From Chloroflexota bacterium (GTDB lineage Bacteria; Chloroflexota; UBA11872), in assembly GCA_034422315.1 (NCBI GenBank), contig DAOUJT010000176.1, positions 3,075-67,074 of the forward strand: DNA of 64,000 nucleotides. The letters run 5' to 3'. Below the pieces are notes generated by a model that saw only the letters and a program-made list of their open reading frames with translations, had not been told where the DNA came from and did not search any database. The position numbers and the translations under genes are program-made. Below are positions 1 to 64,000 of the stretch, piece by piece. Every line of letters begins with the position of its first letter. Positions within the stretch are counted from its first letter, which is position 1.

Positions 1-1
1 G

Positions 2-3000
2 ACGACGCCCACGACGGTGACGGTGGCCTATGACCCGATGGGAGACGCTGCCTCGTATGACCTCTACGTGCGCGAGCACACGGCCGGGACGTACGGGTCG
101 GACCCGTTGCAGACGCGGGGCGCGTACGAGGCGGGCTTGCAGGCCCGGGTTGTGGCGGCGGAGAAAGCCTTGAGCGCCGAGATCGGCGGCCGCGAGGCGG
201 TGGTGTTCCTGGCGCCGATGGGGGCGCACAACGCGATCGGCTTCGAGGCCTGGCAGGCGGTGGCGCAATGGGCCGTGGTGACGGATGACCAGGGGGTGGC
301 GCAGGCGGTGCGCGACGACACCCCGGCCGGCGACCCGGAGCACACCCAGACCCTGACGAACCTGGCGAGCCGAATCACCACGGCGGCGGCCGCCGACGGC
401 CAGTCGGCCAACCGGGCCACCACCGTGGGCGGCTTGCAGCAGGAGTACCGGGATCTGGGGGCCTACGGGGATATCACCCCCGGCGATGGGCAGACGACGA
501 CCTTCACGCCGGCCCAGCCGCCGGCGGCGCCCAGCTGCACCAACGGCACGGTGATTCCCAGCCCCGCCGCCAACCGCGAGCTGGTCAAGGACTGCGAGAC
601 GCTGTTGGCGGCCAGGGACACGCTGCGGGGCGGCGCCGCGCTGAACTGGGCCACGGGCACCGCGCTCAGCGGCTGGACCGGCGTCAGCACCGGCGGCACG
701 CCGACGCGGGTGACCGGCCTCAGCCTGGCGAGCCAGAGCCTGAGCGGGACGATCCCGCCCCAGATCGGCCACCTCTTCGCCCTCACCACCCTCAACCTCA
801 GCAGCAACCGCCTGACCGGCGCCATCCCGGCCGAGCTCGGCTGGCTGGACCAGCTGACGGAGCTGCGGCTGGCGGGCAACGCGCTCACCGGCTGCCTGCC
901 GCTGGCGCTCACGCGCGTGGCCACCAATGATCTCGGGTCGCTGTCCCTGCCCACCTGCGGGCCGCCGCCGCCGACCGACCTGCGGGCCGGGCCGCCGGGC
1001 GAGACCAGCGTGCCGCTCAGTTGGACTGCGGTGGCCGGCGCCGCGAAATACCGCGTGGAATACCGCGCCAGCGGCACGACGGCCTGGACCGTGGCCGCCG
1101 ACACGCTCACCGGGACGACGCACTCGGTGGCCGACCTCGAATGCGGGACCGCGTACGAGTTCCGGGTCAGCGCCTATGGTGACGGGACCACCCACGGGGC
1201 GGCCTGGGGCGCGCCCTCGGCCGGGCGCACGGTCACGACCGCCGCCTGCGCGCGGTGCGCGCCGCTGGTGGTCGTGAACCCGACGCTGACGCTGGGGGGG
1301 ACCGCCGGCGCCCGCAGCGCGGTGACGGCGACGTGGGCGTATGGCGAGCCGTGCGCCGGCCTGGCGGCGACGCGCTACAGCCTGGAGGTGACCTCGGAGT
1401 ACGCCGACCGCACGCGCGCGAGCCGGGCCTTGCAGGCCCCGGGCGACTCGCCCCATCACTGGGTGGTAGCCCGCGCCCATGCGGGTACCGGCGCGCCGCT
1501 GACGCGCCTGACCTGGACCGCCCTGGATCTGGCCTATGGTCCGGACGGGACGCAGAACGCCAGGATCACGTTTGCCGAGCCGCCCAGCCTCGTCTTTACC
1601 CCGGCGGCGCCGGCCGCCGTGACGGCGGGGACGGCCACGGCGACGAGCGTGCCGCTGACCTGGAACGCCGTAGCCAACGCCAGCACGTACCGCGTCGAAT
1701 CGCGTGTCAGCGGCACCGAGCCCTGGACGGTGGCCGACGAGACCATCACTGCGGCAACGTACACGGTGGAGGGGCTGACCTGCGCCACGGCGTACGAGTT
1801 CCGGGTCAGCGCCTACGGCGACGGCACGACCCTGGCGGCGGCGTGGGGCGAGCCGTCGGCGGTCGTGCCGGCCACGACCGGCGCCTGCCTCCTCCCCGCA
1901 CCCGCGGCGCCGACCAGCCTCGCCGCGGGGACGGTGACGGCGACCAGCGTCCCGCTGACCTGGGACGCGGTGGCCAACGCCGCGACGTACCGCGTCGAGC
2001 ACCGCGTCAGCGGCACCGAGCCCTGGACGGTGGCCGACGAGACCCTTACTGCGGCAACGTACACGGTGGAGGGGTTGACCTGCGGCACGGCGTACGAGTT
2101 CCGCGTCAGCGCCTACGGCGACGGCACAACCTTGGCTGCGACGTGGGGCGAGGCCTCCTCTGCCCTGCCTGTGTCAACCGGCGCCTGTCCGCTCCTCCCC
2201 GCGCCCGCCGCGCCGACCAGCTTGGCCGCCGGCACGGTGACGGCGACCAGCGTGCCGCTGAGCTGGGACGCCGTCCCCAACAGCACGAAATACCGCGTCG
2301 AGCATCGCGCCAGCGGCGAGAAGACCTGGACCACCGATAGCGACACCCTCACGGCGGTGACGCACACAGTGGAGGGGCTGACCTGCGCCACGGCGTATGC
2401 GTTCCGGGTCAGCGCCTACGGCGACGGGACGGCCCTGGCGGCCGCCTGGGGCGCGGCCTCGGGGGCGGTAACGGCCACGACCGGCGCCTGCCCGCCGCCG
2501 CGGCCGGTGACGGTCGCCTTTGGGCAGGCCGCGTACACGGTGCACGAGGGGGCCAGCGTGGAGGTGCGGGTGGTGCTGAGCGCGGCGCTCGGGTACCCGC
2601 TGAGCCTGGCGTTGTCGGCGGGGGGTACGGCCGGGACGGCGGACTACACCGGCGTGCCGCTCAGCATCACGATCGCCGCCGGTGCCACCGCCGCCAGCTT
2701 CCAGGTCACGGCCGTGGCCGACACGGAGGATGACGGCGGGGAGCGCCTGACGCTGAGCCTGACGGAGCGGCCGCCCGGGATCGGCGAGGGCGAGCCGGCG
2801 ACGGCCACGATCACGATCCAGGAGGCGCCGGCCGCGAAGCCGCCGGTGTTCGGAGCGGCCAGCTACGCCTTCCGCGTGGCCGAAGACGCCGCGACGGGGA
2901 CAGCGGTGGGCACGGTGCAAGCGACGGCGGCGACGACGGTGAGCTACGCGATCACGGCCGGCAACGACGCCGGAGCCTTCCAGATCGACGCGGCGAGCGG

Positions 3001-4072
3001 CGCGCTCAGCGTGGCCGGAGCGCTGGACTACGAAACCACCGCGAGCTACGCCCTGACGGTGACGGCGACCAGCAGCGGCGGCGCTGCCACGGTGGCGGTG
3101 GCCATGACCGTCACCAACGTGGCCGACACCGCGCCGCCGGCGCCGACGAGCCTGGCCGTCGGGACGGTGACCGCCACCAGCGTCCCGCTGACCTGGGCCG
3201 CCGTCACGGGCGCCGCCACCTACCGCGTCGAGTCCCGCGCCAGCGGGGCGCAGACCTGGTCGGTGGCCGCCGACACGCTGACCGCCGCGGCCCACACCGT
3301 GGACGGCTTGACCTGCAACACGGCGTATGAGTTCCGGGTCAGCGCCTACGGCGACGGCACGACCCACACCGCCGCCTGGGGCGCGGCCTCCACGGCCGTC
3401 ACGGCCACGACCGGCGCCTGTCCGCTGCCCGCGCCGGCCGCGCCGACCAGCCTGACCGCCGGGACGGTGACGGCGACCAGCGTCCCGCTGACCTGGGCCG
3501 CCGTGGCCAACGCCGCCACGTACCGCGTCGAGTCCCGCGTCGGCAGCACGGCGACCTGGACGGTGGCCGACGACACGCTGACGGGGACGACCCATACGGT
3601 GGACGGCTTGACCTGCCACACGGCCTACGAGTTCCGGGTGAGCGCCTACGGTGACGGGACGACCCGGGCGGCGGCCTGGGGCACGGCCTCCACGGCCGTT
3701 ACCGCCACGACCGGCGCCTGTCCGCCGGCCGACCCGACGGTCGCCTTCGGGCGCGCCTATGCGCGGGTGCGCGAGGGGGCCAGCGTGACCGTGACGGTGC
3801 ACCTGCGCGACGCGCCGGCGGGGACGGTGACGATCCCGCTGACGGTGACGGCCGGAACGGCCGAGGTCAATGAGATCAGCGGCGTGCCGGCCAGCGTGAG
3901 CTTCAGTGCGGGGGCGACCAGCGCCAGCTTCCAGGTGACGGCCGTCGAGGATCAGGTGGTCGAGTCCGCCTCGGAGACGCTCTTTCTGGAGTTCGGCCCG
4001 CTGCCCGCCGGGGTCGTGGCCGGCCAGCCGGCCCGGCACCTGCTCCTGATCGCCGACGCGCCCAGCGGGTGA
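2..4072 (+). CDS. Giant secreted/surface repeat protein, 5'-partial (LRR + six fibronectin-III + two Calx-beta-like + one cadherin-like domain)
   Basis: Track ORF 17..4072. The frame stays open back to nt 2, so the gene probably starts left of the window. LRR run 'LSGTIPPQIGHLFALTTLNLSSNRLTGAIPAELGWL'. Six copies of 'TSVPLTW.AV..A.TYRVE.R.SG..WTV..DTLT..T.TV.GLTC.TAYEFRVSAYGDGTT'. Calx-beta-like 'VAFGQAAYTVHEGASVEV...ASFQVTAVAD'. Cadherin-like 'YAFRVAEDAATGTAVGTV...FQIDAASGALSVAGALDYE'. Confidence 0.85.
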   Translation, partial: TTPTTVTVAYDPMGDAASYDLYVREHTAGTYGSDPLQTRGAYEAGLQARVVAAEKALSAEIGGREAVVFLAPMGAHNAIGFEAWQAVAQWAVVTDDQGVAQAVRDDTPAGDPEHTQTLTNLASRITTAAAADGQSANRATTVGGLQQEYRDLGAYGDITPGDGQTTTFTPAQPPAAPSCTNGTVIPSPAANRELVKDCETLLAARDTLRGGAALNWATGTALSGWTGVSTGGTPTRVTGLSLASQSLSGTIPPQIGHLFALTTLNLSSNRLTGAIPAELGWLDQLTELRLAGNALTGCLPLALTRVATNDLGSLSLPTCGPPPPTDLRAGPPGETSVPLSWTAVAGAAKYRVEYRASGTTAWTVAADTLTGTTHSVADLECGTAYEFRVSAYGDGTTHGAAWGAPSAGRTVTTAACARCAPLVVVNPTLTLGGTAGARSAVTATWAYGEPCAGLAATRYSLEVTSEYADRTRASRALQAPGDSPHHWVVARAHAGTGAPLTRLTWTALDLAYGPDGTQNARITFAEPPSLVFTPAAPAAVTAGTATATSVPLTWNAVANASTYRVESRVSGTEPWTVADETITAATYTVEGLTCATAYEFRVSAYGDGTTLAAAWGEPSAVVPATTGACLLPAPAAPTSLAAGTVTATSVPLTWDAVANAATYRVEHRVSGTEPWTVADETLTAATYTVEGLTCGTAYEFRVSAYGDGTTLAATWGEASSALPVSTGACPLLPAPAAPTSLAAGTVTATSVPLSWDAVPNSTKYRVEHRASGEKTWTTDSDTLTAVTHTVEGLTCATAYAFRVSAYGDGTALAAAWGAASGAVTATTGACPPPRPVTVAFGQAAYTVHEGASVEVRVVLSAALGYPLSLALSAGGTAGTADYTGVPLSITIAAGATAASFQVTAVADTEDDGGERLTLSLTERPPGIGEGEPATATITIQEAPAAKPPVFGAASYAFRVAEDAATGTAVGTVQATAATTVSYAITAGNDAGAFQIDAASGALSVAGALDYETTASYALTVTATSSGGAATVAVAMTVTNVADTAPPAPTSLAVGTVTATSVPLTWAAVTGAATYRVESRASGAQTWSVAADTLTAAAHTVDGLTCNTAYEFRVSAYGDGTTHTAAWGAASTAVTATTGACPLPAPAAPTSLTAGTVTATSVPLTWAAVANAATYRVESRVGSTATWTVADDTLTGTTHTVDGLTCHTAYEFRVSAYGDGTTRAAAWGTASTAVTATTGACPPADPTVAFGRAYARVREGASVTVTVHLRDAPAGTVTIPLTVTAGTAEVNEISGVPASVSFSAGATSASFQVTAVEDQVVESASETLFLEFGPLPAGVVAGQPARHLLLIADAPSG
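1600..2485. repeat. Three tandem ~290-nt FN3-encoding repeats, highly similar at DNA level
   Basis: Long shared nucleotide runs between units, e.g. 'cagcggcaccgagccctggacggtggccgacgagacc' and 'gcggcaacgtacacggtggagggg' occur at about 1710/1990 and 1750/2050. Confidence 0.85.
3135..3720. repeat. Two further tandem FN3-encoding repeats of the same family
   Basis: Protein units 'PAPTSL.VGTVTATSVPLTWAAV.GAATYRVESR...AYEFRVSAYGDGTT' occur twice in tandem. Confidence 0.8.
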
Positions 4073-4807
4073 CCGGCGGGTGGCGTCGCTCGCGCGGGCT
4101 TGACCGGCGGGCCGCCACCAGCCGTCGGCCTGGCCGCTGTGAGATGGTGCTGGGCTCCCGACACCGTCCGGGCCAATTTCGCGGCGGCTTCCGCGTTGCC
4201 GACTGCCCCGAGGACGCCGACGGTCCGCAGCATGGGCGGTGGCTGCCGCGCCGGACCTTGGCTGCCCGACGCGCCCTATCGGCCTGACACCGTGCCACCG
4301 TGAGCTCCTGCGCGAGACGGCGCGGGCTCAGCGCCTCGGCCCAAGGCCCGCGCAACGCCCCGCAGTTCCCAGCCGCGCCCGGCATCGCGTTGGTGATCGT
4401 GCCGTACCTGCCAAAGGACCTATCTGGACGACGCGGTTCTCCAACGTGCCGACGGCTGCCAATCGTCAGGCTGACGCTGCGGTACAACCGGATCGACAGC
4501 TTCTAGTTCTGCCTGCGGCACGAACTGGCCTATGTCGGCCGCTATCTCGACGGCGGTGGGAGTACGATCTTCGTGGGCGACTACTCGCTGCGCCGCAAGA
4601 CGCCTGAGCCGAGGGAGCATTGATTCCTCGTGACGGCTGATCTGCAAGCGCCGTGGCCGCCAAGTCATCCAATGCGGTGTAGGAGCAAGCAGCCTACCGT
4701 GTTTTACGCGACCGTGTTACAGGCGCGCCTGATCAAACTTGACCACTACCGAGACCATTGGGGAACTATTGCGGACTTAGGCATGACCCGGGCATACGCA
4801 AACCCCA

Positions 4808-5045
4808 GCCGGCACCGTCCGAGTCAAAAGCCACCGGATGCTCGCAGAGTTCTTGGCCGGCGCCGGACGGGTGCTGACCAACGAGCACCTCCTGGAGCAG
4901 GTGTGGGGGGAGCGTGGCAGCCGCAGTCGGCGGCTCATATGCACCATCATGCGCAAACTGCGGTTCAAACTGGGCGACGACGCGGGCACCCCACCTACGC
5001 CTTCGCCGAGCCTCGAGTCGGCTTCCGGATGCCCACGGGAAACAG
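4808..5045 (+). pseudogene. Decayed OmpR-type winged-helix (Trans_reg_C) fragment of a response regulator
   Basis: 'RMLAEFLAGAGRVLTNEHLLEQVWGERGS..RLICTIMRKLRFKLGDDAG' (track ORF 4838..5071) continues in another frame as 'HPTYAFAEPRVGFRMP' (track ORF 4630..5202). It is collinear with the C-terminus of the 57633..60005 product ('EYRLLTELSANAGRLMAHGQLRRRVWG...YVKRLRRKLGDDADNPAYIFTKRRVGYWM'). There is no REC domain upstream and at least one frameshift. Confidence 0.75.
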
Positions 5046-5295
5046 AGGCCCGGCCGTGGCTAGATTCCTGAGAGGCATCGAACCGTTCATCAGGAATGAC
5101 GTGCCACACTCGTTAGACGAACCGCTTGACCCATCCGACGGTCTCCAAATCGACGGTCCACGAGCACCGAAGTGTTGCGGGCCGCTTGTGTCCAACGAGT
5201 GAAGGCTCGTGATTCTGTCCAGTTCGGCGGAGCCGGACGGCCGGATCATTGGCTGACGATCGGCCGCGTCCGTTTCTTCTCCGACTCGACCGTGG

Positions 5296-6948
5296 TCATC
5301 CTCCGGGCAAGGCGCAGACGGCTGTCCGGCGACCGGGCGTGCGCCAGACCTGACCGAGCGGTCCGTGCGTCGCCAGCGCCGGCGCGTGGGTGACCCACAG
5401 GGGGACCTGGACGCGTGCCCGCTCCATTTCTTCCTGGGCCACGCGCCGGAAGTGGGTCGCGGCCAGGTCGTCGCGGGCGACGATGAGCACGGCGGGCTGG
5501 ACGCCGTGGTCGTCGGTCGGCTGCGAGTAGGCGTAATAGCGCAGATAGGGGGCGAGGCGGGCCGCCATGGTGGCCGGCCGCACCGCGCGGCGCTCCCACT
5601 CGAGGAAGAACGGCCAGGTGATGCGGCCCTGCCGCAGCACGCCGAAGGCGTCGGGATGCACGGCGCGCCGCGTGTGTCCGTGCCTGAAGTACCGCGACGC
5701 CCGGTGGGGCGGGTCGAGTTGCGCGAGCTCCCAGCCCAGCGCGTGCGCCTGCCGGGTCAGGGCCGCGCTGAAGGCGTGGACGGCGGCGGTGTGCCCGACG
5801 TTGCGGAGCAGCTGGCGACTGCGGGCGCCGGCGACGGTGCGCCAGGTCAGCGGGCGTTCGGCGTCCAGGGGCGCGGCGCTCCAGCGCTTCCTGGCCGCGC
5901 CCACGGCGGCGCGGTCCCGGCGGGCCAGCAGGGCCAGCCCGCGATCGGTCAGGGCCAGGCGGCGGCCGGCGGCGGGGACATGCGTCGCCAGGCCGAACGC
6001 CGCGAGCCTGGTCAGCAGTTGCGACACCCGCGCCGGCGAGACCCCCAGCAGCCCCCGCAGGTCGTCCCGGCTGATCCAGGGCCAGTCGGCGAGCAGGTCG
6101 AGGACGCGCTTCTCGGCGGGCTTCAGCCGGACCGGCAGCAGCCAGTCCGGCGCGTCGTGGTCCGGCGCGTGCCGCTCGATGTCCTCGGGCACGGTCGCCC
6201 GCGTCGGCGCCGGCTCGGCGGGCAGCGCGCCGCCCGGGTCAAGGGCGGCAAGCGCCGACCGCAGGTCGAGGGTTACGCTGACGGTGGGGGGATGCCAGAC
6301 GAGACGGTCAGGGTCGGCCCAGGCCACGTCCTGCTCCAGGGCCAGGAGTGCCGCCAGCGGGGCGTCCGCCAGCCGCCGGCGGGCATGGCGCAGCCGCACC
6401 GCGTCAGGCATGAGCAGGAGGACCCCGCTGAGGCGCGGTCCCTCACGGAGTCGCCAGAGCCGCTTGGCGAAGCCGGTCCGGTCGGCCGTGCGGCCCTGCC
6501 GGATCACGCCGACGGTGCGCCGGTCGGGCAGCGTGACGGCGGCGTCCAGGGGCAGGGCCCGGTACCAGCGGATCCCCGCGGCGCCCTGCAGGGCGGCGAT
6601 GGACGCCGCCAGCCGGGCGATGACCGCCACGGCGTCGAGCCGCGCCAGCAGGATGCGCCGCCACTGGGCGGAGACGGGGTAGGCGCGGAGCACCTCGTCT
6701 ACGCCGATGCCCTCCGCTTTGGCCAGCCGTTGCAGGCCGGCGGCGGTGAGATAGCAACGCCGCGTGGTCCGCAGCCGGTCGGTGGCGTGGGGGAGAGACG
6801 CCGCCAGTCCCCGGCGCTCCAGGGCGGCCACGGCGTCGTAGGCGGAGCGGTCGGACATGCCGGCTACGGCGGCCAGTTCCAGCCGGTCGAGGAAGGGCGT
6901 CGCGGCCAGCCGTCGCAAGGCCTGGAGACGCCGCTTCCCGGAACTCAC
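5296..6948 (-). CDS. Replication-relaxation (Replic_Relax-like) family protein with two winged-helix segments
   Basis: This is the C-terminal half of track ORF 5296..8619. The GTG at 6948 overlaps the upstream stop as GTGA. Family-typical tail 'HTAAVHAF...AVHPDAFGVLRQGRITWPFFLEWERRAVRPATMAARLAPYLRYY'. HTH-like 'ISRDDLRGLLGVSPARVSQLLTRLAAFGL'. Confidence 0.65.
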   Translation of the reverse strand: MSSGKRRLQALRRLAATPFLDRLELAAVAGMSDRSAYDAVAALERRGLAASLPHATDRLRTTRRCYLTAAGLQRLAKAEGIGVDEVLRAYPVSAQWRRILLARLDAVAVIARLAASIAALQGAAGIRWYRALPLDAAVTLPDRRTVGVIRQGRTADRTGFAKRLWRLREGPRLSGVLLLMPDAVRLRHARRRLADAPLAALLALEQDVAWADPDRLVWHPPTVSVTLDLRSALAALDPGGALPAEPAPTRATVPEDIERHAPDHDAPDWLLPVRLKPAEKRVLDLLADWPWISRDDLRGLLGVSPARVSQLLTRLAAFGLATHVPAAGRRLALTDRGLALLARRDRAAVGAARKRWSAAPLDAERPLTWRTVAGARSRQLLRNVGHTAAVHAFSAALTRQAHALGWELAQLDPPHRASRYFRHGHTRRAVHPDAFGVLRQGRITWPFFLEWERRAVRPATMAARLAPYLRYYAYSQPTDDHGVQPAVLIVARDDLAATHFRRVAQEEMERARVQVPLWVTHAPALATHGPLGQVWRTPGRRTAVCALPGG

Positions 6949-9536
6949 GGACCCTTGCCGGTGGGTCCGCGGTCGGTGCCCACCTTCGCGTGCGCGGGGG
7001 TCCGGGAGCGGCGCCTGCGCCGTTTGGGGGCCTTGGGCGCGGCCGGCGTCTCCGGCGGGACGCCGCCCGTCGTCAGGCCCGCCAGTTCCGCCCGGTACCG
7101 CTCCACCCGCTGCTGCGACTCCGGGTCCGCGACGGCGAGCTCCGTGGCCCTGGTGGTGTAGCCCGCGGCGGCGGCGCGGATGCGGGCGGCGGTGTCGGCA
7201 TCGCCGGGCTCGGGTTTGCGCACCAGCATCGAGAAGGCGGGCAGCCGCTCCGTGCCCACCGTGGCCCGCACGTAGCAGTGGTGCACCGGCAGCGACGTGA
7301 CGTCGTCCTCGGACACCCGGTCCTTGCCCAACTCCCAGACCAGCTGGCGGGCGTCGGCCCCGGCCACCTGAAAGACGGCCAGGCAGCCGACGTTGGCCAA
7401 CAGCGTGTCCCGCAGGGTGCGGGAGAGATCGTCCAGCTTGGCCAGGCTCTGGGTGGCCAGCACGAAGCTGGCCCCGAACTTGCCCAACTCGCTGAGCATC
7501 GACTCGTAGTCCACGCCGGGCATGGCCTGCAGCTCGTCCACCACCACCAACACGCCGCGCCGCTGGTCGGGCGGCCGGCGGCCCTGCTCGCGGATCACGG
7601 CGTCCACCAGGTTGAGGAGCGACGCGCCGACCAGGGCGGCCACGTCCCGGCCCGCCGTGCCCTGGGCGGTCGAGACCAAGAGCACGCCGCCGTCCAGGAT
7701 CACCCGGCGCAGGTCGATCGTGGAGCGCGACTGGCCCAGGATGGCGCGGGCGCGCTTGGAGGAGGCGTAGTAGGAGAGGCGGGTCTGGACCGGGGCCAGC
7801 GCCTCGGCCCGGTACTGGCGGTGCCAGGACGCAAAGTCCCGCGCCCACCACTCCAACAGGTAGGGGTCGCTGACCTTGGCCAGCACGCCGCCGCGAAACT
7901 TCCCGTCCCCAAGCAGCCGCAGCCCGTCGAGGATGGTGTACTGGTCGCCCGCGTCCGTGGCGGGGTGCGCGTTGGCCTCGTGCAGGCTCTTGACCAGCTG
8001 CTCCAGGATGGATTGCATCCGGGGACCCCACTGATCCCAGAGGCCGCGGGCGATGCGCACCACTGAGTCCGCCGTGCGGTCGCGGTCGGCGAAGACGCGC
8101 GTGTCGAGCAGGTTGATGCCGGGCGCGCCCGTGGCGTCGGCCAGATCGACGAGGCGCACCGTATCCACGAGGTCCTCGGGGACCTGGGCCAACAGGCTGT
8201 CCACCAGGTCGGCGTGGGGGTCGATCACGACGATGGCGTCGCCGTCGCGCCCGGCGGCCTTTTCGCGCAGCTTGTGCGCGACGAGGTGGTGCATGAGGGT
8301 GGACTTGCCCATGCGGGTGCGGGCCACGTAGAAGTGGTGCCGGCGCAGCAGGTCGGCGGGGAAGCGGATCGGACGGGGGCTGCCCGCCGTGGTGGCGCCC
8401 ACGTGGGCGCCGCCCCTGACGCCGCGGGCCGTGGGGATGAGCGCCCGGGCCCCCGACCGCTCCACGAGGGGCGTCTCGTCGTTGGCGCTCGGCGGGTGCC
8501 ACAGCGACGCCGCCTCCCGGACGCCGAGGACGCTGCGCCGGCCAAAGAGGCCCGGACCGGCCGGATGCAGCAGCGACGGAGTGGGCGCGCCGGGCCGAAC
8601 GTCGCTCGCCATGAAGCACGCGCCGGCCGGGTTGTCGTAATGACCGTAGGCGGCGACCACCGGCGCCACCACCTCCTGCGCGCGCTGGCGTTGGTCCCCC
8701 GGCGGCAGGATGGCGACGACGTGGACCTCAGCCTCGAAGGCGACGCGGGAGACTTTTTCCTGGATCAGCCGTGGGTCGTACGGGCGGGTGCGCGCCCGCT
8801 GCCAGCGCTGCCAGGCCCAGCTCGTCAGGGCCAAGCCAGCGACGACGCCGGCCCCCACCGCAACCGCTGTTCCAGTCTCGCCGGCCTGGACCCAGAGGTA
8901 GCCTCGGAAGGCCGCCAGCGCCACGACGCCGAGGACGGCCATGGTCACGCCGTCGGTGTGCAGGGGCTTGGTCTGGTAGGTATAGGCAGGGTCCTGGCGC
9001 GCCGCGCTCGGCTGCTGGTGGGCCTTGGCCAGATGGGGCGTCGACCAGTCGGGACCCAGGGAGCGCAGCAGGAGTCGGGCTACGACGCGCTCGCCGGGGC
9101 GCAGGGCTGACAGTGCGCCCAGGAGGGCGATGAGCGGGTCCGAGCCCGGGTCCAGCAGGTCGTCGTCGCGGAAGACCCGCAGCGGCACGTACTCGGGGCC
9201 GCTTGCCCGGAGGGTCGTGGACCACGCCTGCTCGCCCTCCGCGAGGCGCAGGGGGTCCTGCGTCGGTGGAATCTCGCGGATGCGGGCCTGCGGATAGTGC
9301 GCGGCGATTTGGCCCCGCACCACCGCGTCGTCGCGGCAGCGGGCCATGAGCGTCACGCCGTCGGCGTCCCCCGCCAGTTCCAGGGCGAAGGGTTCGGGCA
9401 CCGCAATGGACTGGAGGAAGTTCTCCACGCCCAGCAGGGTGCGCTCGCCAGTGCGCGGCGGCGTCACCGCCAGCAGGGCTGGCGCCGGCGCGGCGCGCTG
9501 GCGACCGAACATGATCGTCAAGGGATGGGATGGCAT
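6945..9536 (-). CDS. Type IV secretion coupling-protein-like ATPase (VirD4/TraD/TcpA-like)
   Basis: Two N-terminal TM helices ('VTMAVLGVVALAAFRGYLWV', 'AVAVGAGVVAGLALTSWAW'). Walker A 'ARTRMGKST', Walker B 'VLVVVDELQ', and 'ATQSLAKLD'. Confidence 0.7.
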   Translation of the reverse strand: MPSHPLTIMFGRQRAAPAPALLAVTPPRTGERTLLGVENFLQSIAVPEPFALELAGDADGVTLMARCRDDAVVRGQIAAHYPQARIREIPPTQDPLRLAEGEQAWSTTLRASGPEYVPLRVFRDDDLLDPGSDPLIALLGALSALRPGERVVARLLLRSLGPDWSTPHLAKAHQQPSAARQDPAYTYQTKPLHTDGVTMAVLGVVALAAFRGYLWVQAGETGTAVAVGAGVVAGLALTSWAWQRWQRARTRPYDPRLIQEKVSRVAFEAEVHVVAILPPGDQRQRAQEVVAPVVAAYGHYDNPAGACFMASDVRPGAPTPSLLHPAGPGLFGRRSVLGVREAASLWHPPSANDETPLVERSGARALIPTARGVRGGAHVGATTAGSPRPIRFPADLLRRHHFYVARTRMGKSTLMHHLVAHKLREKAAGRDGDAIVVIDPHADLVDSLLAQVPEDLVDTVRLVDLADATGAPGINLLDTRVFADRDRTADSVVRIARGLWDQWGPRMQSILEQLVKSLHEANAHPATDAGDQYTILDGLRLLGDGKFRGGVLAKVSDPYLLEWWARDFASWHRQYRAEALAPVQTRLSYYASSKRARAILGQSRSTIDLRRVILDGGVLLVSTAQGTAGRDVAALVGASLLNLVDAVIREQGRRPPDQRRGVLVVVDELQAMPGVDYESMLSELGKFGASFVLATQSLAKLDDLSRTLRDTLLANVGCLAVFQVAGADARQLVWELGKDRVSEDDVTSLPVHHCYVRATVGTERLPAFSMLVRKPEPGDADTAARIRAAAAGYTTRATELAVADPESQQRVERYRAELAGLTTGGVPPETPAAPKAPKRRRRRSRTPAHAKVGTDRGPTGKGP

Positions 9537-9632
9537 GGTGCGATGCCTGCCTTTCGTCGTCTGCGCCTCGGTGAGATGTCGTGCCGCGCCCCGCGTCGGT
9601 CGCGACGGGTATGCGGATGAGCGCCGGTCGGC

Positions 9633-11891
9633 CTAGCCGTGCCGGTCGGGCCGCCACTCGATGACCTCGCGCTCTTCGGGCGTGGCCTCGACGCGGATGG
9701 GAAAGCGCCCGCCCTTGGCGAGGAGCAGGCCGTCGCCCCTGGGGCAGGACAATAGCCAGCGTTGCAGGTCCTCCGGCAGGTCGAAGGCGTCGCCGATCGT
9801 GTCGATGGCCGCCGCGTCCTGCTGGAGCAGCAGCTTGAAGGCCGCGTTCTGGAGCAGGGCGCGTCCCGAGTGCCCCGTGATGAGCTGGGACGGATCCTCG
9901 CTCAAGAGGTCCTGGACGTCCTGGGTGATGAACTGCAAGCCCAGGCGGTGCTTCCGGGCCCGCTTGGCCATCGAGACCATGAAGGCGGCCCCCTCGGGGT
10001 GCTGCATGATCGACCACACCTCGTCCACCACCAGCAGGCGGGGCTTGGGGTCCTGCGCGGCCGCCGCCCACACCGTTTCGGTGCACACCATGGCGGCGGC
10101 GGGCCGCAACTCCGGCTCCAGGAGGCGCAGGTCGAAGACGGTCACCAGCGCCTCGGTGGCGAGCAGGTCGTCGCCCTCGTCGGCGAGCAGATGCCGCAGA
10201 CTGCCGGTGGCGAAGGGCCGCAGCAGCGAGGTGAGGCCGTCATCCCCGTCGCGTTCCAAATAGGCGTAGAAGTCCTTGAAGCCGGTGCGGGTTCGGGGCT
10301 CGGCGTAGTAGGCGGCCAGGGCGTGGTCCAGGGCGGCTCGCCGCTCGGCGCCCAGCCGTTCGCCGATCATCACCTCGATGAGGCGGCGCAGGCTGCCGAT
10401 CCTCTGGAGCAGCTCCTCGCTATCGCCCCGCTCGATGACGAAGGGGTTCATGCCCTGGCCGGGGACGCCGGGCGACAGCACCCGCCCGCCCGCCGTGCGG
10501 GCCAGGTCGGCGTACTCGCCCTCGGGATCGATCACGTAGGCGACGACGCCGCGGGCGATGCCCCGCAGCACCCCCAGCTTGGTGGCGAAGGACTTGCCGC
10601 TGCCGGAGCGGGCCAGCACGGCGGTGTTGGCGTTGAGATGCGTGCCGTCGAAGGGGTCGTAGACCACCGGCGCGCAGGCCCGCAGGTCGATGCCGTACAG
10701 CGTCCCCCGACGGGTGTCCAGGTCGGGGGGCGCGAAGGGATAGAGGCGGGCCAGCGACGAGGTGTCCAGGGTGCGCCACGCGCCGACGGCGTTGAGGCCC
10801 AGGGGCAACGTGGACAGGCGACCCTCCCGCTGGCGGAAGGTCAGACCGTCCAGCTTGCCCAGCGTGGCGGCGACATGGGCTCGCACCCGTTGGGTCGCCG
10901 CCTCGAGGGCCGCCGCGTCCGGCGCGTGCAGGGTGATGGCCAGCGACGAATGGAAGAGCCGCTCCCGGCCGCGTTGCACCGCGTCGCGCAGTCGCGTGAC
11001 GTCCTCCAGCGCGATCGCCGCCTCGGGGGCCATGGTGCGGCCCCGGCGCAGCGACCATGACTGCGCCGACTCGAAGCGCACCTTTTGCCACTCCAGGGTC
11101 CGGGCCGCCTGCGCGGCGGGGATCGGCCCCAGGTGGAGGGACAGGTCCAGGGACGCCCCGGTCGCCATGAGGCCCCGGAGGAAGCCGGGCGCGAGCGTCC
11201 GGGGCCAGTGGCCCAGATGCAGCGAGCGGGTCAGGTGGTCCCCGACGCGGATGTCGCGACGGTTGATCTCGACCGCCGCGGGCGCGTCCTCGTCCGTCCC
11301 CGTGGGGGACCCGCCCAGGGTCGAGGCCACGAGCAACATCCGCAGGGGACGGCCCGTCAGGGGATGGACGGACAGTCCGGCGCGCGCCAGCAGCCCACGC
11401 AGCTCGTCCACTCGCTCGGCTTGGCAGACGGCGTAGAAGCGCCGGTCCAGGACCCCGTCCCGAGTCTCCAGGTCCTTGAGGAGCCGGTGCAGCGAGTCGG
11501 CGGCGGCGTGGGCGCGGGCGGACAGGTCCGCAGGCCGGGCGTCCCGCAAGGCCGTCCGCAGACCGCCCAGCACGGGCGGGTGCTGTCGCACGAGCAACTG
11601 CGTTGGGAAGTCCAGGGCGTTGAGGGTCCCGGCGAAGGCGCCCAGCTTGGGCTCGTCCAGCTCCAGCCCCATCACCTCCAGCACGCTGACCTTGAATCCG
11701 TCGGCCCGCACCAGGCCGTCCGCCTCCACGTGGGAGAGCAGGAAGCCCTGGGCCAGGGGGAGCGGCGGCTTGGGTGGGGCCTCCGCGGATCCTCGGCGGT
11801 GGACGCGGCGGGCGCGGGCGGCCAGCCGTTGCAAGTTCGTACGTCGTGGGTTCACGGTCGTCGCCTCCTCGGCGTTATGGGATGGGGACAA
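9633..11891 (-). CDS. VirB4/TrsE/PrgJ-like conjugative transfer ATPase
   Basis: Walker A 'ARSGSGKSF', Walker B 'LLVVDEVWSIM', 'FITQDVQDLL'. Size is 752 aa and it is adjacent to pilin-like and PrgI-like genes. Confidence 0.8.
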   Translation of the reverse strand: MSPSHNAEEATTVNPRRTNLQRLAARARRVHRRGSAEAPPKPPLPLAQGFLLSHVEADGLVRADGFKVSVLEVMGLELDEPKLGAFAGTLNALDFPTQLLVRQHPPVLGGLRTALRDARPADLSARAHAAADSLHRLLKDLETRDGVLDRRFYAVCQAERVDELRGLLARAGLSVHPLTGRPLRMLLVASTLGGSPTGTDEDAPAAVEINRRDIRVGDHLTRSLHLGHWPRTLAPGFLRGLMATGASLDLSLHLGPIPAAQAARTLEWQKVRFESAQSWSLRRGRTMAPEAAIALEDVTRLRDAVQRGRERLFHSSLAITLHAPDAAALEAATQRVRAHVAATLGKLDGLTFRQREGRLSTLPLGLNAVGAWRTLDTSSLARLYPFAPPDLDTRRGTLYGIDLRACAPVVYDPFDGTHLNANTAVLARSGSGKSFATKLGVLRGIARGVVAYVIDPEGEYADLARTAGGRVLSPGVPGQGMNPFVIERGDSEELLQRIGSLRRLIEVMIGERLGAERRAALDHALAAYYAEPRTRTGFKDFYAYLERDGDDGLTSLLRPFATGSLRHLLADEGDDLLATEALVTVFDLRLLEPELRPAAAMVCTETVWAAAAQDPKPRLLVVDEVWSIMQHPEGAAFMVSMAKRARKHRLGLQFITQDVQDLLSEDPSQLITGHSGRALLQNAAFKLLLQQDAAAIDTIGDAFDLPEDLQRWLLSCPRGDGLLLAKGGRFPIRVEATPEEREVIEWRPDRHG

Positions 11892-12195
11892 TGCCGCGCA
11901 GCAGCGCGAGCGCCACGCCCTTGGCCGACAGCACGAGCACCAACCCCACGACGGCTCCCAGCACGGCGCTCCTGGCCCTGCCGGCGTCGCGTCCCTCAGC
12001 GCCCTCGACCATCAGGACGACGCCCGCCCAGACGATGGCGAAGAGGCAGCAGCCGCTCGCGGCGTAGGCCATCGCGGTCAGGACCTCGTTGAGAGCCTGG
12101 AGCATCGCCTGCTCCTCGGCCGGCGCAGCGCCGAGCACGGCGAGGGCACGGCTGGGGTCCGGCTGAAGTCGTGCCGGCCGACTCACCACGGCCAC
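11875..12195 (-). CDS. Small membrane protein (two hydrophobic helices) of the T4SS operon
   Basis: 'AMAYAASGCCLFAIVWAGVVLMV' and 'VLGAVVGLVLVLSAKGVALALL'. It overlaps its neighbours by a few codons on both sides. Confidence 0.5.
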   Translation of the reverse strand: MAVVSRPARLQPDPSRALAVLGAAPAEEQAMLQALNEVLTAMAYAASGCCLFAIVWAGVVLMVEGAEGRDAGRARSAVLGAVVGLVLVLSAKGVALALLRGIVPIP

Positions 12196-13907
12196 CGCCA
12201 GCCGAGGAGGTCGAACAGCCGCCTGACCTCCGGGTTGCTGAGCGGCGTCTGGGCGGCGGGCTCGGGGTCCGGCGGGAGTGCCGGCAGGTTGAGGGCCTGA
12301 TAGGGGGCGTCGGACCCGACGCTCAGCGTGAGGGCCAGCGCTTCGCGCCGGTCCAGGGTCATGGGCGCGCGTTCCACCACCTCCGCTTGTACGTGCTCCG
12401 GGTGGATGATGGTCAGGGTGACGTCGCGGTGGACGCTGGCGCTGGAGATTGCGAGGTCTGCCGAGACCGTGTGCTGTGTCGTCGTTCCGTCGGCGTGAGA
12501 CACCGTCACCGTCTCGCTGACGGTCTTGCTGGTCCCGGGCCGCTCAAGGTGCACCGTCTCGGTGCGTGCTTCGGTTCGCTCCGGGTGGTGAGTGAGCAGC
12601 ACCAGCGGCGGGAGGGCGATCCTGAGCGTCGCCTGCAGATCGGCCGCCAGCGTCACCCGGTGGACCGTTCGGCCCGCCGCCACCGGCAGCCGGACCCGCG
12701 TCTCGCCATCGGCGACGAACGACGCGCTGGCGCGCGTCCCGCCGCTCGTGAGGGCGACCGTCCCCGTGATGTCCGTGATCTCGGCGTCCCTCGCCACCGT
12801 CACGCTCTGCGCGTGGTGGCCGTCGGACATGGGGAGGTCCACGAGTTCCTCAATGATGGCGACGCAATCGGAGACCAGCACGCCCTCGATGCCGCCCGGC
12901 TTCCAACTCAGGGACACGACGCGGGCGTCGCAGATATCGCCCTCGACCACGGGGAGTGGATAGGGCAGCTGCGGCCCTTTCAGGGTCACGGCCCCCGCCT
13001 GACCCCTCGCGTCCTCCCAGGCAAATGCGAGGGATGGCGCGGCGCCCGCCAGGGGCAGGTGGTAGACGATGCGCTCGCCCTGTGCCAGCGAGGCCATGCC
13101 GGTGAACGACGGCTGCCGACGGTCACCGTAGGCCCGCACCCGCAGGTCCAGGTCGGTGGCCGCCCGCAGGGTGACCGTGGCGCGATCGTCTGTCACCTGA
13201 AGCTCCTCGACGAAGAGCCGCCGTCCGGGAACCGGCGCGGGCATCTCGAACTCGATCTCGTCCTGCCAGGGCTCCTCGGCCAGCGCCACGGGCGGGACGG
13301 TCAGCGGCGCCGCCGCCAGGACGGCGATGGCCAGGGCGATGCCCCACCAGCCCGTTCGACGTTTCGCGTCCCGGGTCGCCGTGGTCTGGCCGTGCCCGGG
13401 CGTGCGCCGCAGCTTTCGCCACCGCTTGCCGAACCATGCGCGGGGCCGCAGGCGCCGCCGTTCTCGGCGGCGCGGCTTGCGCTTGCGTCGATGGCGGAGG
13501 CCGCGCCGGGCTCGCCGTGCCAGGAGCCGGAGCCGCTCCGACGCGGTCGGCGGCGGCGGGGGCGCCTGGCGGCGCAGCAGCTGGGCCTGGGTCCCCGCGT
13601 AGCGTCGCGGCCCCAGCCAGAACCGCAGCAGGTCGGCTGCGACCAGCGGCAGCCGCCGGCCCCCGATCCTGCCCGCGACGGCCGTCAGGCCGAGCAGGCC
13701 CAGGCCGACGGCGATCGCCAGGCGGACTTCCGCGGAGCCGACGGGCACGACGCGGTAGGCGCCGTAGGCCAGGGCGCCCACCGCCGTCAGCGCCACGATC
13801 TGCGGGAACGTGAACCACAGCAGGACGCGGTCCTCGGCCTGCACGTGGGTCGGGACTTCGTGTTCGTTCATCGCTGTTTGCTCCGGTGTGTCTTCCTCCG
13901 GCCCCAC
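12183..13907 (-). CDS. PrgI/VirB3-like membrane protein with a long C-terminal extracytoplasmic extension
   Basis: N-terminus 'VPTHVQAEDRVLLWFTFPQIVALTAVGALAYGAY' matches what I remember of PrgI-family starts. An arginine-rich linker and a second TM ('WWGIALAIAVLAAAPL') follow. An alternative ATG at 13871 has GGAG upstream. Confidence 0.6.
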   Translation of the reverse strand: MGPEEDTPEQTAMNEHEVPTHVQAEDRVLLWFTFPQIVALTAVGALAYGAYRVVPVGSAEVRLAIAVGLGLLGLTAVAGRIGGRRLPLVAADLLRFWLGPRRYAGTQAQLLRRQAPPPPPTASERLRLLARRARRGLRHRRKRKPRRRERRRLRPRAWFGKRWRKLRRTPGHGQTTATRDAKRRTGWWGIALAIAVLAAAPLTVPPVALAEEPWQDEIEFEMPAPVPGRRLFVEELQVTDDRATVTLRAATDLDLRVRAYGDRRQPSFTGMASLAQGERIVYHLPLAGAAPSLAFAWEDARGQAGAVTLKGPQLPYPLPVVEGDICDARVVSLSWKPGGIEGVLVSDCVAIIEELVDLPMSDGHHAQSVTVARDAEITDITGTVALTSGGTRASASFVADGETRVRLPVAAGRTVHRVTLAADLQATLRIALPPLVLLTHHPERTEARTETVHLERPGTSKTVSETVTVSHADGTTTQHTVSADLAISSASVHRDVTLTIIHPEHVQAEVVERAPMTLDRREALALTLSVGSDAPYQALNLPALPPDPEPAAQTPLSNPEVRRLFDLLGWRWPW

Positions 13908-13913
13908 CGCCGC

Positions 13914-14207
13914 CTAGCCGCCGTTGGTGGAGGGCGCGGGGGTGATGGGGGCGGGCAGGCTGGGCGTCACCGTCGGGCTCACGACGGCGTTCATCACCAA
14001 CCCGACGATGCCGTAGGCCACCATCGCCAGCACGATGCCCGCGACGGCGGTCAACATGGCGCTCTTGCCGCGCTCCATCTGGTGGGGCGCGCCGGAGGCC
14101 GTCAGGTACAGGTAGGCCCCGTAGACGAAGAAGCCGACGCCCACCGCGCCGACGACGCCCAGCAGGATGCCGACGAGGTTCGAGATGGTCTGGGTCAGTT
14201 GTGCCAT
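13914..14207 (-). CDS. VirB2/TrbC-like pilin-type small membrane protein
   Basis: 97 aa with two TM helices ('LVGILLGVVGAVGVGFFVYGAYLYL', 'AVAGIVLAMVAYGIVGLVM'), located in the T4SS operon. Confidence 0.55.
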   Translation of the reverse strand: MAQLTQTISNLVGILLGVVGAVGVGFFVYGAYLYLTASGAPHQMERGKSAMLTAVAGIVLAMVAYGIVGLVMNAVVSPTVTPSLPAPITPAPSTNGG

Positions 14208-14360
14208 GCGTGTGTCTCCTGTTCGTTGCCGAGTGTTTCCTCACTCGCCGTTCCGTCCGTCGCGTGCTCGCTTCGCGTGCCGCCGCGCTACTGGCTCATC
14301 GCGCCTCCTTCCGCGGGTGGGAGGTGGACGCGATCGCCCGCCGTGGGGCGTCGTGGGTGG

Positions 14361-15341
14361 TTACTCATGGGCGCTTCGGGGTGCTCCGCCGCCCCCGCCA
14401 CGGCCCGACGGGGTGGTCGTCTCCGCCGCCGAGCGGACGCCGCCGGCCGCGCCTGACGCCAGGCTCGATCCCGCCAGCGCCGCGCCCGCCGCCGTCCCGG
14501 CCGGGCCGCCGGCGGTTCCACCGGCCAGCATCCCGACGGCCCGGGCGGAGCGGACGATGTTCCCGGGCAGGGACATCCCGAAGTGGAGGGTGCGCAGCCA
14601 GGCGTCGAAGGTCCCCGCGTTGCCCAGCAGCGTCGGCACGCGCGTCGCCAGGTACACGAAGGCCAGCGACAGCAGCAGCTTCCAGATGAGGTCCTGCACC
14701 GGCTCGAAGGCGGCGATGCCCGCAAACTCCTGCAGGAACCCGAAGCCCAACGCCAGGGCGATCAGTTGCACCGCCTGCTGGAACACCGTCGTCATGAAGG
14801 TGCGCAGCCAGTGCCGCCCCCAGCCCGCCGTGTGCGGCAGGATCCACAACCCCCACGTGATGGGCGCCAGCGCCAGCAGGAGGTCGATGAGGGCCAGCCG
14901 CAGGAGCATCTGCACCACCACGTAGAGGACGAACAAGCCGTAGATCAGATAGAGCAGCGCCAAGAGGACGGCGAGGCCCACGCTCCCGGCCGCGACGGCG
15001 GTAAGCAGCGTCTCGGCCGAGGCTCGGAGCAGGTCGGCGGCGGTGACGTCGAGCGACGCGGCGATGAAGCCGGCGACGGCGTGGGCCACGTCGATGACCA
15101 ACGCGCACCACCACAGCGACGTGGCGGCGGCCACCAGCCCCAGGACCAGCCGGGGCCCCAGGTCCCGCCAGCCCGTCTGCGGCTGGCCCAAGTGCTCGCT
15201 CATGATGAGGCTCAGCCCCAGCCAGCCCAGGATGACGACCAACGCGCCGGAGGCAATGGCCCAGACGACCATCCACGCCTGCCGGACCAATGCGTGGTCG
15301 TAGGTGAGCTCGGCGGGCGTGCCGGTGAAAACGTCGCTCAT
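14361..15341 (-). CDS. Polytopic membrane protein, VirB6/TrbL-like
   Basis: 326 aa with at least 6 hydrophobic segments and a glycine/alanine-rich C-terminal tail. It lies directly upstream of the pilin-like gene. Confidence 0.55.
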   Translation of the reverse strand: MSDVFTGTPAELTYDHALVRQAWMVVWAIASGALVVILGWLGLSLIMSEHLGQPQTGWRDLGPRLVLGLVAAATSLWWCALVIDVAHAVAGFIAASLDVTAADLLRASAETLLTAVAAGSVGLAVLLALLYLIYGLFVLYVVVQMLLRLALIDLLLALAPITWGLWILPHTAGWGRHWLRTFMTTVFQQAVQLIALALGFGFLQEFAGIAAFEPVQDLIWKLLLSLAFVYLATRVPTLLGNAGTFDAWLRTLHFGMSLPGNIVRSARAVGMLAGGTAGGPAGTAAGAALAGSSLASGAAGGVRSAAETTTPSGRGGGGGAPRSAHE

Positions 15342-15348
15342 GCCGTCG

Positions 15349-15987
15349 TCATTCCGCTTCGCAGGTGGCGGCGTCCGCGCCGCTGGCGCGCTCCACCACG
15401 CCGCAGAGGGTCCCGTGGACCCCCTCGATGACCCAGTGGGCGAAGGCCCTGGCCCAGCGCTCCGGGTCCAGGGCGCCCAGCACTTGGTCCCACAGGCCGG
15501 TGGGCTGATACACCGGAATCACGGCGTGGAAGGCGTGAGGCGTTCCGCCGCCGTCGTCCACCAGCAGGACCAGGAGATAGGTCTGCTCGGGGTCAAGCGC
15601 GGGCTGCTCGTCCAGCACGGGGTACTCGAAGCTGTACTCCCAGCCGTCGGCCCGCCGCGTGGCTCCGCCATGCACCTGATACACGCTCGTGATCCAGGTG
15701 CCGCTGTCGGGGTGGCGCACGCCGTAGTGAAGAACGTCGACCGCTTGGCTGAAGAGGGGCCGCGCGATGAAACGTCCGTCGTCCTTGCGTTCGATGGGAT
15801 CCCGGTGCTCGTTGACGAGGGTCAGGCCCGCACCGGGCGGGTCCTGGGCCAGGGCGGGGGTGCTCGACGGGATCGCCAGCAGCGCCGCCACCAGCAGCGC
15901 CGTGGCCAGCGGCGCTATCAGCCGCTTGGCCCCCGTATCGAGGACGGGGCGGGCGCTCCTGAGCCTGCGGGTCGATTGCCGTGCCAA
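15349..15987 (-). CDS. Secreted hypothetical protein (signal peptide)
   Basis: 'RLIAPLATALLVAALLAIPSSTPALAQD' is signal-like. It is the first gene of the minus-strand T4SS array. Confidence 0.5.
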   Translation of the reverse strand: MARQSTRRLRSARPVLDTGAKRLIAPLATALLVAALLAIPSSTPALAQDPPGAGLTLVNEHRDPIERKDDGRFIARPLFSQAVDVLHYGVRHPDSGTWITSVYQVHGGATRRADGWEYSFEYPVLDEQPALDPEQTYLLVLLVDDGGGTPHAFHAVIPVYQPTGLWDQVLGALDPERWARAFAHWVIEGVHGTLCGVVERASGADAATCEAE

Positions 15988-16352
15988 CGCGCTGCCTTTG
16001 CGGTGATGGAGTCGTCAGTTGCTGCCATCGAGTCTGAAGAGCCGCGCGGCTCGACGTAATGGCTTGTGAGGGGGGCCTGCGCGCAGGCCCCCCTCACAGG
16101 GTCTGCACGTGTGCGGACGCCGCGTGATGTCATGGGGGTGTACAGAGAAACGAGGAACGTTGCAGAAATGCACGTGGGTCGTGGCCCAGGTGTACCCGGG
16201 CGCAATGCGAGCGGCGGGCTGCATGCCGGCAAGTACGGCGGCATAAGGCTCGGTTGCAGCGGATATTGCACAAGTGCAGGTGGCGTCAGCCGGCGGGCGT
16301 GGCTCTGGCCAGGTGCCAACGCGAGCCAGCGGGGCGGACGACGGACAGTGGG

Positions 16353-17138
16353 ATGAGTGGCCAGCCCCCGACCGAGACGGACGCGCAGCTCCTGGAACTA
16401 CTCGGCGACCTGGTGCGGGCCGAGGGCCGGCTCAAGGCGGCGCACGCGCTGGGCGTCAACTACCGCACCCTGGTCAGGGCCATCGAGTCGGGCCAGCTGT
16501 CGCGGCGCATGCGCGACGCCCTGGAGCGGCGGCGGCTGGCCGAGGGCGAGGCGACAACGGCCCAGCAGCGGGACGAGAGGCAGGCCGTGGCGCAGCGGAT
16601 TGCGGAGCTGGATGCGCGGCTGACGGCGGTGGAGTGCGAGCGGCGCGGTCCCGATGACGGCGGGGGTGAGCGGCGGGCGGTGGAGGCGCTGACCCGCCGG
16701 GTGGCGCGGCTGGAGCGGGGCCATGGAACGGTGACGGCCACCGGCCCCGAGGCCCCGGAGCATCAGCGGCGATGGGCGGTCGATGACCCGAGCCGTGTCG
16801 GCGTGGTCACCGCAGACCCTCACCCGGGCGAAGAAGCGTCCTACGGTCCGGGGATGCCGCTGGTGGCGGAGTGGCGGCGCCTGACCCGGCAGCGCGGGGA
16901 CGGCACGAAGCTCGACCAGGTGAAGACCCGCGAGCGGATCATGGCGTTGGAGATCGCGCTGATCGAGGAGTACGAACTGACCCTGCCGCCGGACACGGAC
17001 CCACTGCACCCGTCCCAGCGGGAGGGCTATCTGCGCTGGCGTCGACGGGCGTTGGCGGACCTCCAGACGGAGCGGATGCGGCGCGAGTTGCTGCGCTGGG
17101 TGCGCCGGGTCCTCACCCTGGGCCTGTGGTGGCGGTAG
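16353..17138 (+). CDS. Hypothetical protein, arginine/glutamate-rich, possible HTH
   Basis: Internal ATG of track ORF 16254..17138 ('MSGQPPTETDAQLLELLGDLV...LGVNYRTLVRAIESGQLS'). It is divergent from the T4SS operon. Confidence 0.5.
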   Translation: MSGQPPTETDAQLLELLGDLVRAEGRLKAAHALGVNYRTLVRAIESGQLSRRMRDALERRRLAEGEATTAQQRDERQAVAQRIAELDARLTAVECERRGPDDGGGERRAVEALTRRVARLERGHGTVTATGPEAPEHQRRWAVDDPSRVGVVTADPHPGEEASYGPGMPLVAEWRRLTRQRGDGTKLDQVKTRERIMALEIALIEEYELTLPPDTDPLHPSQREGYLRWRRRALADLQTERMRRELLRWVRRVLTLGLWWR

Positions 17139-17208
17139 GTCGCCGGCGGCGGGTTGGCGCGGGCGTATCTGGGTCCGCGCCATTGGCGCTGCAGCGGAGC
17201 AAGCATTT

Positions 17209-17231
17209 GGGGGTGGGAGCCTCCCACCCCC
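17209..17231. repeat. Perfect 11-bp-arm palindrome GGGGGTGGGAG-c-CTCCCACCCCC
   Basis: Read directly from the sequence, about 70 nt downstream of the 17138 stop, inside a 660-nt gene-free interval. Confidence 0.8.
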
Positions 17232-17627
17232 TTCCATCCACCCCTGCGGCCCGCCATACTGAGGGCAGTGTCAGGTTTTTCCAGCGTTTCCCGCCTTAGA
17301 AACCTGGGGGTCCTGTCCCTGCGCCCGGGACTGACCGCGGCGGATTGAGCCTCGCTCTCCGCCCGGTTGCCCACGAGGGATACGCCACAGCGGTCGGCGT
17401 GTGCACGGCGACCGCTCGACGACCGTGGTCGGCGTGCGCCATGCGCGCGGACCGTCGTCCCATGCCTGCGGCGCGGCTTCGCATCGTCGGGCCGCAGCTT
17501 CCCGACGCGCCTACTTCCGAGGTCGGGGTCGGCCGGCCGCCCCACGTTCCCGTAGCTCCGCCGGGCCAGCCGCTCCTGCCCTAGACCCCGGCCGAGGCGC
17601 GTCGGCGTCTGCTCCCACGCCGCGCCC

Positions 17628-17700
17628 TGCGTCCCGCATCCAACCGGAGGCGGCGTGCGTCCCGCGTCCACCCATCCATCACCCATGCCCCGCGTCCCGG
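17628..17700 (+). promoter_or_regulatory. Three direct copies of (T/C)GCGTCCCG(C/G) upstream of the primase operon
   Basis: Copies at 17628-17637, 17656-17665 and 17691-17700. Their function is unknown (iteron or operator candidate). Confidence 0.3.
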
Positions 17701-17799
17701 ATGCCGCGCGGCGCGACACCCACGGAGGTGCACCGGCTCATGCAGCAACGAGTTCAGACGAGAAACGGGCGACACGCGCCCACCAGTGAGGAGGATCCA

Positions 17800-18255
17800 A
17801 TGACGACGGCAGTAGCAAGCCATCGACCACCGATGGCAGACCCTCGGCTCCACCCGGACCGGCAGGCGAACCGGGGGATGGCGGTCACGGGCACGGTCAC
17901 GGCTCAGGCCCCGGCTCAGCGCGTGGCCGGCGCCATCCACGACGCCCGACGGCGGCGGCAGGCGGGCGACCTGGACGAGGCCCTGGCCATCCTCGCCGGG
18001 CTGGACGTGGCGCGGGCGGCGACGCCGGAGGCGCGCTGGGCCTACGCCGAGTGGCTGGACGTGGCCCGGCGGCGCGTTGGCGGGCACCCGGCGTGGCTCT
18101 ACCGCCCCGGCACGGGCCGGGCCGCGGTGCTCGTGCCCAGGACGGACGGCGCCCTGCAGGTGGTGGCCGTGCTGGGGATGCGCTGGCCGCCTGGCAAGGT
18201 CGTCTCGCGGCGCAGCCTGCGGGGCCTGAAGCCGTTGCGGAGCGGCGCGCCGTGA
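17800..18255 (+). CDS. Hypothetical protein
   Basis: ATG at 17800 is preceded by GAGGAGGA. The stop overlaps the primase GTG start (GTGA at 18252-18255). Confidence 0.55.
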   Translation: MTTAVASHRPPMADPRLHPDRQANRGMAVTGTVTAQAPAQRVAGAIHDARRRRQAGDLDEALAILAGLDVARAATPEARWAYAEWLDVARRRVGGHPAWLYRPGTGRAAVLVPRTDGALQVVAVLGMRWPPGKVVSRRSLRGLKPLRSGAP

Positions 18256-19301
18256 TCGGGGCCAGCGCGCCGGTGGACATTCCGGCGCTCAAGCGCCGCC
18301 ACCCCCTGGGCGACGTGGTGGAGGCGTCGGGCGTGCGGCTGCGCGGCCGAGGCCGCGTCCGCCAGGGCGTCTGCCCCTTCCACGCCGAGACCCAGGGCAG
18401 CTTCACGGTGTACGCCGACTCGGACCGCTGGTACTGCTTCGGCTGTGGGGCGGGCGGCGACGTGCTGGACTTCATCCAGCGGGTCGAGGGGCTGACCCTG
18501 CCCGACGCGATCCGGCGGCTGGACGGGGGCCACCGGCCTGCGGCCGGGACCGTCGCTCGTCCGGCCCACGCGCCGCCCACGTCCGCCGCGTCACCGCCCC
18601 GCGACGTGGCGCTGCTGACGGCGGCGGCGCGGTTCTACGCCGGTCAGTTGCGGCGTCATTCGGAGGCCCGGGCGTACCTGGCCTCCCGGGGCGTCGGTCG
18701 TGATGCTGCCGCCCGCCTGGGTCTCGGCTATGCGCCGGGCCACGGGCTGCGGCAGGCCTTGGCGGCGGTGGGATTCTCGGAGCGGCGGCTCAGGGCGTCC
18801 GGGCTGTTCACCGCACGAGGCGCGGAGCGGTTCGCCGGGATGGTGGTCGTCCCCGAGGTCGCCGGCCGACGCGTCCGCTGGCTCGCGGGGCGAGCGGTCG
18901 ACCCTGACCGCTCGCCCCGGTTCCAGGCGCTGCCCGGCCCCAAGCCGGTGCTTGGGCGTGGGCGGTGCGGCCCCGCGCCGCCCTGGCTGGTGCTCGCCGA
19001 GGGCCTCTTCGACTGGCTGGCGCTGGCGCAGTGGGGCCTGCCCGCCGGCGCCGCCCTGGGCACGCAGGGCATGGCGCGGGTTGCCGCTGCCCTGCGCGGC
19101 TGCCCCAGGGTCTTCCTGGCCTTCGACGCGGACGCCGCGGGCCTGGCGGCGGCCGCGCAGCTTGGGGACCTGCTGGGGCGCCGGGCGGCCGTGGTGACCC
19201 TGCCCACGGGCGTCGGCGACGTGGCCGAGCTGGCGGCCCGTCCCTATGGTCGCGCCGCCTTCCTCCACCAGCTCGGGCGGGCGGCGCACGCCGCCAGGTA
19301 G
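18252..19301 (+). CDS. DnaG-like primase (CHC2 zinc finger + Toprim)
   Basis: 'CPFHAETQGSFTVYADSDRWYCFGCGAGGDVLDF' is a CHC2 finger. Toprim-like 'LVLAEGLFDWLAL...VFLAFDADAAG'. Confidence 0.8.
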   Translation: MIGASAPVDIPALKRRHPLGDVVEASGVRLRGRGRVRQGVCPFHAETQGSFTVYADSDRWYCFGCGAGGDVLDFIQRVEGLTLPDAIRRLDGGHRPAAGTVARPAHAPPTSAASPPRDVALLTAAARFYAGQLRRHSEARAYLASRGVGRDAAARLGLGYAPGHGLRQALAAVGFSERRLRASGLFTARGAERFAGMVVVPEVAGRRVRWLAGRAVDPDRSPRFQALPGPKPVLGRGRCGPAPPWLVLAEGLFDWLALAQWGLPAGAALGTQGMARVAAALRGCPRVFLAFDADAAGLAAAAQLGDLLGRRAAVVTLPTGVGDVAELAARPYGRAAFLHQLGRAAHAAR

Positions 19302-19544
19302 CGCGCCACCACCGCACGCGCACGCCGCCCGCGGCGCGGCCTCGCCCCCGATTTCTGCTTGCGGGACTCCACCCCGCCCCATTCGTTGCTCCCACCCACC
19401 ACGCAAGGAGGGCCTATGCCCACAGCCCGACGGCGCATGCTCCGTCTTCGATACGGAGCGTGCGCCGCGCACGGGCGTCCCAGCGGACGCCCGCACCGAT
19501 AACGCCGCCACACGCCGTGGCACACCGCACAAAGGAGACCTGCC

Positions 19545-20387
19545 ATGTCACATGGCATCCACACGAACGGAACCACCACCAGCGTCCAGACGGACGCCGC
19601 GATCGACACCGACCGTGGCCCCGGGTCCGACACGGGCCACGATCTGTTCTGGGACAGCCTGCCCCCGGCCGTCATCACGGCGCTGGAACAGCCGCTGGAC
19701 CCCGGCCTGGTCTCGCAGCGCAAGGGCCGCGCCGGCAGGACCTACGACTACCTCGAGGGCCACGTGGTCATCGACCAAGCCAACCGCATCTTCGGCCACG
19801 GCGGCTGGGGCTACGAGTTGGCTGGCGACGTGACCCTGCGGCAGATCGAGCTCGTCGATCCCTCGACCGGCGAGGTAACGCGCACCCACGCGTACAGCGC
19901 CCCCGTGCGAGTCGCCGTCCCCGGCGCGCCGCCGCGCACCGACGTCGGCTTCCACGCGGTGGCCGACGAGACCGTCGACGGGCATGAGACCGCCTGCAAG
20001 GGCGCCGTCACCGACGGCCTCAAGCGCGCCCTCCGCAGCTTCGGCGACCGTTTTGGCAACGGCCTCTACGGCGCGTCGGCGACCGGCGCGGGACAACCCA
20101 CGCCGTCGGCGATCGGATCGCCGCGCCCTGCGGCTGTCCGCGCGCGAGACGGCGGGCCGGCGGGCCCTGTCCCGGTCAACGGCCGCGACGAATCCTCAAC
20201 GCGGACCCTGCGCGCGCGGCTGGTCGAGCTCGGCGTCGCGCAGGGCTTCGACGAGCCACAGGTGCGTGCCGCCGTGCAGCGCCGGACGGGCCGAGACCTC
20301 GACGACCTGCCGGCGTCCGAGTTGACGACGCTCGTGGAGGCCGCGGACCGGAAGCTCCAGCAGACGCGGCTTGCGCCGGCGGCCTGA
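19545..20387 (+). CDS. Rad52/Rad22-family single-strand annealing protein
   Basis: 'GRTYDYLEGHVVIDQANRIFGHGGWGYE...ETACKGAVTDGLKRALRSFGDRFGNGLY'. RBS AAGGAG. Confidence 0.75.
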   Translation: MSHGIHTNGTTTSVQTDAAIDTDRGPGSDTGHDLFWDSLPPAVITALEQPLDPGLVSQRKGRAGRTYDYLEGHVVIDQANRIFGHGGWGYELAGDVTLRQIELVDPSTGEVTRTHAYSAPVRVAVPGAPPRTDVGFHAVADETVDGHETACKGAVTDGLKRALRSFGDRFGNGLYGASATGAGQPTPSAIGSPRPAAVRARDGGPAGPVPVNGRDESSTRTLRARLVELGVAQGFDEPQVRAAVQRRTGRDLDDLPASELTTLVEAADRKLQQTRLAPAA

Positions 20388-20474
20388 GCCCAGGCCGTCC
20401 GACGCACCCGACATCAGTGCGGGGCCGACTCGTCGGAGTCGGCCCCGCGTCCTACTTAAGGAGGAGGACACGAC

Positions 20475-21626
20475 ATGACGATGCACACGTCCCCCGTGGC
20501 GACCACGGGGTCGGTACCCGACGCTGACGCGCGAGCGGACGTCTATGCCCGACCCGCGGCTCGCGTCGACGCGGACGGGACGCTGGAAGTCCGAGCGTCG
20601 GCGGTCGGCGCCTGCCGTCGCGCGCTCTGGTATGCGGCGACCGGCTATCAGCCGACCAACCCGCCGACTGACGCGGCGCTGACGGTCATGGAGACCGGGA
20701 ATGCCCTGGAGCCGGTGGTGCTGCGCGCGATGGCGCGGGCCGGCTGGACGGTCACCCCCGCCGACCCGTCCGATCCCCAGCCGGCGTCGATCCGGATCGA
20801 CCCGCACCTCGTGGTGACCGGTCACCCGGACGCCACGGGCCGGAGACCTCGGTCGCAGGACGCCACGGGGCCCGCGACCCGGACCCCGGCGTCGATGTTC
20901 CTGTTCGAGGACGACCCTCCGGCGCTCGGCGACGAGCTGATCGTGGAGGTCAAGACCCGGGGGCCGGAGGCCTTCAAGCGCTGGCGCACCCTGGGCGCGG
21001 AGCGCAGCCACCCGACGGCGGTGGCGCAGGCCGCGGTCTACACCCTCGGGACCTTCGGCCGCGTGCGCGACGCCGTGATCGCCACCATGGACACGGCCAG
21101 CCGCAGCTGGGATTACGAGGTCATCCCGGCCCGTCGGGTGGCGCAGGCCCTTGAGCGGGCGTGCGCCTGGCTGAATCCGCTGGGCACGCACTACGCGGTG
21201 CACGGGACCGATCCCGACGCGCTGCCGGCGCGGGACTTCGCCGCCGGGAGTTGGCAGTGTCGGAGTTGCCCCTTCCTGGCCAGGTGCCTGCCGGGTGCGG
21301 AGGCCGAGGCCACGGCGGACGCCGTGCCCGAGGTCGACGACGCGGCGGTGAGCGCCGCGGACGCCCAGGCGGCGGTGGCGGCGTACGCGGCGGCCCGGGA
21401 CGCCCTGAAAGACCCTGAGCGTGACAAGCGCGCGGCGCTCGACACGCTCAAGGCCTGGATGCGTCGGCAGGGGGCGGCCAAGACGACCATCGCCGGCCAC
21501 ACGGTCAGCCTGGTGCAGTCGAAACGCTACGCGGTGGACCACCGCAAGCTCAACGCGCTCCTCGATCCGGCGACCCGCGCCGAGATCGTCACCGAGCGCG
21601 CGTCGGAGTTCGTGCGGGTCAACTAG
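20475..21626 (+). CDS. PD-(D/E)xK exonuclease (YqaJ/Cas4-like) with a C-terminal cysteine cluster
   Basis: 'VVTGHPDATG', 'LIVEVKTRG', 'QAAVYTLG', 'WQCRSCPFLARC'. RBS AGGAGGAGG. Confidence 0.65.
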   Translation: MTMHTSPVATTGSVPDADARADVYARPAARVDADGTLEVRASAVGACRRALWYAATGYQPTNPPTDAALTVMETGNALEPVVLRAMARAGWTVTPADPSDPQPASIRIDPHLVVTGHPDATGRRPRSQDATGPATRTPASMFLFEDDPPALGDELIVEVKTRGPEAFKRWRTLGAERSHPTAVAQAAVYTLGTFGRVRDAVIATMDTASRSWDYEVIPARRVAQALERACAWLNPLGTHYAVHGTDPDALPARDFAAGSWQCRSCPFLARCLPGAEAEATADAVPEVDDAAVSAADAQAAVAAYAAARDALKDPERDKRAALDTLKAWMRRQGAAKTTIAGHTVSLVQSKRYAVDHRKLNALLDPATRAEIVTERASEFVRVN

Positions 21627-21740
21627 ACGCTCCCGTCACGGAGCGCAACCCGGGGCCGCGCCCGAGGAACGGGGCGGCCCCGCTGGTTTCACCATCGAGC
21701 GCGGCAGGACCGCGCGCCAGCACTCCCAAGGAGGAGCGCA

Positions 21741-22109
21741 ATGTCGAAGACCATCAACCGCGTCGAACTGCTGGGCCGGGTCGGCGCCGACCCGGAGATG
21801 CGCCACACCCAGAGCGGGACCGCCGTCGTCCAGCTGCGGCTGGCCACCGACCGCCGTCGCCAGAACGGCGAGACGACGGCCGACTGGCACCAGATCGTCG
21901 TCTGGGGCAAGCAGGCGGAAGCGGTCGCCCGGTACATCGGGAAAGGCGCCCGCATCTACGTGGCGGGGCGCCTCGTCCAGCACGCCTGGGAGGCCGACGA
22001 CGGCCAGCGCCGCCAGCGCACCGAGGTCCACGCCCAGGACGTCATCTTCCTGGACTCCCGCGGCAGCGGCACGCCGGCGCCGACCGACGGCGACGACCTG
22101 CCTTTCTAA
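21741..22109 (+). CDS. ssb: Single-stranded DNA-binding protein
   Basis: 'INRVELLGRVGADPEMRHTQSGTAVVQLRLAT...WHQIVVWGKQAE' is an OB fold, with an acidic tail 'DGDDLPF'. Confidence 0.9.
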   Translation: MSKTINRVELLGRVGADPEMRHTQSGTAVVQLRLATDRRRQNGETTADWHQIVVWGKQAEAVARYIGKGARIYVAGRLVQHAWEADDGQRRQRTEVHAQDVIFLDSRGSGTPAPTDGDDLPF

Positions 22110-22223
22110 GCGGTCAGGACCCACCCACCGCTCGTCGCCCGACCGGCGGGCGCACCACGGGGCCGCTCCCATCGCAGGGGGCGGCCCCGCTCGTGTTTCC
22201 ACCCCACAACGAAGGAGTTTGAC

Positions 22224-22736
22224 GTGACCCAGACGAAGCGACCCGCGCCGGATACGACGTTGCTGCATGCGCTGCGCAGCAACCTGTCCCTGCTGGGCGA
22301 ACTGGCCGTGCGCTACGAGATCGAGACGCAGCCGGAGCGGCCCGATGACGATCGGCCCGTCATCACCTGTCCCGAGGACGTGGGGCGGCTGCTGGCGCCG
22401 GAGATGGCGCCCCTGGCTCAAGAGCAGGTGCGCGTCCTCCTGCTGAGCACCAAGAACCACGTGGTCGGCCAACGGGTGATCTACCAGGGCACCATCTCGT
22501 CGTGCCAGGTCCGTGCGGCGGAGGTCCTGCGGCCGGCCGTGGTGGAGGCCGTGCCGAAGATCATCATCTGCCACAACCATCCCAGCACCGATCCGACGCC
22601 CAGCCCGGAGGACGTCGCGCTCACCAGGAAACTGGCGCAGGCGGCCCAGCTGCTGGACGTCGAGCTACTCGATCACGTGGTCATCGGCGGCGCCCAGACG
22701 GTCAGCCTCAAGGACCGCGGCCTCATGGCCGCCTGA
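22224..22736 (+). CDS. RadC-like JAB/MPN domain protein
   Basis: JAMM motif 'IIICHNHPSTDPTPSPEDVALT'. GTG start with GAAGGAG upstream. Confidence 0.8.
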   Translation: MTQTKRPAPDTTLLHALRSNLSLLGELAVRYEIETQPERPDDDRPVITCPEDVGRLLAPEMAPLAQEQVRVLLLSTKNHVVGQRVIYQGTISSCQVRAAEVLRPAVVEAVPKIIICHNHPSTDPTPSPEDVALTRKLAQAAQLLDVELLDHVVIGGAQTVSLKDRGLMAA

Positions 22737-22866
22737 CGCCGGCCCGAGACCCACGCCGCGAGCCCAACCGCGCGCTCGCCCATCCACCCAACCCCGCCCT
22801 CGGGGCCTCACGCGGCGGAACCGCTCCGCCGCCCCGTACTCATCCCCCTGATGAAGGAGACCTCTC

Positions 22867-23586
22867 ATGCTGCCGACGCACGCCCTGTCCGGGGACAGTC
22901 ACCCCCTCGGACCCCAGGACCCCGGATCGAGGCCGGGGCCGACGCTGTACACCATCAACGCCGCGGGCTTCTCGGCTACGGCCGACGCCTTCGCCCGCGA
23001 CCCCGACGCCGAGAGCCTCTGGTTCCTCTCCATGGTCGGCTCCCAGACCGCCCTCAAGGCCATCTGGGCCTCCCTGCTCAAGCAGCCGCCCGAGGCGGCG
23101 CACCTGATCCAAGGCGCCGACGGCATGGCGCTGTCGGGCCGTTACCAGCGCTGCGGCATCCCTCACGAGACGATCGGCACCTGGACCACCAGGATCGCCC
23201 GCCTCCCGGTCACCGGCGGCTGGCACGCCCTGGTCTACACCAAGCTGGCCGAGTACGGCTTCGAGCGTGAGGCGTTTCTGCTCCTGGCCCCCAGCGCGGA
23301 CGCCGCCCCGGCGCTCCACCACCGCTTCCTCGACAAGCGGAGCCCGCTGCCGCTGCACCGCGCCTGGGCGCCCTGGCTGTGGCGGCGGGGCCTGGACACC
23401 GGCGAGGTCATCCCGCTCCAGGCGGCGGGCGTCGTCGCCTACCGCTGCCACCCCGACGGGGAGCGGCTGCGGGACGACCTCTCCGCGGCCGTGGCCGCAG
23501 GGCGGCTGACCCTGCCTCGGGACGACGGGACGGAGCCGCCCGCAACGGATCGGACACCGACGCACCTGAAAGGAGACCTGGCATGA
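22867..23586 (+). CDS. Hypothetical protein
   Basis: RBS GAAGGAG. The stop overlaps the next ATG (ATGA at 23583-23586). No motif recognised. Confidence 0.5.
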   Translation: MLPTHALSGDSHPLGPQDPGSRPGPTLYTINAAGFSATADAFARDPDAESLWFLSMVGSQTALKAIWASLLKQPPEAAHLIQGADGMALSGRYQRCGIPHETIGTWTTRIARLPVTGGWHALVYTKLAEYGFEREAFLLLAPSADAAPALHHRFLDKRSPLPLHRAWAPWLWRRGLDTGEVIPLQAAGVVAYRCHPDGERLRDDLSAAVAAGRLTLPRDDGTEPPATDRTPTHLKGDLA

Positions 23587-24620
23587 GACTGGCCGCCCAG
23601 GCGAAAGGGGGCTTCTACCCCACGCCGCCCCGAGTCGTCGACCTGCTCGCGGAGCTGGTGCACGCGCCCTCCGGCGCCTACGCCCGGAACCGGGAGACGC
23701 TGCGCATCCTCGACCACTGCTGCGGGGCCGGGGAGGCCGCGGCGCAGCTGGCTGACAACCTGCGTCGCCGGGGAACCCTCCCCGTCGAGGCCTATGGTGT
23801 GGAATTGCACCGGGACCGGGCGAGCGAGGCGCAGGAACGGATCGACCGCGTCCTCGCCGCCGACCTGTTCCAGACCTCCATCGCCAACCGAGCCTTCGGA
23901 CTGCTGTACCTCAATCCGCCTTACGATCACGATGCCGAACGGAAGCGGACGGAGCACAGCTTCCTGGTCCACGCGACCCGCTACCTGGCGGACGGGGGCC
24001 TCCTGGTCTTCATCGTCCCCCGCCAGCGGCTGACGGTCTCGGCCCGCTATCTGGCCTCGCACTACGGGCGGCTGCAATGCTGGGCCTTCCCCGACCCCGA
24101 GCGCGCGGTCTTCGACCAGGTGGTGCTGATGGGCGCCCGCAAAGCGGAGCCGACCGCCGATGCCTACGCCGCGGATCGCATCAGGGCGTGGGCCGAGGGC
24201 GCGCCGGAACCGCTGGGACTCTCCCCCTATCCGGTGGTCAGCCCGCCGACCACGCCCGCCGGGGACATCCTCTTCACCACCCGTCGCGTCGATCCGCTGG
24301 CGGCGGCGGCCGAGGCCCGTCGATCGGGACTCTGGACCAGCCCGCAGATCACGGACGCGCTCTGGCCCACCGGGGACCACAGGACCCGTCCCCTGATGCC
24401 GCTGCGCCGGGGTCACCTGGCCATGCTGGTCGCGGCGGGCTTCCTGGACAATCTCTGTCTGGAGGCCGACGGCCGACGCGTTTTGGTCAAGGGCCGGACC
24501 TCCAAGGCGATGGTCCTGGTGGAGACCACCGCGGACAAGGAGATCTACCGCGAGCGGCTGTCGACCACCGTCGTCGCCCTCGACCTGGACGACGGCCGGA
24601 TCACCGACATCACCGCCTAG
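23583..24620 (+). CDS. SAM-dependent DNA methyltransferase (N6-adenine/N4-cytosine class)
   Basis: Internal ATG of track ORF 23379..24620. Motif I-like 'ILDHCCGAGE', motif IV 'LYLNPPYD'. Confidence 0.7.
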   Translation: MRLAAQAKGGFYPTPPRVVDLLAELVHAPSGAYARNRETLRILDHCCGAGEAAAQLADNLRRRGTLPVEAYGVELHRDRASEAQERIDRVLAADLFQTSIANRAFGLLYLNPPYDHDAERKRTEHSFLVHATRYLADGGLLVFIVPRQRLTVSARYLASHYGRLQCWAFPDPERAVFDQVVLMGARKAEPTADAYAADRIRAWAEGAPEPLGLSPYPVVSPPTTPAGDILFTTRRVDPLAAAAEARRSGLWTSPQITDALWPTGDHRTRPLMPLRRGHLAMLVAAGFLDNLCLEADGRRVLVKGRTSKAMVLVETTADKEIYRERLSTTVVALDLDDGRITDITA

Positions 24621-24734
24621 ACGGCGCCCCCCGGCGTCGCGTCACGAGGCCCCGTCGGCCCTCACGGGAACCGACGGGGCCTCGCGACGTTTGGAAGGAA
24701 CCACACCACCCCTTCAAGAAAGGAAGGTCGAACG

Positions 24735-24941
24735 ATGCAGCTGACCATGACGCCGCAGGCCTGCTGTCGGTGCGGGCGGCCCATCCGCCCCGGCGAACCC
24801 GTCAGGCAGACCGCCTCGGTGGACATCATCGGTGGACGGGCCGTCGCCTCCCCGGTGAGGGTCTCCCACCTCGCGGGCCGCTGCGCCGACGACGCCAGCG
24901 CCGCCAACGCGGCCCGCCGGCAGGAGCCGAAGGCCGCGTAG
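24735..24941 (+). CDS. Small cysteine-containing protein
   Basis: RBS AAGGAAGG. 'ACCRCGRPIRPGE' is a possible zinc-knuckle half-site. Confidence 0.4.
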   Translation: MQLTMTPQACCRCGRPIRPGEPVRQTASVDIIGGRAVASPVRVSHLAGRCADDASAANAARRQEPKAA

Positions 24942-25120
24942 ACGGCGGCTACGCACCGCCGCGTCCACAAGGCCCCGCCACCGGCGGGCCTTGCCCATTC
25001 AACCACCGCCTGGGGACGTGTCCAGGGAACCCGCCGCGCCGAAACGTCCCCACCGGGGGCGTGGCGCGTCCCGGGTCCCGGCATCGTCCTCCGGCCCCAT
25101 CGCACGGAAGGAGACTCGAC

Positions 25121-27496
25121 ATGAACCTCGGAGCGTTCATCGACACGTACAAGGACGCCATCGCCCAGCGGGTGGTGGAGTCCTACCCGCCTCTGTACCG
25201 GCCGTCCGAGATCGGCCACGACCTCCCCCGCCTGCTCCGCTCGCCCCTGGGGGCGCAGGTGGACGCCATCCGCGGCGCGGCCCTCTCGCTGCGGGCGCAC
25301 CGCGGCACCACCATCGTCGGCGAGATGGGGACCGGCAAGTCCTTCATCGCCGCCGCAGCCGCCCACGCGGCGGACTTCCACCGGGTGTTGGTCCTGTGCC
25401 CGCCGCACCTGACCCGCAAGTGGAAGCGCGAGGTGGAGGCGACGGTGCCCGGCGCCCAGACCGCCATCGTCGCCTCCATCACCGACCTGGAACGCCTGCG
25501 CCGCTGGAGCGGCGCCGGTCCCTGCTTCGCCGTGATGTCCCGCGAGCGTGCCAAGCTCTCCTACCGCTGGCAGCCCGCCGTCGTCGAGCGCTGGGCCGCC
25601 GCCAACGGCCGGCTGGTGCGGGACGAGGAAACCGGGGCGCCGTTCCGCGTCCCCTGTTGCCCGTCCTGCGCCAGCCAGATCGTGGACAAGGATGGCGTGC
25701 CGCTGACGGCGCGGGCGCTGGCTCGCCGCAAGCACCGCTGCCAGCACTGCGACGCGCCCCTCTGGCAGGCCGACGCCGCCGGCCCCAAGCGCTACCCGCT
25801 CGCCGACTACGTGAAGCACCGGATGAAGGGCTACTTCGACCTGCTCATCGGCGACGAGGTGCATGAGTACAAGGGCCGCGGCTCCGCGCAGGGCATCGCC
25901 GCCGGCATCCTCGCCGACGCCTGCGGCACCTCCCTCAGCCTGTCCGGCACCCTGATGGGCGGCTACGCCTCCACGCTCTTCCATCTGCTCTATCGGTTCA
26001 GCCCGGAGATCAGGTCGGAGTTTGGGCGCTCGGAGGAGTCGCGCTGGATCGAACGCTACGGCTTCGTCGAGCACACCGTCGGCCGGCCCGATGACACCGC
26101 GCTGGAGGACGGGCGCTCAAGCCGCCGCCGGCGTTACCGCAAGGTGATCCGGGAGCGACCGGGGCTGGCGCCTGCGGCGCTCTTCCATCTCATCGGCCAC
26201 AGCGTGTTCCTCCGACTCGCCGACGTAGCCTCCGGGCTGCCGCCCTACGACGAGCAGGTGCGGCTGGCCTCGATGGACCGCGACCCCGACGCCACGGGCT
26301 TTTCCCAGCGGACGGCGTACGTCCACGTCTTCGAGGAGCTGCGCGCCGCCCTCGCCGACGCGCTCTCGACGGGTTCCAAGCGCCTGCTGGCCACCTACTT
26401 GCAGACGCTGCTGGCCTATCCCGACGGCTGTACGCGCGGCGAGACGGTGTTCGATCCCAGCACCGGCGACATCCTCGTGCAGGTCCCGCCACTGGCGGAG
26501 GACCGCCTCTACCCCAAGGAGCAGGCCCTGATGGACCTGGTGGCCGGTGAGCGGATGGCGGGCCGCCGGGTGCTGGTCTACGCCACGCACACCGGGACGC
26601 GGGACATCACCGAACGGATGGACGACATTCTGACCCGGCACGGGTTCCGGGTCGCGGTGATGAAGGCCGCCGCCGTGCCCCCGGACCGCCGCGAGGCGTG
26701 GGTGGCGCGGAAGGTCAACGAGGGTGTTGACGTGCTGATCTGCCACCCCCGGCTGGTGCAGACCGGCCTCGATCTGGTGGACTTCCCCACCATCTGCTGG
26801 TACGAGACCGACTACTCGGTCTACACCATGCGTCAGGCCTCGCGCCGCTCCTGGCGCATCGGCCAGACGCGCCCCGTCAAGGTCGTCTTCATGGCCTACC
26901 GGAACACCCTCCAGGCCGACGCGCTGAAGCTGGTGGCCAAGAAGCTGCAAAGCTCCCTGGCCGTCGAGGGGGAGTTGCCCGAGGACGGCCTGGCCGCCTA
27001 CGGCGACGACGGCGACGACCTGATGATGGCGCTGGCTCGTCAGATCGTGAATGGGCAGCAGGAGGCCGACGCCGAAACGGTGGAGGCGGTGTTTGCGCAC
27101 GCGCGGGACGCCGCCGCCAGCGCCGAGGAGTTGCTGGTGGACGATGGCTGGCAGGCGGTCGAGGTCGAGCCGGAGGCCGTCTCGGTCAACGGCAACGGAG
27201 CGACCGGCAACGGCCATCACGAAGCCATCGGCCTCGGACCGAGCGTCGAGCTGGTCCCGCACACCGGCCACGCCAACGGGAACGGCCACGCGCCTGTCCC
27301 GGTCAACGGCAACGGGGCCGACGGCAACGAGGACGAGGCCGACGAGGGGCAGCCGTCGCTGTTCTCCTGGGCGGAGTTCATGGCTGAGCCGCCGGCGAAA
27401 CCCACGGGCCGCCGCCGCAAGGCTCAGGCCCCAGCGCGGTCCCTGTTCGAGTGGGCGTTGGAACAGGAGCGGGCGCCGGTCGGCGCGGGACGCTAG
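25121..27496 (+). CDS. SNF2/DEAD-like superfamily-2 helicase with inserted Cys4 zinc ribbon
   Basis: ATG at 25121 with GGAAGGAG upstream; the track ORF 24077..27496 is over-extended. 'GEMGTGKS', 'LLIGDEVHEY', 'CCPSC...CQHC', motif VI 'QASRRSWRIGQ'. The C-terminal tail is low-complexity NG-rich. Confidence 0.8.
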   Translation: MNLGAFIDTYKDAIAQRVVESYPPLYRPSEIGHDLPRLLRSPLGAQVDAIRGAALSLRAHRGTTIVGEMGTGKSFIAAAAAHAADFHRVLVLCPPHLTRKWKREVEATVPGAQTAIVASITDLERLRRWSGAGPCFAVMSRERAKLSYRWQPAVVERWAAANGRLVRDEETGAPFRVPCCPSCASQIVDKDGVPLTARALARRKHRCQHCDAPLWQADAAGPKRYPLADYVKHRMKGYFDLLIGDEVHEYKGRGSAQGIAAGILADACGTSLSLSGTLMGGYASTLFHLLYRFSPEIRSEFGRSEESRWIERYGFVEHTVGRPDDTALEDGRSSRRRRYRKVIRERPGLAPAALFHLIGHSVFLRLADVASGLPPYDEQVRLASMDRDPDATGFSQRTAYVHVFEELRAALADALSTGSKRLLATYLQTLLAYPDGCTRGETVFDPSTGDILVQVPPLAEDRLYPKEQALMDLVAGERMAGRRVLVYATHTGTRDITERMDDILTRHGFRVAVMKAAAVPPDRREAWVARKVNEGVDVLICHPRLVQTGLDLVDFPTICWYETDYSVYTMRQASRRSWRIGQTRPVKVVFMAYRNTLQADALKLVAKKLQSSLAVEGELPEDGLAAYGDDGDDLMMALARQIVNGQQEADAETVEAVFAHARDAAASAEELLVDDGWQAVEVEPEAVSVNGNGATGNGHHEAIGLGPSVELVPHTGHANGNGHAPVPVNGNGADGNEDEADEGQPSLFSWAEFMAEPPAKPTGRRRKAQAPARSLFEWALEQERAPVGAGR

Positions 27497-27507
27497 ATCG
27501 AAAACTC

Positions 27508-27540
27508 GGGAGAGGACACCTAATCCAGGTGTCCTCTCCC
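27508..27540 (+). terminator. 14-bp perfect hairpin after the helicase gene
   Basis: GGGAGAGGACACCT-aatcc-AGGTGTCCTCTCCC, 12 nt after the stop. A T6 run follows about 20 nt later. Confidence 0.6.
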
Positions 27541-27693
27541 GCACGCCCATGTATGCGGCTTTTTTGCGTTTCAGGCAATACGGCTCCCGTGCGGCCATGC
27601 TTGGGTCATGTGTGCGGGGGATTTTCGTTGCCGCAAGACTCCGCGAAAGGGTAAAACGATATGTGTAGGGGAACGCACTGAAAGGGACCAGCG

Positions 27694-27984
27694 ATGACGA
27701 CCGCAGATACCCCGGCGCGACAGCGCAGGCCCCGCGAAGAGGCGGCAAGCCTCGGCAGAGAGATATACGAGCGAGACATCCTGCCGCAGGTCGAAGCCGG
27801 CCATCATGGTGACTACGTCGCCATCGATGTTGAGACCGGGGATTGGGCAATAGCCGACAGTGAGGGTGGCGTGGTGGATCGTCTGAGAGCGCAGCGCCCC
27901 AGTGCCGTCGATGTCTTGGTCGAGCGAGTCGGATACCGGGCGATTCGCAGCTTCGGGGCCGGGTCCCTGCGGAGGAGGGAATGA
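27694..27984 (+). CDS. Small hypothetical protein paired with a retropepsin-like protease
   Basis: 96 aa. It overlaps the next gene by 4 nt (ATGA). Confidence 0.5.
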   Translation: MTTADTPARQRRPREEAASLGREIYERDILPQVEAGHHGDYVAIDVETGDWAIADSEGGVVDRLRAQRPSAVDVLVERVGYRAIRSFGAGSLRRRE

Positions 27985-28352
27985 TCGAAGGGACCGTGAA
28001 TGCTGCCTATGAAGCGGTGGTGACCCTTCCCTTGCAGGGCCCAGATGGAATGACGCGGGACATCCAGGCCGTTATCGACACTGGCTACACCGGCACCTTG
28101 ACGTTGCCGACCGCCGTGGTTGCTGACTTGGGGTTGTCGTTTTCGCACATGGGCTGGGCGTTTCTGGCGAACGACGACGTTGTGAGCTTCGATGTCCACG
28201 AAGTGATCGTGCTCTGGGACGGCCAGCCGAGACATATCAAGGCCGACGCGACCGGCAGCACCCCACTGGTGGGGATGTCCCTGCTCGACGGGCATGACGT
28301 GAGCATCCGGGTGCGTAACGGCGGGCGTGTCCTGATACAGGCTGCGGCATAG
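27981..28352 (+). CDS. Retropepsin-like (clan AA) aspartic protease
   Basis: Catalytic 'VIDTGYTGTLTLP' (DTG), 123 aa, single-lobe size. Confidence 0.7.
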   Translation: MIEGTVNAAYEAVVTLPLQGPDGMTRDIQAVIDTGYTGTLTLPTAVVADLGLSFSHMGWAFLANDDVVSFDVHEVIVLWDGQPRHIKADATGSTPLVGMSLLDGHDVSIRVRNGGRVLIQAAA

Positions 28353-28377
28353 CAATGCTAATCGCACGGCGGATCGG

Positions 28378-29403
28378 ATGAGCGAACGATTGGATGTCGC
28401 GTACTACTACCCTGCGCCCTATTGGGGCATGGGCGAAGGCGGCTGGGTGAAGTCGCTGCTCCTGTTCTTCGATAAAGTGTCCATCCTGCTGCCGGACTAT
28501 ATGTACGGGCGGCACCGTATCGCCGACCCCGTGTTGGCCGAGCCGCTTGAAGACCAGGGTTTGCTGGAAGTGCTCGAACCTAAGACGTGGATAGACCAAG
28601 AGATGGCGAAGAGGCTGGCAGAGGCCGTCAGTGGCCTGCTTGCCAACGGCGTATTCGACGATCTTCCCAAAGCGGACCGTTTCCACGAACTGTCACAGTC
28701 CCGCATAGGCTACAGGGCCGACGTTGAACTCGCGGGGTCGTTGGTATCGGAACTCCGGAGGAAAGGGCTTGCTAAACCTAGTGAGGATGGCGTCTCGATT
28801 CCGCTGCACCCGACTGTACGCACGACCATCCTCGTCATCCTCGCTCAGCTTGCGCGTTCAGCAGGCAACAGGCAAAACATGTCCGTCCACCCGGCAACTC
28901 ATGACAGGCGTGCCTTTCAGGACCTGATCGATACGCTTTCGAGAGAGCGAATGCCATCGCGTGACCGGGTCATCGCCTTCGACCTCGAACCCGTCAGCTT
29001 CGATTTGGATTTGGTGCCTCTTGACGAACTCCTCCAGTTCCGAACCGAGAATCAGGTTGCACACCGAGCGTATATGCGCGACCTGCGAGGGTTCATGGCT
29101 GAGCTTGCCGAGATAGACCTTGCCGAAGACCGAGAGTCCCTTCTCCTACAGCGACGCCAGGAAATCTCCGACGCTGCTCACGAGCTCCAACGCTCTACTC
29201 GCAGAGCGTTCGGGAGGAACCTCCCCTCATGGTCTTGCGGGCTTGCTGGAAGCGCTTGGTCGGTCGCCATGGGCGACATATTCGGCGCAGTGCTCTCAAT
29301 ATTGGGGCTAGTCTCAGGCATAGGCAGCTCTGTAGGCGGCAACTTGAACCAAGTCACTGCCTACTCATATCTGTTTCAAGTGGAACGCAGCTTTGCGCGG
29401 TGA
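28378..29403 (+). CDS. Uncharacterised protein with a C-terminal glycine-zipper/hydrophobic tail
   Basis: 341 aa. N-terminus 'VAYYYPAPYWGMGEGGWVKSLLLFFDKVSILLPD' (I vaguely associate this with a DUF family but cannot confirm). C-terminus 'GLAGSAWSVAMGDIFGAVLSILGLVSGIGSSVGG'. It starts 25 nt after the protease stop. Confidence 0.55.
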   Translation: MSERLDVAYYYPAPYWGMGEGGWVKSLLLFFDKVSILLPDYMYGRHRIADPVLAEPLEDQGLLEVLEPKTWIDQEMAKRLAEAVSGLLANGVFDDLPKADRFHELSQSRIGYRADVELAGSLVSELRRKGLAKPSEDGVSIPLHPTVRTTILVILAQLARSAGNRQNMSVHPATHDRRAFQDLIDTLSRERMPSRDRVIAFDLEPVSFDLDLVPLDELLQFRTENQVAHRAYMRDLRGFMAELAEIDLAEDRESLLLQRRQEISDAAHELQRSTRRAFGRNLPSWSCGLAGSAWSVAMGDIFGAVLSILGLVSGIGSSVGGNLNQVTAYSYLFQVERSFAR

Positions 29404-29585
29404 ATGCACGCAGTTCACGTCTGCTTAAGTAGGCGTTCATTTGCGGTTACGCCTTCGGCTTGCGTCGAAACAGTCGGTAGGGGCAGCGAGTCGGTATCAT
29501 TAATGCCCCCCGGCGCAGAGGTCAAGGCTCCCTAAACACCAGTAGGGGCACACCCAACTTCAACGAAGCAGCATGGATTGGGCGC

Positions 29586-30953
29586 TTGGCTGCCGCCTTG
29601 GAACAAGTGGCGGTAGAGGCGGAACCGTCTTACTCCCCGCTTCCACCTATGAAGCTCGGAATCAGGCCAATCGGCGAGTATCGGTCTGCCATTAATCGTG
29701 GATACCGCGACCTCGTAGCTCGGGCAAAATACGATCCAGCGGCCGCCAAACAGTTTGAGGAGTCGCACCTGTGGATCAGAGCGTATCCCGCCGAGGCGAT
29801 TGCCATCCTTCGGGAGCATCCCCTCATGAAGCCAGGGCTGGAAGGCGCAGGTGAGAACGAAGGGATCCGACTTAGAATCCTTAACAGAATGCATCGCCCA
29901 GATCTGAAGTGGCTTGTGTCCTGTCTTGCAAAACTTACGGTCATAGAAGGAGGCGAAGAGGCTGCTCGACGTTTGCACCGCTACCTGACCGCTGGTGCGA
30001 ATGGGACCATCCCTGCCTGCGAGATTACAGTCATTCACGGATTGGTGGTGAAGACGCGTTTCAACCTAGACGCGGGAGCGTACATAGTCCCCTACGAGGA
30101 CGCTAGAGCGGAGTTCGGTCTGCCCGACGAACCTGAGCCTTTCCCGAAGACGAGTCTCCCAGATGCGGCTGTGCTCGTTCGCACTCTTGAATACGGGCCT
30201 GGAGTCGGGCAGCCCGACGCCCTTGCCCACCCGCATGATTTGCGGGTGACCTACCGATTTCCAGCCAATTATCAGGTCGATCTTCAGGGTTGGTGGGATG
30301 ACAGCAAGCTGCTCATCGACCTGCTCTCAATCGCCAAGCGGGTTCCGCTATTTTCGCGCACGCGCTATGTCCGCCTAGCCAGATGGATCGAGGAGATGGA
30401 CCCCAACTTGGCTTTCGGCACTCAAGAGTCTGAAGGATATGTCTCCGACATGTGGCCGCAAGGCCGAGACATCTCCAAGGACGACGTAGACGCCTTCATA
30501 GAGCTCGCCCGAGGCTGGCGTACGTATCCAGATAAATCGGACGCGCTGAACCTTGCGATTCGTCGGCTGGCTGGTTCGTTCTCTCGCCCGGGCGGACGAT
30601 TCGGACAAGAAGACCGCATTTTAGACGTTGCGATTGCGCTGGAGGTGCTATACGGAGGCAAGACCGGCCTCAAACTTGCCCAGCGCGCCGCAGCGCTGCT
30701 TGGGACAAACGCCAAGGATCAGAAGCGGGCATACGACCAAGCAAAGGGCTTCTATGACGTGCGGTCAGGGATCGTACACTGGAAGAGTTCACCTCCCCCA
30801 GACGTTCTCGACCAGAAGCTTGAGATTGGACACGACATGGCCTGCCACACTCTCACTAGTTTGCTCAACCGCAACACGCGACTACTGTGGGCCGACGTGA
30901 TGAAAGGCTTGCTTTCTGAGACTCAAGCGTATATCGCGGCGTCGAGGCGCTAG
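29586..30953 (+). CDS. HEPN-domain protein (Rx4H), ApeA-like architecture
   Basis: C-terminal 'EDRILDVAIALEVLYG...KGFYDVRSGIVHW' carries the R-x4-H motif, with about 330 aa of unknown N-terminal domain. The start is uncertain (TTG 29586 or ATG 29648). Confidence 0.6.
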   Translation: MAAALEQVAVEAEPSYSPLPPMKLGIRPIGEYRSAINRGYRDLVARAKYDPAAAKQFEESHLWIRAYPAEAIAILREHPLMKPGLEGAGENEGIRLRILNRMHRPDLKWLVSCLAKLTVIEGGEEAARRLHRYLTAGANGTIPACEITVIHGLVVKTRFNLDAGAYIVPYEDARAEFGLPDEPEPFPKTSLPDAAVLVRTLEYGPGVGQPDALAHPHDLRVTYRFPANYQVDLQGWWDDSKLLIDLLSIAKRVPLFSRTRYVRLARWIEEMDPNLAFGTQESEGYVSDMWPQGRDISKDDVDAFIELARGWRTYPDKSDALNLAIRRLAGSFSRPGGRFGQEDRILDVAIALEVLYGGKTGLKLAQRAAALLGTNAKDQKRAYDQAKGFYDVRSGIVHWKSSPPPDVLDQKLEIGHDMACHTLTSLLNRNTRLLWADVMKGLLSETQAYIAASRR

Positions 30954-31446
30954 GACCAAGTTATGCTTGGCGTAACGGTCTGTCATTTCTAAAAAGGGAC
31001 GGCCTCGACAGCCCGCCAACCTCCCGATGCTACCTGACGCCATTCCGCTAAATGTTTTGGTGGTGGCACATTCCGTTGCACCGGGCAGGTTAGATCGATA
31101 CCTCTCAGCAAAAAGTTCGCAATTCGGTACGCCTTGGCCCCACCAGACCTGATAGAATCAGAAACTTCCACCCTAAGGTTCGCGCTAGGTCTATAGCTGA
31201 AAGAACCGAGGCCGACACCCGAAGGCTGAAGAGCCACGCCCGCCGGAGGTGCACACTGGCGTACAATGTCCCGTCCGTCAAGGATATACGGTCACGACCG
31301 ACTTCGCATCCCGCGATTACGCGCCGGGATAGATCGAATGGCTCGGCGCGGGATCGTCCACGTTCCCAGCAGCACAGACTGATGGACGAGACCAGAAAAA
31401 CAGGCACGAAAGACAAGAACGTCGTTGCCAACTGAGGTAATTCTTC

Positions 31447-32706
31447 ATGCAAATTCTCCAGAAACCGCCGGTGAGTCCCGATAACGCCAAGGATGTATGG
31501 ATTCTGGGAGCCGGATTCTCGAAGCATATTTGGAACCACATGCCCCTGATGTCAGAATTGGCAGAGAGCGTAAACGATATCATCGCCGGCCGATTCACTA
31601 ACGCCCTTGTGCTGAACAATGTCGAGCTCGCACTTTCAGAACTCCGGAGCGACGCTCCATGGAAATCTGCCATCGACAAACACCAGGATATGGTGCTTTA
31701 CGAGCAGATATTGGAAAGGCTACAAAACGCATTGCAGATTCCCTATGGCACATTTGATTCTGATAAGGACAACGTCGCCCTAGGAAAACGCCTGGTGAAC
31801 ACCTGGCATATCAATGGGAATCACGTAATAACCATCAATTACGATCTATTGGTTGAAGGCTTGTTAGATTCCGTGCGCTGCGCACACTTCCGCGAGGAAA
31901 GAAAAGAGGACGTCTACTATCTCCTCAACAGAAACATCTACCCGATACCGATCCCCCATGTGGGGACGCGAAACAGCAGGTCACAGCGAGGCAATGAACC
32001 CATAAGCACGTTTTCCTACTACAAATTGCATGGTTCTTTGAACTACTACACACCCAGAATTCCCTTCCAAAATACAGCGATGTATCACAGGAATCACAAT
32101 GAGGTGGAGGGCGCGGCAGAAGGCCTGCAAACGTTCATCGTTCCGCCGACGTACGACAAGCAGACGTTTATTGAGCATCCTGTGCTTCACGCCATATGGG
32201 CCAAGGCGGCCAATCAACTGGCAAATACCAATCTGGGGAGAATCATCTTCGTCGGCTATTCCATGCCCCAAACAGACCTCACCATGATGAGTATGCTTCG
32301 CTCCACCATAAGATCAAGTCACCACGAGGGCAGTGGGTTGCCAGACATCATTATTGCTAACCCTGATCCTGACGCAGCGAGTAGATATAAGCAACTACTC
32401 GGCTTGCCAAACCCTATAGGGAAAGCAAGCGACGTGAGCGCCGTCTTGGAGCAATATGCGCCGAGAGACTTCGTGCGAACCCATGTATGGGGCAATGAGC
32501 ATTTGGAGGATAGGCAGGCGAAGCATCAGATGTATTTAGAACATGGCGAGGAATTGACTGAGGGCTACTTGCATCGAGCCCGACAGTTTAGTGAGGAACT
32601 GGGGCAAAAGGGCCGCCAGGGATCGGGATGGTTCTTGTCAGTAGACGAATTCCGGGAATGGTGGGTAACTACGCATCAAGATATTCCTATCGACGAATGG
32701 TTGTAA
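31447..32706 (+). CDS. Stand-alone SIR2-like (SIR2_2-type) protein
   Basis: 'VWILGAGFS', 'VITINYDLLVE', 'YYKLHGSLNY', 'IIFVGYSMPQTD'. The ~130-aa C-terminal region is unrecognised. The gene is lower in GC than its surroundings. Confidence 0.7.
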   Translation: MQILQKPPVSPDNAKDVWILGAGFSKHIWNHMPLMSELAESVNDIIAGRFTNALVLNNVELALSELRSDAPWKSAIDKHQDMVLYEQILERLQNALQIPYGTFDSDKDNVALGKRLVNTWHINGNHVITINYDLLVEGLLDSVRCAHFREERKEDVYYLLNRNIYPIPIPHVGTRNSRSQRGNEPISTFSYYKLHGSLNYYTPRIPFQNTAMYHRNHNEVEGAAEGLQTFIVPPTYDKQTFIEHPVLHAIWAKAANQLANTNLGRIIFVGYSMPQTDLTMMSMLRSTIRSSHHEGSGLPDIIIANPDPDAASRYKQLLGLPNPIGKASDVSAVLEQYAPRDFVRTHVWGNEHLEDRQAKHQMYLEHGEELTEGYLHRARQFSEELGQKGRQGSGWFLSVDEFREWWVTTHQDIPIDEWL

Positions 32707-32732
32707 TGTCCATCTTGTATCACCCCGTATTG

Positions 32733-32768
32733 CGGAGGTCGTGGATTCGAATCCTATTCGCTCCGCCA
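32733..32768 (+). other. Degenerate tRNA 3'-end fragment (T-arm + acceptor + CCA); putative integration scar
   Basis: 'cggaggtcGTGGATTCGAATCCTATtcgctccgCCA' has a T-loop TTCGAAT and a 3' CCA, but T-stem mismatches and no 5' half within 100 nt upstream (the SIR2 coding sequence lies there). Confidence 0.55.
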
Positions 32769-33005
32769 ATCTCAACAGCGCTATCGTGGGCTGCGCGCTG
32801 AGCCGTAGTCCTTTGTCCTTCCAGCACCCTATGGCGTAAGGATCGGTTCCGAGGCGGCGGTTCATCTCCGCTCAGGGCAGACCGGGCGCCTCCGTTAAGC
32901 GCACGATCCGCTGTGGGAAATTTTGGGAAGGCGTACGTTCTTCTCGTGATGATGCGTCCGCTGTCGAGGCTTAGACACGCCCACGTCCGGAAGGCATCAG
33001 CGGCG

Positions 33006-35786
33006 TCAGGACGTATCGACCGACACCTGTCCTTGCAGCCCGAGATCGGTGAGCGCTTGCCGCAACTCCAACTGAAAGCCTTGGGCCAAGCCCGCATCGA
33101 CACTCACCGAGAACTCGACGCCCACGCTCAGGTCGTCCCCGGAACGCAGCTTCGGCAGGATTCGCGTGCCAAGCCGGTTCCACACCTCCGGCGGGACGGT
33201 TCCCCTGAGCCTCAGCGTCGCCTTCTGACCTGTCTCTATGGGAAGCACGACTTGGGTTTCGCCAGAATCCGGCACGTCAACCGGAGGGGTATCAGTGCTC
33301 GGGCTTGTTTGGTCTTCCGGCTGCACCGGCTTCGTGTCATCGGCTGTGGCGCAGAGTCGCTCTGCCTTGGCTTTGGTCAGCAGATAGACCCCGGACTCGA
33401 AGGCCACCTCGTCCTGACCTACCGGCTCTTTGAACCACACTCGTTCGTACTGACCGTTGCCCTTCTCTCCAGATGCCAACCCGAAGTCTCCGGCGGTTAC
33501 GAATTCGACGACTTTCCGCTGGAGGACCGCATCTGGGTCCATTAGTCGAGTCAACGATCCGTCCAAGAAGCTCTGACGTAGGCTGTTCAGCGGCCAAGCG
33601 CCCGTGTCCGCGAACGCAGGCGGCCAATGCCGGTCGATGTATCCCACGCCAACGGACTCGTTGAGCAGCGCACCCGATTTCAACGCGGCGATCACCCGAC
33701 CGCATAACGTCTCGTTGCCGCTCGAATGGCCTGCGCCGAGGTCGATCACCTTCAAGCCCTCCAGCGCTTGCCTGTCTCCCAACGCCGCAAAGCGGTACCC
33801 GGCCCACACCTCGTCCCTCGCCGCCTCCTCCGCATCCCTGACGCTGGTCTGCACCTCGGCTCGGTCAGCCCGGTCGAACTCAGCCCCCAGGATGCCCTGC
33901 GACACCTCCTGGGCCACCCGACGCCACGCGAGCCACAGCTCCACGCTCTCTCTCAGCTCGCGACCAGGCTTCCTGACGCACCAGACCAATGCTCCGGGAT
34001 AGAGCCTTGGGGAATCTCCTCGCTCCCTGGTCCATCGAACCACGCGTTCCGCAAGCTGACCGCTCCCCCGCCACTCCTCCGCGGGATCGAGGACGACCAT
34101 CGTCAACCGTGGCGAGTCCTGCACCGCATCGCCGTTCTCCGGGAAGTAAACCACCGGAACCGGTGCGCCCCGGGCGAACTCCTCCTGCACAACCCTGCGA
34201 ACTGCGGGCCTGATCTCTGTGTCCTCGTCAAGGGAGGCGCGCCGATCGCTGACGACCTTTCGCAGCGTCGCCTGATGGTGGATGCGGTAGCCGTCCGTGC
34301 CGACCCTCCGCAGGAAGAATGCGGACTGCTCCAAAGCCGTGGCCGCGTTGTCGATAGTGGTCGTCTCCACCTCCGGCTCGCCGAGGGCGAATCGCAACTC
34401 CGGCAGGTGGGCCACCTTGTCCACCTGTCCGCCGGACGACTCGAACAGGATGGCCGCGCCGACCCTGCGATGGATGCCGCGCAGCGCCTTCTTGGTGTCC
34501 GCGTCCAGGGTCCTGGCGTGGGACGTATCCCCAGCGACGTCCGCTTCGATGGCGGCGTCGAGCCGCTGCTCCCCCAACTGGCCGAGGACCACGGCCCGAA
34601 ACTCCGGCACGTGCAACGGGGCGGAGCCCAGGGTGATCAGCGGTTCATTCCGCGCTAGCCGGAACTGCTCGCGCGACGCCCAGGAAATCCATTGGGCGAG
34701 CATCGCTAGCGCGCCGCGCGTCTGCTGGAATTGCGCCAGCGCCCGCCACTTCCGCTGGAAAACGGAAAGCGTCGCCGGGTGGAACGGATAGCACGCCTCG
34801 AACCGGCGCCGCAGGAAGTCATGCGCCTTAGAGCCGGTGACGGCACTGTCCACGGCCGTCCACTCCGGGGGAAGACGCGCGCTTCGCTCGAAGCACCAGT
34901 CCGCGTGTATTCCTGCGATCCGTTGACGCACGCGTTTGCCGCCGAGGTCCTCAAACAGCCTTCGGCGCACCACCTCGCTGATTTCGGACTCGTCGTTCGC
35001 AATCAGGTCGCGGGCGACGCGGCGTACGATCTTGGTGATGCGGTCCTGCCACTCCTGGTCCCACGCGGTCATCTCGATCTGGCTGCGGGGCAGGCTGATC
35101 ACCGCCGCCGCATGGATCGCGCCCGTGACGGCAACGGTCAGATTCTGGAGGAAGGCGTGGAAGGGATCGGCCATGCCTCGGTGTCGGTTGACGAAGTTCA
35201 ACACCTCGTCGAACAGCAGCAACACCGGCGCGTTCGCCGCGGCGAACACCCTGGCCAGCGCCTCGGTTCCGGGCGGCGTCGTCTCGGCGGCGCTGCCTAG
35301 GGCGGAAACGCCGGCGTCTCCGGCCAGCTGCCGGGCCAGATCGATCCAGGGCGTCTCCCGTCCCGGTGCCGGGTCCCAGGCGTTGCCGACGAAGACGCCC
35401 ACGCGGGCGGCGGGAGCTTCAGGAACATTCACATCTTTCAGCAGGTCGCCCACGCCCGGAAGTGCGTCGGCATCCCGGCCGGCGTTGGCGAGGTGGTAGA
35501 GGGACGCGAGCGTGTGCGTCTTGCCGCCGCCGAACTGCGTGATCAGCGTCAGGACCGGCGCGGTGTTCTCCGTTCGGCCGGACAACCTCCGCAGGACCAT
35601 GCCGGAGTGCTCCGTCAGCGCGCGGGTGAAGCAGGTGCGCGAGAAGAACTGTGCCGGATCGCTGTAGTCCGGGGGCGCCGTTCCCGCCACGACCTGCTCC
35701 AGGGCAATAGCGAACTCGTCTGGGCTGAAGGACCGGCCCTCCCGGACCTCCTCGCGTAGCGTTACGACCTTGTACCAGGGTTGCAT
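33006..35786 (-). CDS. DUF499-like P-loop ATPase (ATPase component of a helicase-methylase-ATPase system)
   Basis: N-terminus 'MQPWYKVVTLREEV...FAIALEQVV', Walker A 'QFGGGKTHTL', Walker B 'VLLLFDEVLNF', and 'CYPFHPATLSVFQRKW'. 926 aa. Confidence 0.7.
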   Translation of the reverse strand: MQPWYKVVTLREEVREGRSFSPDEFAIALEQVVAGTAPPDYSDPAQFFSRTCFTRALTEHSGMVLRRLSGRTENTAPVLTLITQFGGGKTHTLASLYHLANAGRDADALPGVGDLLKDVNVPEAPAARVGVFVGNAWDPAPGRETPWIDLARQLAGDAGVSALGSAAETTPPGTEALARVFAAANAPVLLLFDEVLNFVNRHRGMADPFHAFLQNLTVAVTGAIHAAAVISLPRSQIEMTAWDQEWQDRITKIVRRVARDLIANDESEISEVVRRRLFEDLGGKRVRQRIAGIHADWCFERSARLPPEWTAVDSAVTGSKAHDFLRRRFEACYPFHPATLSVFQRKWRALAQFQQTRGALAMLAQWISWASREQFRLARNEPLITLGSAPLHVPEFRAVVLGQLGEQRLDAAIEADVAGDTSHARTLDADTKKALRGIHRRVGAAILFESSGGQVDKVAHLPELRFALGEPEVETTTIDNAATALEQSAFFLRRVGTDGYRIHHQATLRKVVSDRRASLDEDTEIRPAVRRVVQEEFARGAPVPVVYFPENGDAVQDSPRLTMVVLDPAEEWRGSGQLAERVVRWTRERGDSPRLYPGALVWCVRKPGRELRESVELWLAWRRVAQEVSQGILGAEFDRADRAEVQTSVRDAEEAARDEVWAGYRFAALGDRQALEGLKVIDLGAGHSSGNETLCGRVIAALKSGALLNESVGVGYIDRHWPPAFADTGAWPLNSLRQSFLDGSLTRLMDPDAVLQRKVVEFVTAGDFGLASGEKGNGQYERVWFKEPVGQDEVAFESGVYLLTKAKAERLCATADDTKPVQPEDQTSPSTDTPPVDVPDSGETQVVLPIETGQKATLRLRGTVPPEVWNRLGTRILPKLRSGDDLSVGVEFSVSVDAGLAQGFQLELRQALTDLGLQGQVSVDTS

Positions 35787-35811
35787 CGGGAAGACTCCAA
35801 ACTGCTGATGC

Positions 35812-36168
35812 TCAGAATTTCGGTGGATGCGATATCCGGATTCGCCCGCCGCGTACGGTTAGGACAGCCCGCTCCTCCAGCGCCTTACCGTGATCCTCGA
35901 TTACCGCTCGAACGGTTTCGATTCGCTGTGACACGCGAACATCGGGCAGGCGAATCAGTCCTGCATGAGAAACCCGCTGCAGGTAGATGAGTTCGCCGAA
36001 GTCCTTGTCCAGCGTGACGAGAACCCGGTTCTCCGCTCCCGCTCGTTCCAGCAAAGCCCTGTCGCCTGGATCCGGGCCAAGTGTCTGTGCTTCAACAACG
36101 TCGTGTCCGTTGTCACGCAACCACTCCGCCAACCGTCGCCCAGCGCATCGGTCGGTGAGGAATCTCAC
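35812..36168 (-). CDS. DUF5615/Mut7-C-like PIN-fold putative toxin
   Basis: 'MRFLTDRCAGRRLAEWLRDNGHDVV...LVTLDKDFGELIY'. GTG start overlaps the upstream stop (GTGA). Confidence 0.6.
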   Translation of the reverse strand: MRFLTDRCAGRRLAEWLRDNGHDVVEAQTLGPDPGDRALLERAGAENRVLVTLDKDFGELIYLQRVSHAGLIRLPDVRVSQRIETVRAVIEDHGKALEERAVLTVRGGRIRISHPPKF

Positions 36169-36416
36169 CGTGCCGCGACGGAAACCGGCGCCAGCGTGTC
36201 GCCCGATATCACGGTGTGGGCGTAGGCGATACAGGCGCGGATGTCCTCCGGTTCCAGTTCGGGGTAGTCATCCAGGAGTTCATCCTGGGTGGCGCCCTGG
36301 CTCAGCAGGCTCAACACAAGCTCGACCGAAATCCGCATGTCTCGGATGATCGGCTTTCCGCCAAAGACATCAGGCCGCGCGGTGATGCGGTTGAGGAGTT
36401 TATGGTTCGTCGTCAT
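36165..36416 (-). CDS. DUF433-like putative antitoxin
   Basis: 'ITARPDVFGGKPIIRDMRISVELVLSLLSQGATQDELLDDYPELEPEDIRACIAYA'. Internal ATG of track ORF 36165..36476. Confidence 0.65.
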   Translation of the reverse strand: MTTNHKLLNRITARPDVFGGKPIIRDMRISVELVLSLLSQGATQDELLDDYPELEPEDIRACIAYAHTVISGDTLAPVSVAAR

Positions 36417-36447
36417 CACTTCCCTCCGTAGTTCGTGGATTCGTCGA

Positions 36448-39432
36448 TTACCTCGGCGCCGCCAATAGCATGGCATCCAGCAGCCGCTTTTCCTCGCTTC
36501 CCCGTGGGTAGAGTGCGGTCAGGGCGTTGGCGAGGCGCAAGAAGTCTGGGCCGCGCTCCTGCTCGGCGCGTAGCAGGTTGCGCAGGGCCTGGCTGCGACC
36601 CGACGCCTGGAGCAGCATGGCGGCGTGCACCCGGTCCAGCGTGGTCGCCGAGAGCCTAAGCTCTGCATTGCCGCTGGTCAGCATCGATGACCTGCTCCGC
36701 CTCCGCGCTCGTCCCCGGACGGCGGGCGGCTCATCGGGAAAGAGGCTCAACTGCGGAGATACGTTCGCTGCCGCCTCCATCTCGTCGGCTACGGCGGCGG
36801 CGCCCGACTCGCCGAACAGTTGCTTCCCGCGCTCAGTGACAGGGAGCATGCACACTACACCCCTCTTCGTCTCGATGATGCGCGATTCCCAGTCGTCGAG
36901 GTGGATGCCCAGCGGCTGGGCGAACCGCCGCGCCACGTCAAAGGGCAGGCTGTAGCCGGACGACTTCCTGCGCGGCGCTTCGTCCTCTTCGTCGTTGGGG
37001 GTGGCACAGTCTTCTGAGAACACGCCTTCCGACGTGCTCTGCAAAGTCCAGAGGAACAGCGCGGTGAGGCGGGCGTCTTCCTCCAGCGCCCCTGCCGCGC
37101 CGTTGCGGGCCTGCGCCTCCGCCGTACCCAGCACCTGCTCCAACGCCTCGCGGCCTACCACCTCCCACACTCTCTCCAGGTACTCCGGCAGGCTCACCTC
37201 GCGGCCCTCAGCCGTCTCCACGGCGCGATAGCGACTGTAGATCTCCAGTGCCGGGCCGACGCAGGCGAACACCAGGTCCGCGCCCCGGATGCCTTCGCCT
37301 TGGAGCCGCTGCATCCAGTCTGCGACGCGGCCTGGTAATTCGTACAGCACGTCGGCCCAATCGCCGACCGGCGCATCCTCTGGTCGCGGGCGGCAGATGA
37401 GGTGGACACTAGTGGCAAGGGCAGCGGAGGCTTGAGAGCGCAGGCGGCCTGGTCTTTCGGTGGCAACAGGCCAAGAGCCGGTAATGGTCCAGCCGCCTCG
37501 GATCAAGCCAGAAAGCAAAGCCTCCCAACCCTCGGTGGTCTTGTGAGCGAAGACGACCGAGCCCACGCCGTCCTGGCTGAGGATACGGCGACCTTCGGCG
37601 AAGGCCTTCGCCATCGTTTCCTCAAACCAAGCTTGGCTCTTGGGCATATTGTTGGAATGTTTGGTTTCATCTTGCACGATCTCGGGAATCTTGGGGGAGA
37701 GTGAACCGCTCGGATCAAATGGGTCTCTCAGCAACGAGTGATCAGGCAAGGCGCGCTTAAGCCACACAAGAAAGAAGTCCGAGAGTTCTGCGTACGGAAC
37801 CGCATCGTAATATGGTGGGTCGGTGAACCAAACGCTAGCGCTCTGGTCAGGTAAGGGATGATCTACTGCATCTGCTTGCTGTACTTGACCGTGTGTGCCA
37901 GAGAACTTCCTAACGAATCTGATCCCGTAGCCAATTGCACCTTCAAGAGATCCTGTTGAATTACCCGTCGGACACGTCTCACAGAAATCCCAAACCATTG
38001 GAAGGGCTTGTCGTCCGAAGGTCGCGGCAGATGATTCTCTCGGTCCAGCCCAACGAGATAAGGCGGAGTTGAAATCCGCCATTTTGGATAGCGTTAGGCA
38101 AAGTCCACCAACAATCTCACTGTCTACTCGAGTGTTCCGAATTAACGTGCTCAGCGCCATCAATGCCACTTTCTGCCGCGCGGTGAACAGATCGCCCCAA
38201 TGGAGCATCCCGTACCGTTGGACGCTGAACGCGCGGCCGGCCCCTGAACCTCCTCCTGCGGGAGTCGGCTCATCCGGCACGGGACATAACCCCGGTCTTC
38301 CGCCACGCTCCCACTCGTCCAACATCGCCGTGACGCGCTCTTGCGCCCCACGGATGACCACATAGTCCGCATCGACTGGCAGGCGGTAGTGGCGCCCCCT
38401 TTCGCTAGGCTTGAGGGTCACGACCGCCGTCATGCGCGCTCCGCCTGCGCGGTTGCCATGTTCGTCGAACACCACGTCCGCCCCGCCTCTCTGCGCGGCA
38501 AGCTGGGAGCGCACCCGGTCCGGCGGCAGGACGGCCCCGCAGCAAACGCATGTAGCCCTGGCCCTTGTCACGGTCCCAGTGGCGACCTCGCTATCGGACT
38601 CCGGCTCAATAATCTTGAACTCCACGCGAGGAGTGCTGTCATCGCGCACCACGTCGGAGCGCAGCGCCCACTTGCGGTTGGGCTTCCGGCACAGCCACAT
38701 GGAACGCATCAGGGGTATCTCCGCGCCGCAGTCGGGAGCCTCGCAGCGCACTGTCCGCGCCCATAGATAGGCGATCGGTGTTGCGCCGTCCGGGTCTTTG
38801 GGATATAGGTCGGCCAGTTCGTTCTCTGCCTTGGCCTTGACCTCCGCGCCCACCTTGCGCAGATCGTCAGCCAGACCCGGCCCGCGCCTGGGAATGTCCT
38901 CCAGCATCACCTTGAGGATCAGGCAGGCCACGGGGTTGAGGTCGCTGGCGAAGGCCTCGCAGCCCAACCGCAGGGCCTCCAAGGGAATCGAGCCGCCGCC
39001 CGCGAAGGGATCCACTACTGGGAGCATCTCCTCCGGATGGGCGGCCTTCACGAGGTCGCGCCCGATCTCCAGGTACTCCGCCTTGGCCGCGTTGTCCCAG
39101 TTGGCGAAGTCGGCGATGAACCGGAGCAATACGCGCCGCAGCCCTTCGTCAGCCTTCACATGCTCGTCCCACGCGCCGGGACGGGTCCGCATCGCCAACA
39201 GTATTTCCCGCGCACGCGCCTTGAACGCCGGCGGGCAGTGCTCGTCGCACGGATCGGGTAGCAACAGCGCCATGAGCACGGCCCGCGACGACGCCAGCGG
39301 CCGCCGCGCCCACCACAGATGCAACGTCGAAGGATGCCCATGCCGAATCGACTTTTCCCGCGCCGCGTGCCGCGAGACCTCCGCAATAGGAAAGTCGACT
39401 TCCGCTAGGCGCTTGCAAGACACAGGGATCAT
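36448..39432 (-). CDS. DUF1156-type DNA methyltransferase
   Basis: 'AAREKSIRHGHPSTLHLWWARRPLASSRAVL' is the DUF1156 signature as I recall it. Motif I 'VVDPFAGGGSIPLEALRLG', motif IV 'WFTDPPYYD'. The start is set at ATG 39432 (track ORF extended to 39582). Confidence 0.75.
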   Translation of the reverse strand: MIPVSCKRLAEVDFPIAEVSRHAAREKSIRHGHPSTLHLWWARRPLASSRAVLMALLLPDPCDEHCPPAFKARAREILLAMRTRPGAWDEHVKADEGLRRVLLRFIADFANWDNAAKAEYLEIGRDLVKAAHPEEMLPVVDPFAGGGSIPLEALRLGCEAFASDLNPVACLILKVMLEDIPRRGPGLADDLRKVGAEVKAKAENELADLYPKDPDGATPIAYLWARTVRCEAPDCGAEIPLMRSMWLCRKPNRKWALRSDVVRDDSTPRVEFKIIEPESDSEVATGTVTRARATCVCCGAVLPPDRVRSQLAAQRGGADVVFDEHGNRAGGARMTAVVTLKPSERGRHYRLPVDADYVVIRGAQERVTAMLDEWERGGRPGLCPVPDEPTPAGGGSGAGRAFSVQRYGMLHWGDLFTARQKVALMALSTLIRNTRVDSEIVGGLCLTLSKMADFNSALSRWAGPRESSAATFGRQALPMVWDFCETCPTGNSTGSLEGAIGYGIRFVRKFSGTHGQVQQADAVDHPLPDQSASVWFTDPPYYDAVPYAELSDFFLVWLKRALPDHSLLRDPFDPSGSLSPKIPEIVQDETKHSNNMPKSQAWFEETMAKAFAEGRRILSQDGVGSVVFAHKTTEGWEALLSGLIRGGWTITGSWPVATERPGRLRSQASAALATSVHLICRPRPEDAPVGDWADVLYELPGRVADWMQRLQGEGIRGADLVFACVGPALEIYSRYRAVETAEGREVSLPEYLERVWEVVGREALEQVLGTAEAQARNGAAGALEEDARLTALFLWTLQSTSEGVFSEDCATPNDEEDEAPRRKSSGYSLPFDVARRFAQPLGIHLDDWESRIIETKRGVVCMLPVTERGKQLFGESGAAAVADEMEAAANVSPQLSLFPDEPPAVRGRARRRSRSSMLTSGNAELRLSATTLDRVHAAMLLQASGRSQALRNLLRAEQERGPDFLRLANALTALYPRGSEEKRLLDAMLLAAPR

Positions 39433-39484
39433 CTGGCCGTATCCAGCGTTATTACCCAAATACTCACCGCTGTTCTCAGCATCT

Positions 39485-41224
39485 TCATGCTCTATTTTGC
39501 CTACGCATGTTCTCCACCGCCTTCTCGAAATTCGGTGGCGACGGTTTTCGCGACCACTCGTCCCAGAATTCAATAGTCGCACTTAGCGGCTTCTCACATG
39601 GTTTGCGAATGCGAATTCGGCTCGGAAGGAGTACGGCATCACCAACCACAAGCGCCTCACCGATGTCGAGAATCGGAAGTGTATCCATCAGTCCTTCGAG
39701 GCTCTCCGGCATCAAGCGCCGCACTGTTGCCTGGTCATCGCTATTGGTGAGTCGCAAAGACATGACGTTATGACACTGGCTCAGTATCGTCGCACTTACA
39801 TCCGATGGTCGTTGGCTAACTACAAACAGTGCTACTCCGTATTTTCTCCCCTCTTTGGCAATCTTCTCAAAATTCTCGATTGCGCGTTGTTCGACCGGGT
39901 TTGCCCCTTCCTTGTGGGATAGATAAACGTGGGCCTCATCACATACAAGAGCCATTGGTGTCCGGCTCTCACGATCCGTCCAGAATTGCACTTGGTAAAT
40001 GATTCGCGCCACAAGTCCGACTATTGCAGGAAGGATCTCAGCCGGAACTTCAGAGAAGTCAATGACCTTGATCTGTGATCCATCGGTGGAGTAGTCCATA
40101 AGCTGACTAACGATAGCTGCCATCGCACTGTAATTGTGTGAATTGCACGGAGCCTGAAATAAGAAACCATACCTCTTGTCCGTTAGTCTACTGTTGAGTC
40201 GAACAAGCAATCGACTGAATTGGCCATGGAATGGTCCATTCCTCTCTCCCCCTCTTGCTCCTGGTACCCGCTCCTCGTTTAGGCGCCTCAACTCTTTCAT
40301 TACTTCATTGATGGAAAAAGGGACTGGACTGTCCAAGGTGAAAGCGCTCAAGACTTCCATCTTATCTAGTTCTTCTAACTGCCTTCTCTTTTCGGCTATC
40401 ACCGCGTCCTGGAACGCCATCACTTGGTTGTGTGCGCTGAACTCACTTCGGTCTATGAACATTGCCTGGAGCTCCTCGGCATTAAGCAACCAGTAGGGCA
40501 GGAATAAAAGTGAATTGTTAGCCTGTCCAAGCTCCTCCGGGCCTGGCACTCGAAGATGACGGGCGTATGATAGCTCTCCATATTCACCGTGAAGGTCGAA
40601 CACGATCATGTTCGTCGACGGAAGGCGCGCGGATTGCTCCAAAATTGCAGCCACGCACCACGACTTTCCAGACCCAGTACTCCCAAGTAACGAAGCATGG
40701 CGTTGAAAGAACTTGTTTCCATCCAAGTAGGCGGTCGCATTTTCATCGATGGTGTACCGACCGACTTCGAGCGACTCGGATCCCTTTCCTTCGTCAGAAA
40801 GCAATGCCATAAACGTCTGCAACGGAGCGTCCCTGAGAACAAGACAGTTTCCATCGATCTCAGGCACCTGGATCAGCGAACGCGAAAACTCCGGCGTGTT
40901 TTCAAGTGAGAGGCCTACGGTTCCTACCAAAGTGACTCGAACAGTATTCAAGACCGCCTCGCGCTGGACCATGACGCTTGCTGCCTCAAGATCTTCATCG
41001 AGCTCCGAGTCCGTGAGATCTTCAAGCACCGGCGTCTTCACCACCCGATCAATAACACCTATCAGCCATTCCTCAATTGGGCCAGGCAATTCAATTGCCA
41101 CTAGCTGACCAACCCGGGCCTTCCGAAGATCTTCATCGCTGTTAACCTGAACGTCGACTCTTCGAGTGTCGACAGCACGGATGTTCCCGAGCGTGTGCGA
41201 TGTATCGAAAGAAAAAACAGCCAT
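39485..41224 (-). CDS. herA: HerA-like (DUF87/FtsK-HerA superfamily) ATPase of a SIR2-HerA pair
   Basis: Walker A 'LLGSTGSGKSW', Walker B 'MALVCDEAHVY', 'VALFVVSQRPSDV'. AGGAGG sits upstream and the ATG is 1 nt after the SIR2 stop. Confidence 0.75.
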   Translation of the reverse strand: MAVFSFDTSHTLGNIRAVDTRRVDVQVNSDEDLRKARVGQLVAIELPGPIEEWLIGVIDRVVKTPVLEDLTDSELDEDLEAASVMVQREAVLNTVRVTLVGTVGLSLENTPEFSRSLIQVPEIDGNCLVLRDAPLQTFMALLSDEGKGSESLEVGRYTIDENATAYLDGNKFFQRHASLLGSTGSGKSWCVAAILEQSARLPSTNMIVFDLHGEYGELSYARHLRVPGPEELGQANNSLLFLPYWLLNAEELQAMFIDRSEFSAHNQVMAFQDAVIAEKRRQLEELDKMEVLSAFTLDSPVPFSINEVMKELRRLNEERVPGARGGERNGPFHGQFSRLLVRLNSRLTDKRYGFLFQAPCNSHNYSAMAAIVSQLMDYSTDGSQIKVIDFSEVPAEILPAIVGLVARIIYQVQFWTDRESRTPMALVCDEAHVYLSHKEGANPVEQRAIENFEKIAKEGRKYGVALFVVSQRPSDVSATILSQCHNVMSLRLTNSDDQATVRRLMPESLEGLMDTLPILDIGEALVVGDAVLLPSRIRIRKPCEKPLSATIEFWDEWSRKPSPPNFEKAVENMRRQNRA

Positions 41225-41225
41225 G

Positions 41226-42344
41226 TCAGCCTCCTAGGATTTCCGTAGTGAAGGTAGCGATGTCCCAAAGTCGCTTGTCGGGAAGAATTAGCCAGTCCGC
41301 ATATTGTCTATTGAATATGCGTGTCCCGTTCTCGCCGTCTCCTGAAGCCTTGCATACAAGCCAGAGGTTCTCGGACCGCCGAAGCAAGGACTCAATCCGA
41401 ACGTTCAAGTCTCTAGTGACGATAACTCCCTTGCAGGAGTTCTCAGCGAGCTTGCGATTGATGTAGGCTTCAAGATGACTATCATTGAAACCATAGCCAA
41501 GAAAGAAGAACCTATTTGCCTGGTCGATCGCCTCATCAGCAGAAGTCAACAATTCGCGTCTGTAGTTCTGCAAAGTCTGAAACTTTGAAAGGCCAGGAGT
41601 GATCATAACGCGGCTCGTGAAGTCTGGTGCATCCCACATCCAAGCGTTATTCTCTACGACGGTGTTGTTGTGAAAAAATAGATTCAGTGATCCGTGAACC
41701 TTGTATAGCCGGATGTGCTTACGATCTTTCGTGACACTACGTATTCGTCGACGCTGCGTCACTCTGCGTGTATATTGCATGGAGCGAATTGCTCTAGGCC
41801 AATCTATAGTACGATGTATACCTCCACAAAATCCCGTTGTATACTGTATGGAGTGGGCATCGCAACTATGCTCAAATAGCGTGTCATAGTTTGGTGTTAA
41901 GACGTGCAGAGCGCTGTCGGATGAAGGGAGCGTTTCTACTAAGCGCTTAAAGAATACCATCGCAGGCCACTCAACTTCACCCTGATATACTTGCAGTGCG
42001 AACTTTCGATCGAGTCCAGAGATGAAATTAGCAGTGGCAGACGTGATAGTATGCACCAACTGAGGATCGGTCACGTGATCGAGTGCTGTCTCAAGGTCGT
42101 TTCCGCTATTCAGAGATTCCAAAGCTTCGTTCCACTGCATGCTTTGCTGGTGATTGTAAGAATCGACGATGACAGACCCTTTAAGTTCACTTGTGAGCGC
42201 CGGCATACCGAAGCGTGAGTCGACGGCACAGGACATACCAGTTCCGAAGAAGACAAATGGCTTGTCGCGAAAAAAGGCGCGTATGGCAGTCTTGGAAATA
42301 TCTTCGGTGAGAGGAGGTAATCCTGTGATCGCGCTACTAATCAT
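41226..42344 (-). CDS. SIR2-like protein of a SIR2-HerA pair
   Basis: 'FVFFGTGMS', 'VLTPNYDTLFE', 'LYKVHGSLN', 'FFFLGYGFND'. Low GC (43-50% in hand-counted lines). Confidence 0.75.
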   Translation of the reverse strand: MISSAITGLPPLTEDISKTAIRAFFRDKPFVFFGTGMSCAVDSRFGMPALTSELKGSVIVDSYNHQQSMQWNEALESLNSGNDLETALDHVTDPQLVHTITSATANFISGLDRKFALQVYQGEVEWPAMVFFKRLVETLPSSDSALHVLTPNYDTLFEHSCDAHSIQYTTGFCGGIHRTIDWPRAIRSMQYTRRVTQRRRIRSVTKDRKHIRLYKVHGSLNLFFHNNTVVENNAWMWDAPDFTSRVMITPGLSKFQTLQNYRRELLTSADEAIDQANRFFFLGYGFNDSHLEAYINRKLAENSCKGVIVTRDLNVRIESLLRRSENLWLVCKASGDGENGTRIFNRQYADWLILPDKRLWDIATFTTEILGG

Positions 42345-42564
42345 TTAGGGTTAGATATCGTGCTTCGGGCTCTCGGAATACCGTTGACTGAGCCAAGGCG
42401 TTGACATCCGGCGAAGCGAGTTGGACCTTGTGCACCTCATGCCTCAGGCGATGCGCGGGATCTTCTGCTGGCTCCTCTAACCGTCGATCGGCGGCCCAGT
42501 TTGGTGACGCTGTAGAGACAGGAGCAGTCGCGACGGTCTCCGGCTATCGGGCACTCGTCGGAGA

Positions 42565-42957
42565 TCATAGGCGCTTGTCCACCCATTGCACCACTGCTTC
42601 CGCCATGCGTATGGCGTCGGCGTACGCTTGCTCGGAAACCGGTGGGGCCGCGGAGGGATAGCGAGACGCCCACGCGTAGTCCGAGAGGACTTCAGCCCGG
42701 CGCACCTCTTCCGGGATGGCGTCTCCCGTCTCTTCCAATAGCGAGAGCAGACGGCCCAGGTCATGCGTGTAGGGAAACTCGACGCCCTGGCCTATGAACA
42801 CCGCCTTGAGAGCCTTCTCTGCCGCCTGCTGAGCGTCAAAGCAGAGGTCCTCCAGATAGTCACCAGGGGCGCGGCGTTTGGCTCGCGCAAGGTTGCCTTT
42901 GGCCCGGCCCATCCACTCCCGCGGGTCGTCGGGCGGGAAGCGTTCAGGCTGCGTCAT
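42565..42957 (-). CDS. HEPN-domain protein (HEPN-MNT type TA partner)
   Basis: 'AKGNLARAKRR...DLCFDAQQAAEKALKAVFI...YTHDLGRLL...ASRYP'. It overlaps the MNT gene by 14 nt. Confidence 0.65.
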   Translation of the reverse strand: MTQPERFPPDDPREWMGRAKGNLARAKRRAPGDYLEDLCFDAQQAAEKALKAVFIGQGVEFPYTHDLGRLLSLLEETGDAIPEEVRRAEVLSDYAWASRYPSAAPPVSEQAYADAIRMAEAVVQWVDKRL

Positions 42958-43288
42958 ACACCACGCGACCCTCTCGCAGCGCGGGCTTATACACCAGCGG
43001 ATGGCTGTCCTTGTACCGCTCGATGTTCTCGGGGGTTGCGACGACAAGGTCCACGGCCGCATTCGTGCCTCGCAGCGCCCGGCGTATTTTGCCGGAGAGG
43101 CCCCAGTGATCGGCGCCCGACTTGACGACCAGGATGTCTAGGTCGCTGTGCGGTCCCATCTCGCCGCGCGCGGCAGACCCGAAGAGGATGATCCGCTCCG
43201 GCTGTGCGATCTCGACGATGCGCTGGACAATCTCCTCAATGTCGCCCGTGGTGACGTTGGTATTGCCCATCGAGGTCTTGTCCATCAT
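42944..43288 (-). CDS. Minimal nucleotidyltransferase (MNT)
   Basis: 'ILFGSAARGEMGPHSDLDILVV'. Its ATG overlaps the helicase stop (ATGA at 43288-43285). Confidence 0.7.
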   Translation of the reverse strand: MMDKTSMGNTNVTTGDIEEIVQRIVEIAQPERIILFGSAARGEMGPHSDLDILVVKSGADHWGLSGKIRRALRGTNAAVDLVVATPENIERYKDSHPLVYKPALREGRVVYDAA

Positions 43289-46200
43289 CCACCGCCCGCT
43301 CGGTATTCTGCCGGCTCCTCCCGAACCATCATTGGCTGGGTCATGGCATCCACTTCCAGCCAATAGTGCTGCACCTTGGTGACCTCGTGCCACGGGAAGC
43401 GCGCGGGGTCCTCAATGGGTTCCTGCAGCTGCGGCTCGGTGGCGCAATTGGTGACAACGTAGAGCCAGTAGCAGTCGCGGCGGTCCTCGGCCACGCGCCG
43501 CTCGTTGGGCGTTAGTAGGATCGTGCCCGTCTCGGCGGCTAGGCCTTTCACCTCTATCAGACGTAGCTGGCCGGACTGCACGTCGAGGCTGGTCACGTCG
43601 TAGCCGAGGTTTTTCTCGTGCACGTCGAAGACTTGGCGTCCCAGGGCTTCTTCGTACTCCATGACCACCCGCATGGCGGTCATCTCAGTTTCCGGGTTGG
43701 GACGCAGCCGCTGCACTTCGGGGGTCTCGCGTTCCGGGTGGGGCAGGATCAGGACGCTTGCAAGTCGCTCGACGCCCTGAAGGGTGAGCGCCCGCTGCTG
43801 GGTCAGCTCGCGTCGCCGCCGTTCCCGCCGGGCCATCGCTTCGCCATGCCGGGCATCCGCCTGCGCAAGTCGCCCCTCGGCGCCCATGATCTGCTGCTCC
43901 ACATCCTCCGAGGCGCGGCCGATCTCCTGGTCGATACGTTGAAGCACCTCGGTCAGCGATAGCTCCACGTGCTCGGCGATGCGGTCGATTTCGGTCACTC
44001 GTTCGGCCTTGACTTCGTCAATGAAGGGAGTGAGTGCGTGCTCGTTCAGCCAGTCGGTCGCCTCGGGGAGTGCCGTGACAGAGGGCGGGTCGTCAGGACC
44101 CACGTCGGCCGGGCTCAGATTGCCCACGATGTCCGGCTCGCGGAGATGAGGAAGGGCGCCATCGGCGAGCTCGACGGCGAACAGCCGCTCGTGGATGACG
44201 TGCCCCAGCCCGTCCACGACGCGGGCGCGGTAGAAGTCGAGCCGCGCCGGCGTTTCGTGGTCGAGCGAATGGAAGCAGGCGCCCTTGGCAAATGCGTCTT
44301 GGCCGATCTCGAGACAGTGACGCCGCAGAGCTTCGAACAGCGGATGACCCGGCGTGACCCACTCCAGGCTGTGCTGCTCCGCCGTGTCCCGGTCCGTCGA
44401 GAGACGGGGGTAGCGAGTGACGAGGTCGGGGAGGCTCCAGTCCGGCTCCCGTTCGTATCGCCGCAGCGCCGGGGGCGTCCGACCCGGCTGGAGCGTGTGG
44501 GACAGGCGGTACACCGGATCCAGGGTCAACCCGGCGTCCCGTGCGCTTGCGGTCATGAAGCGCGCAATCGTCTCAGGCACGACCCGACGTTCCTGGGCGC
44601 GAGCGCGGCGCTCCACGAGCATTTCAAGATTGAGCTTCTTGGCGGCGAGGCCCTCCAACGCGGTCTGGCAGATCTCTCGAAAGCGTCCTTCGTCCACGTG
44701 CCGCAGCAGGCGATCCTCCAGGTCTGCCTCTTCCAACTTCCCTGCGTAGAAGTCCCGGAAAACGCGGTCTATCTGCGCGGCGGGCAGCACCTCGCCTACC
44801 ACGTTGAACACGGCATCGTCGTCCAGTGCGTCCCGAATCTCCTGGAGCTTTCCTAACAACCGCTGGAGCACGTGCCCTTCGATGGTGTTGGCGGCGACGA
44901 AGTTGAAGATGAGGCAGTCGAAACGCTGGCCGTAGCGGTGGATGCGGCCCATGCGCTGCTCCAACCGGTTGGGGTTCCAGGGGATGTCGTAGTTGAAGAG
45001 GATGTGGCAGCACTGGAGGTTGATGCCCTCGCCGGCTGCCTCAGTCGCCACCAACACCTGGATGGCACCGTCCCGGAACTGCTGCTCGACGTAGAGGCGG
45101 GAACCCGGCTCATCCCGCGAGCCGGGCCTCATACCACCGTGGATGGAGCCTACGCGGAAGCCCCAGGACGTCAGCCTCTCCACCAGATGATCGAGGGTAT
45201 CCCTGAACTCGGTGAAGATGAGCAGCCGCTGGTCGGGGTCGTCGAAGAATCCCTGCTCCCGAATGATCTCGTTGAGGCGGGTGAGCTTGGCCTCGTCACC
45301 CGATGCTTCGATGGCTGCGGCTTGTGCCGCGAGTTGTCGGAGTTCGGCAACCTCCCTGCGGACCTCATCGGCGTTCCCGGCGAGCGTGACGGCCTCCAGC
45401 AACCGCTCCAGGCGCTCACGCTCGGTGTCCTCCAACTCGTCCAGGTCCTCCCAGTCGGGGAGGTCCGGCGGCGCCGTCCGCGCAAGGACCTCGGCTTGCT
45501 TGAGGCCCTCTTCCAAGCGATTGGCCCGGTTCTCCAGCGAGCGGCGCATGGCATGGGCGCTGGAGGCGAGGCGGCGCTGGTAGAGGGACATGAGGAAGCC
45601 GACCGCGCGGGCGCGAGGGTCGTCGCCCTGGGCTGCGGCGCGGGCGCTCTGACGTTTCACGAACCGCGTAATCGCTTGGTACAACTCGAACTCAGCGCCG
45701 TCCATGGTGAAGCCGGCCGTGTGCGTGATGCGCTTAGTAAACACGGGCTTGGCTGCCCATACGCCGTCCGGCTGGCGCTCCGGGAAGTAGACCATCGCCT
45801 CCTTGGTGCGGCGCAGGTAGAACGGCGCCCGCCTGCGCTCCATCGCCTTGCGGATGGACTTCACGTCGGCGTAGGCGTCCTGGTCCAAAAGCTGGAGGAA
45901 GAGGGTGAAGTTTTGCGGGTCGCCCTTGTGCGGCGTGGCGGTCAGCAACAGCAGGTTGTCGGCGCTGTCCCGCAGCATCTCGCCGAGACGGTAGCGCTGG
46001 CTCTTATGTGTCTCGTCTCGCGCCGACATGCGGTGGGCTTCGTCGACGATGACCAGGTCCCAGCGCACCTGCCGCAGACCGGGAAGGATGTCGTCCCGCT
46101 TGGCGAGGTCAAGTGACGTGATGACCTGCCGCTGTTCGAGCCATTGGTTGATGCCGAACTGGTCTCGTATGTCGCTGCCCTTCAGGACGAAGAACCGCTC

Positions 46201-46746
46201 GTCGAACTTCTCCCGGAGCTCGCGTTGCCACTGAAAGGCCAGGTTCGCTGGGCACACCACCAGCACTCGTTCGGCTAGGCCCCGCAGCTTGAGTTCCCGG
46301 ATGAGCAGGCCGGCCATGATGGTCTTGCCGGCGCCTGCGTCATCGGCGAGCAGGAACCGCACGCTGGGGAGCTTGAGCAGGTAGTCGTAGACGGCCTCCA
46401 ACTGGTGGGGCAACGGGTCGACCCGGGAAATGGAGAGGCCGAAGTACGGGTCGAACTCGTGGGCGATACCGAGGGCGTACGCTTGGAGGCCAAGTCGCAG
46501 GAGCCGTCCGTCGCCATCGTAGGAAAGGGTGGGATCGGCGATGGTGAGGCTGGCGATGTCGGCCGACGTCAGGGTCACGCGACGGAATCGCTCCGTGCGC
46601 TGACCGACCAGACCCGCTTCCACGGAGCCGATTCCGTTCGTCCGAACGGTTTCCACCCGCATCGGCTCACTGAACTGCGGGCCAGTCAGCACCTGGCCTT
46701 CACGGATCACGACTTCAGTGCTCACCTCGGTTTGACCCTCCACCAC
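43285..46746 (-). CDS. SNF2-family helicase with a C-terminal DUF3883-like PD-(D/E)xK nuclease domain
   Basis: 'LLADDAGAGKT', 'DLVIVDEAHRM', 'LLLTATPHKG', 'QRMGRIHRYGQ'. C-terminus 'GYDVTSLD...LRLIEVKG...CYWLYVV'. Confidence 0.8.
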   Translation of the reverse strand: MVEGQTEVSTEVVIREGQVLTGPQFSEPMRVETVRTNGIGSVEAGLVGQRTERFRRVTLTSADIASLTIADPTLSYDGDGRLLRLGLQAYALGIAHEFDPYFGLSISRVDPLPHQLEAVYDYLLKLPSVRFLLADDAGAGKTIMAGLLIRELKLRGLAERVLVVCPANLAFQWQRELREKFDERFFVLKGSDIRDQFGINQWLEQRQVITSLDLAKRDDILPGLRQVRWDLVIVDEAHRMSARDETHKSQRYRLGEMLRDSADNLLLLTATPHKGDPQNFTLFLQLLDQDAYADVKSIRKAMERRRAPFYLRRTKEAMVYFPERQPDGVWAAKPVFTKRITHTAGFTMDGAEFELYQAITRFVKRQSARAAAQGDDPRARAVGFLMSLYQRRLASSAHAMRRSLENRANRLEEGLKQAEVLARTAPPDLPDWEDLDELEDTERERLERLLEAVTLAGNADEVRREVAELRQLAAQAAAIEASGDEAKLTRLNEIIREQGFFDDPDQRLLIFTEFRDTLDHLVERLTSWGFRVGSIHGGMRPGSRDEPGSRLYVEQQFRDGAIQVLVATEAAGEGINLQCCHILFNYDIPWNPNRLEQRMGRIHRYGQRFDCLIFNFVAANTIEGHVLQRLLGKLQEIRDALDDDAVFNVVGEVLPAAQIDRVFRDFYAGKLEEADLEDRLLRHVDEGRFREICQTALEGLAAKKLNLEMLVERRARAQERRVVPETIARFMTASARDAGLTLDPVYRLSHTLQPGRTPPALRRYEREPDWSLPDLVTRYPRLSTDRDTAEQHSLEWVTPGHPLFEALRRHCLEIGQDAFAKGACFHSLDHETPARLDFYRARVVDGLGHVIHERLFAVELADGALPHLREPDIVGNLSPADVGPDDPPSVTALPEATDWLNEHALTPFIDEVKAERVTEIDRIAEHVELSLTEVLQRIDQEIGRASEDVEQQIMGAEGRLAQADARHGEAMARRERRRRELTQQRALTLQGVERLASVLILPHPERETPEVQRLRPNPETEMTAMRVVMEYEEALGRQVFDVHEKNLGYDVTSLDVQSGQLRLIEVKGLAAETGTILLTPNERRVAEDRRDCYWLYVVTNCATEPQLQEPIEDPARFPWHEVTKVQHYWLEVDAMTQPMMVREEPAEYRAGGG

Positions 46747-46812
46747 CGAGTAGGAACCATCGGACCTCAGAGGACACCCATCAACTCAAAGATGGTACGG
46801 CTTACCGTCAAA

Positions 46813-47379
46813 CTAGGCCCACCCAGGTTTCCGCTGCCACGCAGTCTTCGGTGCGTTGTCCATAACCCGGTCGCCGGGTTTGAAGATCAGCTGCGCGCAG
46901 CGATCGCTCAACACCACCCGCAGCGACTCACGCTGGCCGCGTAAACACCTCTGGTGGGCCGATACGGCGGGTGCGGGCTCCAGCCCATGCCCGCGAAGTC
47001 CAAGCCTCGCTCCCGCCAACGGCGCGAGTCTGAATCCCGTATCCGACGGCTCCGCTCGACCGCTCGGGACTGACACGAGGTTCTTTCGGACGAGCTGTTC
47101 ATCGCTGCGATCAAACCCAGTCGTCGCACTGCGAGAGGGGACGCTAGGGCCAACTCCGTCGGGCACTTCTAGGGGCTGTTCCCAGCCCTCGCTCCAGGGG
47201 TCCTCGGTCCGCGAACTGCGATGTGGTACCGAGTCGTAGTCGTCGGGATCCGGCACGTCGTCGGCGGTCAGAATGGTGAGCACTCGTCCGTACGAGCCAA
47301 GTCCAATGGCTTCTTCTCGAAGCGCGAACGTGGTGGAGGCGGGACCTCTCGCCCTGTTGCACCAACGGATTCTGTCCAC
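46813..47379 (-). CDS. Hypothetical protein upstream of the helicase (possible accessory gene)
   Basis: 188-aa ORF on the same strand, 66 nt upstream of the helicase, with a GTG start right after an in-frame stop. No motif recognised. Confidence 0.35.
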   Translation of the reverse strand: MDRIRWCNRARGPASTTFALREEAIGLGSYGRVLTILTADDVPDPDDYDSVPHRSSRTEDPWSEGWEQPLEVPDGVGPSVPSRSATTGFDRSDEQLVRKNLVSVPSGRAEPSDTGFRLAPLAGARLGLRGHGLEPAPAVSAHQRCLRGQRESLRVVLSDRCAQLIFKPGDRVMDNAPKTAWQRKPGWA

Positions 47380-47605
47380 TGTCTAGCCTCATGTCTTGTC
47401 GTCTGGCGCATGGGGTACGAGGACTTGAAGAATGGGCGGCGAAAAGAAATACGACCGCGACGACCGCAGCGTCTCAGAAAAGGAAAAGGAAGAAGGAAAC
47501 GACGACGCAAGAAAAGATTAGAGTGAAGCCTTGAATAGCTTCCTGACGGCGATCCTGCATACACTGCCGGACGAACTCCCACCAATACCAGAATAAGAGG
47601 AATAG

Positions 47606-47630
47606 AGGGCGGGCCGAAATGGCCCGCCCT
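47606..47630. terminator. Bidirectional GC-rich hairpin terminator
   Basis: AGGGCGGGCC-gaaat-GGCCCGCCCT, followed by TTTTCTC on the plus strand. It lies 9 nt beyond the stop of 47639..48043 on the minus strand. Confidence 0.75.
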
Positions 47631-47638
47631 TTTCTCAC

Positions 47639-48043
47639 CTACCAAAGAGTTTCACCCATTAGTTCTTCATATTGCTTATGCAGCTTGTCGATTTCATTTC
47701 GCAGTTTTTCCTTCTGTTGGACAATCGCAGACAACTTAGTATCTCGAATCTCAGCTTGGGCACGGATTATTTTCAAATACCCTTCATCAAACATAGGTGG
47801 TGATCGAAATGTTCTCGCAAGATAAAGCCGCTGCTGTTCAAGTTTTTTCCACTGATCTTGAACATCACATAGCTCTTGCTGAAGATCGCTAAGCTCTTGA
47901 ACTTTATCTGCGATGCCAAGTTCGAGGCTGAGTTCAATATTGGAAACGCTATGAATGAAATCTGTGAGAGTGGTGTCGATGTTCGACAAACTCTTACGTA
48001 CTCCAACTAGATTTCGTCCCAAGTAATCGCCACCCGCATTCAT
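47639..48043 (-). CDS. Coiled-coil hypothetical protein (134 aa), low GC
   Basis: ATG at 48043 is preceded by GGAGG 7 nt upstream. Heptad-like 'VQELSDLQQELCDVQDQWKKLEQQ...KEKLRNEIDKLHKQYEEL'. A terminator follows. Confidence 0.6.
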   Translation of the reverse strand: MNAGGDYLGRNLVGVRKSLSNIDTTLTDFIHSVSNIELSLELGIADKVQELSDLQQELCDVQDQWKKLEQQRLYLARTFRSPPMFDEGYLKIIRAQAEIRDTKLSAIVQQKEKLRNEIDKLHKQYEELMGETLW

Positions 48044-48128
48044 TGCAGCCTCCGGTGTATCTTTCAGCACGTTTCGCATGAGAATCCACGATCCCACGAA
48101 TATACAATAACAAACCGTGCTATGGTTA

Positions 48129-48827
48129 TCACCGCACCGTAGCTGCCATGCGTAGTGCAATACGCGCCTTTCCCCATGTGCCACAAGGCCGGGGCATGGC
48201 AGCTAGGGTCCGGTACCAACCCAAAAGCAGTGGGACTGTGCGAATCCCGCTGTAGGGGCTGCGTAGGCGCTCGCTGCGGCTCACTGGCGGCCTGAACCGC
48301 ATCGGCCTGTTGTGAGAGAAAGGCCCACAGTCTCCGCGAGTGACCGTCAATGAGCTGCAGGGACCGAGCGCCCGCAAGGGGCCGCTGAGAAAATCGTGGT
48401 GCATCAGAGTAGGAGTTGTCGTGGAGTCCCTGGGAAACCCCGAGTCGGATCGGCAATTCACCGCAACCCGGTGCGCGCGCTGCACCTTCTGTGGGTTCGA
48501 ATTCAGCCACAGGGTCGCTGAGCTTGGTACTGGGTCGCCGGGTCGCATCGGGATGCGTCCAATGCCGGGCACGTTGCCCAGTGCTTTGGAAACCCAGCAA
48601 TAGCGTACGGCGCGATTTTGACTCACGACGGCTGCAACGGGTTCGGAACTCAGCTTTGCGAATCGGATGGCCGTACTCGTAAGCGAGATCTCAAACTCAT
48701 CGGCTATCTCCCTTACGTCGTCTAGTCCGGGCGTGCGACGGTCGAGCGCTGTGATAAACGGGTCGCGGGGCATCAGCAGTTCGGCGGCGAAGTGATCAGC
48801 TTCCAACTCGTGCCATCGAAAGGTAAA
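48129..48827 (-). pseudogene. 5'-truncated ImmA/IrrE-family metallopeptidase remnant
   Basis: It begins at 'HELEADHFAAELLMPRDPF' (the family's second conserved block). The HExxH block is missing, and the reading frame is closed by a stop at 48828-48830 directly beside the next gene's terminator. Confidence 0.6.
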
Positions 48828-48831
48828 TCAA

Positions 48832-48861
48832 AGGCCCGCCCCTATTGTTTGGGGCGGGCCT
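48832..48861 (-). terminator. Rho-independent-type terminator of the small RG-tail gene
   Basis: AGGCCCGCCCC-8 nt-GGGGCGGGCCT, 15 nt after the 48877 stop. On the minus strand it is followed by TTGATTTACCTTT. Confidence 0.75.
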
Positions 48862-48876
48862 CCTAAAATAGAAGGA

Positions 48877-49098
48877 TTACCGGCCTCGACGACCGTGGCC
48901 GCCTCTTCCTGGCCTTCCCCTTCGACGACCACGGCGAAGACTGGCTCGCTGAATCTGGTTTCTTTCGAAAACTTCATTGAGCCCTTTAGCCAATTCATGC
49001 TGATTGTTTTCCAATTCCTTCACAATCTCCAACACTTGTGCAACATCTTCAGATATTGCATCAAGCTTTTCCTGAGCCTCTGGCGTATCGCTACCCAT
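48877..49098 (-). CDS. Small protein (73 aa): acidic helical N-terminus + Arg/Gly-rich tail
   Basis: AAGGAG lies 7 nt upstream of the ATG. 'EAQEKLDAISEDVAQVLEIVKELENNQHELAKGL' is followed by 'RRGRRRGRPGRGGHGRRGR'. It has its own terminator. Confidence 0.65.
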   Translation of the reverse strand: MGSDTPEAQEKLDAISEDVAQVLEIVKELENNQHELAKGLNEVFERNQIQRASLRRGRRRGRPGRGGHGRRGR

Positions 49099-49197
49099 AC
49101 CGAACTCCTTTCATATAGCAGATCGGGCCGAGCAGCGTGTGCGCGAACACCGACGAGGAGAGTGGGTGAACTCGACCCGACCCGCACCGGACACTAG

Positions 49198-49470
49198 CAC
49201 AACCTAAAAGAATCCGGCAAGTGTGGACGTAAAGGCACTATATTTGAAGATAGTAAACTTGGTCTCAAGAAATGGTTTGCTGGTATTTGCTTGTTCACAT
49301 CGAACCGGAAAGGGGCTCCTTCACTACAAATCGCATGCGATCTCGGTGTCAATAAGGAAACGGCATGGTTCATGTTGTCTCGTATGCGGCATGTAGCCGA
49401 TAAAATGGCTGTGGACGTACTGAAGGGAATGGTAGAGGTCGATGAGTGCTGGGTTGGTCGTACGGGAATG
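49198..49470 (+). mobile_element. IS1595-family transposase fragment (N-terminal ~85 aa only)
   Basis: Open frame 'KCGRKGTIFEDSKLGLKKWFAGICLFTSNRKGAPSLQIACDLGVNKETAWFMLSRMRHV...VEVDECWVG' matches my memory of the ISXO2/IS1595 N-terminal region. No DDE domain follows. Confidence 0.65.
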
Positions 49471-49570
49471 CGCAGTCCCCCCGACACACGGGTTCAACCC
49501 TCCATTACGGCGGCCACGGCTGGAAACGCCGTGACCGCCGGTGCAACCGATTGCAGGTCCTTTTGCCGGT

Positions 49571-51049
49571 CTACCTGGGTGATGACGCTCCCGGCCCCAG
49601 GCGTTTGGCTTCGGCGTCGTAAGCCCGCACCCGGGCCTGGAACTCCACGTCCGGATCGCTGCTGGCGATTCTGATTTCCTTGGCGACGGTGATCCGGTTG
49701 TCGTCCCCCTTCGGATGCACCAGGATGAAGGGCTCATTGCTCCAGTTGTTCCCCTCGACGCCCTTGGGCCGCCACTGCACCAGCCAGGCGCTGATGTTGA
49801 CGTCGTCGGCCTCGGCGTTGGCGGGATCGTCCCACGTGATCAGCAGGTCTCCGTTGTCCTGCACTGTCGAGGTGACGTTCCTGGGAGCCTCGACGCTGGT
49901 GTTGCCGTTGCCGTTGGCGGGCCGCAGGATGGTGAAGGTGTAGGTCTGCGATTCCTCGGACCCCCTGGGCGTCACAGCCGCGGTGATGACGTTGATGCCC
50001 TTCTTCAGTGGAACGTGGGTCCGGTCGACCTCCACGTCCTGATTGCTGGTCAAGGTCACGTCGTACAGGTCGGAGTTGTGGGCTATTGCCGCGTGCGTGA
50101 ACCTGGGCGGCACCTTGGCGGTGTAGGCCATGGTGTCGGCGTCGAAGGGGCGGTCCACTTTCAGTCGGCGTTTTTCTTTCGATTCGCCCTGATTGTTTTT
50201 CTTGTGGATCAAGACGATGAACTCGAAGGGCTTCGGCTCCACCGTCTCCGTGGTTGCGGTGGTGAACCGGACCGTGGCCTCACCCCCGCTGCTGGCGGGG
50301 TCGTAGGTGATGGCGTCCCTGTCGCTCACGGTGAGATCGTAGGTGGCGCCCGGTCTCAGGTTCCTGATTGTAATTTCGACGGCTACGCCGTCCTCGGGAC
50401 CGCCTTTTATGGCCCAATTGACAAAGCCGTACGTTATGGGGCCGTCTCTGTCGGCGGGCTTCCACGATAGGCGATGGCCGCGCCACCGGCGGCCGCCTTC
50501 TTGGTAGGGCGTGATGTTCTTCCAGGTCACCACGGCGGTAGTCGCGGCGGGGGCCACGGCAAGGTCGGTTATGGCCCCTGTGACCACGATGCTCAGCGAA
50601 ACCGTGTCGCCGTCGGACCAGGACAGGCCGCTGGTTACCCAGTAGGGAAGTTTGTTTCCGAGGAAGTAGCCTTCGTCCGAGTCCGGAAACGCGAGCCACG
50701 TCGAGCCGACGCGGAGACTCAGCCCGCTCAGCGCCGTGTTTACGTCCTTGTCGAAAAATACTCCGAGGCCGCCGTTAGACAAGGTGATTTCCGTAACCGT
50801 GTACGTGGTGGCGGGGTAGCCGAGCTCGAAGTCGTCGTCCGACAGGACGGGTGTCGAGCTGCATTCCTTGCCCGGCACATCGTTGTCGCAGCCATAGACG
50901 CTATTGCCAAGATCCTTCACCGTCAGCGTGGCGGACCAGACGGCGTCGGTCTGGGCCCGGGCCGGGGTTGCCAAAAGGACCGCGAAGACGGCAACGGCCG
51001 CCAGGGCGAGGATGGTCACGGCGCGGTTGAAGAGCTTCACGTGGGGCAT
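49571..51049 (-). CDS. Secreted FN3/cadherin-like beta-sandwich repeat protein
   Basis: Signal peptide 'AVTILALAAVAVFAVLLATPARAQ'. FN3-like 'TDLAVAPAATTAVVTWKN' and 'APRNVTSTVQDNGDLLITWDDP...FQARVRAYDAEAKRLGPGAS'. RBS AGGAAGGTG. Confidence 0.75.
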   Translation of the reverse strand: MPHVKLFNRAVTILALAAVAVFAVLLATPARAQTDAVWSATLTVKDLGNSVYGCDNDVPGKECSSTPVLSDDDFELGYPATTYTVTEITLSNGGLGVFFDKDVNTALSGLSLRVGSTWLAFPDSDEGYFLGNKLPYWVTSGLSWSDGDTVSLSIVVTGAITDLAVAPAATTAVVTWKNITPYQEGGRRWRGHRLSWKPADRDGPITYGFVNWAIKGGPEDGVAVEITIRNLRPGATYDLTVSDRDAITYDPASSGGEATVRFTTATTETVEPKPFEFIVLIHKKNNQGESKEKRRLKVDRPFDADTMAYTAKVPPRFTHAAIAHNSDLYDVTLTSNQDVEVDRTHVPLKKGINVITAAVTPRGSEESQTYTFTILRPANGNGNTSVEAPRNVTSTVQDNGDLLITWDDPANAEADDVNISAWLVQWRPKGVEGNNWSNEPFILVHPKGDDNRITVAKEIRIASSDPDVEFQARVRAYDAEAKRLGPGASSPR

Positions 51050-51101
51050 TTTTCACCTTCCTTTTTGCTGCCCAAAAGACGCTCCGGAATCTATGCTCGT
51101 T

Positions 51102-51382
51102 TTACTCGGCGGCCCTGGGCGTGGTGTGGTCGCCCTTGACCCGCACCCACTCGGTGGACGCGGGGGCGCGCTCCGAGTGGCCGCCTCCCGTGAACGAGCG
51201 CACGAAGACGCCCGTGGCCACGCCGTTCTTGAGGCCGGTGATGGGGTAGCGGGTCACCCCGCCGGCGACGGACAAGCCGTCCTCCGCGCCGCGGGCGCCT
51301 GCTGGCTGACGAGGGCGGTGAGGAGGGCGAGGGCCGCCACGGGGCGACGCCTGGAGAGCACGCCAACCCTCCTCGTGAGCAT
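51102..51382 (-). pseudogene. Collapsed paralogue of the 51974..57397 gene (signal peptide joined out of frame to the last ~65 codons)
   Basis: 'MLTRRVGVLSRRRPVAALALLTALVSQQAPA', then in another frame 'GAEDGLSVAGGVTRYPITGLKNGVATGVFVRSFTGGGHSERAPASTEWVRVKGDHTTPRAAE*'. Compare the big gene's C-terminus 'GAEDGLSVAGGVYSYTITGLQNGVATGVFVRSFTGGSYSERSEHSSEWVRTKGDHTTPRAE*'. Confidence 0.8.
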
Positions 51383-51469
51383 GGCGCTGCCCTGCCTCCC
51401 CGGTTGCACCGTTGCCGTGACGGACTTTTCAAACGCCACCGGCGGCGGCGGCCCGTCGTTACCGCCACA

Positions 51470-51600
51470 CATTATAGGGTCGATATGTGTATTTAACGTG
51501 CACCCCCCCCATTTGCGATTCTTACGTGTATTTCTGGGCCTTTTTCCGCGATAAACCGGCCGAATCGAGTCTTCAGGTCCGGTTCGGCGACCTCCAGACC
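51470..51600. repeat. Copy A of a ~125-nt duplicated divergent-promoter segment (C8 tract at 51503-51510)
   Basis: It aligns by eye with 57500-57620: 'TAGGGTC.ATA.GTGT.TTTAACGTG.A-polyC-..TTGCGAT..TTACGTGTATTTCT...CGCGATA.AC...AATCGAG...TCAGGTCC.GTTC'. Confidence 0.8.
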
Positions 51601-51698
51601 GCTAGGGAAGCGCTGAATACATCCGTGGGCCGCGCTTCAATCCCCCTGCCCCCGCAAGCGATCTTGCGTAACCCGGGCGTGGTTGCCCGGAAGACCCT

Positions 51699-51807
51699 CA
51701 CCCCAGCCCTCTCCCTGTGGGAGAGGGGGCGGGAACCACCCCAGCCCCGCCCACCGGGGAGAGGGGGCAAGAACCACCCCAGCCCTCTCCCACGGGAGAC
51801 CTTTGAA
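51699..51807. repeat. Three tandem ~38-nt REP-like units (CACCCCAGCC...GGGAGAGGGGGC)
   Basis: 'caccccagcc' recurs at 51699, 51737 and 51775. Unit 1 contains the hairpin CCCTCTCCC-tgt-GGGAGAGGG (51707-51727). Confidence 0.8.
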
Positions 51808-51816
51808 TAAAGAGGT

Positions 51817-51975
51817 AGGGGCGACGCATGGAGCCTGTTTCATAAGTCAATCAAACCTGCGAATTCGTGGTTCGACAGGCTCACCGTGAGCGGTCCTGAA
51901 CCTGTAACGCTGGTCCTGAGTTTGTCGAAGGACGAGATACGGCGACTTTTGAAACACCCTCCATGCGTCGCCCCT
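51817..51975. repeat. 159-bp MITE-like element with 17-bp perfect terminal inverted repeats
   Basis: AGGGGCGACGCATGGAG (51817-51833) pairs with CTCCATGCGTCGCCCCT (51959-51975). There is also an internal inverted repeat TTCGACAGGCTCA...TGAGTTTGTCGAA. The right arm overlaps the stop codon of the 1807-aa gene. Confidence 0.75.
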
Positions 51976-54900
51976 ACTCGGCCCTGGGCGTGGTGTGGTC
52001 GCCCTTGGTCCGCACCCACTCGCTGGAGTGCTCGCTCCGCTCCGAGTAACTGCCTCCCGTGAACGAGCGGACGAACACCCCGGTGGCCACGCCGTTCTGA
52101 AGGCCGGTGATGGTGTAGCTGTACACCCCGCCCGCGACGGACAGGCCGTCCTCCGCGCCGCCGGCATTGGGGTCGGCGGGGTTGGCCCAGACGCCCGGCT
52201 CCTGGCTCCAGCGCAGGGCGTGGCGGATCTGGTCGTCCTCGAACCCGGCCCTGGGCGCGACGGTCCAGGTGACGGTCAGCGTGCCGTCACCCGGCGTGAT
52301 TTGGATGTTGTAGGGCTCAAGCTGTCCCGGCGTCGGCGGCGCCGACTCGGCCGGGGCCTGCTGCTGCTCCTGGGCCGGGGTGGTGTCGGCCACCGCCACG
52401 GCCACCGAGGCCAGGGCGACGTCGACGTACCGGCCATCGCTGCTGGCGACGCGGTGGCTGATGCCCACGCTCTCATCGGTGGCGTCCCCGTCGGCCACCC
52501 CGTTCACGGTGAAGGTCTCGGGCAGGTTCCAGTCCTCCGGCCGGATGACGACCGCCGCCGGCACGACGACGGCCTTGGCCGGGTCGGAGCTGACCGCCGT
52601 GACGGTCACCGCCGCCGTGGGCCGGCTGTCCAGGACCACGGTGTAGCTGGCGCCGCCGTCCTCGGCCACGCTCAGGGTCGTCGGGGTAATCGTCACCCCG
52701 GCGGTGTCGTCGTCGCTGATGGTGACGGTGGCCGCGTCCTGCCCGGCGCCCGCCGGGTCCCAGCCCTGGGTGACGGCGGCGATGGTGACGGTGAAGGTCT
52801 CGTCGTCCTCGTCCACCGCGTCGTCCGCCGTGGGGACGGCGATTGCCAGGGTGTCGCTCCCTCCCGGCACGGTGACCGGCGAGGCGACGCCGCCCACGTC
52901 GGCGCTATCGGCGGAGCCGGTGTAGCCCGCCGTGACCGTGAACGTCACCCCGCCCGCCGGCGCGGCCTCGCTGAGGGTGACGGTCAGCGTCGCGTCGGAC
53001 CCTTCCGCCGCGCTCGCCGTCCCGCTGACCGAGAAGGTCTTGGGCGTCGCCTGCTGCTGTTGCTGCTGTTGGGGCGGCGGCTGTTGCGGGGTCTGTTCCT
53101 GCGGCTGCGGCTGTCCGGCCCTGGGCGTGGTGTGGTCGCCCTTGACCCGCACCCACGCGCTGGAGTGCTCGCTGCGCTCCGAGTAGCTGCCGCCCGTGAA
53201 CGAGCGCACGAAGACGCCCGCGGCGACGTCGTTCTGAAGGCCGGTGATGACGTAGCTGGTCACCCCGCCTTCGACGGCGACGCCGTCCTCGGGGCCGCCC
53301 GCGCCCTCGCCCGTGGGGTTGGCCCAGACGCCGGCGACCTGGCTCCAGCGCAGCGCGTGGCGGATCTGGCCGTGCTCGAACCCGTCCCGCGGCGCGACGC
53401 TCCACGTCACGGTCAACGTGCCGTCGCCCGGCGTGACCTGGACGTCGTACGGCTCGGTCTGCCCCGGCGTCGGCGGCGCCGATTCGGCCGGCGACGCCTG
53501 CTGCTGCTGCGCGTCCCCTTGCCGCGGCGGCTGGCCCTGGTCCTGGGGCTGGGGCAGCGCGCCCGTCTCGCCCTCGGACGCCGGGGCGCCGCCGCCGGAG
53601 CCGGGGGAGCTCTGCGAGGCCTGCGAGCCGCCGCCGGAGGACGGCGACCAGGGGCCGGGGCCGACGTCGTTCACCGCCCGCACCCGCGCCTCGTAGGTCC
53701 CGCCGCTCAGCCCGGTGATCCCGTGCGTGTGGGCCGCCAGGCGGAGTCTCACAAACTGGTTGTGACTCCATCTCAGGCTCACGCCGCTCAATCCCATCAG
53801 CTCATCGAACACATCGGCGGTCGCGATGGAGTACGGCACGCCGTCGACGTACAGGGTGTAGGCCTCGCGGAACGCCGGCGGGGGCACGGAGTCAAAGCTC
53901 ACATAGAGTGTCCGGTCCACCGGAACGAAGTAGACGCCATCGATGGTGTAGACCGTGTCCTGATAGGTGAACACGCCGCTGGTCAGGTACAACGGCACGC
54001 CGCGGCTACCTTCGCCGCTGCAGTTGGCCAGGCCGGCGTCGTGGTCATAGCAGCCAAAGGCCTGCGTACCGCTCGAACTCCGCCTGACGGTCAGCCGGGC
54101 GGTCCAGATGGCGTCGCCGTCCGCTGCCGCGTGGCCGCCGTCGGACCAGGTATTGGCGGTGGTGTCCTTGTACTGCACTTCGTAGCGGTCGATCGCCGAG
54201 CCGCCGCGCTGCGCCGGCGCGTTCCACGACACGCGAATACCGCCGTCGATCGCCTCGAGCGTGGGCCGATCCACGGCGCCGGGGAAGTCCAGCGCCGCCC
54301 ACGGGCCCGGGCCCTGGGCGCTCTGCGCCCGCACCCGCACGTCGTACACCGTGCCTGCGGTCGAGCCAACGAGCGTCGTTCTCGACGCGGCCGTCCGCAC
54401 AATAGTCACCCAGCCGCTGGATGGGTCGCTGGAGACTTGGTCCGGGGCCGACGTCTCCTTGAACCGCACCTCGTAGCTGGTCGGGGCCGGGCCGTCGCCG
54501 GCGGGGGGCGACCAGGACACCTCGACCTCGTCGTTGACGGTCGTCCCGAGCGTCAGCGCGGCGGGCGCGCCCACGTTCTCGGCGATGGTCAACGTGATCG
54601 CGTCCCGCCGGTCGCTGGCGTAGTCGGCGGTGTAGGCGTCGCCGGCCGGCTGTGAGTACGCCATCGAGGCCTGGACCCGGATCGACTCGGCCGCCTCCGA
54701 CTCCGCGTCCCCGTGCACGTTGAGACTGAGGTACTGACGCTCCGGTGTACTGCTCACGGGGAACGTCAAGGTGACCACCGCCGTCTCGCCCAGGACGTCA
54801 GCGGTCGGAGAGGTCACCGTGTAGTCCTCGCCGTGGCGGGCGTCGCCCGTGAGCGTCACGCTCACGCGGGTCTCGGTGTCCTGCGGCTGGAGCGTTACCC

Positions 54901-57397
54901 AGACGTCGACGCTGGAACGCTCGACGACGTTTCCTGACGCGGGATCGGTGGTCAGCCGGATCTGCGGGTCGCGCTGCTCGTAGGCATAGAGGGTGAGGAC
55001 GACCGGATAGCCGTTGCTGTCGCGCAACGAGCCGTCCACGCCGGTCCACTCCATGAGCGTCGGATCGGCGCTGAAGTCGCTGTTGTCGCCGGGCAGCGTG
55101 AGCACCACCGGCTGCGGATTGAGTTCAACGTCGCGCCTGACGTGGAGGTGCAGGTAGCCGCCCGAGCGCAGGCCGGGGGGTACGTCCTTGTCCAGCCGCA
55201 GCCGGAAGACGCCGTCCTTGAGCGAGAGCTCCTTGACCGTGTAGTTCTCGCCGTAATAGGTGAAGCCGAGGCTACCGGGGCAATTCCGGGCCCGGTTGTC
55301 GTCGCAGCCGGCGCCGCCGCCGGTCAGCGGCCAGGCCTGCACCTTGTCGCGCCAGCGGAAGCTGACGGTGGGATCGGTGGGCTCGGCCGACTCCCAGTCG
55401 GTCCAGGGGCCGTAGCCGCCGTCGCTCCACGCCCGCGCCCGCGCCGAGTAGCGCACGTAGTTGGTCAGCCCGTCGATGACATAGGGGCTGGCGTCGTCGG
55501 CCTCCAGGAAGACGCTCACTATGCCCGTGGAGGGGTCGTCGGTGGAGGGATAGGTGACCTGCGAGAGGTAGGCCTCCTTGTACTGCAACTCGTAGCCGCG
55601 CACCGCCGTGCCGGGCGCGTCGAAGGTGGCTGCGAGAGTCCCCATATGGCGGTCCGCCACGGCGAATTCGGCGGGCGCGTCGGGGGCGTCGGTCCCCAGG
55701 GTCATCGTGGTCACGACGGCCCAGGGGCCGGGGCCGGCGGATGTCCGCGCCCGCACGCGCAGGTTCCAGTCGGTCCCGGGGTACATGCCTTGTACGTAGG
55801 CAACGACGCCCCTGACGTCGTGGCTGGCGTCCACCCAGTCCGGCGCCGAGGCCTCCCTGTACTGCACGTCGTAGCCCGTGACGGGCCCGCCGCCGGATGG
55901 GGGCGTCCACGTGACGACGGTCACGCCGTCGGCCCTCATGTTCAGGCTGACGCCGACGGGGGCGCCGGACGGGACGGTCGGGGGCGGGTCGCCCGGGCAT
56001 GGGCGGCTCAGCACCACCGTGCGCCCCGCCCTTGCCAGATTGTCAGGGCGGTCGGCGACCCCCAGCAGCAGCCGCGGATTGCCATGCAGCCATAGCTGCG
56101 TAAGCGTGGATATCGCGCCGATCTCGGTGGGCACGGCGCCTTCGAAGGCGTTGCACGACAACGTCAGCTCTTTCAGCCTGGAGAGGCCGCCCAGCTCAGT
56201 CGGTATCGCGCCGGTGAGCCGGTTGTCGTGGAGCCAGAGACGGGTGAGCCGCCAGAGGCCGCTCGCCGGGCTTAGGCTCGCCTTTAGGTTCGTCGGGATC
56301 TGGCCTGACAGCATGTTTCCGTTGAGCGTCAGCTCGTGCAAACTGGAGAGGTCGCCCAGCTCGGGGGGGATCTCGCCCGTCAGCCGGTTGTTGTGGAGAT
56401 GCAGGAATACCAGGGCGCCGAAGTCGTCGCTCTCGAACGGAATCTCGCCCGATAACTGGTTGCTGTGGAGAACCAGATGCCACAATTTACCGAGGTCGCC
56501 CAGCTCCGCGGGAATCTCGCCCGAGAACTGGTTCCTGTGGAGATACAGGTAGAGCAGGTTGCCGAGGTCGCCCAGCTCGGGGGGGATCTCGCCGCTCAGC
56601 CGGTTGCCGAAGAGAACCAGCTGCTGCAAACTGGCGATGCCGCCAAGCTTCGCGGGAATCTCGCCCGAGAGTTGGTTCCTGTGGAGATACAAGTTCCGGA
56701 GCTTGGGGAGATCGCCCAGCTCCTCGGGTATCCCGCCCGATAGCTGGTTGTCGTTGAGGTGCAGAAAGCCCAGCTCGGCGAGGCCGCCCAGCTCGGGGGG
56801 TATCTCGCCGCTCAGCCGGTTGCCGCCGAGATCCAGGTACCACAGGTTGCCGAGGTCGCCCAGCTCGGGGGGAATCTCGCCGCTCAGCCGACTGTCCTTG
56901 ATATACAGATACTGCAGATTGGCGAGGCTGCCCAGCTCCTTGGGTATCTCGCCCGAGAGTTGGGTTTCGTACAGGTACAGGTGGGTCAGGCTGCTCATGC
57001 TGCCCAGCCAGGCCGGTATCTCACCCGTGAGCGGGTTCCTGTCGAGATACAGGTGGGTCAGGCTGTCGAGGCCGCTCAGCACGGCCGGTATCTCGCCCTT
57101 GAGATAGTTCAAGCGGAGAATCAGGCGCGTGACGCTCCCGGCGCTGTTCGTAGTGACGCCTTCCCATGCGTTCAACGGCCTGGAGGTCTTCCAGTTCCTG
57201 TTCAACCTCCAGTTGTCACCGTCCGTCGCGTCGTAGAAGGCTTCGAGTATCTGCCTGTCGGTCAGGCCCGACTGGGCCTGCGCCGGGGGCGCGCTGACGA
57301 GGACGGCCAGGAGGGCCAGGGCCGCCAGCAGCAATGGCAGGGCCGGGAGGCAGGTCGGGCTGCTCACGGGGTCGCGGGTCATGGGATTGCCGGCCAT
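51974..57397 (-). CDS. Giant secreted LRR / fibronectin-III / Calx-beta-like surface protein (1807 aa)
   Basis: Signal peptide 'LPALPLLLAALALLAVLVSAPPAQAQ'. About 14 LRR units 'L..L.L..N.LSGEIP.ELG.L'. FN3-like 'GYDVQYREASAPDWV', 'YEVRFKETSAPD', 'YEVQYKDTTANTW'. Calx-like 'FSVSGTASAAEGSDATLTVTLS...TFTVTA'. A ~130-aa module is duplicated. Confidence 0.85.
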   Translation of the reverse strand: MAGNPMTRDPVSSPTCLPALPLLLAALALLAVLVSAPPAQAQSGLTDRQILEAFYDATDGDNWRLNRNWKTSRPLNAWEGVTTNSAGSVTRLILRLNYLKGEIPAVLSGLDSLTHLYLDRNPLTGEIPAWLGSMSSLTHLYLYETQLSGEIPKELGSLANLQYLYIKDSRLSGEIPPELGDLGNLWYLDLGGNRLSGEIPPELGGLAELGFLHLNDNQLSGGIPEELGDLPKLRNLYLHRNQLSGEIPAKLGGIASLQQLVLFGNRLSGEIPPELGDLGNLLYLYLHRNQFSGEIPAELGDLGKLWHLVLHSNQLSGEIPFESDDFGALVFLHLHNNRLTGEIPPELGDLSSLHELTLNGNMLSGQIPTNLKASLSPASGLWRLTRLWLHDNRLTGAIPTELGGLSRLKELTLSCNAFEGAVPTEIGAISTLTQLWLHGNPRLLLGVADRPDNLARAGRTVVLSRPCPGDPPPTVPSGAPVGVSLNMRADGVTVVTWTPPSGGGPVTGYDVQYREASAPDWVDASHDVRGVVAYVQGMYPGTDWNLRVRARTSAGPGPWAVVTTMTLGTDAPDAPAEFAVADRHMGTLAATFDAPGTAVRGYELQYKEAYLSQVTYPSTDDPSTGIVSVFLEADDASPYVIDGLTNYVRYSARARAWSDGGYGPWTDWESAEPTDPTVSFRWRDKVQAWPLTGGGAGCDDNRARNCPGSLGFTYYGENYTVKELSLKDGVFRLRLDKDVPPGLRSGGYLHLHVRRDVELNPQPVVLTLPGDNSDFSADPTLMEWTGVDGSLRDSNGYPVVLTLYAYEQRDPQIRLTTDPASGNVVERSSVDVWVTLQPQDTETRVSVTLTGDARHGEDYTVTSPTADVLGETAVVTLTFPVSSTPERQYLSLNVHGDAESEAAESIRVQASMAYSQPAGDAYTADYASDRRDAITLTIAENVGAPAALTLGTTVNDEVEVSWSPPAGDGPAPTSYEVRFKETSAPDQVSSDPSSGWVTIVRTAASRTTLVGSTAGTVYDVRVRAQSAQGPGPWAALDFPGAVDRPTLEAIDGGIRVSWNAPAQRGGSAIDRYEVQYKDTTANTWSDGGHAAADGDAIWTARLTVRRSSSGTQAFGCYDHDAGLANCSGEGSRGVPLYLTSGVFTYQDTVYTIDGVYFVPVDRTLYVSFDSVPPPAFREAYTLYVDGVPYSIATADVFDELMGLSGVSLRWSHNQFVRLRLAAHTHGITGLSGGTYEARVRAVNDVGPGPWSPSSGGGSQASQSSPGSGGGAPASEGETGALPQPQDQGQPPRQGDAQQQQASPAESAPPTPGQTEPYDVQVTPGDGTLTVTWSVAPRDGFEHGQIRHALRWSQVAGVWANPTGEGAGGPEDGVAVEGGVTSYVITGLQNDVAAGVFVRSFTGGSYSERSEHSSAWVRVKGDHTTPRAGQPQPQEQTPQQPPPQQQQQQQATPKTFSVSGTASAAEGSDATLTVTLSEAAPAGGVTFTVTAGYTGSADSADVGGVASPVTVPGGSDTLAIAVPTADDAVDEDDETFTVTIAAVTQGWDPAGAGQDAATVTISDDDTAGVTITPTTLSVAEDGGASYTVVLDSRPTAAVTVTAVSSDPAKAVVVPAAVVIRPEDWNLPETFTVNGVADGDATDESVGISHRVASSDGRYVDVALASVAVAVADTTPAQEQQQAPAESAPPTPGQLEPYNIQITPGDGTLTVTWTVAPRAGFEDDQIRHALRWSQEPGVWANPADPNAGGAEDGLSVAGGVYSYTITGLQNGVATGVFVRSFTGGSYSERSEHSSEWVRTKGDHTTPRAE
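56080..57100. repeat. Tandem 72-nt (24-codon) LRR-encoding repeats
   Basis: Repeated 'ctcgcccgagag/ctcgccgctcagccggtt...cagctcgggggg' periodicity, matching the plant-type LRR units in the protein. Confidence 0.8.
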
Positions 57398-57499
57398 TGG
57401 GTCTCGTTCCTCGCCTCCCTAGGTCTCGTTCGCGCCCGCCCCGACGGTCGTGGCCGACCGCTAGGCGGTCCACGCCGCCACGATGTGGATGCAACGCTC

Positions 57500-57632
57500 C
57501 ATGCTAGGGTCCATACGTGTCTTTAACGTGTACCCCCCCCCCCGAATTGCGATATTTACGTGTATTTCTTAGACCTTTCGCGATAGACTGACCAAAATCG
57601 AGCACTCAGGTCCAGTTCCACATAGGAGGCCG
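57500..57632. promoter_or_regulatory. Copy B of the duplicated divergent promoter segment: three ACGTGT boxes and a C11 tract
   Basis: ACGTGTC at 57515, ACGTGTA at 57526, C11 at 57533-57543, ACGTGTA at 57558, RBS AGGAGG at 57624. It lies between divergent gene starts at 57397 (-) and 57633 (+). Confidence 0.55.
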
Positions 57633-60005
57633 ATGACGCGCGACGACGAGCGGGATGACGCGATGGCCGCGCTGCGCAACCGGCTCTCCCGGCTCAGCGC
57701 GGCCAGCCTGCGCATCAACGAGAACCTCGATTTCGACGACCTGCTGCAGGGCGTGGTGGACGGCGCCCGCGCCCTCACCGGTGCCCGCTACGGCGCGCTG
57801 ACCGTCTTCGGCGACGCGGGGGAGCTGCCCCACTTCCTCGTCTCGGGAATGACCCCACGGGAGCACCAGGGGATGTGGGACATGCCCGAGGGACGGCGGT
57901 TCTTCGAGTACTTATCGGGCCTGGAGACGCCGCTGCGGGTGGACGACTTCGGCGCTCACCTGGGGTTCCTGGGAATGCCCGACTTTCGCCCCGCCGTGCC
58001 CGTGACCTCGCTGCTGGTGGCGCCCATCCGCCACCGGGGGATTGCGACCGGCTCCATCTACCTGTCCGGGGGCGAGGAGGGCGGCGAGTTCACGCAGGAG
58101 GACGAGGATTTCGTGGTGATGTTCGCCGCCCAGGCGGCCCTGGTCATCGCCAACGCCCGCCGGTACGGGGAGGCGCTGCGGGCCAGGGCAGACATGGAGA
58201 CGCTGGTGGACACCTCGCCGGTGGCCGTGCTGGTGTTCGACGCCAGGACGGGGGAGCTGAAGTCCCTCAACCGCGAGGCCAAGCGGATCGCCGGGGAGAT
58301 GGTCCCCGCGGCCGAGTCCATTGAGGAGGCGCTGGGCGCGGCCCGTATCCGGCGGGCCGACGGCCGCGAAGCGGGAGTGGCGGAGATGCTGCTGGAGCGG
58401 GAGATGAGCCTCGGGGAGCGGGTGCGGGTGGAGGAGATCGTCATCGAGGCCCCCGGCGACCGCCGCCTCACGGCGCTGGTGAACGCGACACCCATCCACT
58501 CCGCGGACGGCGGCGTCGAGACCTACGTCATCACCCTGCAGGATCTGACGCCGCTGGAGGAGATGGAGCGGCTGCGGGCCGAGTTCCTCGGAATGGTGAG
58601 CCACGAGCTGCGCACGCCGCTGAGCTCCGTCAAGGGCTCGGTGGCCAACCTGCTGGACCCCCGGGCCTCGCTGGATCCGGCGGAGGCGGCCCAATTCCAC
58701 CGCATCATCGACGCCCAGACCGACCGCATGCGGGACCTCATCGGCGACCTGCTGGACATGGCCCACATCCAGACCGGCAGCCTGTCCGTCGCGCCCGTCC
58801 CGACGGCGCTGGCCGCCCTGGTGGACGAGGCGAGGAGCGCCTACCTCAGCGGAGGTGGCCGGCAAGACGTCCGCATCGAGGCGCCGCCGGACCTGCCGAT
58901 GGTCATGGCGGACGGACGCCGCGTCGTCCAGGTCATCGGCAACTTGCTATCCAACGCGTCGAGGCACGCCCCCGCGTCGTCGGTCATACGGATCGGAGCC
59001 GAGCCGGAGGGCCTTCACGTCAGGGTGACGGTCACCGACCAGGGCCGGGGCATCCCCGCCGACCGTCTGCCCCGCCTGTTCCGGAAGTTCTCGCGCCTCG
59101 ACGCCGGGGACCACGAAGGCGACACCGGCCTGGGCCTGGCGATCTGCAAGGGTATCGTGGAGGCCCATGGGGGCCGCATCTGGGCGGAAAGCGACGGACC
59201 CGGCCTGGGCGCGCGCTTCAGCTTCACCCTGCCCGCGGCCGGCGAGGCCGAGACCTTCGCGCCCCGAGGGACCGGAAGCTCCGGCGTGCGCTCCTGGCGC
59301 GGGGGCGCGGCGCGGCCTCGCGTGCTCGCCGTAGACGACGATCCCCAGACGCTCCGGTATGTGCGCGACGTGCTCACCAAGGCGGGCTACACCGTAACCG
59401 TGACCGCCGATCCCGACGAGGTCGCCCGCCTGCTGGCGGAGGAGCCGCCGCACCTGGTCCTGCTCGACCTGATGCTGCCGGGCGCCAACGGCATGGAGCT
59501 CTTGGAGGTCATCCAGGCCGTGTCGGCGGCGCCGGTCATCTTTCTGTCGGCCTATGGCCAGGACCAGGTGATCGCCAGAGCCTTTGAGAGCGGCGCTGCC
59601 GACTACATCGTCAAGCCCTTCTCGCCGACCGAGCTTGCCGCGAGAATCCAGGCCGCCCTGCGCAAGCAGGACCCACCCGAGCCGGAACTCCCCGGCGATC
59701 CCTACGTCAGCGGCGACCTGACCATCGACTACGCCAGGCGCCGCGTGACCGTCGCGGGAGAACCGGTCGATCTCACCCTTCTCGAATACCGGCTGCTGAC
59801 CGAGCTTTCGGCCAACGCCGGCCGGCTGATGGCCCATGGGCAGCTGCGGCGGCGCGTGTGGGGCCCGGACGCCTCCGGGGGCTCGGGGCCGGTGCGCACC
59901 TACGTGAAGCGGCTGCGCCGGAAGCTGGGCGACGACGCCGACAACCCCGCCTACATCTTCACCAAGCGGCGCGTCGGCTACTGGATGGAGCAGGGCGAGG
60001 GCTAG
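57633..60005 (+). CDS. Single-polypeptide two-component protein: GAF-PAS-HisKA-HATPase-REC-OmpR-type winged helix
   Basis: GAF-like N-terminus. H-box 'FLGMVSHELRTPLSSVKG', 'GLGLAICKGIVEAHGGRIWAES', REC 'RVLAVDDDPQ...LVLLDLMLPGANG...ADYIVKPFSP', wHTH 'LTLLEYRLLTEL...YVKRLRRKLGDD...RRVGYWM'. No TM segment seen. Confidence 0.85.
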   Translation: MTRDDERDDAMAALRNRLSRLSAASLRINENLDFDDLLQGVVDGARALTGARYGALTVFGDAGELPHFLVSGMTPREHQGMWDMPEGRRFFEYLSGLETPLRVDDFGAHLGFLGMPDFRPAVPVTSLLVAPIRHRGIATGSIYLSGGEEGGEFTQEDEDFVVMFAAQAALVIANARRYGEALRARADMETLVDTSPVAVLVFDARTGELKSLNREAKRIAGEMVPAAESIEEALGAARIRRADGREAGVAEMLLEREMSLGERVRVEEIVIEAPGDRRLTALVNATPIHSADGGVETYVITLQDLTPLEEMERLRAEFLGMVSHELRTPLSSVKGSVANLLDPRASLDPAEAAQFHRIIDAQTDRMRDLIGDLLDMAHIQTGSLSVAPVPTALAALVDEARSAYLSGGGRQDVRIEAPPDLPMVMADGRRVVQVIGNLLSNASRHAPASSVIRIGAEPEGLHVRVTVTDQGRGIPADRLPRLFRKFSRLDAGDHEGDTGLGLAICKGIVEAHGGRIWAESDGPGLGARFSFTLPAAGEAETFAPRGTGSSGVRSWRGGAARPRVLAVDDDPQTLRYVRDVLTKAGYTVTVTADPDEVARLLAEEPPHLVLLDLMLPGANGMELLEVIQAVSAAPVIFLSAYGQDQVIARAFESGAADYIVKPFSPTELAARIQAALRKQDPPEPELPGDPYVSGDLTIDYARRRVTVAGEPVDLTLLEYRLLTELSANAGRLMAHGQLRRRVWGPDASGGSGPVRTYVKRLRRKLGDDADNPAYIFTKRRVGYWMEQGEG

Positions 60006-60358
60006 CGGAGGCGCCGGCAGCCCTAGACCGAGGACGCCATTCGCCCAGGGACGTCGACGCGCAGATCCAACGTCCCCGTCGCATACGGAACGGGGTGAAT
60101 GCGCCGACCTTCCGACCACTCGGATGGTGCATGAGCCCGCCCACCGAAAAGCTCGCACTTCAGTCCTGGCAGGCCCAGACTTTACTAGATTAAGAACCTT
60201 CAGCTTGAGACTCGTTCTGGGCTTAGAGGCAAGCAGTAAGCAGGCCCGACCGAGGGGCGAGATTCTGCCTACAGGCGAACTACCTTGGCGCAGGCACCAC
60301 GGTGACTGTGCAGCCCGAGGTCCTTTCAACTGAGCGTGGGTCACCACACGGCCGGACC

Positions 60359-60700
60359 TTACCGAAAGCTCGAGAACAGCCGGTACTCAATGTCGGTCAG
60401 CTCCACCGGAAGGCAGCCGGGTGTCTTCGCGCTGCCGGCGTAGCCGATGGCCAGTTCGCGCATCAAGTCCGGCTCGGACGGATCCGTTCAGCTCCGGCTC
60501 GGCCCGCCTGCGCAGGGCCATCCGTATCCTCGCCACCAGCTCCCTGGCGAGCAGGGCTTGACCAGGCAGTCGTCGGCACTGACCCTTGGCGCCCTCGAAA
60601 CCGATTGGTGGGGCAGGTGCCGAGTTCGGCGGTCGGCGACCCGAACCGCCGCACCCATCGCCAGCCGGTGACAGGTCGGGGCTGCTCCCAGGCGCTGATC
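60359..60700 (-). pseudogene. Frameshifted response-regulator remnant (end of REC + start of wHTH)
   Basis: Minus-strand pieces in three frames: 'SVSRAPRVSADDCLVKPCSP', 'RELVARIRMALRRRAEPE', 'RELAIGYAGSAKTPGCLPVELTDIEYRLFS'. They are collinear with 'VIARAFESGAADYIVKPFSPTELAARIQAALRK...GDLTIDYARRRVTVAGEPVDLTLLEYRLL' of 57633..60005. Confidence 0.7.
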
Positions 60701-60767
60701 AGGACGCATTACTCGGAGTTTCTCTACAGGGAAACCTCCCAGCGAAAAGTTCGCAGTACAGTCCGCG

Positions 60768-61055
60768 TTGGCCTACCACGGCGGCGGTCTGAGTTGGGAG
60801 CGGATGCTGGATCTCGCCGCGCCGCTGCCCAACCTCTATGTCGAGTACGCCAGTACCTGGCCGCAGGACAACCCCGTGCGCGCGGCTGTCGAGCGACTGG
60901 GGCAAAGTCGCGTGATGTTCGGCACGGATTTGGACCTGCTCTCACCGTCGCTCATGGTGGGGCTGGTGGACAGCGCCGGCCTCGATCCCACGGCCTACGC
61001 CGCCGTGCTATACGGCAACGCGCGGCGGGTGTTCCGGCTGGGGTCGGCGAGGTGA
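60768..61055 (+). pseudogene. C-terminal fragment of an amidohydrolase-2-like protein
   Basis: 'PNLYVEYAST...LGQSRVMFGTDLDLL...AVLYGNARRVF' is family-typical C-terminal sequence. Only about 95 codons remain, and the upstream sequence is occupied by another pseudogene. Confidence 0.5.
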
Positions 61056-61143
61056 GCGTAGGGACAAGCGGAACGGTCGACGCTGCGCCATATGCAAACG
61101 GGCGACGCGCCAATAGAAACTTAGCTAATGGCGATAAACCGCC

Positions 61144-61419
61144 ATGCAAGTCAACATGCACGAGGCGAAGACACAGCTTTCCCGACTCGCTGAGCGGGCC
61201 TGGGAGGGCGAAGAGGTCATCATCGCCAAGGCTGGCAAGCCGTATCTGCGGCTGGTGCCCTTGACCTTTGTGCATGCCGAGCAGGCGGGCAGCCTGCCAC
61301 AGCATCACACCGATCCCTTTGACCGCATGCTGGTGGCGCAAGCCCAGATCGAGGGCCTCACCTTGGTGACCGCCAACGCCAACATCCCGCGGTACGCCGT
61401 GCGCACGATGCCGGCCTAG
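61144..61419 (+). pseudogene. Fused remnant of a Phd/YefM antitoxin and the C-terminus of a PIN (VapC) toxin
   Basis: 'MQVNMHEAKTQLSRLAERAWEGEEVIIAKAGKPYLRLVPL' (antitoxin N-terminal domain) is joined in frame to 'LPQHHTDPFDRMLVAQAQIEGLTLVTANANIPRY' (PIN C-terminal block). The catalytic N-terminal part of PIN is absent. Confidence 0.65.
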
Positions 61420-61476
61420 GTCGCCCCCAGCTTCAACAGCCAGTCGCCTGACGCATCCTCGGTGGTGGGTGGTGAA

Positions 61477-61533
61477 CCCACGTCTATACTGTTTGATTGG
61501 TCTATACAATTTGACTGTGAATCCACGTCTATA
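61477..61533 (+). promoter_or_regulatory. Direct repeats CCACGTCTATA / GGTCTATACAA / CCACGTCTATAA upstream of the metalloprotease-like ORF
   Basis: Copies at 61477-61488, 61499-61509 and 61522-61533, lying 50-100 nt upstream of ATG 61581. Confidence 0.3.
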
Positions 61534-61580
61534 ACTATCTGGCACTACCTTCGAGGCGGACTCGCGTGACCACACTGGTC

Positions 61581-64000
61581 ATGCGCCAATTGACGGTTGT
61601 CGCCACTGCGCTGGCACTCGCCGCCGCCGTTGCGGCGCCCGCCTATGCGATCGAGTGTGACGGCACCGCCTTGCCCGACGGCTGCCTGTTCACCATCACC
61701 GGCGGCGACACCGCAGACCCCAATGACGGCTTCGCCGTCACCAATGCCGACGGCGTGCCGGTATGGGATTTCGTGCGGGAGCGGGACCTTCAGGCCATCG
61801 GCTATCCGATCAGCCAACGCTGGATCGACGGGCCATTCACCTTGCAGGCGTTTCAGAAAGTCATCCTGCAGTGGAGCCCTGGCAAACAGCGCATGAACTG
61901 GTACAACACCCTGGACGCCCTAGCCACCATGTATCCGCACGTCGAGTTGCCCAGCGTGCCGCCGCATCAAGCCTTGGAGGCTGACCAGGGCGTCACGGAC
62001 TTCGGCGCCATCATGCGCAACCACTTGGCGCTCCTCGACGCTAATCCCAAGATCAAGGCCGCCTTTCTTGCCGAGCCCAACTGGCTCAATCTCTACGGCC
62101 TCCCGATCCGTTACGAAGAGCGTGAGGTCGACGGCAATCCCCATGGTCTCCAAGTCCTCCGCGCCCAGCGCACCGTCTTCGCAATCTGGAACGTGCCGGC
62201 TCCGGGCACAACCGTTGGCGCCGTTGTCCTCCAAAACGTTCCAGACCAGATCAAGCGGTTGAGCAACATCATTATTCCCGATATCGCCAAAGCACCGATC
62301 GCACTAAACCCGCGTCGCGATTTGGATATTCACTTCTCGTCCGCGCTACACACCGTAACAAACAGCGATCCCGGCATCGCCAATCTTATAACCCAGCCAT
62401 GGTTCAATGAACATATAACCGACGAGCAAAAGGCGTGGATCATTGCCCTGCAATATTTTTCTAGCTATACTTCCTTTCAGCGTCCAATCGAAAGCTATTA
62501 TATTGGTGCATATACGATATCTCTCGACGCGAATCGCCGCATCAACGTTTGGATCATTAAGGAGACTCAGTTCGACGATAAAGATGAGCTATCGCAGCGT
62601 GTTGAAGACTTCGTTCGGATCTCAGAGGAGTTCCTGGGCATTCCGTTTCCAACCACCGACATCGTCATTTCGCTTACAAACGACTATAACAACATCGGGT
62701 TCGGATCATACGGCGTAAATCTCTATAGTTACCTGATACTTAATGAGAATTACCTATCATCCCTCGAGCATGAGCTTGCGCACTACTTCTTCAACAGAAG
62801 CCTCGCCAACTCGGATTTCGCCAATATATGGCAGGTAGAAGGCGGCGCGGATTTTCTAGCCGCATACGTAAACCACCGCTCCGGACGCGAGCACATCACA
62901 GAACATCGAGAAACAGTAGCCGCTAATGTAAAAGCCACCTGCATCGATAAGCTAGGATATCACAACCTTCATCAGCTCAATATACAATTCCAGAGAACCT
63001 ACGATCGTGAGACCGGATCTTGCGCCTACGAATTCGGCGATCTCTTTTTCATGGAAATTCTTGCTATCGTGGGAGACACGTCCCTGGGACTATCGTTAGG
63101 TGAGGTTCATGCCCCAAGCTATGGCTATGGCGCTTATGGATATGGCACAACTGACGAGGAGCTTTACCAAATACTCCTAAGAAATGCTCCGAAAGAATCA
63201 AGAGACGCATTGCGCAACTTGTATCGTCAACTACACGGCGCACCATTCACGTTGGCCACATCCGAGCCGGTGCCAGTGTCGCTACACCCTGCCGTTGCCC
63301 CGGTCCTCATTGAATTCCTTTCTTGGGCTGAAAATCCACCCGACTCTCATCACGCCGATGTTCTGAAAGACCTTGTCTCACTCTGGTGGATTGACAATGA
63401 TCTGATGATCGACCTTGCGCAATACCATTGGGTCATCGATGGGGTTAACCATAAGGAATCGTCCGCAATTGACGATATCCGCCGCATCGCAGCCACGGAC
63501 GTCGAACTAGGCAAGCTGGCTTCGCGCTTTAGTTGGATAGTCGATGACATCAAGCACTGGGAAGATTGGGCAATCCGGGATCTACGCCTTATGGTGGAAC
63601 GCAATCTTGACGCAAGCAGGATCGTAATGAACTACCCGTGGATAAAAGATAGTCTAACATTCGATGAGGCCGACGCTATATTTTTCTTTGCATTGGTCTC
63701 TCAAAGTGAGTATTTTGCGACCGTTGAAGAGCGCGGTATTACCGAAACAATCGTAACGCTTCCTTGGGTTTTGGATGGTTTGAGCCGGACGGAGGTTCGG
63801 GTGCTCGGCAGCCTCCAAACCGCTGCCGATCATGGCAAGGACTTTTTGATACAGGTGATGTCGATTCCGTGGGTCGCAGACGGAATCTCATCTGCCCACG
63901 AATCCGGGGCGCTGGAGATTATAGAAAAAATGGCATGGGTGGACATCGGGCTCACGAAGGCAGTGTTGAAACTACCGTGGACAGCCGACGGTTGGGACTT
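61581..64000 (+). CDS. Secreted HExxH zinc-metalloprotease-like protein, 3'-partial (not in the supplied ORF track)
   Basis: I translated this frame codon by codon from 61521 to 64000 and found no stop. Signal-like 'MRQLTVVATALALAAAVAAPAYA'. 'SLEHELAHYFF' is followed 20 residues later by 'WQVEGGADF' (gluzincin-like). The C-terminal part has repeated 'PW(V/I/T).DG(L/I/W)' units. An alternative GTG start lies at 61566. Confidence 0.75.
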   Translation, partial: MRQLTVVATALALAAAVAAPAYAIECDGTALPDGCLFTITGGDTADPNDGFAVTNADGVPVWDFVRERDLQAIGYPISQRWIDGPFTLQAFQKVILQWSPGKQRMNWYNTLDALATMYPHVELPSVPPHQALEADQGVTDFGAIMRNHLALLDANPKIKAAFLAEPNWLNLYGLPIRYEEREVDGNPHGLQVLRAQRTVFAIWNVPAPGTTVGAVVLQNVPDQIKRLSNIIIPDIAKAPIALNPRRDLDIHFSSALHTVTNSDPGIANLITQPWFNEHITDEQKAWIIALQYFSSYTSFQRPIESYYIGAYTISLDANRRINVWIIKETQFDDKDELSQRVEDFVRISEEFLGIPFPTTDIVISLTNDYNNIGFGSYGVNLYSYLILNENYLSSLEHELAHYFFNRSLANSDFANIWQVEGGADFLAAYVNHRSGREHITEHRETVAANVKATCIDKLGYHNLHQLNIQFQRTYDRETGSCAYEFGDLFFMEILAIVGDTSLGLSLGEVHAPSYGYGAYGYGTTDEELYQILLRNAPKESRDALRNLYRQLHGAPFTLATSEPVPVSLHPAVAPVLIEFLSWAENPPDSHHADVLKDLVSLWWIDNDLMIDLAQYHWVIDGVNHKESSAIDDIRRIAATDVELGKLASRFSWIVDDIKHWEDWAIRDLRLMVERNLDASRIVMNYPWIKDSLTFDEADAIFFFALVSQSEYFATVEERGITETIVTLPWVLDGLSRTEVRVLGSLQTAADHGKDFLIQVMSIPWVADGISSAHESGALEIIEKMAWVDIGLTKAVLKLPWTADGWD

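Follow-up and report, generated by a model that had tools for sequence, protein, structure and literature searches.

A 5-kb block of five genes, here called g1 to g5, is very probably a mosaic of cargo cassettes, each mobile on its own, within the variable region of a conjugative element, rather than one system. The block lies in a 64,000-nucleotide stretch of DNA from a Chloroflexota bacterium (the window). The variable region would be located just 3' of the element's last backbone gene, and the block would comprise four units, namely the g1-g2 pair (A), g3 (B), g4 (C), and g5 (D). We infer that these units are uncharacterised defence-type cassettes, and all biochemical and defence functions given below are predictions. 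The initial annotation had described the five genes as one arrangement that fits no named system. In keeping with that, none of g1 to g4 matches PADLOC or a named system, but the genes do not form one arrangement.

The genes upstream of the block encode conjugative functions, including TrwB, TraG/VirB4-like, TrbL, primase, and DUF6094 methyltransferase proteins. The last of these backbone genes is a plus-strand helicase (25127-27496; Pfam ResIII and Helicase_C), which bounds the cargo hot spot on the left and is 96% identical to its counterpart in a sister element, L122. Between the helicase and g1, a scan for terminator-like structures identified a 16-bp hairpin followed by a conserved motif, CATGTATGCGGCTTTTTTGCGTTTC (27507-27541), in agreement with the proposal that the block lies directly after the terminator of the conjugative module. 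Hairpin and motif are kept 5' of g1 in locus L021, are also found in L004, and occur twice in L122. Five co-oriented open reading frames follow on the plus strand, as first annotated (27694-27984, 27981-28352, 28378-29403, 29586-30953, and 31447-32706). Homologues were found for all five, with dN/dS values of 0.08-0.6, and these are therefore not chance reading frames but real and conserved genes on which purifying selection acts. The GC content drops stepwise from 0.65 in g1 to 0.50 in g5 (0.71 in the adjoining helicase), and gaps of 182 nt and 493 nt separate g3 from g4 and g4 from g5.

Co-occurrence was surveyed in 120 fetched related loci, which included four loci with g5 homologues and two assemblies of the window's own genome (L001 and L002). 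The combinations g3/g4, g3/g5, g4/g5, and g1-g2/g5 were found together only in L001 and L002. Homologues in other genomes never reproduced the arrangement for g4 or g5, and largely did not for g3. A single undescribed defence system that unites a protease, a membrane protein, an RNase, and an NADase can be given almost no credence on these data, even though the genes share one orientation and lie close together within a defence island and g1 to g4 all lack a PADLOC match. The two large gaps, the GC steps, and the sharp boundaries between units also argue against it, as does L122, which is 95% identical and carries g1 to g3 without g4 and g5.

In a blastn comparison with L122, window positions 27363-29490 (the helicase end and g1 to g3) match at 95%. 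The next matches are a weak one at 32762-32800 (39 nt, 79%, E 7.7e-4) and a clear one at 32958-33980 (91%, the 3' end of hmaC), and approximately 410 nt of different sequence occupy the intervening place in L122. The sister element thus lacks the window from 29490 to approximately 32762, that is, g4, g5, and the greater part or the whole of a degenerate fragment at the right end of the segment (29490-32768, plus strand). This fragment (32734-32768, plus strand), read from the sequence as GGTCGTGGATTCGAATCC...CCA, resembles a tRNA 3' end with T-arm, acceptor, and CCA, in agreement with the initial annotation; it is present in a single copy in the window and gave no call by ARAGORN or Rfam. As one indel relative to L122, g4 and g5 may represent a single joint acquisition. 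It is nevertheless highly improbable that they form a two-gene HEPN and SIR2 unit delivered jointly by a tRNA-integrating element. The contiguity of g4, g5, and the tRNA-like end within one indel would fit such a unit, but a g5 homologue occurs in none of 15 g4 loci and a g4 homologue in none of four g5 loci. The 493-nt gap and the difference in GC content (0.58 in g4, 0.50 in g5) point the same way.

The g4 gene (29586-30953, plus strand) encodes a solitary protein whose large N-terminal domain is of alpha/beta type and whose C-terminal region carries an R-x4-H motif. The motif reported earlier, RSGIVH, corresponds to R393 and H398, both of which are invariant among 22 homologues. An AF2 model (pLDDT 81.6, pTM 0.81) shows the C-terminal HEPN domain as helical, and Foldseek returned only weak matches, to the HEPN proteins 2hsb and 8xeh, with no structural neighbour at E<1e-3 in PDB or BFVD. 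It is the motif, the helical model, and these matches that point to a HEPN fold. The earlier comparison with ApeA (Pfam HEPN_Apea / ApeA_NTD1) was apt in architecture, since g4 is likewise a single gene and solitary cassette with a large non-HEPN N-terminal domain, here of no recognised family, and a C-terminal R-x4-H motif. It did not extend to the ApeA models, none of which matches. No Pfam, PADLOC, or NCBIfam match was obtained for g4 at E≤1, nor for a 36%-identical relative at stricter cut-offs (Pfam E≤0.1, PADLOC E≤0.001). Judged by profiles and model, g4 is a HEPN family separate from ApeA. It would act as an infection-triggered RNase, in which the large N-terminal domain would hold the R-x4-H site off until a trigger is sensed.

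An N-terminal coding remnant without a start codon precedes g4 at approximately 29541-29585, where the GTG/ATG start of the family is replaced by GGG and a 1-nt deletion. The ancestral start codon has been lost here, and the actual start of g4 is uncertain. The 15 loci with g4 homologues share no common neighbour; the flanking genes vary, with housekeeping genes, HsdR, and transposases among them. Some or all of the five genes could be selfish or accessory cargo with no role in defence, with g4 possibly decaying, given that g1 to g4 have no PADLOC matches, that functions are deduced from sequence, that the g4 start codon is gone, and that numerous g4 homologues lie amid housekeeping genes. We regard this as distinctly improbable: catalytic motifs are kept, purifying selection extends to g4 (dN/dS 0.22-0.30), and g3 and g1-g2 occur in strong defence-island and mobile-element settings.

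The g5 gene (31447-32706, plus strand) encodes a solitary SIR2-family protein of 419 aa. Its match to Pfam SIR2_2 is weak and below the cut-off (E 1.9e-4), the PADLOC SIR2 model PDLC04087 scores better (E 2.2e-8), and the nearest solved structure is 8j4u, the Sir2 of Sir2-HerA (E 1.8e-7). Among 26 homologues, no variation is seen in G21-x-G23-F24-S25, N131-Y132-D133, or K193-L194-H195-G196-S197, and almost none at A22. The GAGxS, NYD, and KLHGS motifs of this SIR2 Rossmann core are shared with the Sir2 of Sir2-HerA, ThsA (Thoeris), and DSR1/DSR2. The g5 protein is predicted to be an NAD+-consuming enzyme, and it would serve as an NAD+-depleting abortive-infection effector. The best PADLOC model, the PDB relatives, and a similar length place it closest to Sir2-HerA-type Sir2 proteins, but the similarity is weak compared with the true Sir2 of the window (2e-8 and 1.8e-7 versus 4e-144), and HerA is not adjacent to g5 here or in homologue loci. 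In addition, g5 has no SLOG or TIR partner, and a C-terminal extension of approximately 70 aa is specific to its clade. DSR proteins are approximately 1000 aa long, and g5 is far shorter than DSR1/DSR2. Its homologues are solitary in all four loci examined (L018-L020 and L117).

A Hma system with embedded gene pairs begins 300 nt past g5 on the minus strand (33006-46746; identified with PADLOC and Pfam DUF499, DUF1156, DUF433, DUF87, and SIR2_2). It consists of HmaC (33006-35786, PADLOC 4e-88), HmaB (36448-39582, 1e-117), and HmaA (43285-46746, 3e-171), and it contains a DUF433/PIN-like pair (35812-36416, Pfam DUF433) and a complete SIR2-HerA pair (39485-42344; PADLOC HerA 3e-221, SIR2 4e-144), all on the minus strand. 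Both the Hma system and its embedded SIR2-HerA pair had been overlooked. The statement that the short SIR2 protein lacks a SLOG, TIR, or adjacent HerA partner holds, but the statement that no HerA is nearby is wrong at the scale of the island. The Hma system and the SIR2-HerA pair directly downstream give g1 to g5 a defence-island setting.

The g3 gene (28378-29403, plus strand) encodes a 341-aa protein related to DUF6236, and it is not an orphan as first thought. At least 740 homologues were found, with 762 clusters at 50% identity (E<1e-3), and 9 of 26 diverse family members match Pfam DUF6236 (PF19749). The families share a length class (approximately 330-350 aa), but g3 itself has no Pfam or NCBIfam model match and falls below the reach of PF19749 even at E≤1. 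DUF6236 is a family without known function, and a literature search found no mention of it in any full-text paper. The C-terminal segment of g3 (approximately residues 285-320) is Gly/Ala-rich and hydrophobic, with a Kyte-Doolittle maximum of 1.96 at residue 301, and ends in a conserved AYSYLF tail; the structure model is poor (pLDDT 48.5). In 80 of 80 metagenome g3 loci, g1, g2, g4, and g5 are absent and there is no common neighbour. Solo g3 genes without g1-g2 are also present in L109, L112, L113-115, L023-25, and L116, and other g3 loci have BREX, Thoeris-TIR, type I R-M, Mrr, or AAA_15 and DUF4276 neighbourhoods. DNA similarity between the window and solo-g3 loci runs exactly from the g3 start (28377/8) to the g3 stop.

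The g1 gene (27694-27984, plus strand; 96 aa) has no match in Pfam, NCBIfam, PADLOC, or PHROG, and its dN/dS versus L122 is 0.08. The product of g2 (27981-28352, plus strand; 123 aa) is a retropepsin-like aspartic protease of clan AA with a single domain, which scores just below the cut-off of TIGR03698 (E 1.5e-14; 54.2 bits versus 57.35). Its D33-T34-G35 motif is invariant in seven homologues, some of them Nostoc proteins with the PGAP annotation "clan AA aspartic protease". The single-domain clan AA peptidases of prokaryotes (COG5550 / TIGR03698 "clan_AA_DTGF") are a little-known group (PMC2642776), which g2 resembles in its length of approximately 120 aa, its DTG motif, and its lack of a signal peptide or TM segment. 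The coordinates bear out both the 4-nt ATGA overlap of g1 and g2 and the 25-nt gap between g2 and g3. In the 120 fetched loci, g1 and g2 are always together: g1 lies immediately 5' of the g2 homologue in 9 of 9 plasmid records in which g2 is full-length, and the overlap is 4 nt in 5 of 5 gene-annotated loci examined. On Nostocales plasmids, the pairs are found without g3, within BREX loci and adjacent to DUF1156, RelE, and ParDE genes. L003 also lacks g3; there, a g4 homologue adjoins g1-g2 on the opposite strand.

The g1-g2-g3 portion of the block may be a true multi-gene system. The earlier proposal that these genes form one transcription-sized unit was corroborated, as the three-gene order recurs in L021, L022, L110/L111, and L122, with the spacing kept across four lineages and L122. 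Gene offsets are identical in the window, L021, L022, and L122 (287 and 397 nt) and near-identical in L110/L111, and the similarity of the window to triad loci stops at 29394-29424. A genuine three-gene system, reminiscent of protease-activated pore formers, would have g1 restrain g2, g2 process or control g3, and the hydrophobic C-terminus of g3 damage the membrane. The shared offsets, an order kept despite divergence of g1 and g2 to 55-62% identity, purifying selection on all three genes, and the hydrophobic segment of g3 make this possible, if doubtful. Most g3 loci lack g1-g2, and conversely g3 is missing from the g1-g2 loci of all Nostocales plasmids and of L003. Triad and solo g3 genes interleave by identity (81, 79, and 75% versus 80 and 77%). 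Remnants of the window's helicase persist in L021 and L110, so the triad loci are not fully independent, and common descent could explain the linkage. Under the preferred mosaic reading, g3 is a lone defence-island gene in most lineages that was retained right behind g1-g2, as a three-gene operon, in one clade.

The g1-g2 pair itself is a bicistron of long standing whose two genes are strictly coupled. A g1 product of approximately 90 aa would be translationally coupled, through the ATGA overlap, to a cytoplasmic retropepsin-like aspartic protease of approximately 122 aa, which would have to dimerise to form its DTG active site. Most likely, the pair is a toxin-antitoxin-like or protease-switch module in which g2 has g1 as its cognate inhibitor or substrate. 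Like type II toxin-antitoxin modules and the CapH/CapP and ImmR/ImmA pairs, it is small, overlapping, strictly paired, and patchy on plasmids and ICEs, and it lies in defence loci beside RelE, ParDE, and PIN genes. Unlike these, g2 is an aspartic protease and not a nuclease, kinase, or metalloprotease, and no DNA-binding domain is recognisable in g1. CapH/CapP and ImmR/ImmA are protease-repressor switches of defence operons, and g1-g2 could similarly control the transcription of adjacent defence genes instead of being toxin-antitoxin-like. Consistent with this, pairs directly adjoin or lie within defence operons (between pglZ and pglX, next to DUF1156, upstream of g3), the g1 N-terminus is basic (ARQRRPREE), and approximately 100-190 nt 5' of g1 are conserved between loci. 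Such a switch is unlikely, as g1 has no detectable HTH, RHH, or other DNA-binding domain, the orientation of the pair relative to neighbouring defence genes is inconsistent, and pairs are found away from recognisable defence genes too. A literature search found no description of the obligatory upstream partner of g2 or of its defence-island setting. Within the block, g1-g2 offers the most interesting lead.

All five plus-strand genes that had been proposed for 27694–32706 are present at their reported coordinates, namely g1 (small protein; 27694–27984, 96 aa), g2 (retropepsin-like protease; 27981–28352, 123 aa), g3 (DUF6236-related protein; 28378–29403, 341 aa), g4 (HEPN protein; 29586–30953, 455 aa from a TTG start), and g5 (short SIR2; 31447–32706, 419 aa). 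The ATGA overlap of g1 and g2 was borne out, and g2 and g3 are spaced by 25 nt. These are true genes rather than ORFs that arose by chance at high GC, because all five have homologues elsewhere and are under purifying selection, with dN/dS values of 0.08–0.20 against the 95%-identical sister locus and 0.14–0.62 against distant loci. The G+C content of the window is approximately 72% and falls to 50–66% at about 27.7–51 kb. Within the block, it declines stepwise from 0.65 in g1 through 0.62 (g2), 0.58 (g3), and 0.58 (g4) to 0.50 in g5, and the adjacent helicase gene has a value of 0.71. A promoter and terminator scan of 27300–33200 gave counts that were not above those of shuffled controls. A phage origin was considered and rejected: PHROGs matched none of the five proteins, and virus collections contained no relatives of g2 or g3 on viral contigs or in phages.

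The block is part of the defence-island cargo region of an ICE. The conjugative module upstream had been correctly recognized (TrwB-type coupling protein, TraG/VirB4-like ATPase, and TrbL/VirB6), and the same region carries a primase, a Rad52-like protein, a DUF6094 methyltransferase, and a ResIII/Helicase_C helicase ending at 27496. Downstream, PADLOC detected an Hma system on the minus strand, which begins 300 nt past g5 and comprises HmaC/DUF499 (33006–35786), the HmaB/DUF1156 methylase (36448–39582), and the HmaA SNF2 helicase (43285–46746). Embedded in it, also on the minus strand, are a DUF433 and PIN-like pair (35812–36416) and a complete SIR2-HerA pair detected by PADLOC (39485–42344), in which HerA (39485–41224) adjoins its own Sir2 (41226–42344). 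With these two insertions, 33006–46746 is a defence system nested within another. The earlier remark that no HerA lies nearby holds for the immediate neighbours of g5 and fails for the island as a whole. Elsewhere in the window, two ORFs look like large repeat-containing surface proteins. A 1807-aa ORF on the minus strand (51974–57397) contains twelve to thirteen 72-nt tandem repeats at 56174–57126 (24-aa units with leucine-rich-repeat-like periodicity), and a 1351-aa ORF (17–4072) contains repeats of about 300 nt at 962–3733. ARAGORN placed an 88-nt tRNA-Ile inside the former (52690–52777), which is probably a false positive because the whole window is free of tRNAs according to Rfam at the gathering threshold.

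The initial annotation regarded the five genes as one undescribed system. As the decisive check, and one that the initial annotation had itself named, the genes were followed across genomes: 15 genome loci with g4 homologues (three of them short), 80 metagenome loci with g3 homologues, contigs with close g3 and g5 homologues, and plasmid records were fetched, and every locus was searched with all five proteins. In the resulting co-occurrence table of 120 loci, in which sampling was weighted to marine and sponge MAGs and Nostocales plasmids and four loci represented g5, the combinations g3/g4, g3/g5, g4/g5, and g1-g2/g5 did not co-occur outside L001 and L002, the two assemblies of the window's own genome. 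The five-gene system is refuted by this lack of co-localised homologues and by a sister element, L122, that has neither g4 nor g5.

L122, a contig of 44 kb, comes from a different sample. Its DNA is 95% identical to window 26005–27474 (the helicase) and to 27363–29490 (g1 to g3, with proteins 97–98% identical), and 91% identical to 32958–33980 (the 3′ end of hmaC). The stretch from 29490 to about 32762, including g4, g5, and most or all of a degenerate tRNA 3′-end-like string at 32734–32768, is missing and is replaced by approximately 410 nt comprising a duplicate of the helicase 3′ end and a hairpin. In L122, the g1-g2-g3 triad lies between two copies of the terminal ~190 nt of the helicase gene (1267–1455 and 4331–4516), with the hairpin, an arrangement that suggests cassette exchange by recombination at this repeat. 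Weak similarity between the window and L122 restarts at 32762 (39 nt, 79%, E 7.7e-4), within the last bases of the tRNA-like string, so that the scar is apparently part of the g4-g5 segment. No second copy that could form an att pair was found in the window. DNA similarity to other triad loci ends at 29394–29424, just past the g3 stop, and similarity to loci with g3 but without g1-g2 begins exactly at the g3 start codon. Together, the gap in L122, these boundaries, and the GC steps show that the block contains at least three separately acquired units.

A strong hairpin recurs at window 27507–27575, L021 ~7133–7205, L004 4013–4083, and L122 ~4540–4620 and near 1455. Copies differ in stem sequence, and the hairpin precedes the conserved motif CCATGTATG(C/G)GGCC-T(6-8)-GCGTTTC. 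Possible roles are that of a common terminator or of a recombination or repeat element located where cassettes meet. The hairpin at 27507–27541 is kept upstream of g1 in the triad locus L021 and was therefore considered as part of the g1-g3 module; this was rejected, since a remnant of the 3′ end of the helicase persists in L021 as well, and shared ancestry of a helicase-terminator-triad arrangement is the simpler reading.

The g1-g2 pair is the most distinctive of the uncatalogued candidate cassettes. The protein encoded by g2 matches TIGR03698 'clan AA aspartic protease' with an E-value of 1.5e-14 and 54.2 bits, under the cut-off of 57.35, and PGAP applies the same label to its Nostoc homologues. 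It is a single domain of about 120 aa in which D33-T34-G35 is invariant among homologues, and it has no hydrophobic segment pointing to export. A retropepsin-like protease of clan AA must dimerise to form its active site. No match to g1 was obtained in Pfam, NCBIfam, PADLOC, or PHROGs, a PDB profile search returned only a designed coiled coil, and the Nostoc g1 homologues likewise had no Pfam match. The genes g1 and g2 are strictly paired: a g1 homologue (30–36% identical) lies immediately upstream in nine of nine plasmid records with a full-length g2 homologue, all of them Nostocales, and the 4-nt overlap is found in the window, L021, L022, L122, and the five gene-annotated Nostocales plasmid loci examined. 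As two small overlapping genes that always occur together, they are arranged like a type II toxin–antitoxin module.

The Nostocales sites of the pair include a BREX-1 locus, where it lies between pglZ and pglX, and a position with a helicase/RelE/Uma2 cluster on one side and a DUF1156 gene on the other; other pairs stand beside ParDE, methyltransferases, and nucleases. In the BREX-1 locus, on Nostoc sp. MS1 plasmid pNSMS101 (L106, 250823–251460), g1-g2 has the opposite orientation, and pglX is additionally split by an IS630 transposase. All Nostocales g1-g2 plasmid loci lack g3, and in L003 the pair adjoins a g4 homologue on the opposite strand, again without g3. An obligatory, translationally coupled partner in toxin–antitoxin-rich, defence-embedded settings points to a toxin–antitoxin-like pair, in which g1 may inhibit g2 or be consumed by it, or to a protease switch. 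A model in which g1 acts as a CapH/CapP-like repressor is weakened because no DNA-binding domain is detectable in g1. Extending the toxin–antitoxin-like or switch reading, the pair would form an undescribed two-gene class in defence loci, a protease-based toxin–antitoxin or abortive-infection switch in which the small cognate g1 either restrains cytoplasmic g2 or is its target, and which in one clade controls a membrane-directed g3; we consider this full version unlikely. Prokaryotic single-domain clan AA peptidases have been termed 'little known' (PMC2642776). Small retropepsin-domain proteins near type III CRISPR loci of Sulfolobales appear as a table entry (PMC3973734), beyond which the searchable literature yielded nothing on retropepsin-like genes in defence islands, nor on COG5550 in a toxin–antitoxin context.

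The third gene is far from the orphan it was taken to be, as phmmer gives 762 clusters at 50% identity (E<1e-3). PF19749 (DUF6236) is matched by 9 of 26 diverse family members (best E 3.8e-10) and, as a precomputed match, by one close homologue; g3 of the window itself has no match to it at E<=1. Members of the family have in common a hydrophobic C-terminal stretch rich in Gly/Ala and a tail reading AYSYLF. The AF2 model of g3 is poor (pLDDT 48.5, from a 22-sequence alignment in which all sequences are at least 63% identical to the query), PDB profile searches gave only noise, and nothing on DUF6236 was found in the literature. A cytoplasmic domain joined to a hydrophobic Gly/Ala-rich C-terminus suggests that g3 may be a membrane-directed effector. 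A defence role is guilt by association, the neighbours being BREX, type I R-M, Mrr, TIR, and AAA_15+DUF4276 genes. In L023 and L024 (4548–6370), a pair of AAA_15/AAA_21 ATPase and DUF4276 genes lies about 1.6 kb upstream of a 66%-identical g3 homologue, with a second AAA_15 gene further along; we take AAA_15+DUF4276 to be PARIS.

The offsets of the triad genes are identical in L021, L022, and L122, and nearly so in L110 and L111, in surroundings that differ (BREX, RES/transposases, or Thoeris-type TIR genes). The island around the triad of L110 and L111 is dense and contains two ThsB-type TIR genes, TIR_2, LD_cluster2, Nmad2, MazG, and an MmeI-type methyltransferase; g2 is apparently frameshifted in L110 and intact in L111. 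Degenerate remnants of the same helicase are kept in L021 and L110, so the triad loci share descent in part. Equally close g3 copies occur without g1-g2 in L109, L112, L113–115, and L023–25; g3 homologues at 41–64% identity have no common neighbour, and the single g3 match among plasmids is solitary and flanked by recombinases. In one subclade (L056, L064, L067, L073, L074, and L077), Mu-transposase/rve and AAA_22 genes (TniA/TniB-like) are located about 2.4 kb upstream, and Tn7/Tn5053-like transposons appear to carry these g3 copies as cargo. The triad is interpreted as a g3 cassette in front of which one clade has kept a g1-g2 module, and functional coupling between the two is a possibility to which we give little credence.

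The HEPN motif of g4 was confirmed, with R393 and H398 ('RSGIVH') invariant in 22 homologues. Its AF2 model is confident (pLDDT 81.6, pTM 0.81) and combines an alpha/beta N-terminal region with an all-helical region at residues 298–454. Foldseek against PDB and BFVD found no neighbour at E<1e-3 and gave weak local matches to the small HEPN proteins 2hsb (prob 0.69, E 0.38) and 8xeh (E 2.6), and a PDB profile search returned nothing. The description of g4 as ApeA-like stands insofar as it is a single gene without a conserved partner in 15 loci, where its varied neighbours include a histidine kinase, an MFS transporter, a glyoxalase, HsdR, and a Mutator transposase; no match was found among plasmids. 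It does not extend to the models themselves: PADLOC-DB v2 and Pfam include ApeA models, and HEPN_Apea, ApeA_NTD1 (both Pfam), and ApeA (PADLOC) were not matched. No match at E<=1 was found in Pfam, PADLOC, or NCBIfam, and a 36%-identical relative (L016) had none in Pfam (E<=0.1) or PADLOC (E<=0.001). At 29541–29586, the GTG/ATG start of the family has become GGG and one nucleotide is deleted. The conserved N-terminal peptide (PNFNEAAWIGRL) is still in frame without a start codon, and translation must begin at the TTG (29586) or a later ATG. Gene callers disagree about its length (375, 434, or 455 aa). Selection on the gene body is not relaxed. On the analogy of HEPN effectors, g4 is probably an RNase, and its N-terminal domain would keep it switched off until a trigger arrives.

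The SIR2 assignment of g5 was also upheld. G21, G23, F24, S25, N131-D133, and K193-S197 are invariant and A22 nearly so among 26 homologues (motif strings GAGFS, NYD, and KLHGS), with 22.0 bits against Pfam SIR2_2, under the 24.5 cut-off, and E 2.2e-8 against PADLOC SIR2. A C-terminal extension of about 70 aa is limited to its close clade. The protein gives weak matches to Sir2-HerA-type Sir2 models and structures and is 24% identical over 230 aa to the Sir2 of the window's SIR2-HerA pair; unlike Sir2-HerA (Nezha), neither g5 nor its homologues adjoin HerA. As proposed, it has no SLOG or TIR domain, in itself or in adjacent ORFs, which separates it from Thoeris ThsA, and with 415–437 aa the clade is much shorter than DSR1/DSR2 (~1000 aa, in which an N-terminal SIR2 precedes a large C-terminal sensor). 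Its homologues are solitary, beside transposases, integrases, or recombinases, including the single plasmid match, which recombinases flank. By analogy with defence SIR2 proteins (for example, PMC10973363 and PMC11514289), g5 is probably an NAD+-depleting effector.

The expectation that the block fits no named system is sustained, as none of its pieces is a member of one, and each is of a known kind: ICE defence-island cargo, a solitary HEPN, a solitary SIR2, and a toxin–antitoxin-like bicistron. A false lead is thereby removed, since there is no five-gene protease/RNase/NADase system here, and four concrete uncatalogued candidates remain for defence-island mining. These are the strictly paired small-protein and retropepsin-like protease bicistron, which ranges from Nostocales plasmids to MAGs of sponge and marine origin; the large DUF6236-related family of g3, in BREX, Thoeris, R-M, and PARIS-like neighbourhoods; the new solitary HEPN family of g4; and the short solitary SIR2. 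If g1-g2 is a protease-based switch or toxin, aspartic proteases would be added to the enzymes of prokaryotic conflict systems. Cargo turnover at a single ICE hot spot is, moreover, cleanly illustrated in nature by the window and its sister element.

Follow-up and report, generated by a model that had tools for sequence, protein, structure and literature searches.

The closest described relatives of the locus are the Hma systems, which were named by Payne et al. 2021 and in PADLOC (PMC8565338). The gene trio was later reclassified as a Type-1, DUF499-centred 'BREX-related' (BR) system with a restriction-modification-like model, and HEPN-MNT was named among the BR-associated nucleases (NAR 2026, PMC12839542). 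The C-terminal nuclease of HmaA is a Mn2+-dependent nickase needed for anti-T4 defence, and in the one published HmaB test the over-expression of HmaB left the T4 sensitivity to HmaA unchanged (Liu 2024, PMC11232893). Cassettes embedded between hma genes are an already published arrangement and are not new. The hma genes were termed an insertion hotspot (Liu et al. 2024, PMC11232893), and embedding in Hma was quantified and used for system discovery as 'guilt by embedding' (Payne et al. 2024, bioRxiv 10.1101/2024.01.29.577857). The latter census was limited to three embedded genes per junction. SIR2-HerA, DUF433-DUF5615 and MNT-HEPN are not mentioned as Hma cargo in the main texts of Payne 2024 and Liu 2024, and the accessible part of the supplementary files of the Payne preprint holds no SIR2, DUF433 or HEPN term. 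The entry route of the cassettes and hma gene-end stubs are not described in either paper, and the words 'recombination' and 'remnant' are absent from both.

The window analysed here is a 64,000-nt stretch of a Chloroflexota bacterium (GCA_034422315.1, contig DAOUJT010000176.1, 3,075-67,074 of the forward strand), and all coordinates refer to it. Nine co-directional genes occupy 33006-46746 on its minus strand in the order of hmaA, MNT, HEPN, SIR2, HerA, hmaB, DUF433, DUF5615, and hmaC. All nine proteins gave strong Pfam or PADLOC matches in profile searches. An independent gene caller run on the public contig returned identical coordinates for eight of the nine genes and missed only the GTG-started DUF5615 gene. 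The gene positions and common strand reported in the first-pass annotation were thus borne out by sequence, Pfam, PADLOC, and the gene caller, as were its three embedded modules (HEPN-MNT, SIR2-HerA, and DUF433-DUF5615), by Pfam and PADLOC. It wrote HEPN-MNT for the pair after the helicase, where the actual order is MNT and then HEPN. It also extended the array to 47379; the segment 46813-47379 holds no tenth gene, lies outside the array, and represents what is left of the 3' part of a disrupted capP-like gene.

The hmaA gene (43285..46746) encodes an SNF2-family helicase with a C-terminal NOV_C/DUF3883 PD-(D/E)xK nuclease (PADLOC HmaA 3e-171; Pfam SNF2-rel_dom, Helicase_C, NOV_C), and GAGKT, DEAH and D...EVK motifs are present. 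NOV_C is the current name of the family once called DUF3883. The hmaB gene (36448..39432; DUF1156 5e-22, PADLOC HmaB 1e-117) encodes by sequence a DUF1156-type N6-adenine methyltransferase with FAGGG and DPPY motifs. Its segment 37833-38161, probably the target-recognition region, is matched by no DNA of the close relatives. The hmaC product (33006..35786; PADLOC HmaC 4e-88, DUF499 5e-12) is a DUF499 AAA+ ATPase with GGGKT and LLLFDE motifs. The profile searches thus recovered the DUF499, DUF1156 and NOV_C domains that had been proposed. The PADLOC HmaA, HmaB and HmaC models are the best matches for the trio, which is therefore Hma, the known three-gene anti-phage operon of helicase-nuclease, methylase and ATPase; the tentative use of this name in the first-pass annotation was right. 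The locus shares with Type-1 BR systems the three core proteins, their domain architecture, the A-B-C order on one strand, the C-terminal PD-(D/E)xK nuclease of HmaA found in 79% of those systems, and an HmaB with a DUF1156 N-terminal domain and DPPY motif (PMC12839542). However, its HmaC is 'canonical' and lacks the N-terminal HEPN fusion seen in more than half of Type-1 BR taxa (PMC12839542). It also differs in having four genes between hmaA and hmaB. This number exceeds the limit of three per junction, so the locus would be left out of the Payne census.

The junctions are tight. The MNT start overlaps the hmaA stop as ATGA, SIR2 and HerA are 1 nt apart, HerA and hmaB 52 nt, hmaB and DUF433 31 nt, DUF433 and DUF5615 overlap as GTGA, and DUF5615 and hmaC are 25 nt apart. 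These spacings had been read correctly before; the only junction missing from the earlier list is the 14-nt overlap of MNT and HEPN. The 220 nt between HEPN and SIR2 had also been measured correctly as a gap of about 220 nt, but they are not an empty spacer, as shown below. Since the genes are co-oriented and the junctions tight, all nine may ride on the transcription of the operon. Promoter and terminator scans of the locus gave results no better than chance, so expression as a single transcript is unsupported either way.

Twenty-two complete close relatives were compared. Insertions were found at one or both junctions in all of them and the cargo differed from one to another, which favours the 'landing pad' alternative raised in the first-pass annotation. 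HEC-01, Schlafen-like, Ppl-like, RES, OLD/Gabija-like, AbiL-like, PDC-S02 and PDC-S19 genes occupy the same slots. As in the published Hma-embedded systems, these are co-oriented defence cassettes between hma genes, and close relatives carry HEC-01A/B, an HEC-03-like ATPase with PIN, and Schlafen-like and OLD/Gabija-like genes. The A-B junction is free of cargo in L007 and L021, and the B-C junction in L008. In the closest relative, L002 (96% amino acid identity in HmaA, 94% in HmaC), a UvrD/GajB-like gene lies between hmaA and hmaB instead. The DNA is 93% identical to L002 up to 43303, 18 nt short of the hmaA stop, and matches it again from 15 nt inside hmaB.

COG2442-COG4634 (DUF433 and DUF5615 PIN-like, Mut7-C) was reportedly predicted as a type II toxin-antitoxin pair by Makarova and colleagues in 2009. 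The pair in the window likewise consists of two small overlapping genes, an antitoxin-like DUF433 protein (36165..36416; DUF433 1e-23) followed by a DUF5615/PIN-like (Mut7-C) protein (35812..36168; DUF5615 4e-18), but in this clade it is conserved in place just upstream of hmaC. DUF433 gave tblastn matches in 17 of the 22 relatives (98% identical in L002). DUF5615 was found in 14 (97% identical in L002), adjoins hmaC upstream in 13 of these, and falls into two allelic classes of 64-97% or about 35% identity. The identities of both proteins track those of the core genes. The second pair resembles MntA-HepT-type pairs: the MNT, a minimal nucleotidyltransferase (42944..43288; NTP_transf_2 7e-10), carries the GSx10DLD form of the GSx10DxD motif, and next comes the HEPN-domain gene (42565..42957; PF05168 5e-28), which overlaps it. 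It differs in that no strict R-x4-6-H motif was found in this PF05168-type HEPN protein, and its toxin activity is therefore uncertain. MNT homologues lie in the hmaA-hmaB interval of nine of the 22 relatives, eight with HEPN as well and L029 with MNT alone, and the HEPN stop overlaps the hmaB start in L010, L012, L013, L014, L016 and L025. MNT-HEPN and DUF433-DUF5615 have long resided in this Hma clade; in many relatives they adjoin hmaB and hmaC without a gene between. The resident state would be hmaA-[slot]-MNT-HEPN-hmaB-[slot]-DUF433-DUF5615-hmaC, with both toxin-antitoxin-like pairs presumably inherited together with the adjoining hmaB or hmaC.

SIR2-HerA has reportedly been described as an anti-phage system by Gao in 2020, Garb in 2022, and Tang and Shen in 2023. 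The window carries the same two genes, SIR2 first and with a 1-nt gap: the gene of a SIR2-like, putative NADase (41226..42344; PADLOC SIR2 4e-144, GC 0.48, GC3 0.52) and the HerA (DUF87) ATPase gene (39485..41224; PADLOC HerA 3e-221, GC 0.51). The PADLOC matches are full-length, and the SIR2 motifs and the HerA Walker A (GSTGSGKS) and Walker B (DEAH) motifs are intact. In contrast to the described system, this copy belongs to a sub-clade whose place is within Hma operons, just ahead of hmaB. Its GC content is about 50% versus about 65% for the core, and GC3 is 0.83 for hmaA, 0.81 for hmaC, 0.75 for hmaB, 0.72-0.74 for MNT and HEPN, and 0.52-0.54 for SIR2 and HerA. The alignment of the window with the compact relatives L016 and L025 (hmaA-MNT-HEPN-hmaB-DUF433-DUF5615-hmaC) is unbroken over 46717..42559 and starts again at 39432; therefore, the extra DNA is exactly 42558..39433, and the hexamer ATGATC stands at both of its ends. 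The SIR2-HerA segment is, from its composition and alignment, a foreign 3.1-kb addition at the HEPN-stop/hmaB-start overlap, unlike the two older resident pairs. The 52-nt spacer before hmaB (39433..39484), which L082 and L086 share, travels with the cassette. The composite block MNT-HEPN'-SIR2-HerA is also found in L082 at a DNA identity of only 82-83%, so the insertion is not recent; the GC content of SIR2-HerA has nevertheless not drifted towards that of the host.

The 220 nt upstream of SIR2 (42345..42564) are a relic of a second, donor hmaA 3' end, covering approximately the last 75 codons with one frameshift. A tblastn search with the HmaA C-terminus gave 22/49 and 12/26 identities in two frames, and over 134-182 nt the DNA shows 69-72% identity to the 3' ends of hmaA genes (z = 20-24, 500 shuffles). 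Aligned to L084, the relic and SIR2-HerA form one uninterrupted stretch. As a decayed hmaA 3' end it indicates that the cassette came from another Hma operon. Since the hmaA tail of the window itself and hmaA tails elsewhere are alike about 70% identical to it, it could also, though less probably, be an old internal duplication. No donor locus was identified for the SIR2-HerA cassette. Similar gene-end stubs separate stacked cassettes in other loci: [hmaB' 5' stub][hmaA' 3' stub] between cassettes in L085 and L088, an hmaB' stub ahead of SIR2 in L120, hmaA' stubs in L008, L015 and L063, an hmaB' 3' stub in L014, and an hmaC' 5' stub in L010. Of the nearest SIR2-HerA relatives, eight were examined (HerA identity 78-93%), and each of them has hma genes or hma stubs at its sides. 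The order hmaA-SIR2-HerA-hmaB occurs in L084, L085, L087, L093 and L105, including long-read chromosome-scale contigs.

Upstream of hmaA lies a broken capP-like (M78/IrrE peptidase) pseudogene (47150..48818, minus strand; capP 6e-25), whose pieces 48417-48818 and 47150-47340 are parted by a 1.08-kb insert. The capH gene and the capP 5' half are absent here, whereas both capH and capP are intact before hmaA in L002. The interval 27.5-52 kb has a GC content of 0.53-0.66 versus 0.73 in the flanks; a lone SIR2-like gene, the broken capP gene, and other low-GC inserts lie within it.

Among the rival explanations, a functional role of the embedded modules as Hma accessories is possible but doubtful. 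They would be co-regulated with Hma and would act, as regulators or as backup or abortive-infection effectors, once it is inhibited. This corresponds to the 'auxiliary/backup effector' model for BREX-related systems, with PrrC inside EcoprrI as an analogue. The fixed places of both resident pairs against hmaB and hmaC, their co-varying identities, their start/stop codon overlaps, and the adjacency of the entire SIR2-HerA sub-clade to hmaB are consistent with such a role. Moreover, the DUF499 ATPase of many other Type-1 BR systems carries a fused HEPN domain; the HmaC of this clade does not, so a stand-alone HEPN could substitute. However, the cargo in the same slots is very diverse and freely replaced, some junctions carry none, and the HEPN protein lacks the strict catalytic motif. 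The SIR2-HerA block persists without the Hma core in L082 and L089, and the system is autonomous elsewhere, about 70 of 80 more distant metagenome loci having neither hma genes nor stubs at their sides in the available DNA. Chance juxtaposition in a defence island, in which hma sequences play no special part, is unlikely. Such a 'genomic sink', an idea put forward by Payne et al. themselves (bioRxiv 10.1101/2024.01.29.577857), would suit the low-GC interval and its other inserts. Against it, the insertions lie at gene boundaries, are co-oriented and preserve all three core ORFs, the cassettes are repeatedly bordered by duplicated hma gene-end stubs, and the nearest SIR2-HerA relatives are all tied to hma genes or stubs. 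Hma systems are also not usually near other defence systems according to the same authors (bioRxiv 10.1101/2024.01.29.577857).

As an alternative to recombination between Hma operons, a dedicated mobile element (a transposon, an integrase or an integron-like cassette) is a very improbable vehicle for the insertion of SIR2-HerA. The two ATGATC hexamers are readable as a target-site duplication, and IS elements or integrases lie close to some related loci (in L088 a DDE transposase and, inside hmaB, an IS; in L085 an integrase about 9 kb upstream). However, ATGATC is merely the conserved hmaB start, no transposase, integrase or terminal inverted repeat was found in or next to the 3.1-kb insert, and an opening hmaA fragment is not expected in a self-mobile cassette. 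An assembly chimera is scarcely credible, even though the source is a metagenome scaffold and a 3-kb stretch shows an abrupt GC drop from about 0.65 to 0.50. The HerA-52 nt-hmaB joint recurs in the independent assemblies L086 and L082, the gene order recurs in the five loci named above, the left joint is a decayed relic with no abrupt break, and SIR2-HerA has about 50% GC in every host examined.

The locus is thus quite probably a Type-1 'BREX-related' Hma restriction-modification-like operon with cargo slots, which received SIR2-HerA from another Hma operon. HmaB would methylate host DNA, HmaC, the DUF499 ATPase, may sense or scan DNA, and the HmaA helicase-nickase would attack unmodified invader DNA, an activity demonstrated for a homologue. 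The earlier view that the core mechanism is not established is out of date for HmaA, whose nickase activity has been shown (PMC11232893), and still holds for HmaB and HmaC. The hmaA-hmaB and hmaB-hmaC junctions would serve as cargo slots. SIR2-HerA, a predicted NAD+-depletion system, would have entered exactly at the HEPN-stop/hmaB-start overlap from an operon of the type hmaA-SIR2-HerA-hmaB, bringing along about 220 nt of the donor hmaA tail. Cargo may be swapped and stacked between Hma operons via recombination at conserved hma gene ends. A double homologous crossover would replace a cassette, and one homologous plus one illegitimate join would stack cassettes and leave hmaA'/hmaB' stubs. 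The hmaB 5' end of the window is nearest to L002 (92% and 87%) and not to the hmaB of SIR2-HerA-bearing loci, so a right-side homologous crossover is inferred rather than mapped.

Homology-facilitated illegitimate recombination was reportedly described by de Vries and Wackernagel in 2002, and defence hotspots flanked by core genes, with flank-mediated cassette exchange, occur in Vibrio and Pseudomonas. The Hma locus shares with them variable cargo between conserved sequence, replacement breakpoints at conserved flanks, and a duplicated piece of flank left by stacking. Beyond the published work, this study adds the resident pairs, the addition of SIR2-HerA at HEPN/hmaB, and the 220-nt gap as an hmaA relic. 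In contrast to those hotspots, the flanks here are genes of the defence system itself, so the carrier operon would stay intact and functional.

Nine intact co-directional ORFs were called on the minus strand from 33006 to 46746, and Pfam and PADLOC profile searches recovered the nine-gene array and the domains that the first-pass annotation had described. The helicase gene hmaA (43285-46746, minus strand) matched PADLOC HmaA (3e-171 over residues 16-1099) and Pfam SNF2-rel_dom (3e-17), Helicase_C (5e-24) and NOV_C (9e-22). The motifs GAGKT, DEAH and D-x-EVK were seen in its product, which combines a helicase with a C-terminal NOV_C (DUF3883) PD-(D/E)xK nuclease. The methylase gene hmaB (36448-39432, minus) matched Pfam DUF1156 (5e-22) and PADLOC HmaB (1e-117); the DUF1156 domain is N-terminal, and the protein contains both motif I (FAGGG) and motif IV (DPPY), the latter of the N6-adenine type. 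The gene hmaC (33006-35786, minus) encodes a DUF499 AAA+ ATPase with the motifs GGGKT and LLLFDE (PADLOC HmaC, 4e-88 over residues 1-833; Pfam DUF499, 5e-12). Each of the three is intact and present in a single copy, on one strand and in one locus, as in an Hma (helicase-methylase-ATPase) system.

The embedded genes, all on the minus strand, were assigned in the same way. MNT (42944-43288; Pfam NTP_transf_2, 7e-10) contains the GSAARGEMGPHSDLD motif (GSx10DLD) and is adjacent to its partner HEPN (42565-42957; Pfam PF05168, 5e-28), a pairing of the MntA-HepT type. The HEPN RNase active site R-x4-6-H was searched for in the 130-aa HEPN protein, and no R.{4,6}H match was found. Therefore, the two genes are called an MNT-HEPN pair and not a proven RNase toxin. 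SIR2 (41226-42344; PADLOC SIR2, 4e-144), with GTGMS and HGS motifs, and HerA (39485-41224; PADLOC HerA, 3e-221), with GSTGSGKS and DEAH motifs, are separated by 1 nt. The small DUF433 gene (36165-36416; Pfam DUF433, 1e-23) is followed by an overlapping (GTGA) gene for a PIN-like DUF5615 protein (35812-36168; DUF5615 4e-18, Mut7-C 3e-6, PIN_10 2e-5). On the public metagenome scaffold that includes this DNA (ENA ERZ23495174, scaffold_1074), independent gene calls match eight of the nine genes. The ATGA and GTGA overlaps and the gaps of 1, 25, 31, 52 and 220 nt listed earlier are all correct in the sequence, and a 14-nt overlap at the MNT/HEPN junction is to be added to that list. Judged from sequence, all nine genes may be co-transcribed, the core would be a restriction-modification-like system, and SIR2-HerA, by family membership, would form an independent NAD+-depletion layer.

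The name Hma (helicase, methylase, ATPase), which the first-pass annotation had suggested, does come from the PADLOC paper (PMC8565338). Payne et al. (bioRxiv 10.1101/2024.01.29.577857) reported that 931 of 1,485 Hma systems (62.7%) contain embedded genes, that known defence systems account for about 23% of these genes, and that HEC-01 to HEC-09 are new systems found through Hma embedding. Insertions were counted in about 66.5% of hma loci by Liu et al. (PMC11232893), who termed the region an insertion hotspot and reported anti-T4 defence via NOV_C-domain nickase activity for the homologue tested, Halomonas HmaA. In 2026 the trio was reclassified as a Type-1 DUF499-centred BREX-related system (NAR, PMC12839542). 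In the restriction-modification-like scheme proposed there, the methylase marks self DNA, scanning is done by the DUF499 ATPase and restriction by the helicase-nuclease; nucleases of the HEPN, Schlafen and PIN families, found within or close to such loci, are listed as "backup effectors". Given the PADLOC name and the published embedding, the identification is therefore sound and the arrangement is not new. As an Hma operon with embedded defence genes, the locus is an ordinary if unusually well-loaded example. Its hmaA-hmaB junction (A-B slot) holds four genes, MNT, HEPN, SIR2 and HerA, and the limit in the census of Payne et al. 2024 is three embedded genes between adjacent hma genes. That limit defines what the census detects, not what an Hma system is. 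Slots with more than three genes fall outside it, and embedded cargo may therefore be under-counted.

GTDB species genomes were scanned with HmaB, which gave 80 loci, and the nine window proteins were mapped onto them. The close-relative set consisted of 22 complete loci with an HmaB identity of at least 60%, mostly from Dehalococcoidia and other Chloroflexota MAGs. Cargo was present at one or both junctions in all 22. It includes HEC-01A/B AAA_21 ATPases, Schlafen-AlbA_2/HATPase_c_4 proteins, Ppl-like and RES-domain proteins, NsnB/HEC-03-like ATPases with a small partner, OLD/Gabija-like and AbiL/PDC-M38 proteins, PDC-S02 (DUF1016), PDC-S19, a NucC-like nuclease and a UvrD/GajB-like helicase. 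The embedded modules had at first been explained either by a landing pad for other cassettes or by wiring into the regulation of the core, and this diversity of cargo supports the landing pad. SIR2-HerA was found in none of the 22. DUF433 matches occur in 17 and DUF5615 matches in 14 of them, and DUF5615 ends 14-90 nt ahead of hmaC in all cases but one. The identity of DUF433 and DUF5615 follows the core genes, with 98% and 97% in the closest relative, L002 (HmaA 96%), and 84% for both in L004; a second allelic class of DUF5615 has about 35% identity. MNT-HEPN is present in eight or nine of the 22. As a rule, the stop codon of HEPN and the start codon of hmaB overlap (ATGA; L010, L012, L013, L014, L016 and L025). 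Three of these loci, L013, L016 and L025, have a compact operon of seven genes in the order hmaA-MNT-HEPN-hmaB-DUF433-DUF5615-hmaC. We read MNT-HEPN and DUF433-DUF5615, which behave unlike the variable cargo, as long-term residents of the clade, with hmaA/MNT and hmaB/DUF433 as the variable slots.

As to the regulatory alternative, the capP remnant region upstream of the operon is the sole regulatory element found. In L002, two intact genes precede hmaA: capH, for an XRE-type HTH protein, and capP, for an M78 peptidase that has an HEXXH motif. The window lacks capH and the 5' half of capP, and thus an intact CapH-CapP pair; what is left of capP lies in two fragments (48818-48417 and 47340-47150, minus strand), which match the L002 protein at residues 117-250 and 247-310. 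The locus had initially been drawn up to 47379; its nine genes stand, and the ORF at 46813-47379 does not, being partly capP remnant. No capH and capP were found ahead of Hma relatives other than L002, so the pair is a local feature and not a general Hma regulator. The window operon may have lost a damage-responsive repressor of the CapH/CapP type. A scan of 32.5-48 kb for promoter and terminator consensus sequences gave 4 and 10 matches versus 3.4 and 10.9 in shuffled sequence, which is no excess and speaks neither for nor against internal promoters, and an Rfam scan of the whole window returned 0 matches. The tRNA scan gave only a doubtful tRNA-Ile, placed within a large ORF, which leaves no integration site linked to a tRNA. 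A 1.08-kb low-GC insert (47341-48416) splits capP. It contains a 181-aa coiled-coil ORF (47639-48184) with a weak LmuB-like match only (E about 1e-3), and a GC-rich hairpin comes after this ORF (about 47605-47630); a comparable small ORF with a hairpin is found at 48830-49098.

The SIR2-HerA genes differ in composition from the rest of the array. GC3 is 0.83 in hmaA, 0.81 in hmaC, 0.75 in hmaB and 0.72-0.74 in MNT and HEPN, versus 0.52-0.54 in SIR2 and HerA. The window aligns continuously with L016 and L025 from hmaA to the HEPN stop (46717..42559) and again from the hmaB start (39432). Therefore, the insert is exactly 42558..39433, 3,126 bp of window-specific DNA at the HEPN-stop/hmaB-start overlap, with ATGATC at each end. 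The 220 nt between HEPN and SIR2 (42345..42564), regarded before as a gap, match about the last 75 HmaA residues in tblastn (12/26 and 22/49 identities in two frames, collinear, with one frameshift). This relic has 69-72% DNA identity to hmaA 3' ends over 134-182 nt (z = 20-24, 500 shuffles). When the window is aligned to L084, the relic runs on into SIR2-HerA without a break, and its counterpart in L084 is the end of hmaA, followed directly by SIR2-HerA-hmaB. The source of the cassette therefore appears to be an Hma operon with the order hmaA-SIR2-HerA-hmaB, and the cassette to have brought a piece of the donor hmaA with it. No donor locus was identified among the loci compared. The insert has no terminal inverted repeats and no boundary direct repeats longer than about 10 nt, and the HerA-hmaB spacers hold no conserved element, save a spacer that L082 and L086 share with the window. 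Its 17-18% DNA divergence from L082 sets a minimum age for the composite block, yet the block still has 50% GC.

Two other assignments were considered and rejected. The stretch of 18 nt that comes next after HEPN (ATGATCTCCGACGAGTGC, 'MISDEC') had been a candidate hmaB 5' remnant; tblastn and DNA alignments give an hmaA 3' relic there except for about the first 6 nt. The window hmaB 5' region had been a candidate donor tract brought by the cassette; its closest counterpart is in L002 and not in the hmaB of loci bearing SIR2-HerA, and thus a long donor tract cannot be seen. The GC content of the SIR2-HerA cassette is about 49-51% wherever computed (window 39485-42344 and L082-L089) in hosts of 0.53-0.68, and about 50% is kept even between copies about 18% diverged in DNA. 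Either amelioration is blocked, or turnover of the cassette outpaces it.

The comparison with L002 bears on the slot itself. L002 is 93% identical to the window in DNA over a stretch that begins 600 bp ahead of hmaA and ends 18 nt short of its stop codon (window 43303), 84% identical from 15 nt into hmaB, and 90% identical over the hmaB 3' part, DUF433, DUF5615 and hmaC up to the hmaC stop. Between the first two stretches, the A-B slot holds a 1.96-kb UvrD/GajB-like gene in L002 versus a 4.1-kb block in the window. Near-identical carriers thus have different A-B content, and the cargo has therefore been exchanged, the breakpoints lying at the core-gene borders. Homology to L002 breaks right after hmaC and picks up about 5.4 kb further on in the window. 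Within hmaB, a stretch of about 330 nt (37833-38161) has no DNA match in any close relative, and the parts on either side share 84-90% identity with L002; the target-recognition domain has probably been swapped here.

The eight nearest HerA relatives were looked up (78-93% identical), and hma genes or fragments of hma gene ends (stubs, written hmaA', hmaB' and hmaC') flank SIR2-HerA in all eight. L084 has the order hmaA-SIR2-HerA-hmaB-...-hmaC, L087 the same with an ATPase gene fragment between hmaB and hmaC, and L086 has SIR2-HerA and hmaB with the 52-nt spacer of the window between them. In L085, hmaA-SIR2-HerA is followed by an hmaB' stub of 495 nt, an hmaA' stub of about 160 nt, GmrSD/Schlafen genes, hmaB and hmaC. 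In L088, hmaB' (aa 1-88) and hmaA' (aa 1106-1148) precede SIR2-HerA and an IS-interrupted hmaB. Two blocks lie among metabolic genes without an Hma core. L082 (8204-11917) reads hmaA' stub, MNT, truncated HEPN', SIR2, HerA and hmaB' stub, and L083, the eighth relative, is the same contig from a second source; L089 (6053-10094) has an hmaA' stub and, further on, SIR2-HerA with a collapsed hmaB relic. Cargo seems to outlive or escape the carrier operon in these two cases.

A metagenome scan with HerA gave 80 further loci (HerA 61-79% identical). Only the sub-clade nearest the window adjoins hma genes or stubs (L090-L094, L100, L105 and L120, the last with an hmaB' stub ahead of SIR2); none flank the other approximately 70 within the DNA available. 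Thus, an Hma-embedded lineage of SIR2-HerA exists. Gene-end fragments were also sought systematically across loci, and more scars separating stacked cassettes were seen. In L008, the order is hmaA, MNT' (aa 4-56), Schlafen, a 57-nt hmaA' stub, MNT, HEPN and further genes, and the stub is 100% identical to the tail of the locus's own hmaA. In L014, an hmaB' 3' stub lies between hmaB plus an unassigned gene and DUF433, and an hmaC' 5' stub lies within the cargo of the hmaB-hmaC junction (B-C slot) in L010. L015 and L063 contain hmaA' stubs and L057 an hmaB' 5' stub.

The window has a GC content of about 0.73 with a lower-GC island from roughly 27.5 to 52 kb. Three plus-strand genes of 53-57% GC (28378-32706) are convergent with hmaC, and their counterpart in L002 is 1.6 kb of unrelated DNA. 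Two of them (341 aa and about 434-455 aa) have no family match, and the third is a lone SIR2-like protein (31447-32706, plus; PADLOC SIR2 2e-8, Pfam SIR2_2 2e-4 and under its curated cut-off). They may be another defence cassette. A helicase-like ORF (24077-27496, plus) has weak ResIII and Helicase_C and weak PADLOC ZorD and DpdE matches. Over its last approximately 700 nt it shares 86% identity with DNA that lies downstream of the Hma locus in L002, and the public ENA contig starts inside it, at window position 27000. On the other side, a 1807-aa ORF (51974-57397, minus) shows leucine-rich-repeat-like and fibronectin-III-like regions in its translation. The 88-nt tRNA-Ile called by ARAGORN at 52690-52777 (plus) lies within it and is probably a false positive.

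The sole idea for embedding in the Payne preprint is a 'genomic sink', and recombination is never mentioned (bioRxiv 10.1101/2024.01.29.577857). Starting from what was directly observed, namely the nine gene identities, the exact insert boundaries, the hmaA relic, the recurring stubs and the cargo replacement between close relatives, we propose that recombination anchored at the conserved ends of hma genes carries cassettes from one Hma operon to another. Two homologous crossovers would replace a cassette, and one homologous plus one illegitimate join would stack a cassette with a duplicated stub. Several Hma loci in one genome could act as exchange partners, and three separate ones (L068, L079 and L080) were seen on one alphaproteobacterial chromosome, OZ241350.1, a MAG. 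The hma gene ends would then be portable homology arms. Cassettes, including the Hma-specialised SIR2-HerA lineage, would spread and stack between operons by homologous and homology-facilitated illegitimate recombination, with stubs left as scars, and embedding would be an active, integrase-free exchange platform and not passive accumulation. We consider the chances for and against this reading evenly balanced. Modestly new are the scars of recombination, the lineage of SIR2-HerA embedded in Hma operons and the finding that the two TA-like pairs are residents of this clade; they do not appear in the main texts of the cited papers or in the available supplementary files of the Payne preprint, of which a journal version may say more.

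The locus is valuable as a record of a process. Very close relatives differing only in cargo, a fossil hmaA tail before SIR2 and matching scars elsewhere together give a concrete, testable mechanism for the gain, swap and stacking of embedded cassettes. If the homology-arm reading is true, cargo blocks could outlive their carrier, as the SIR2-HerA genes with hma stubs in L082 and L089 would illustrate.
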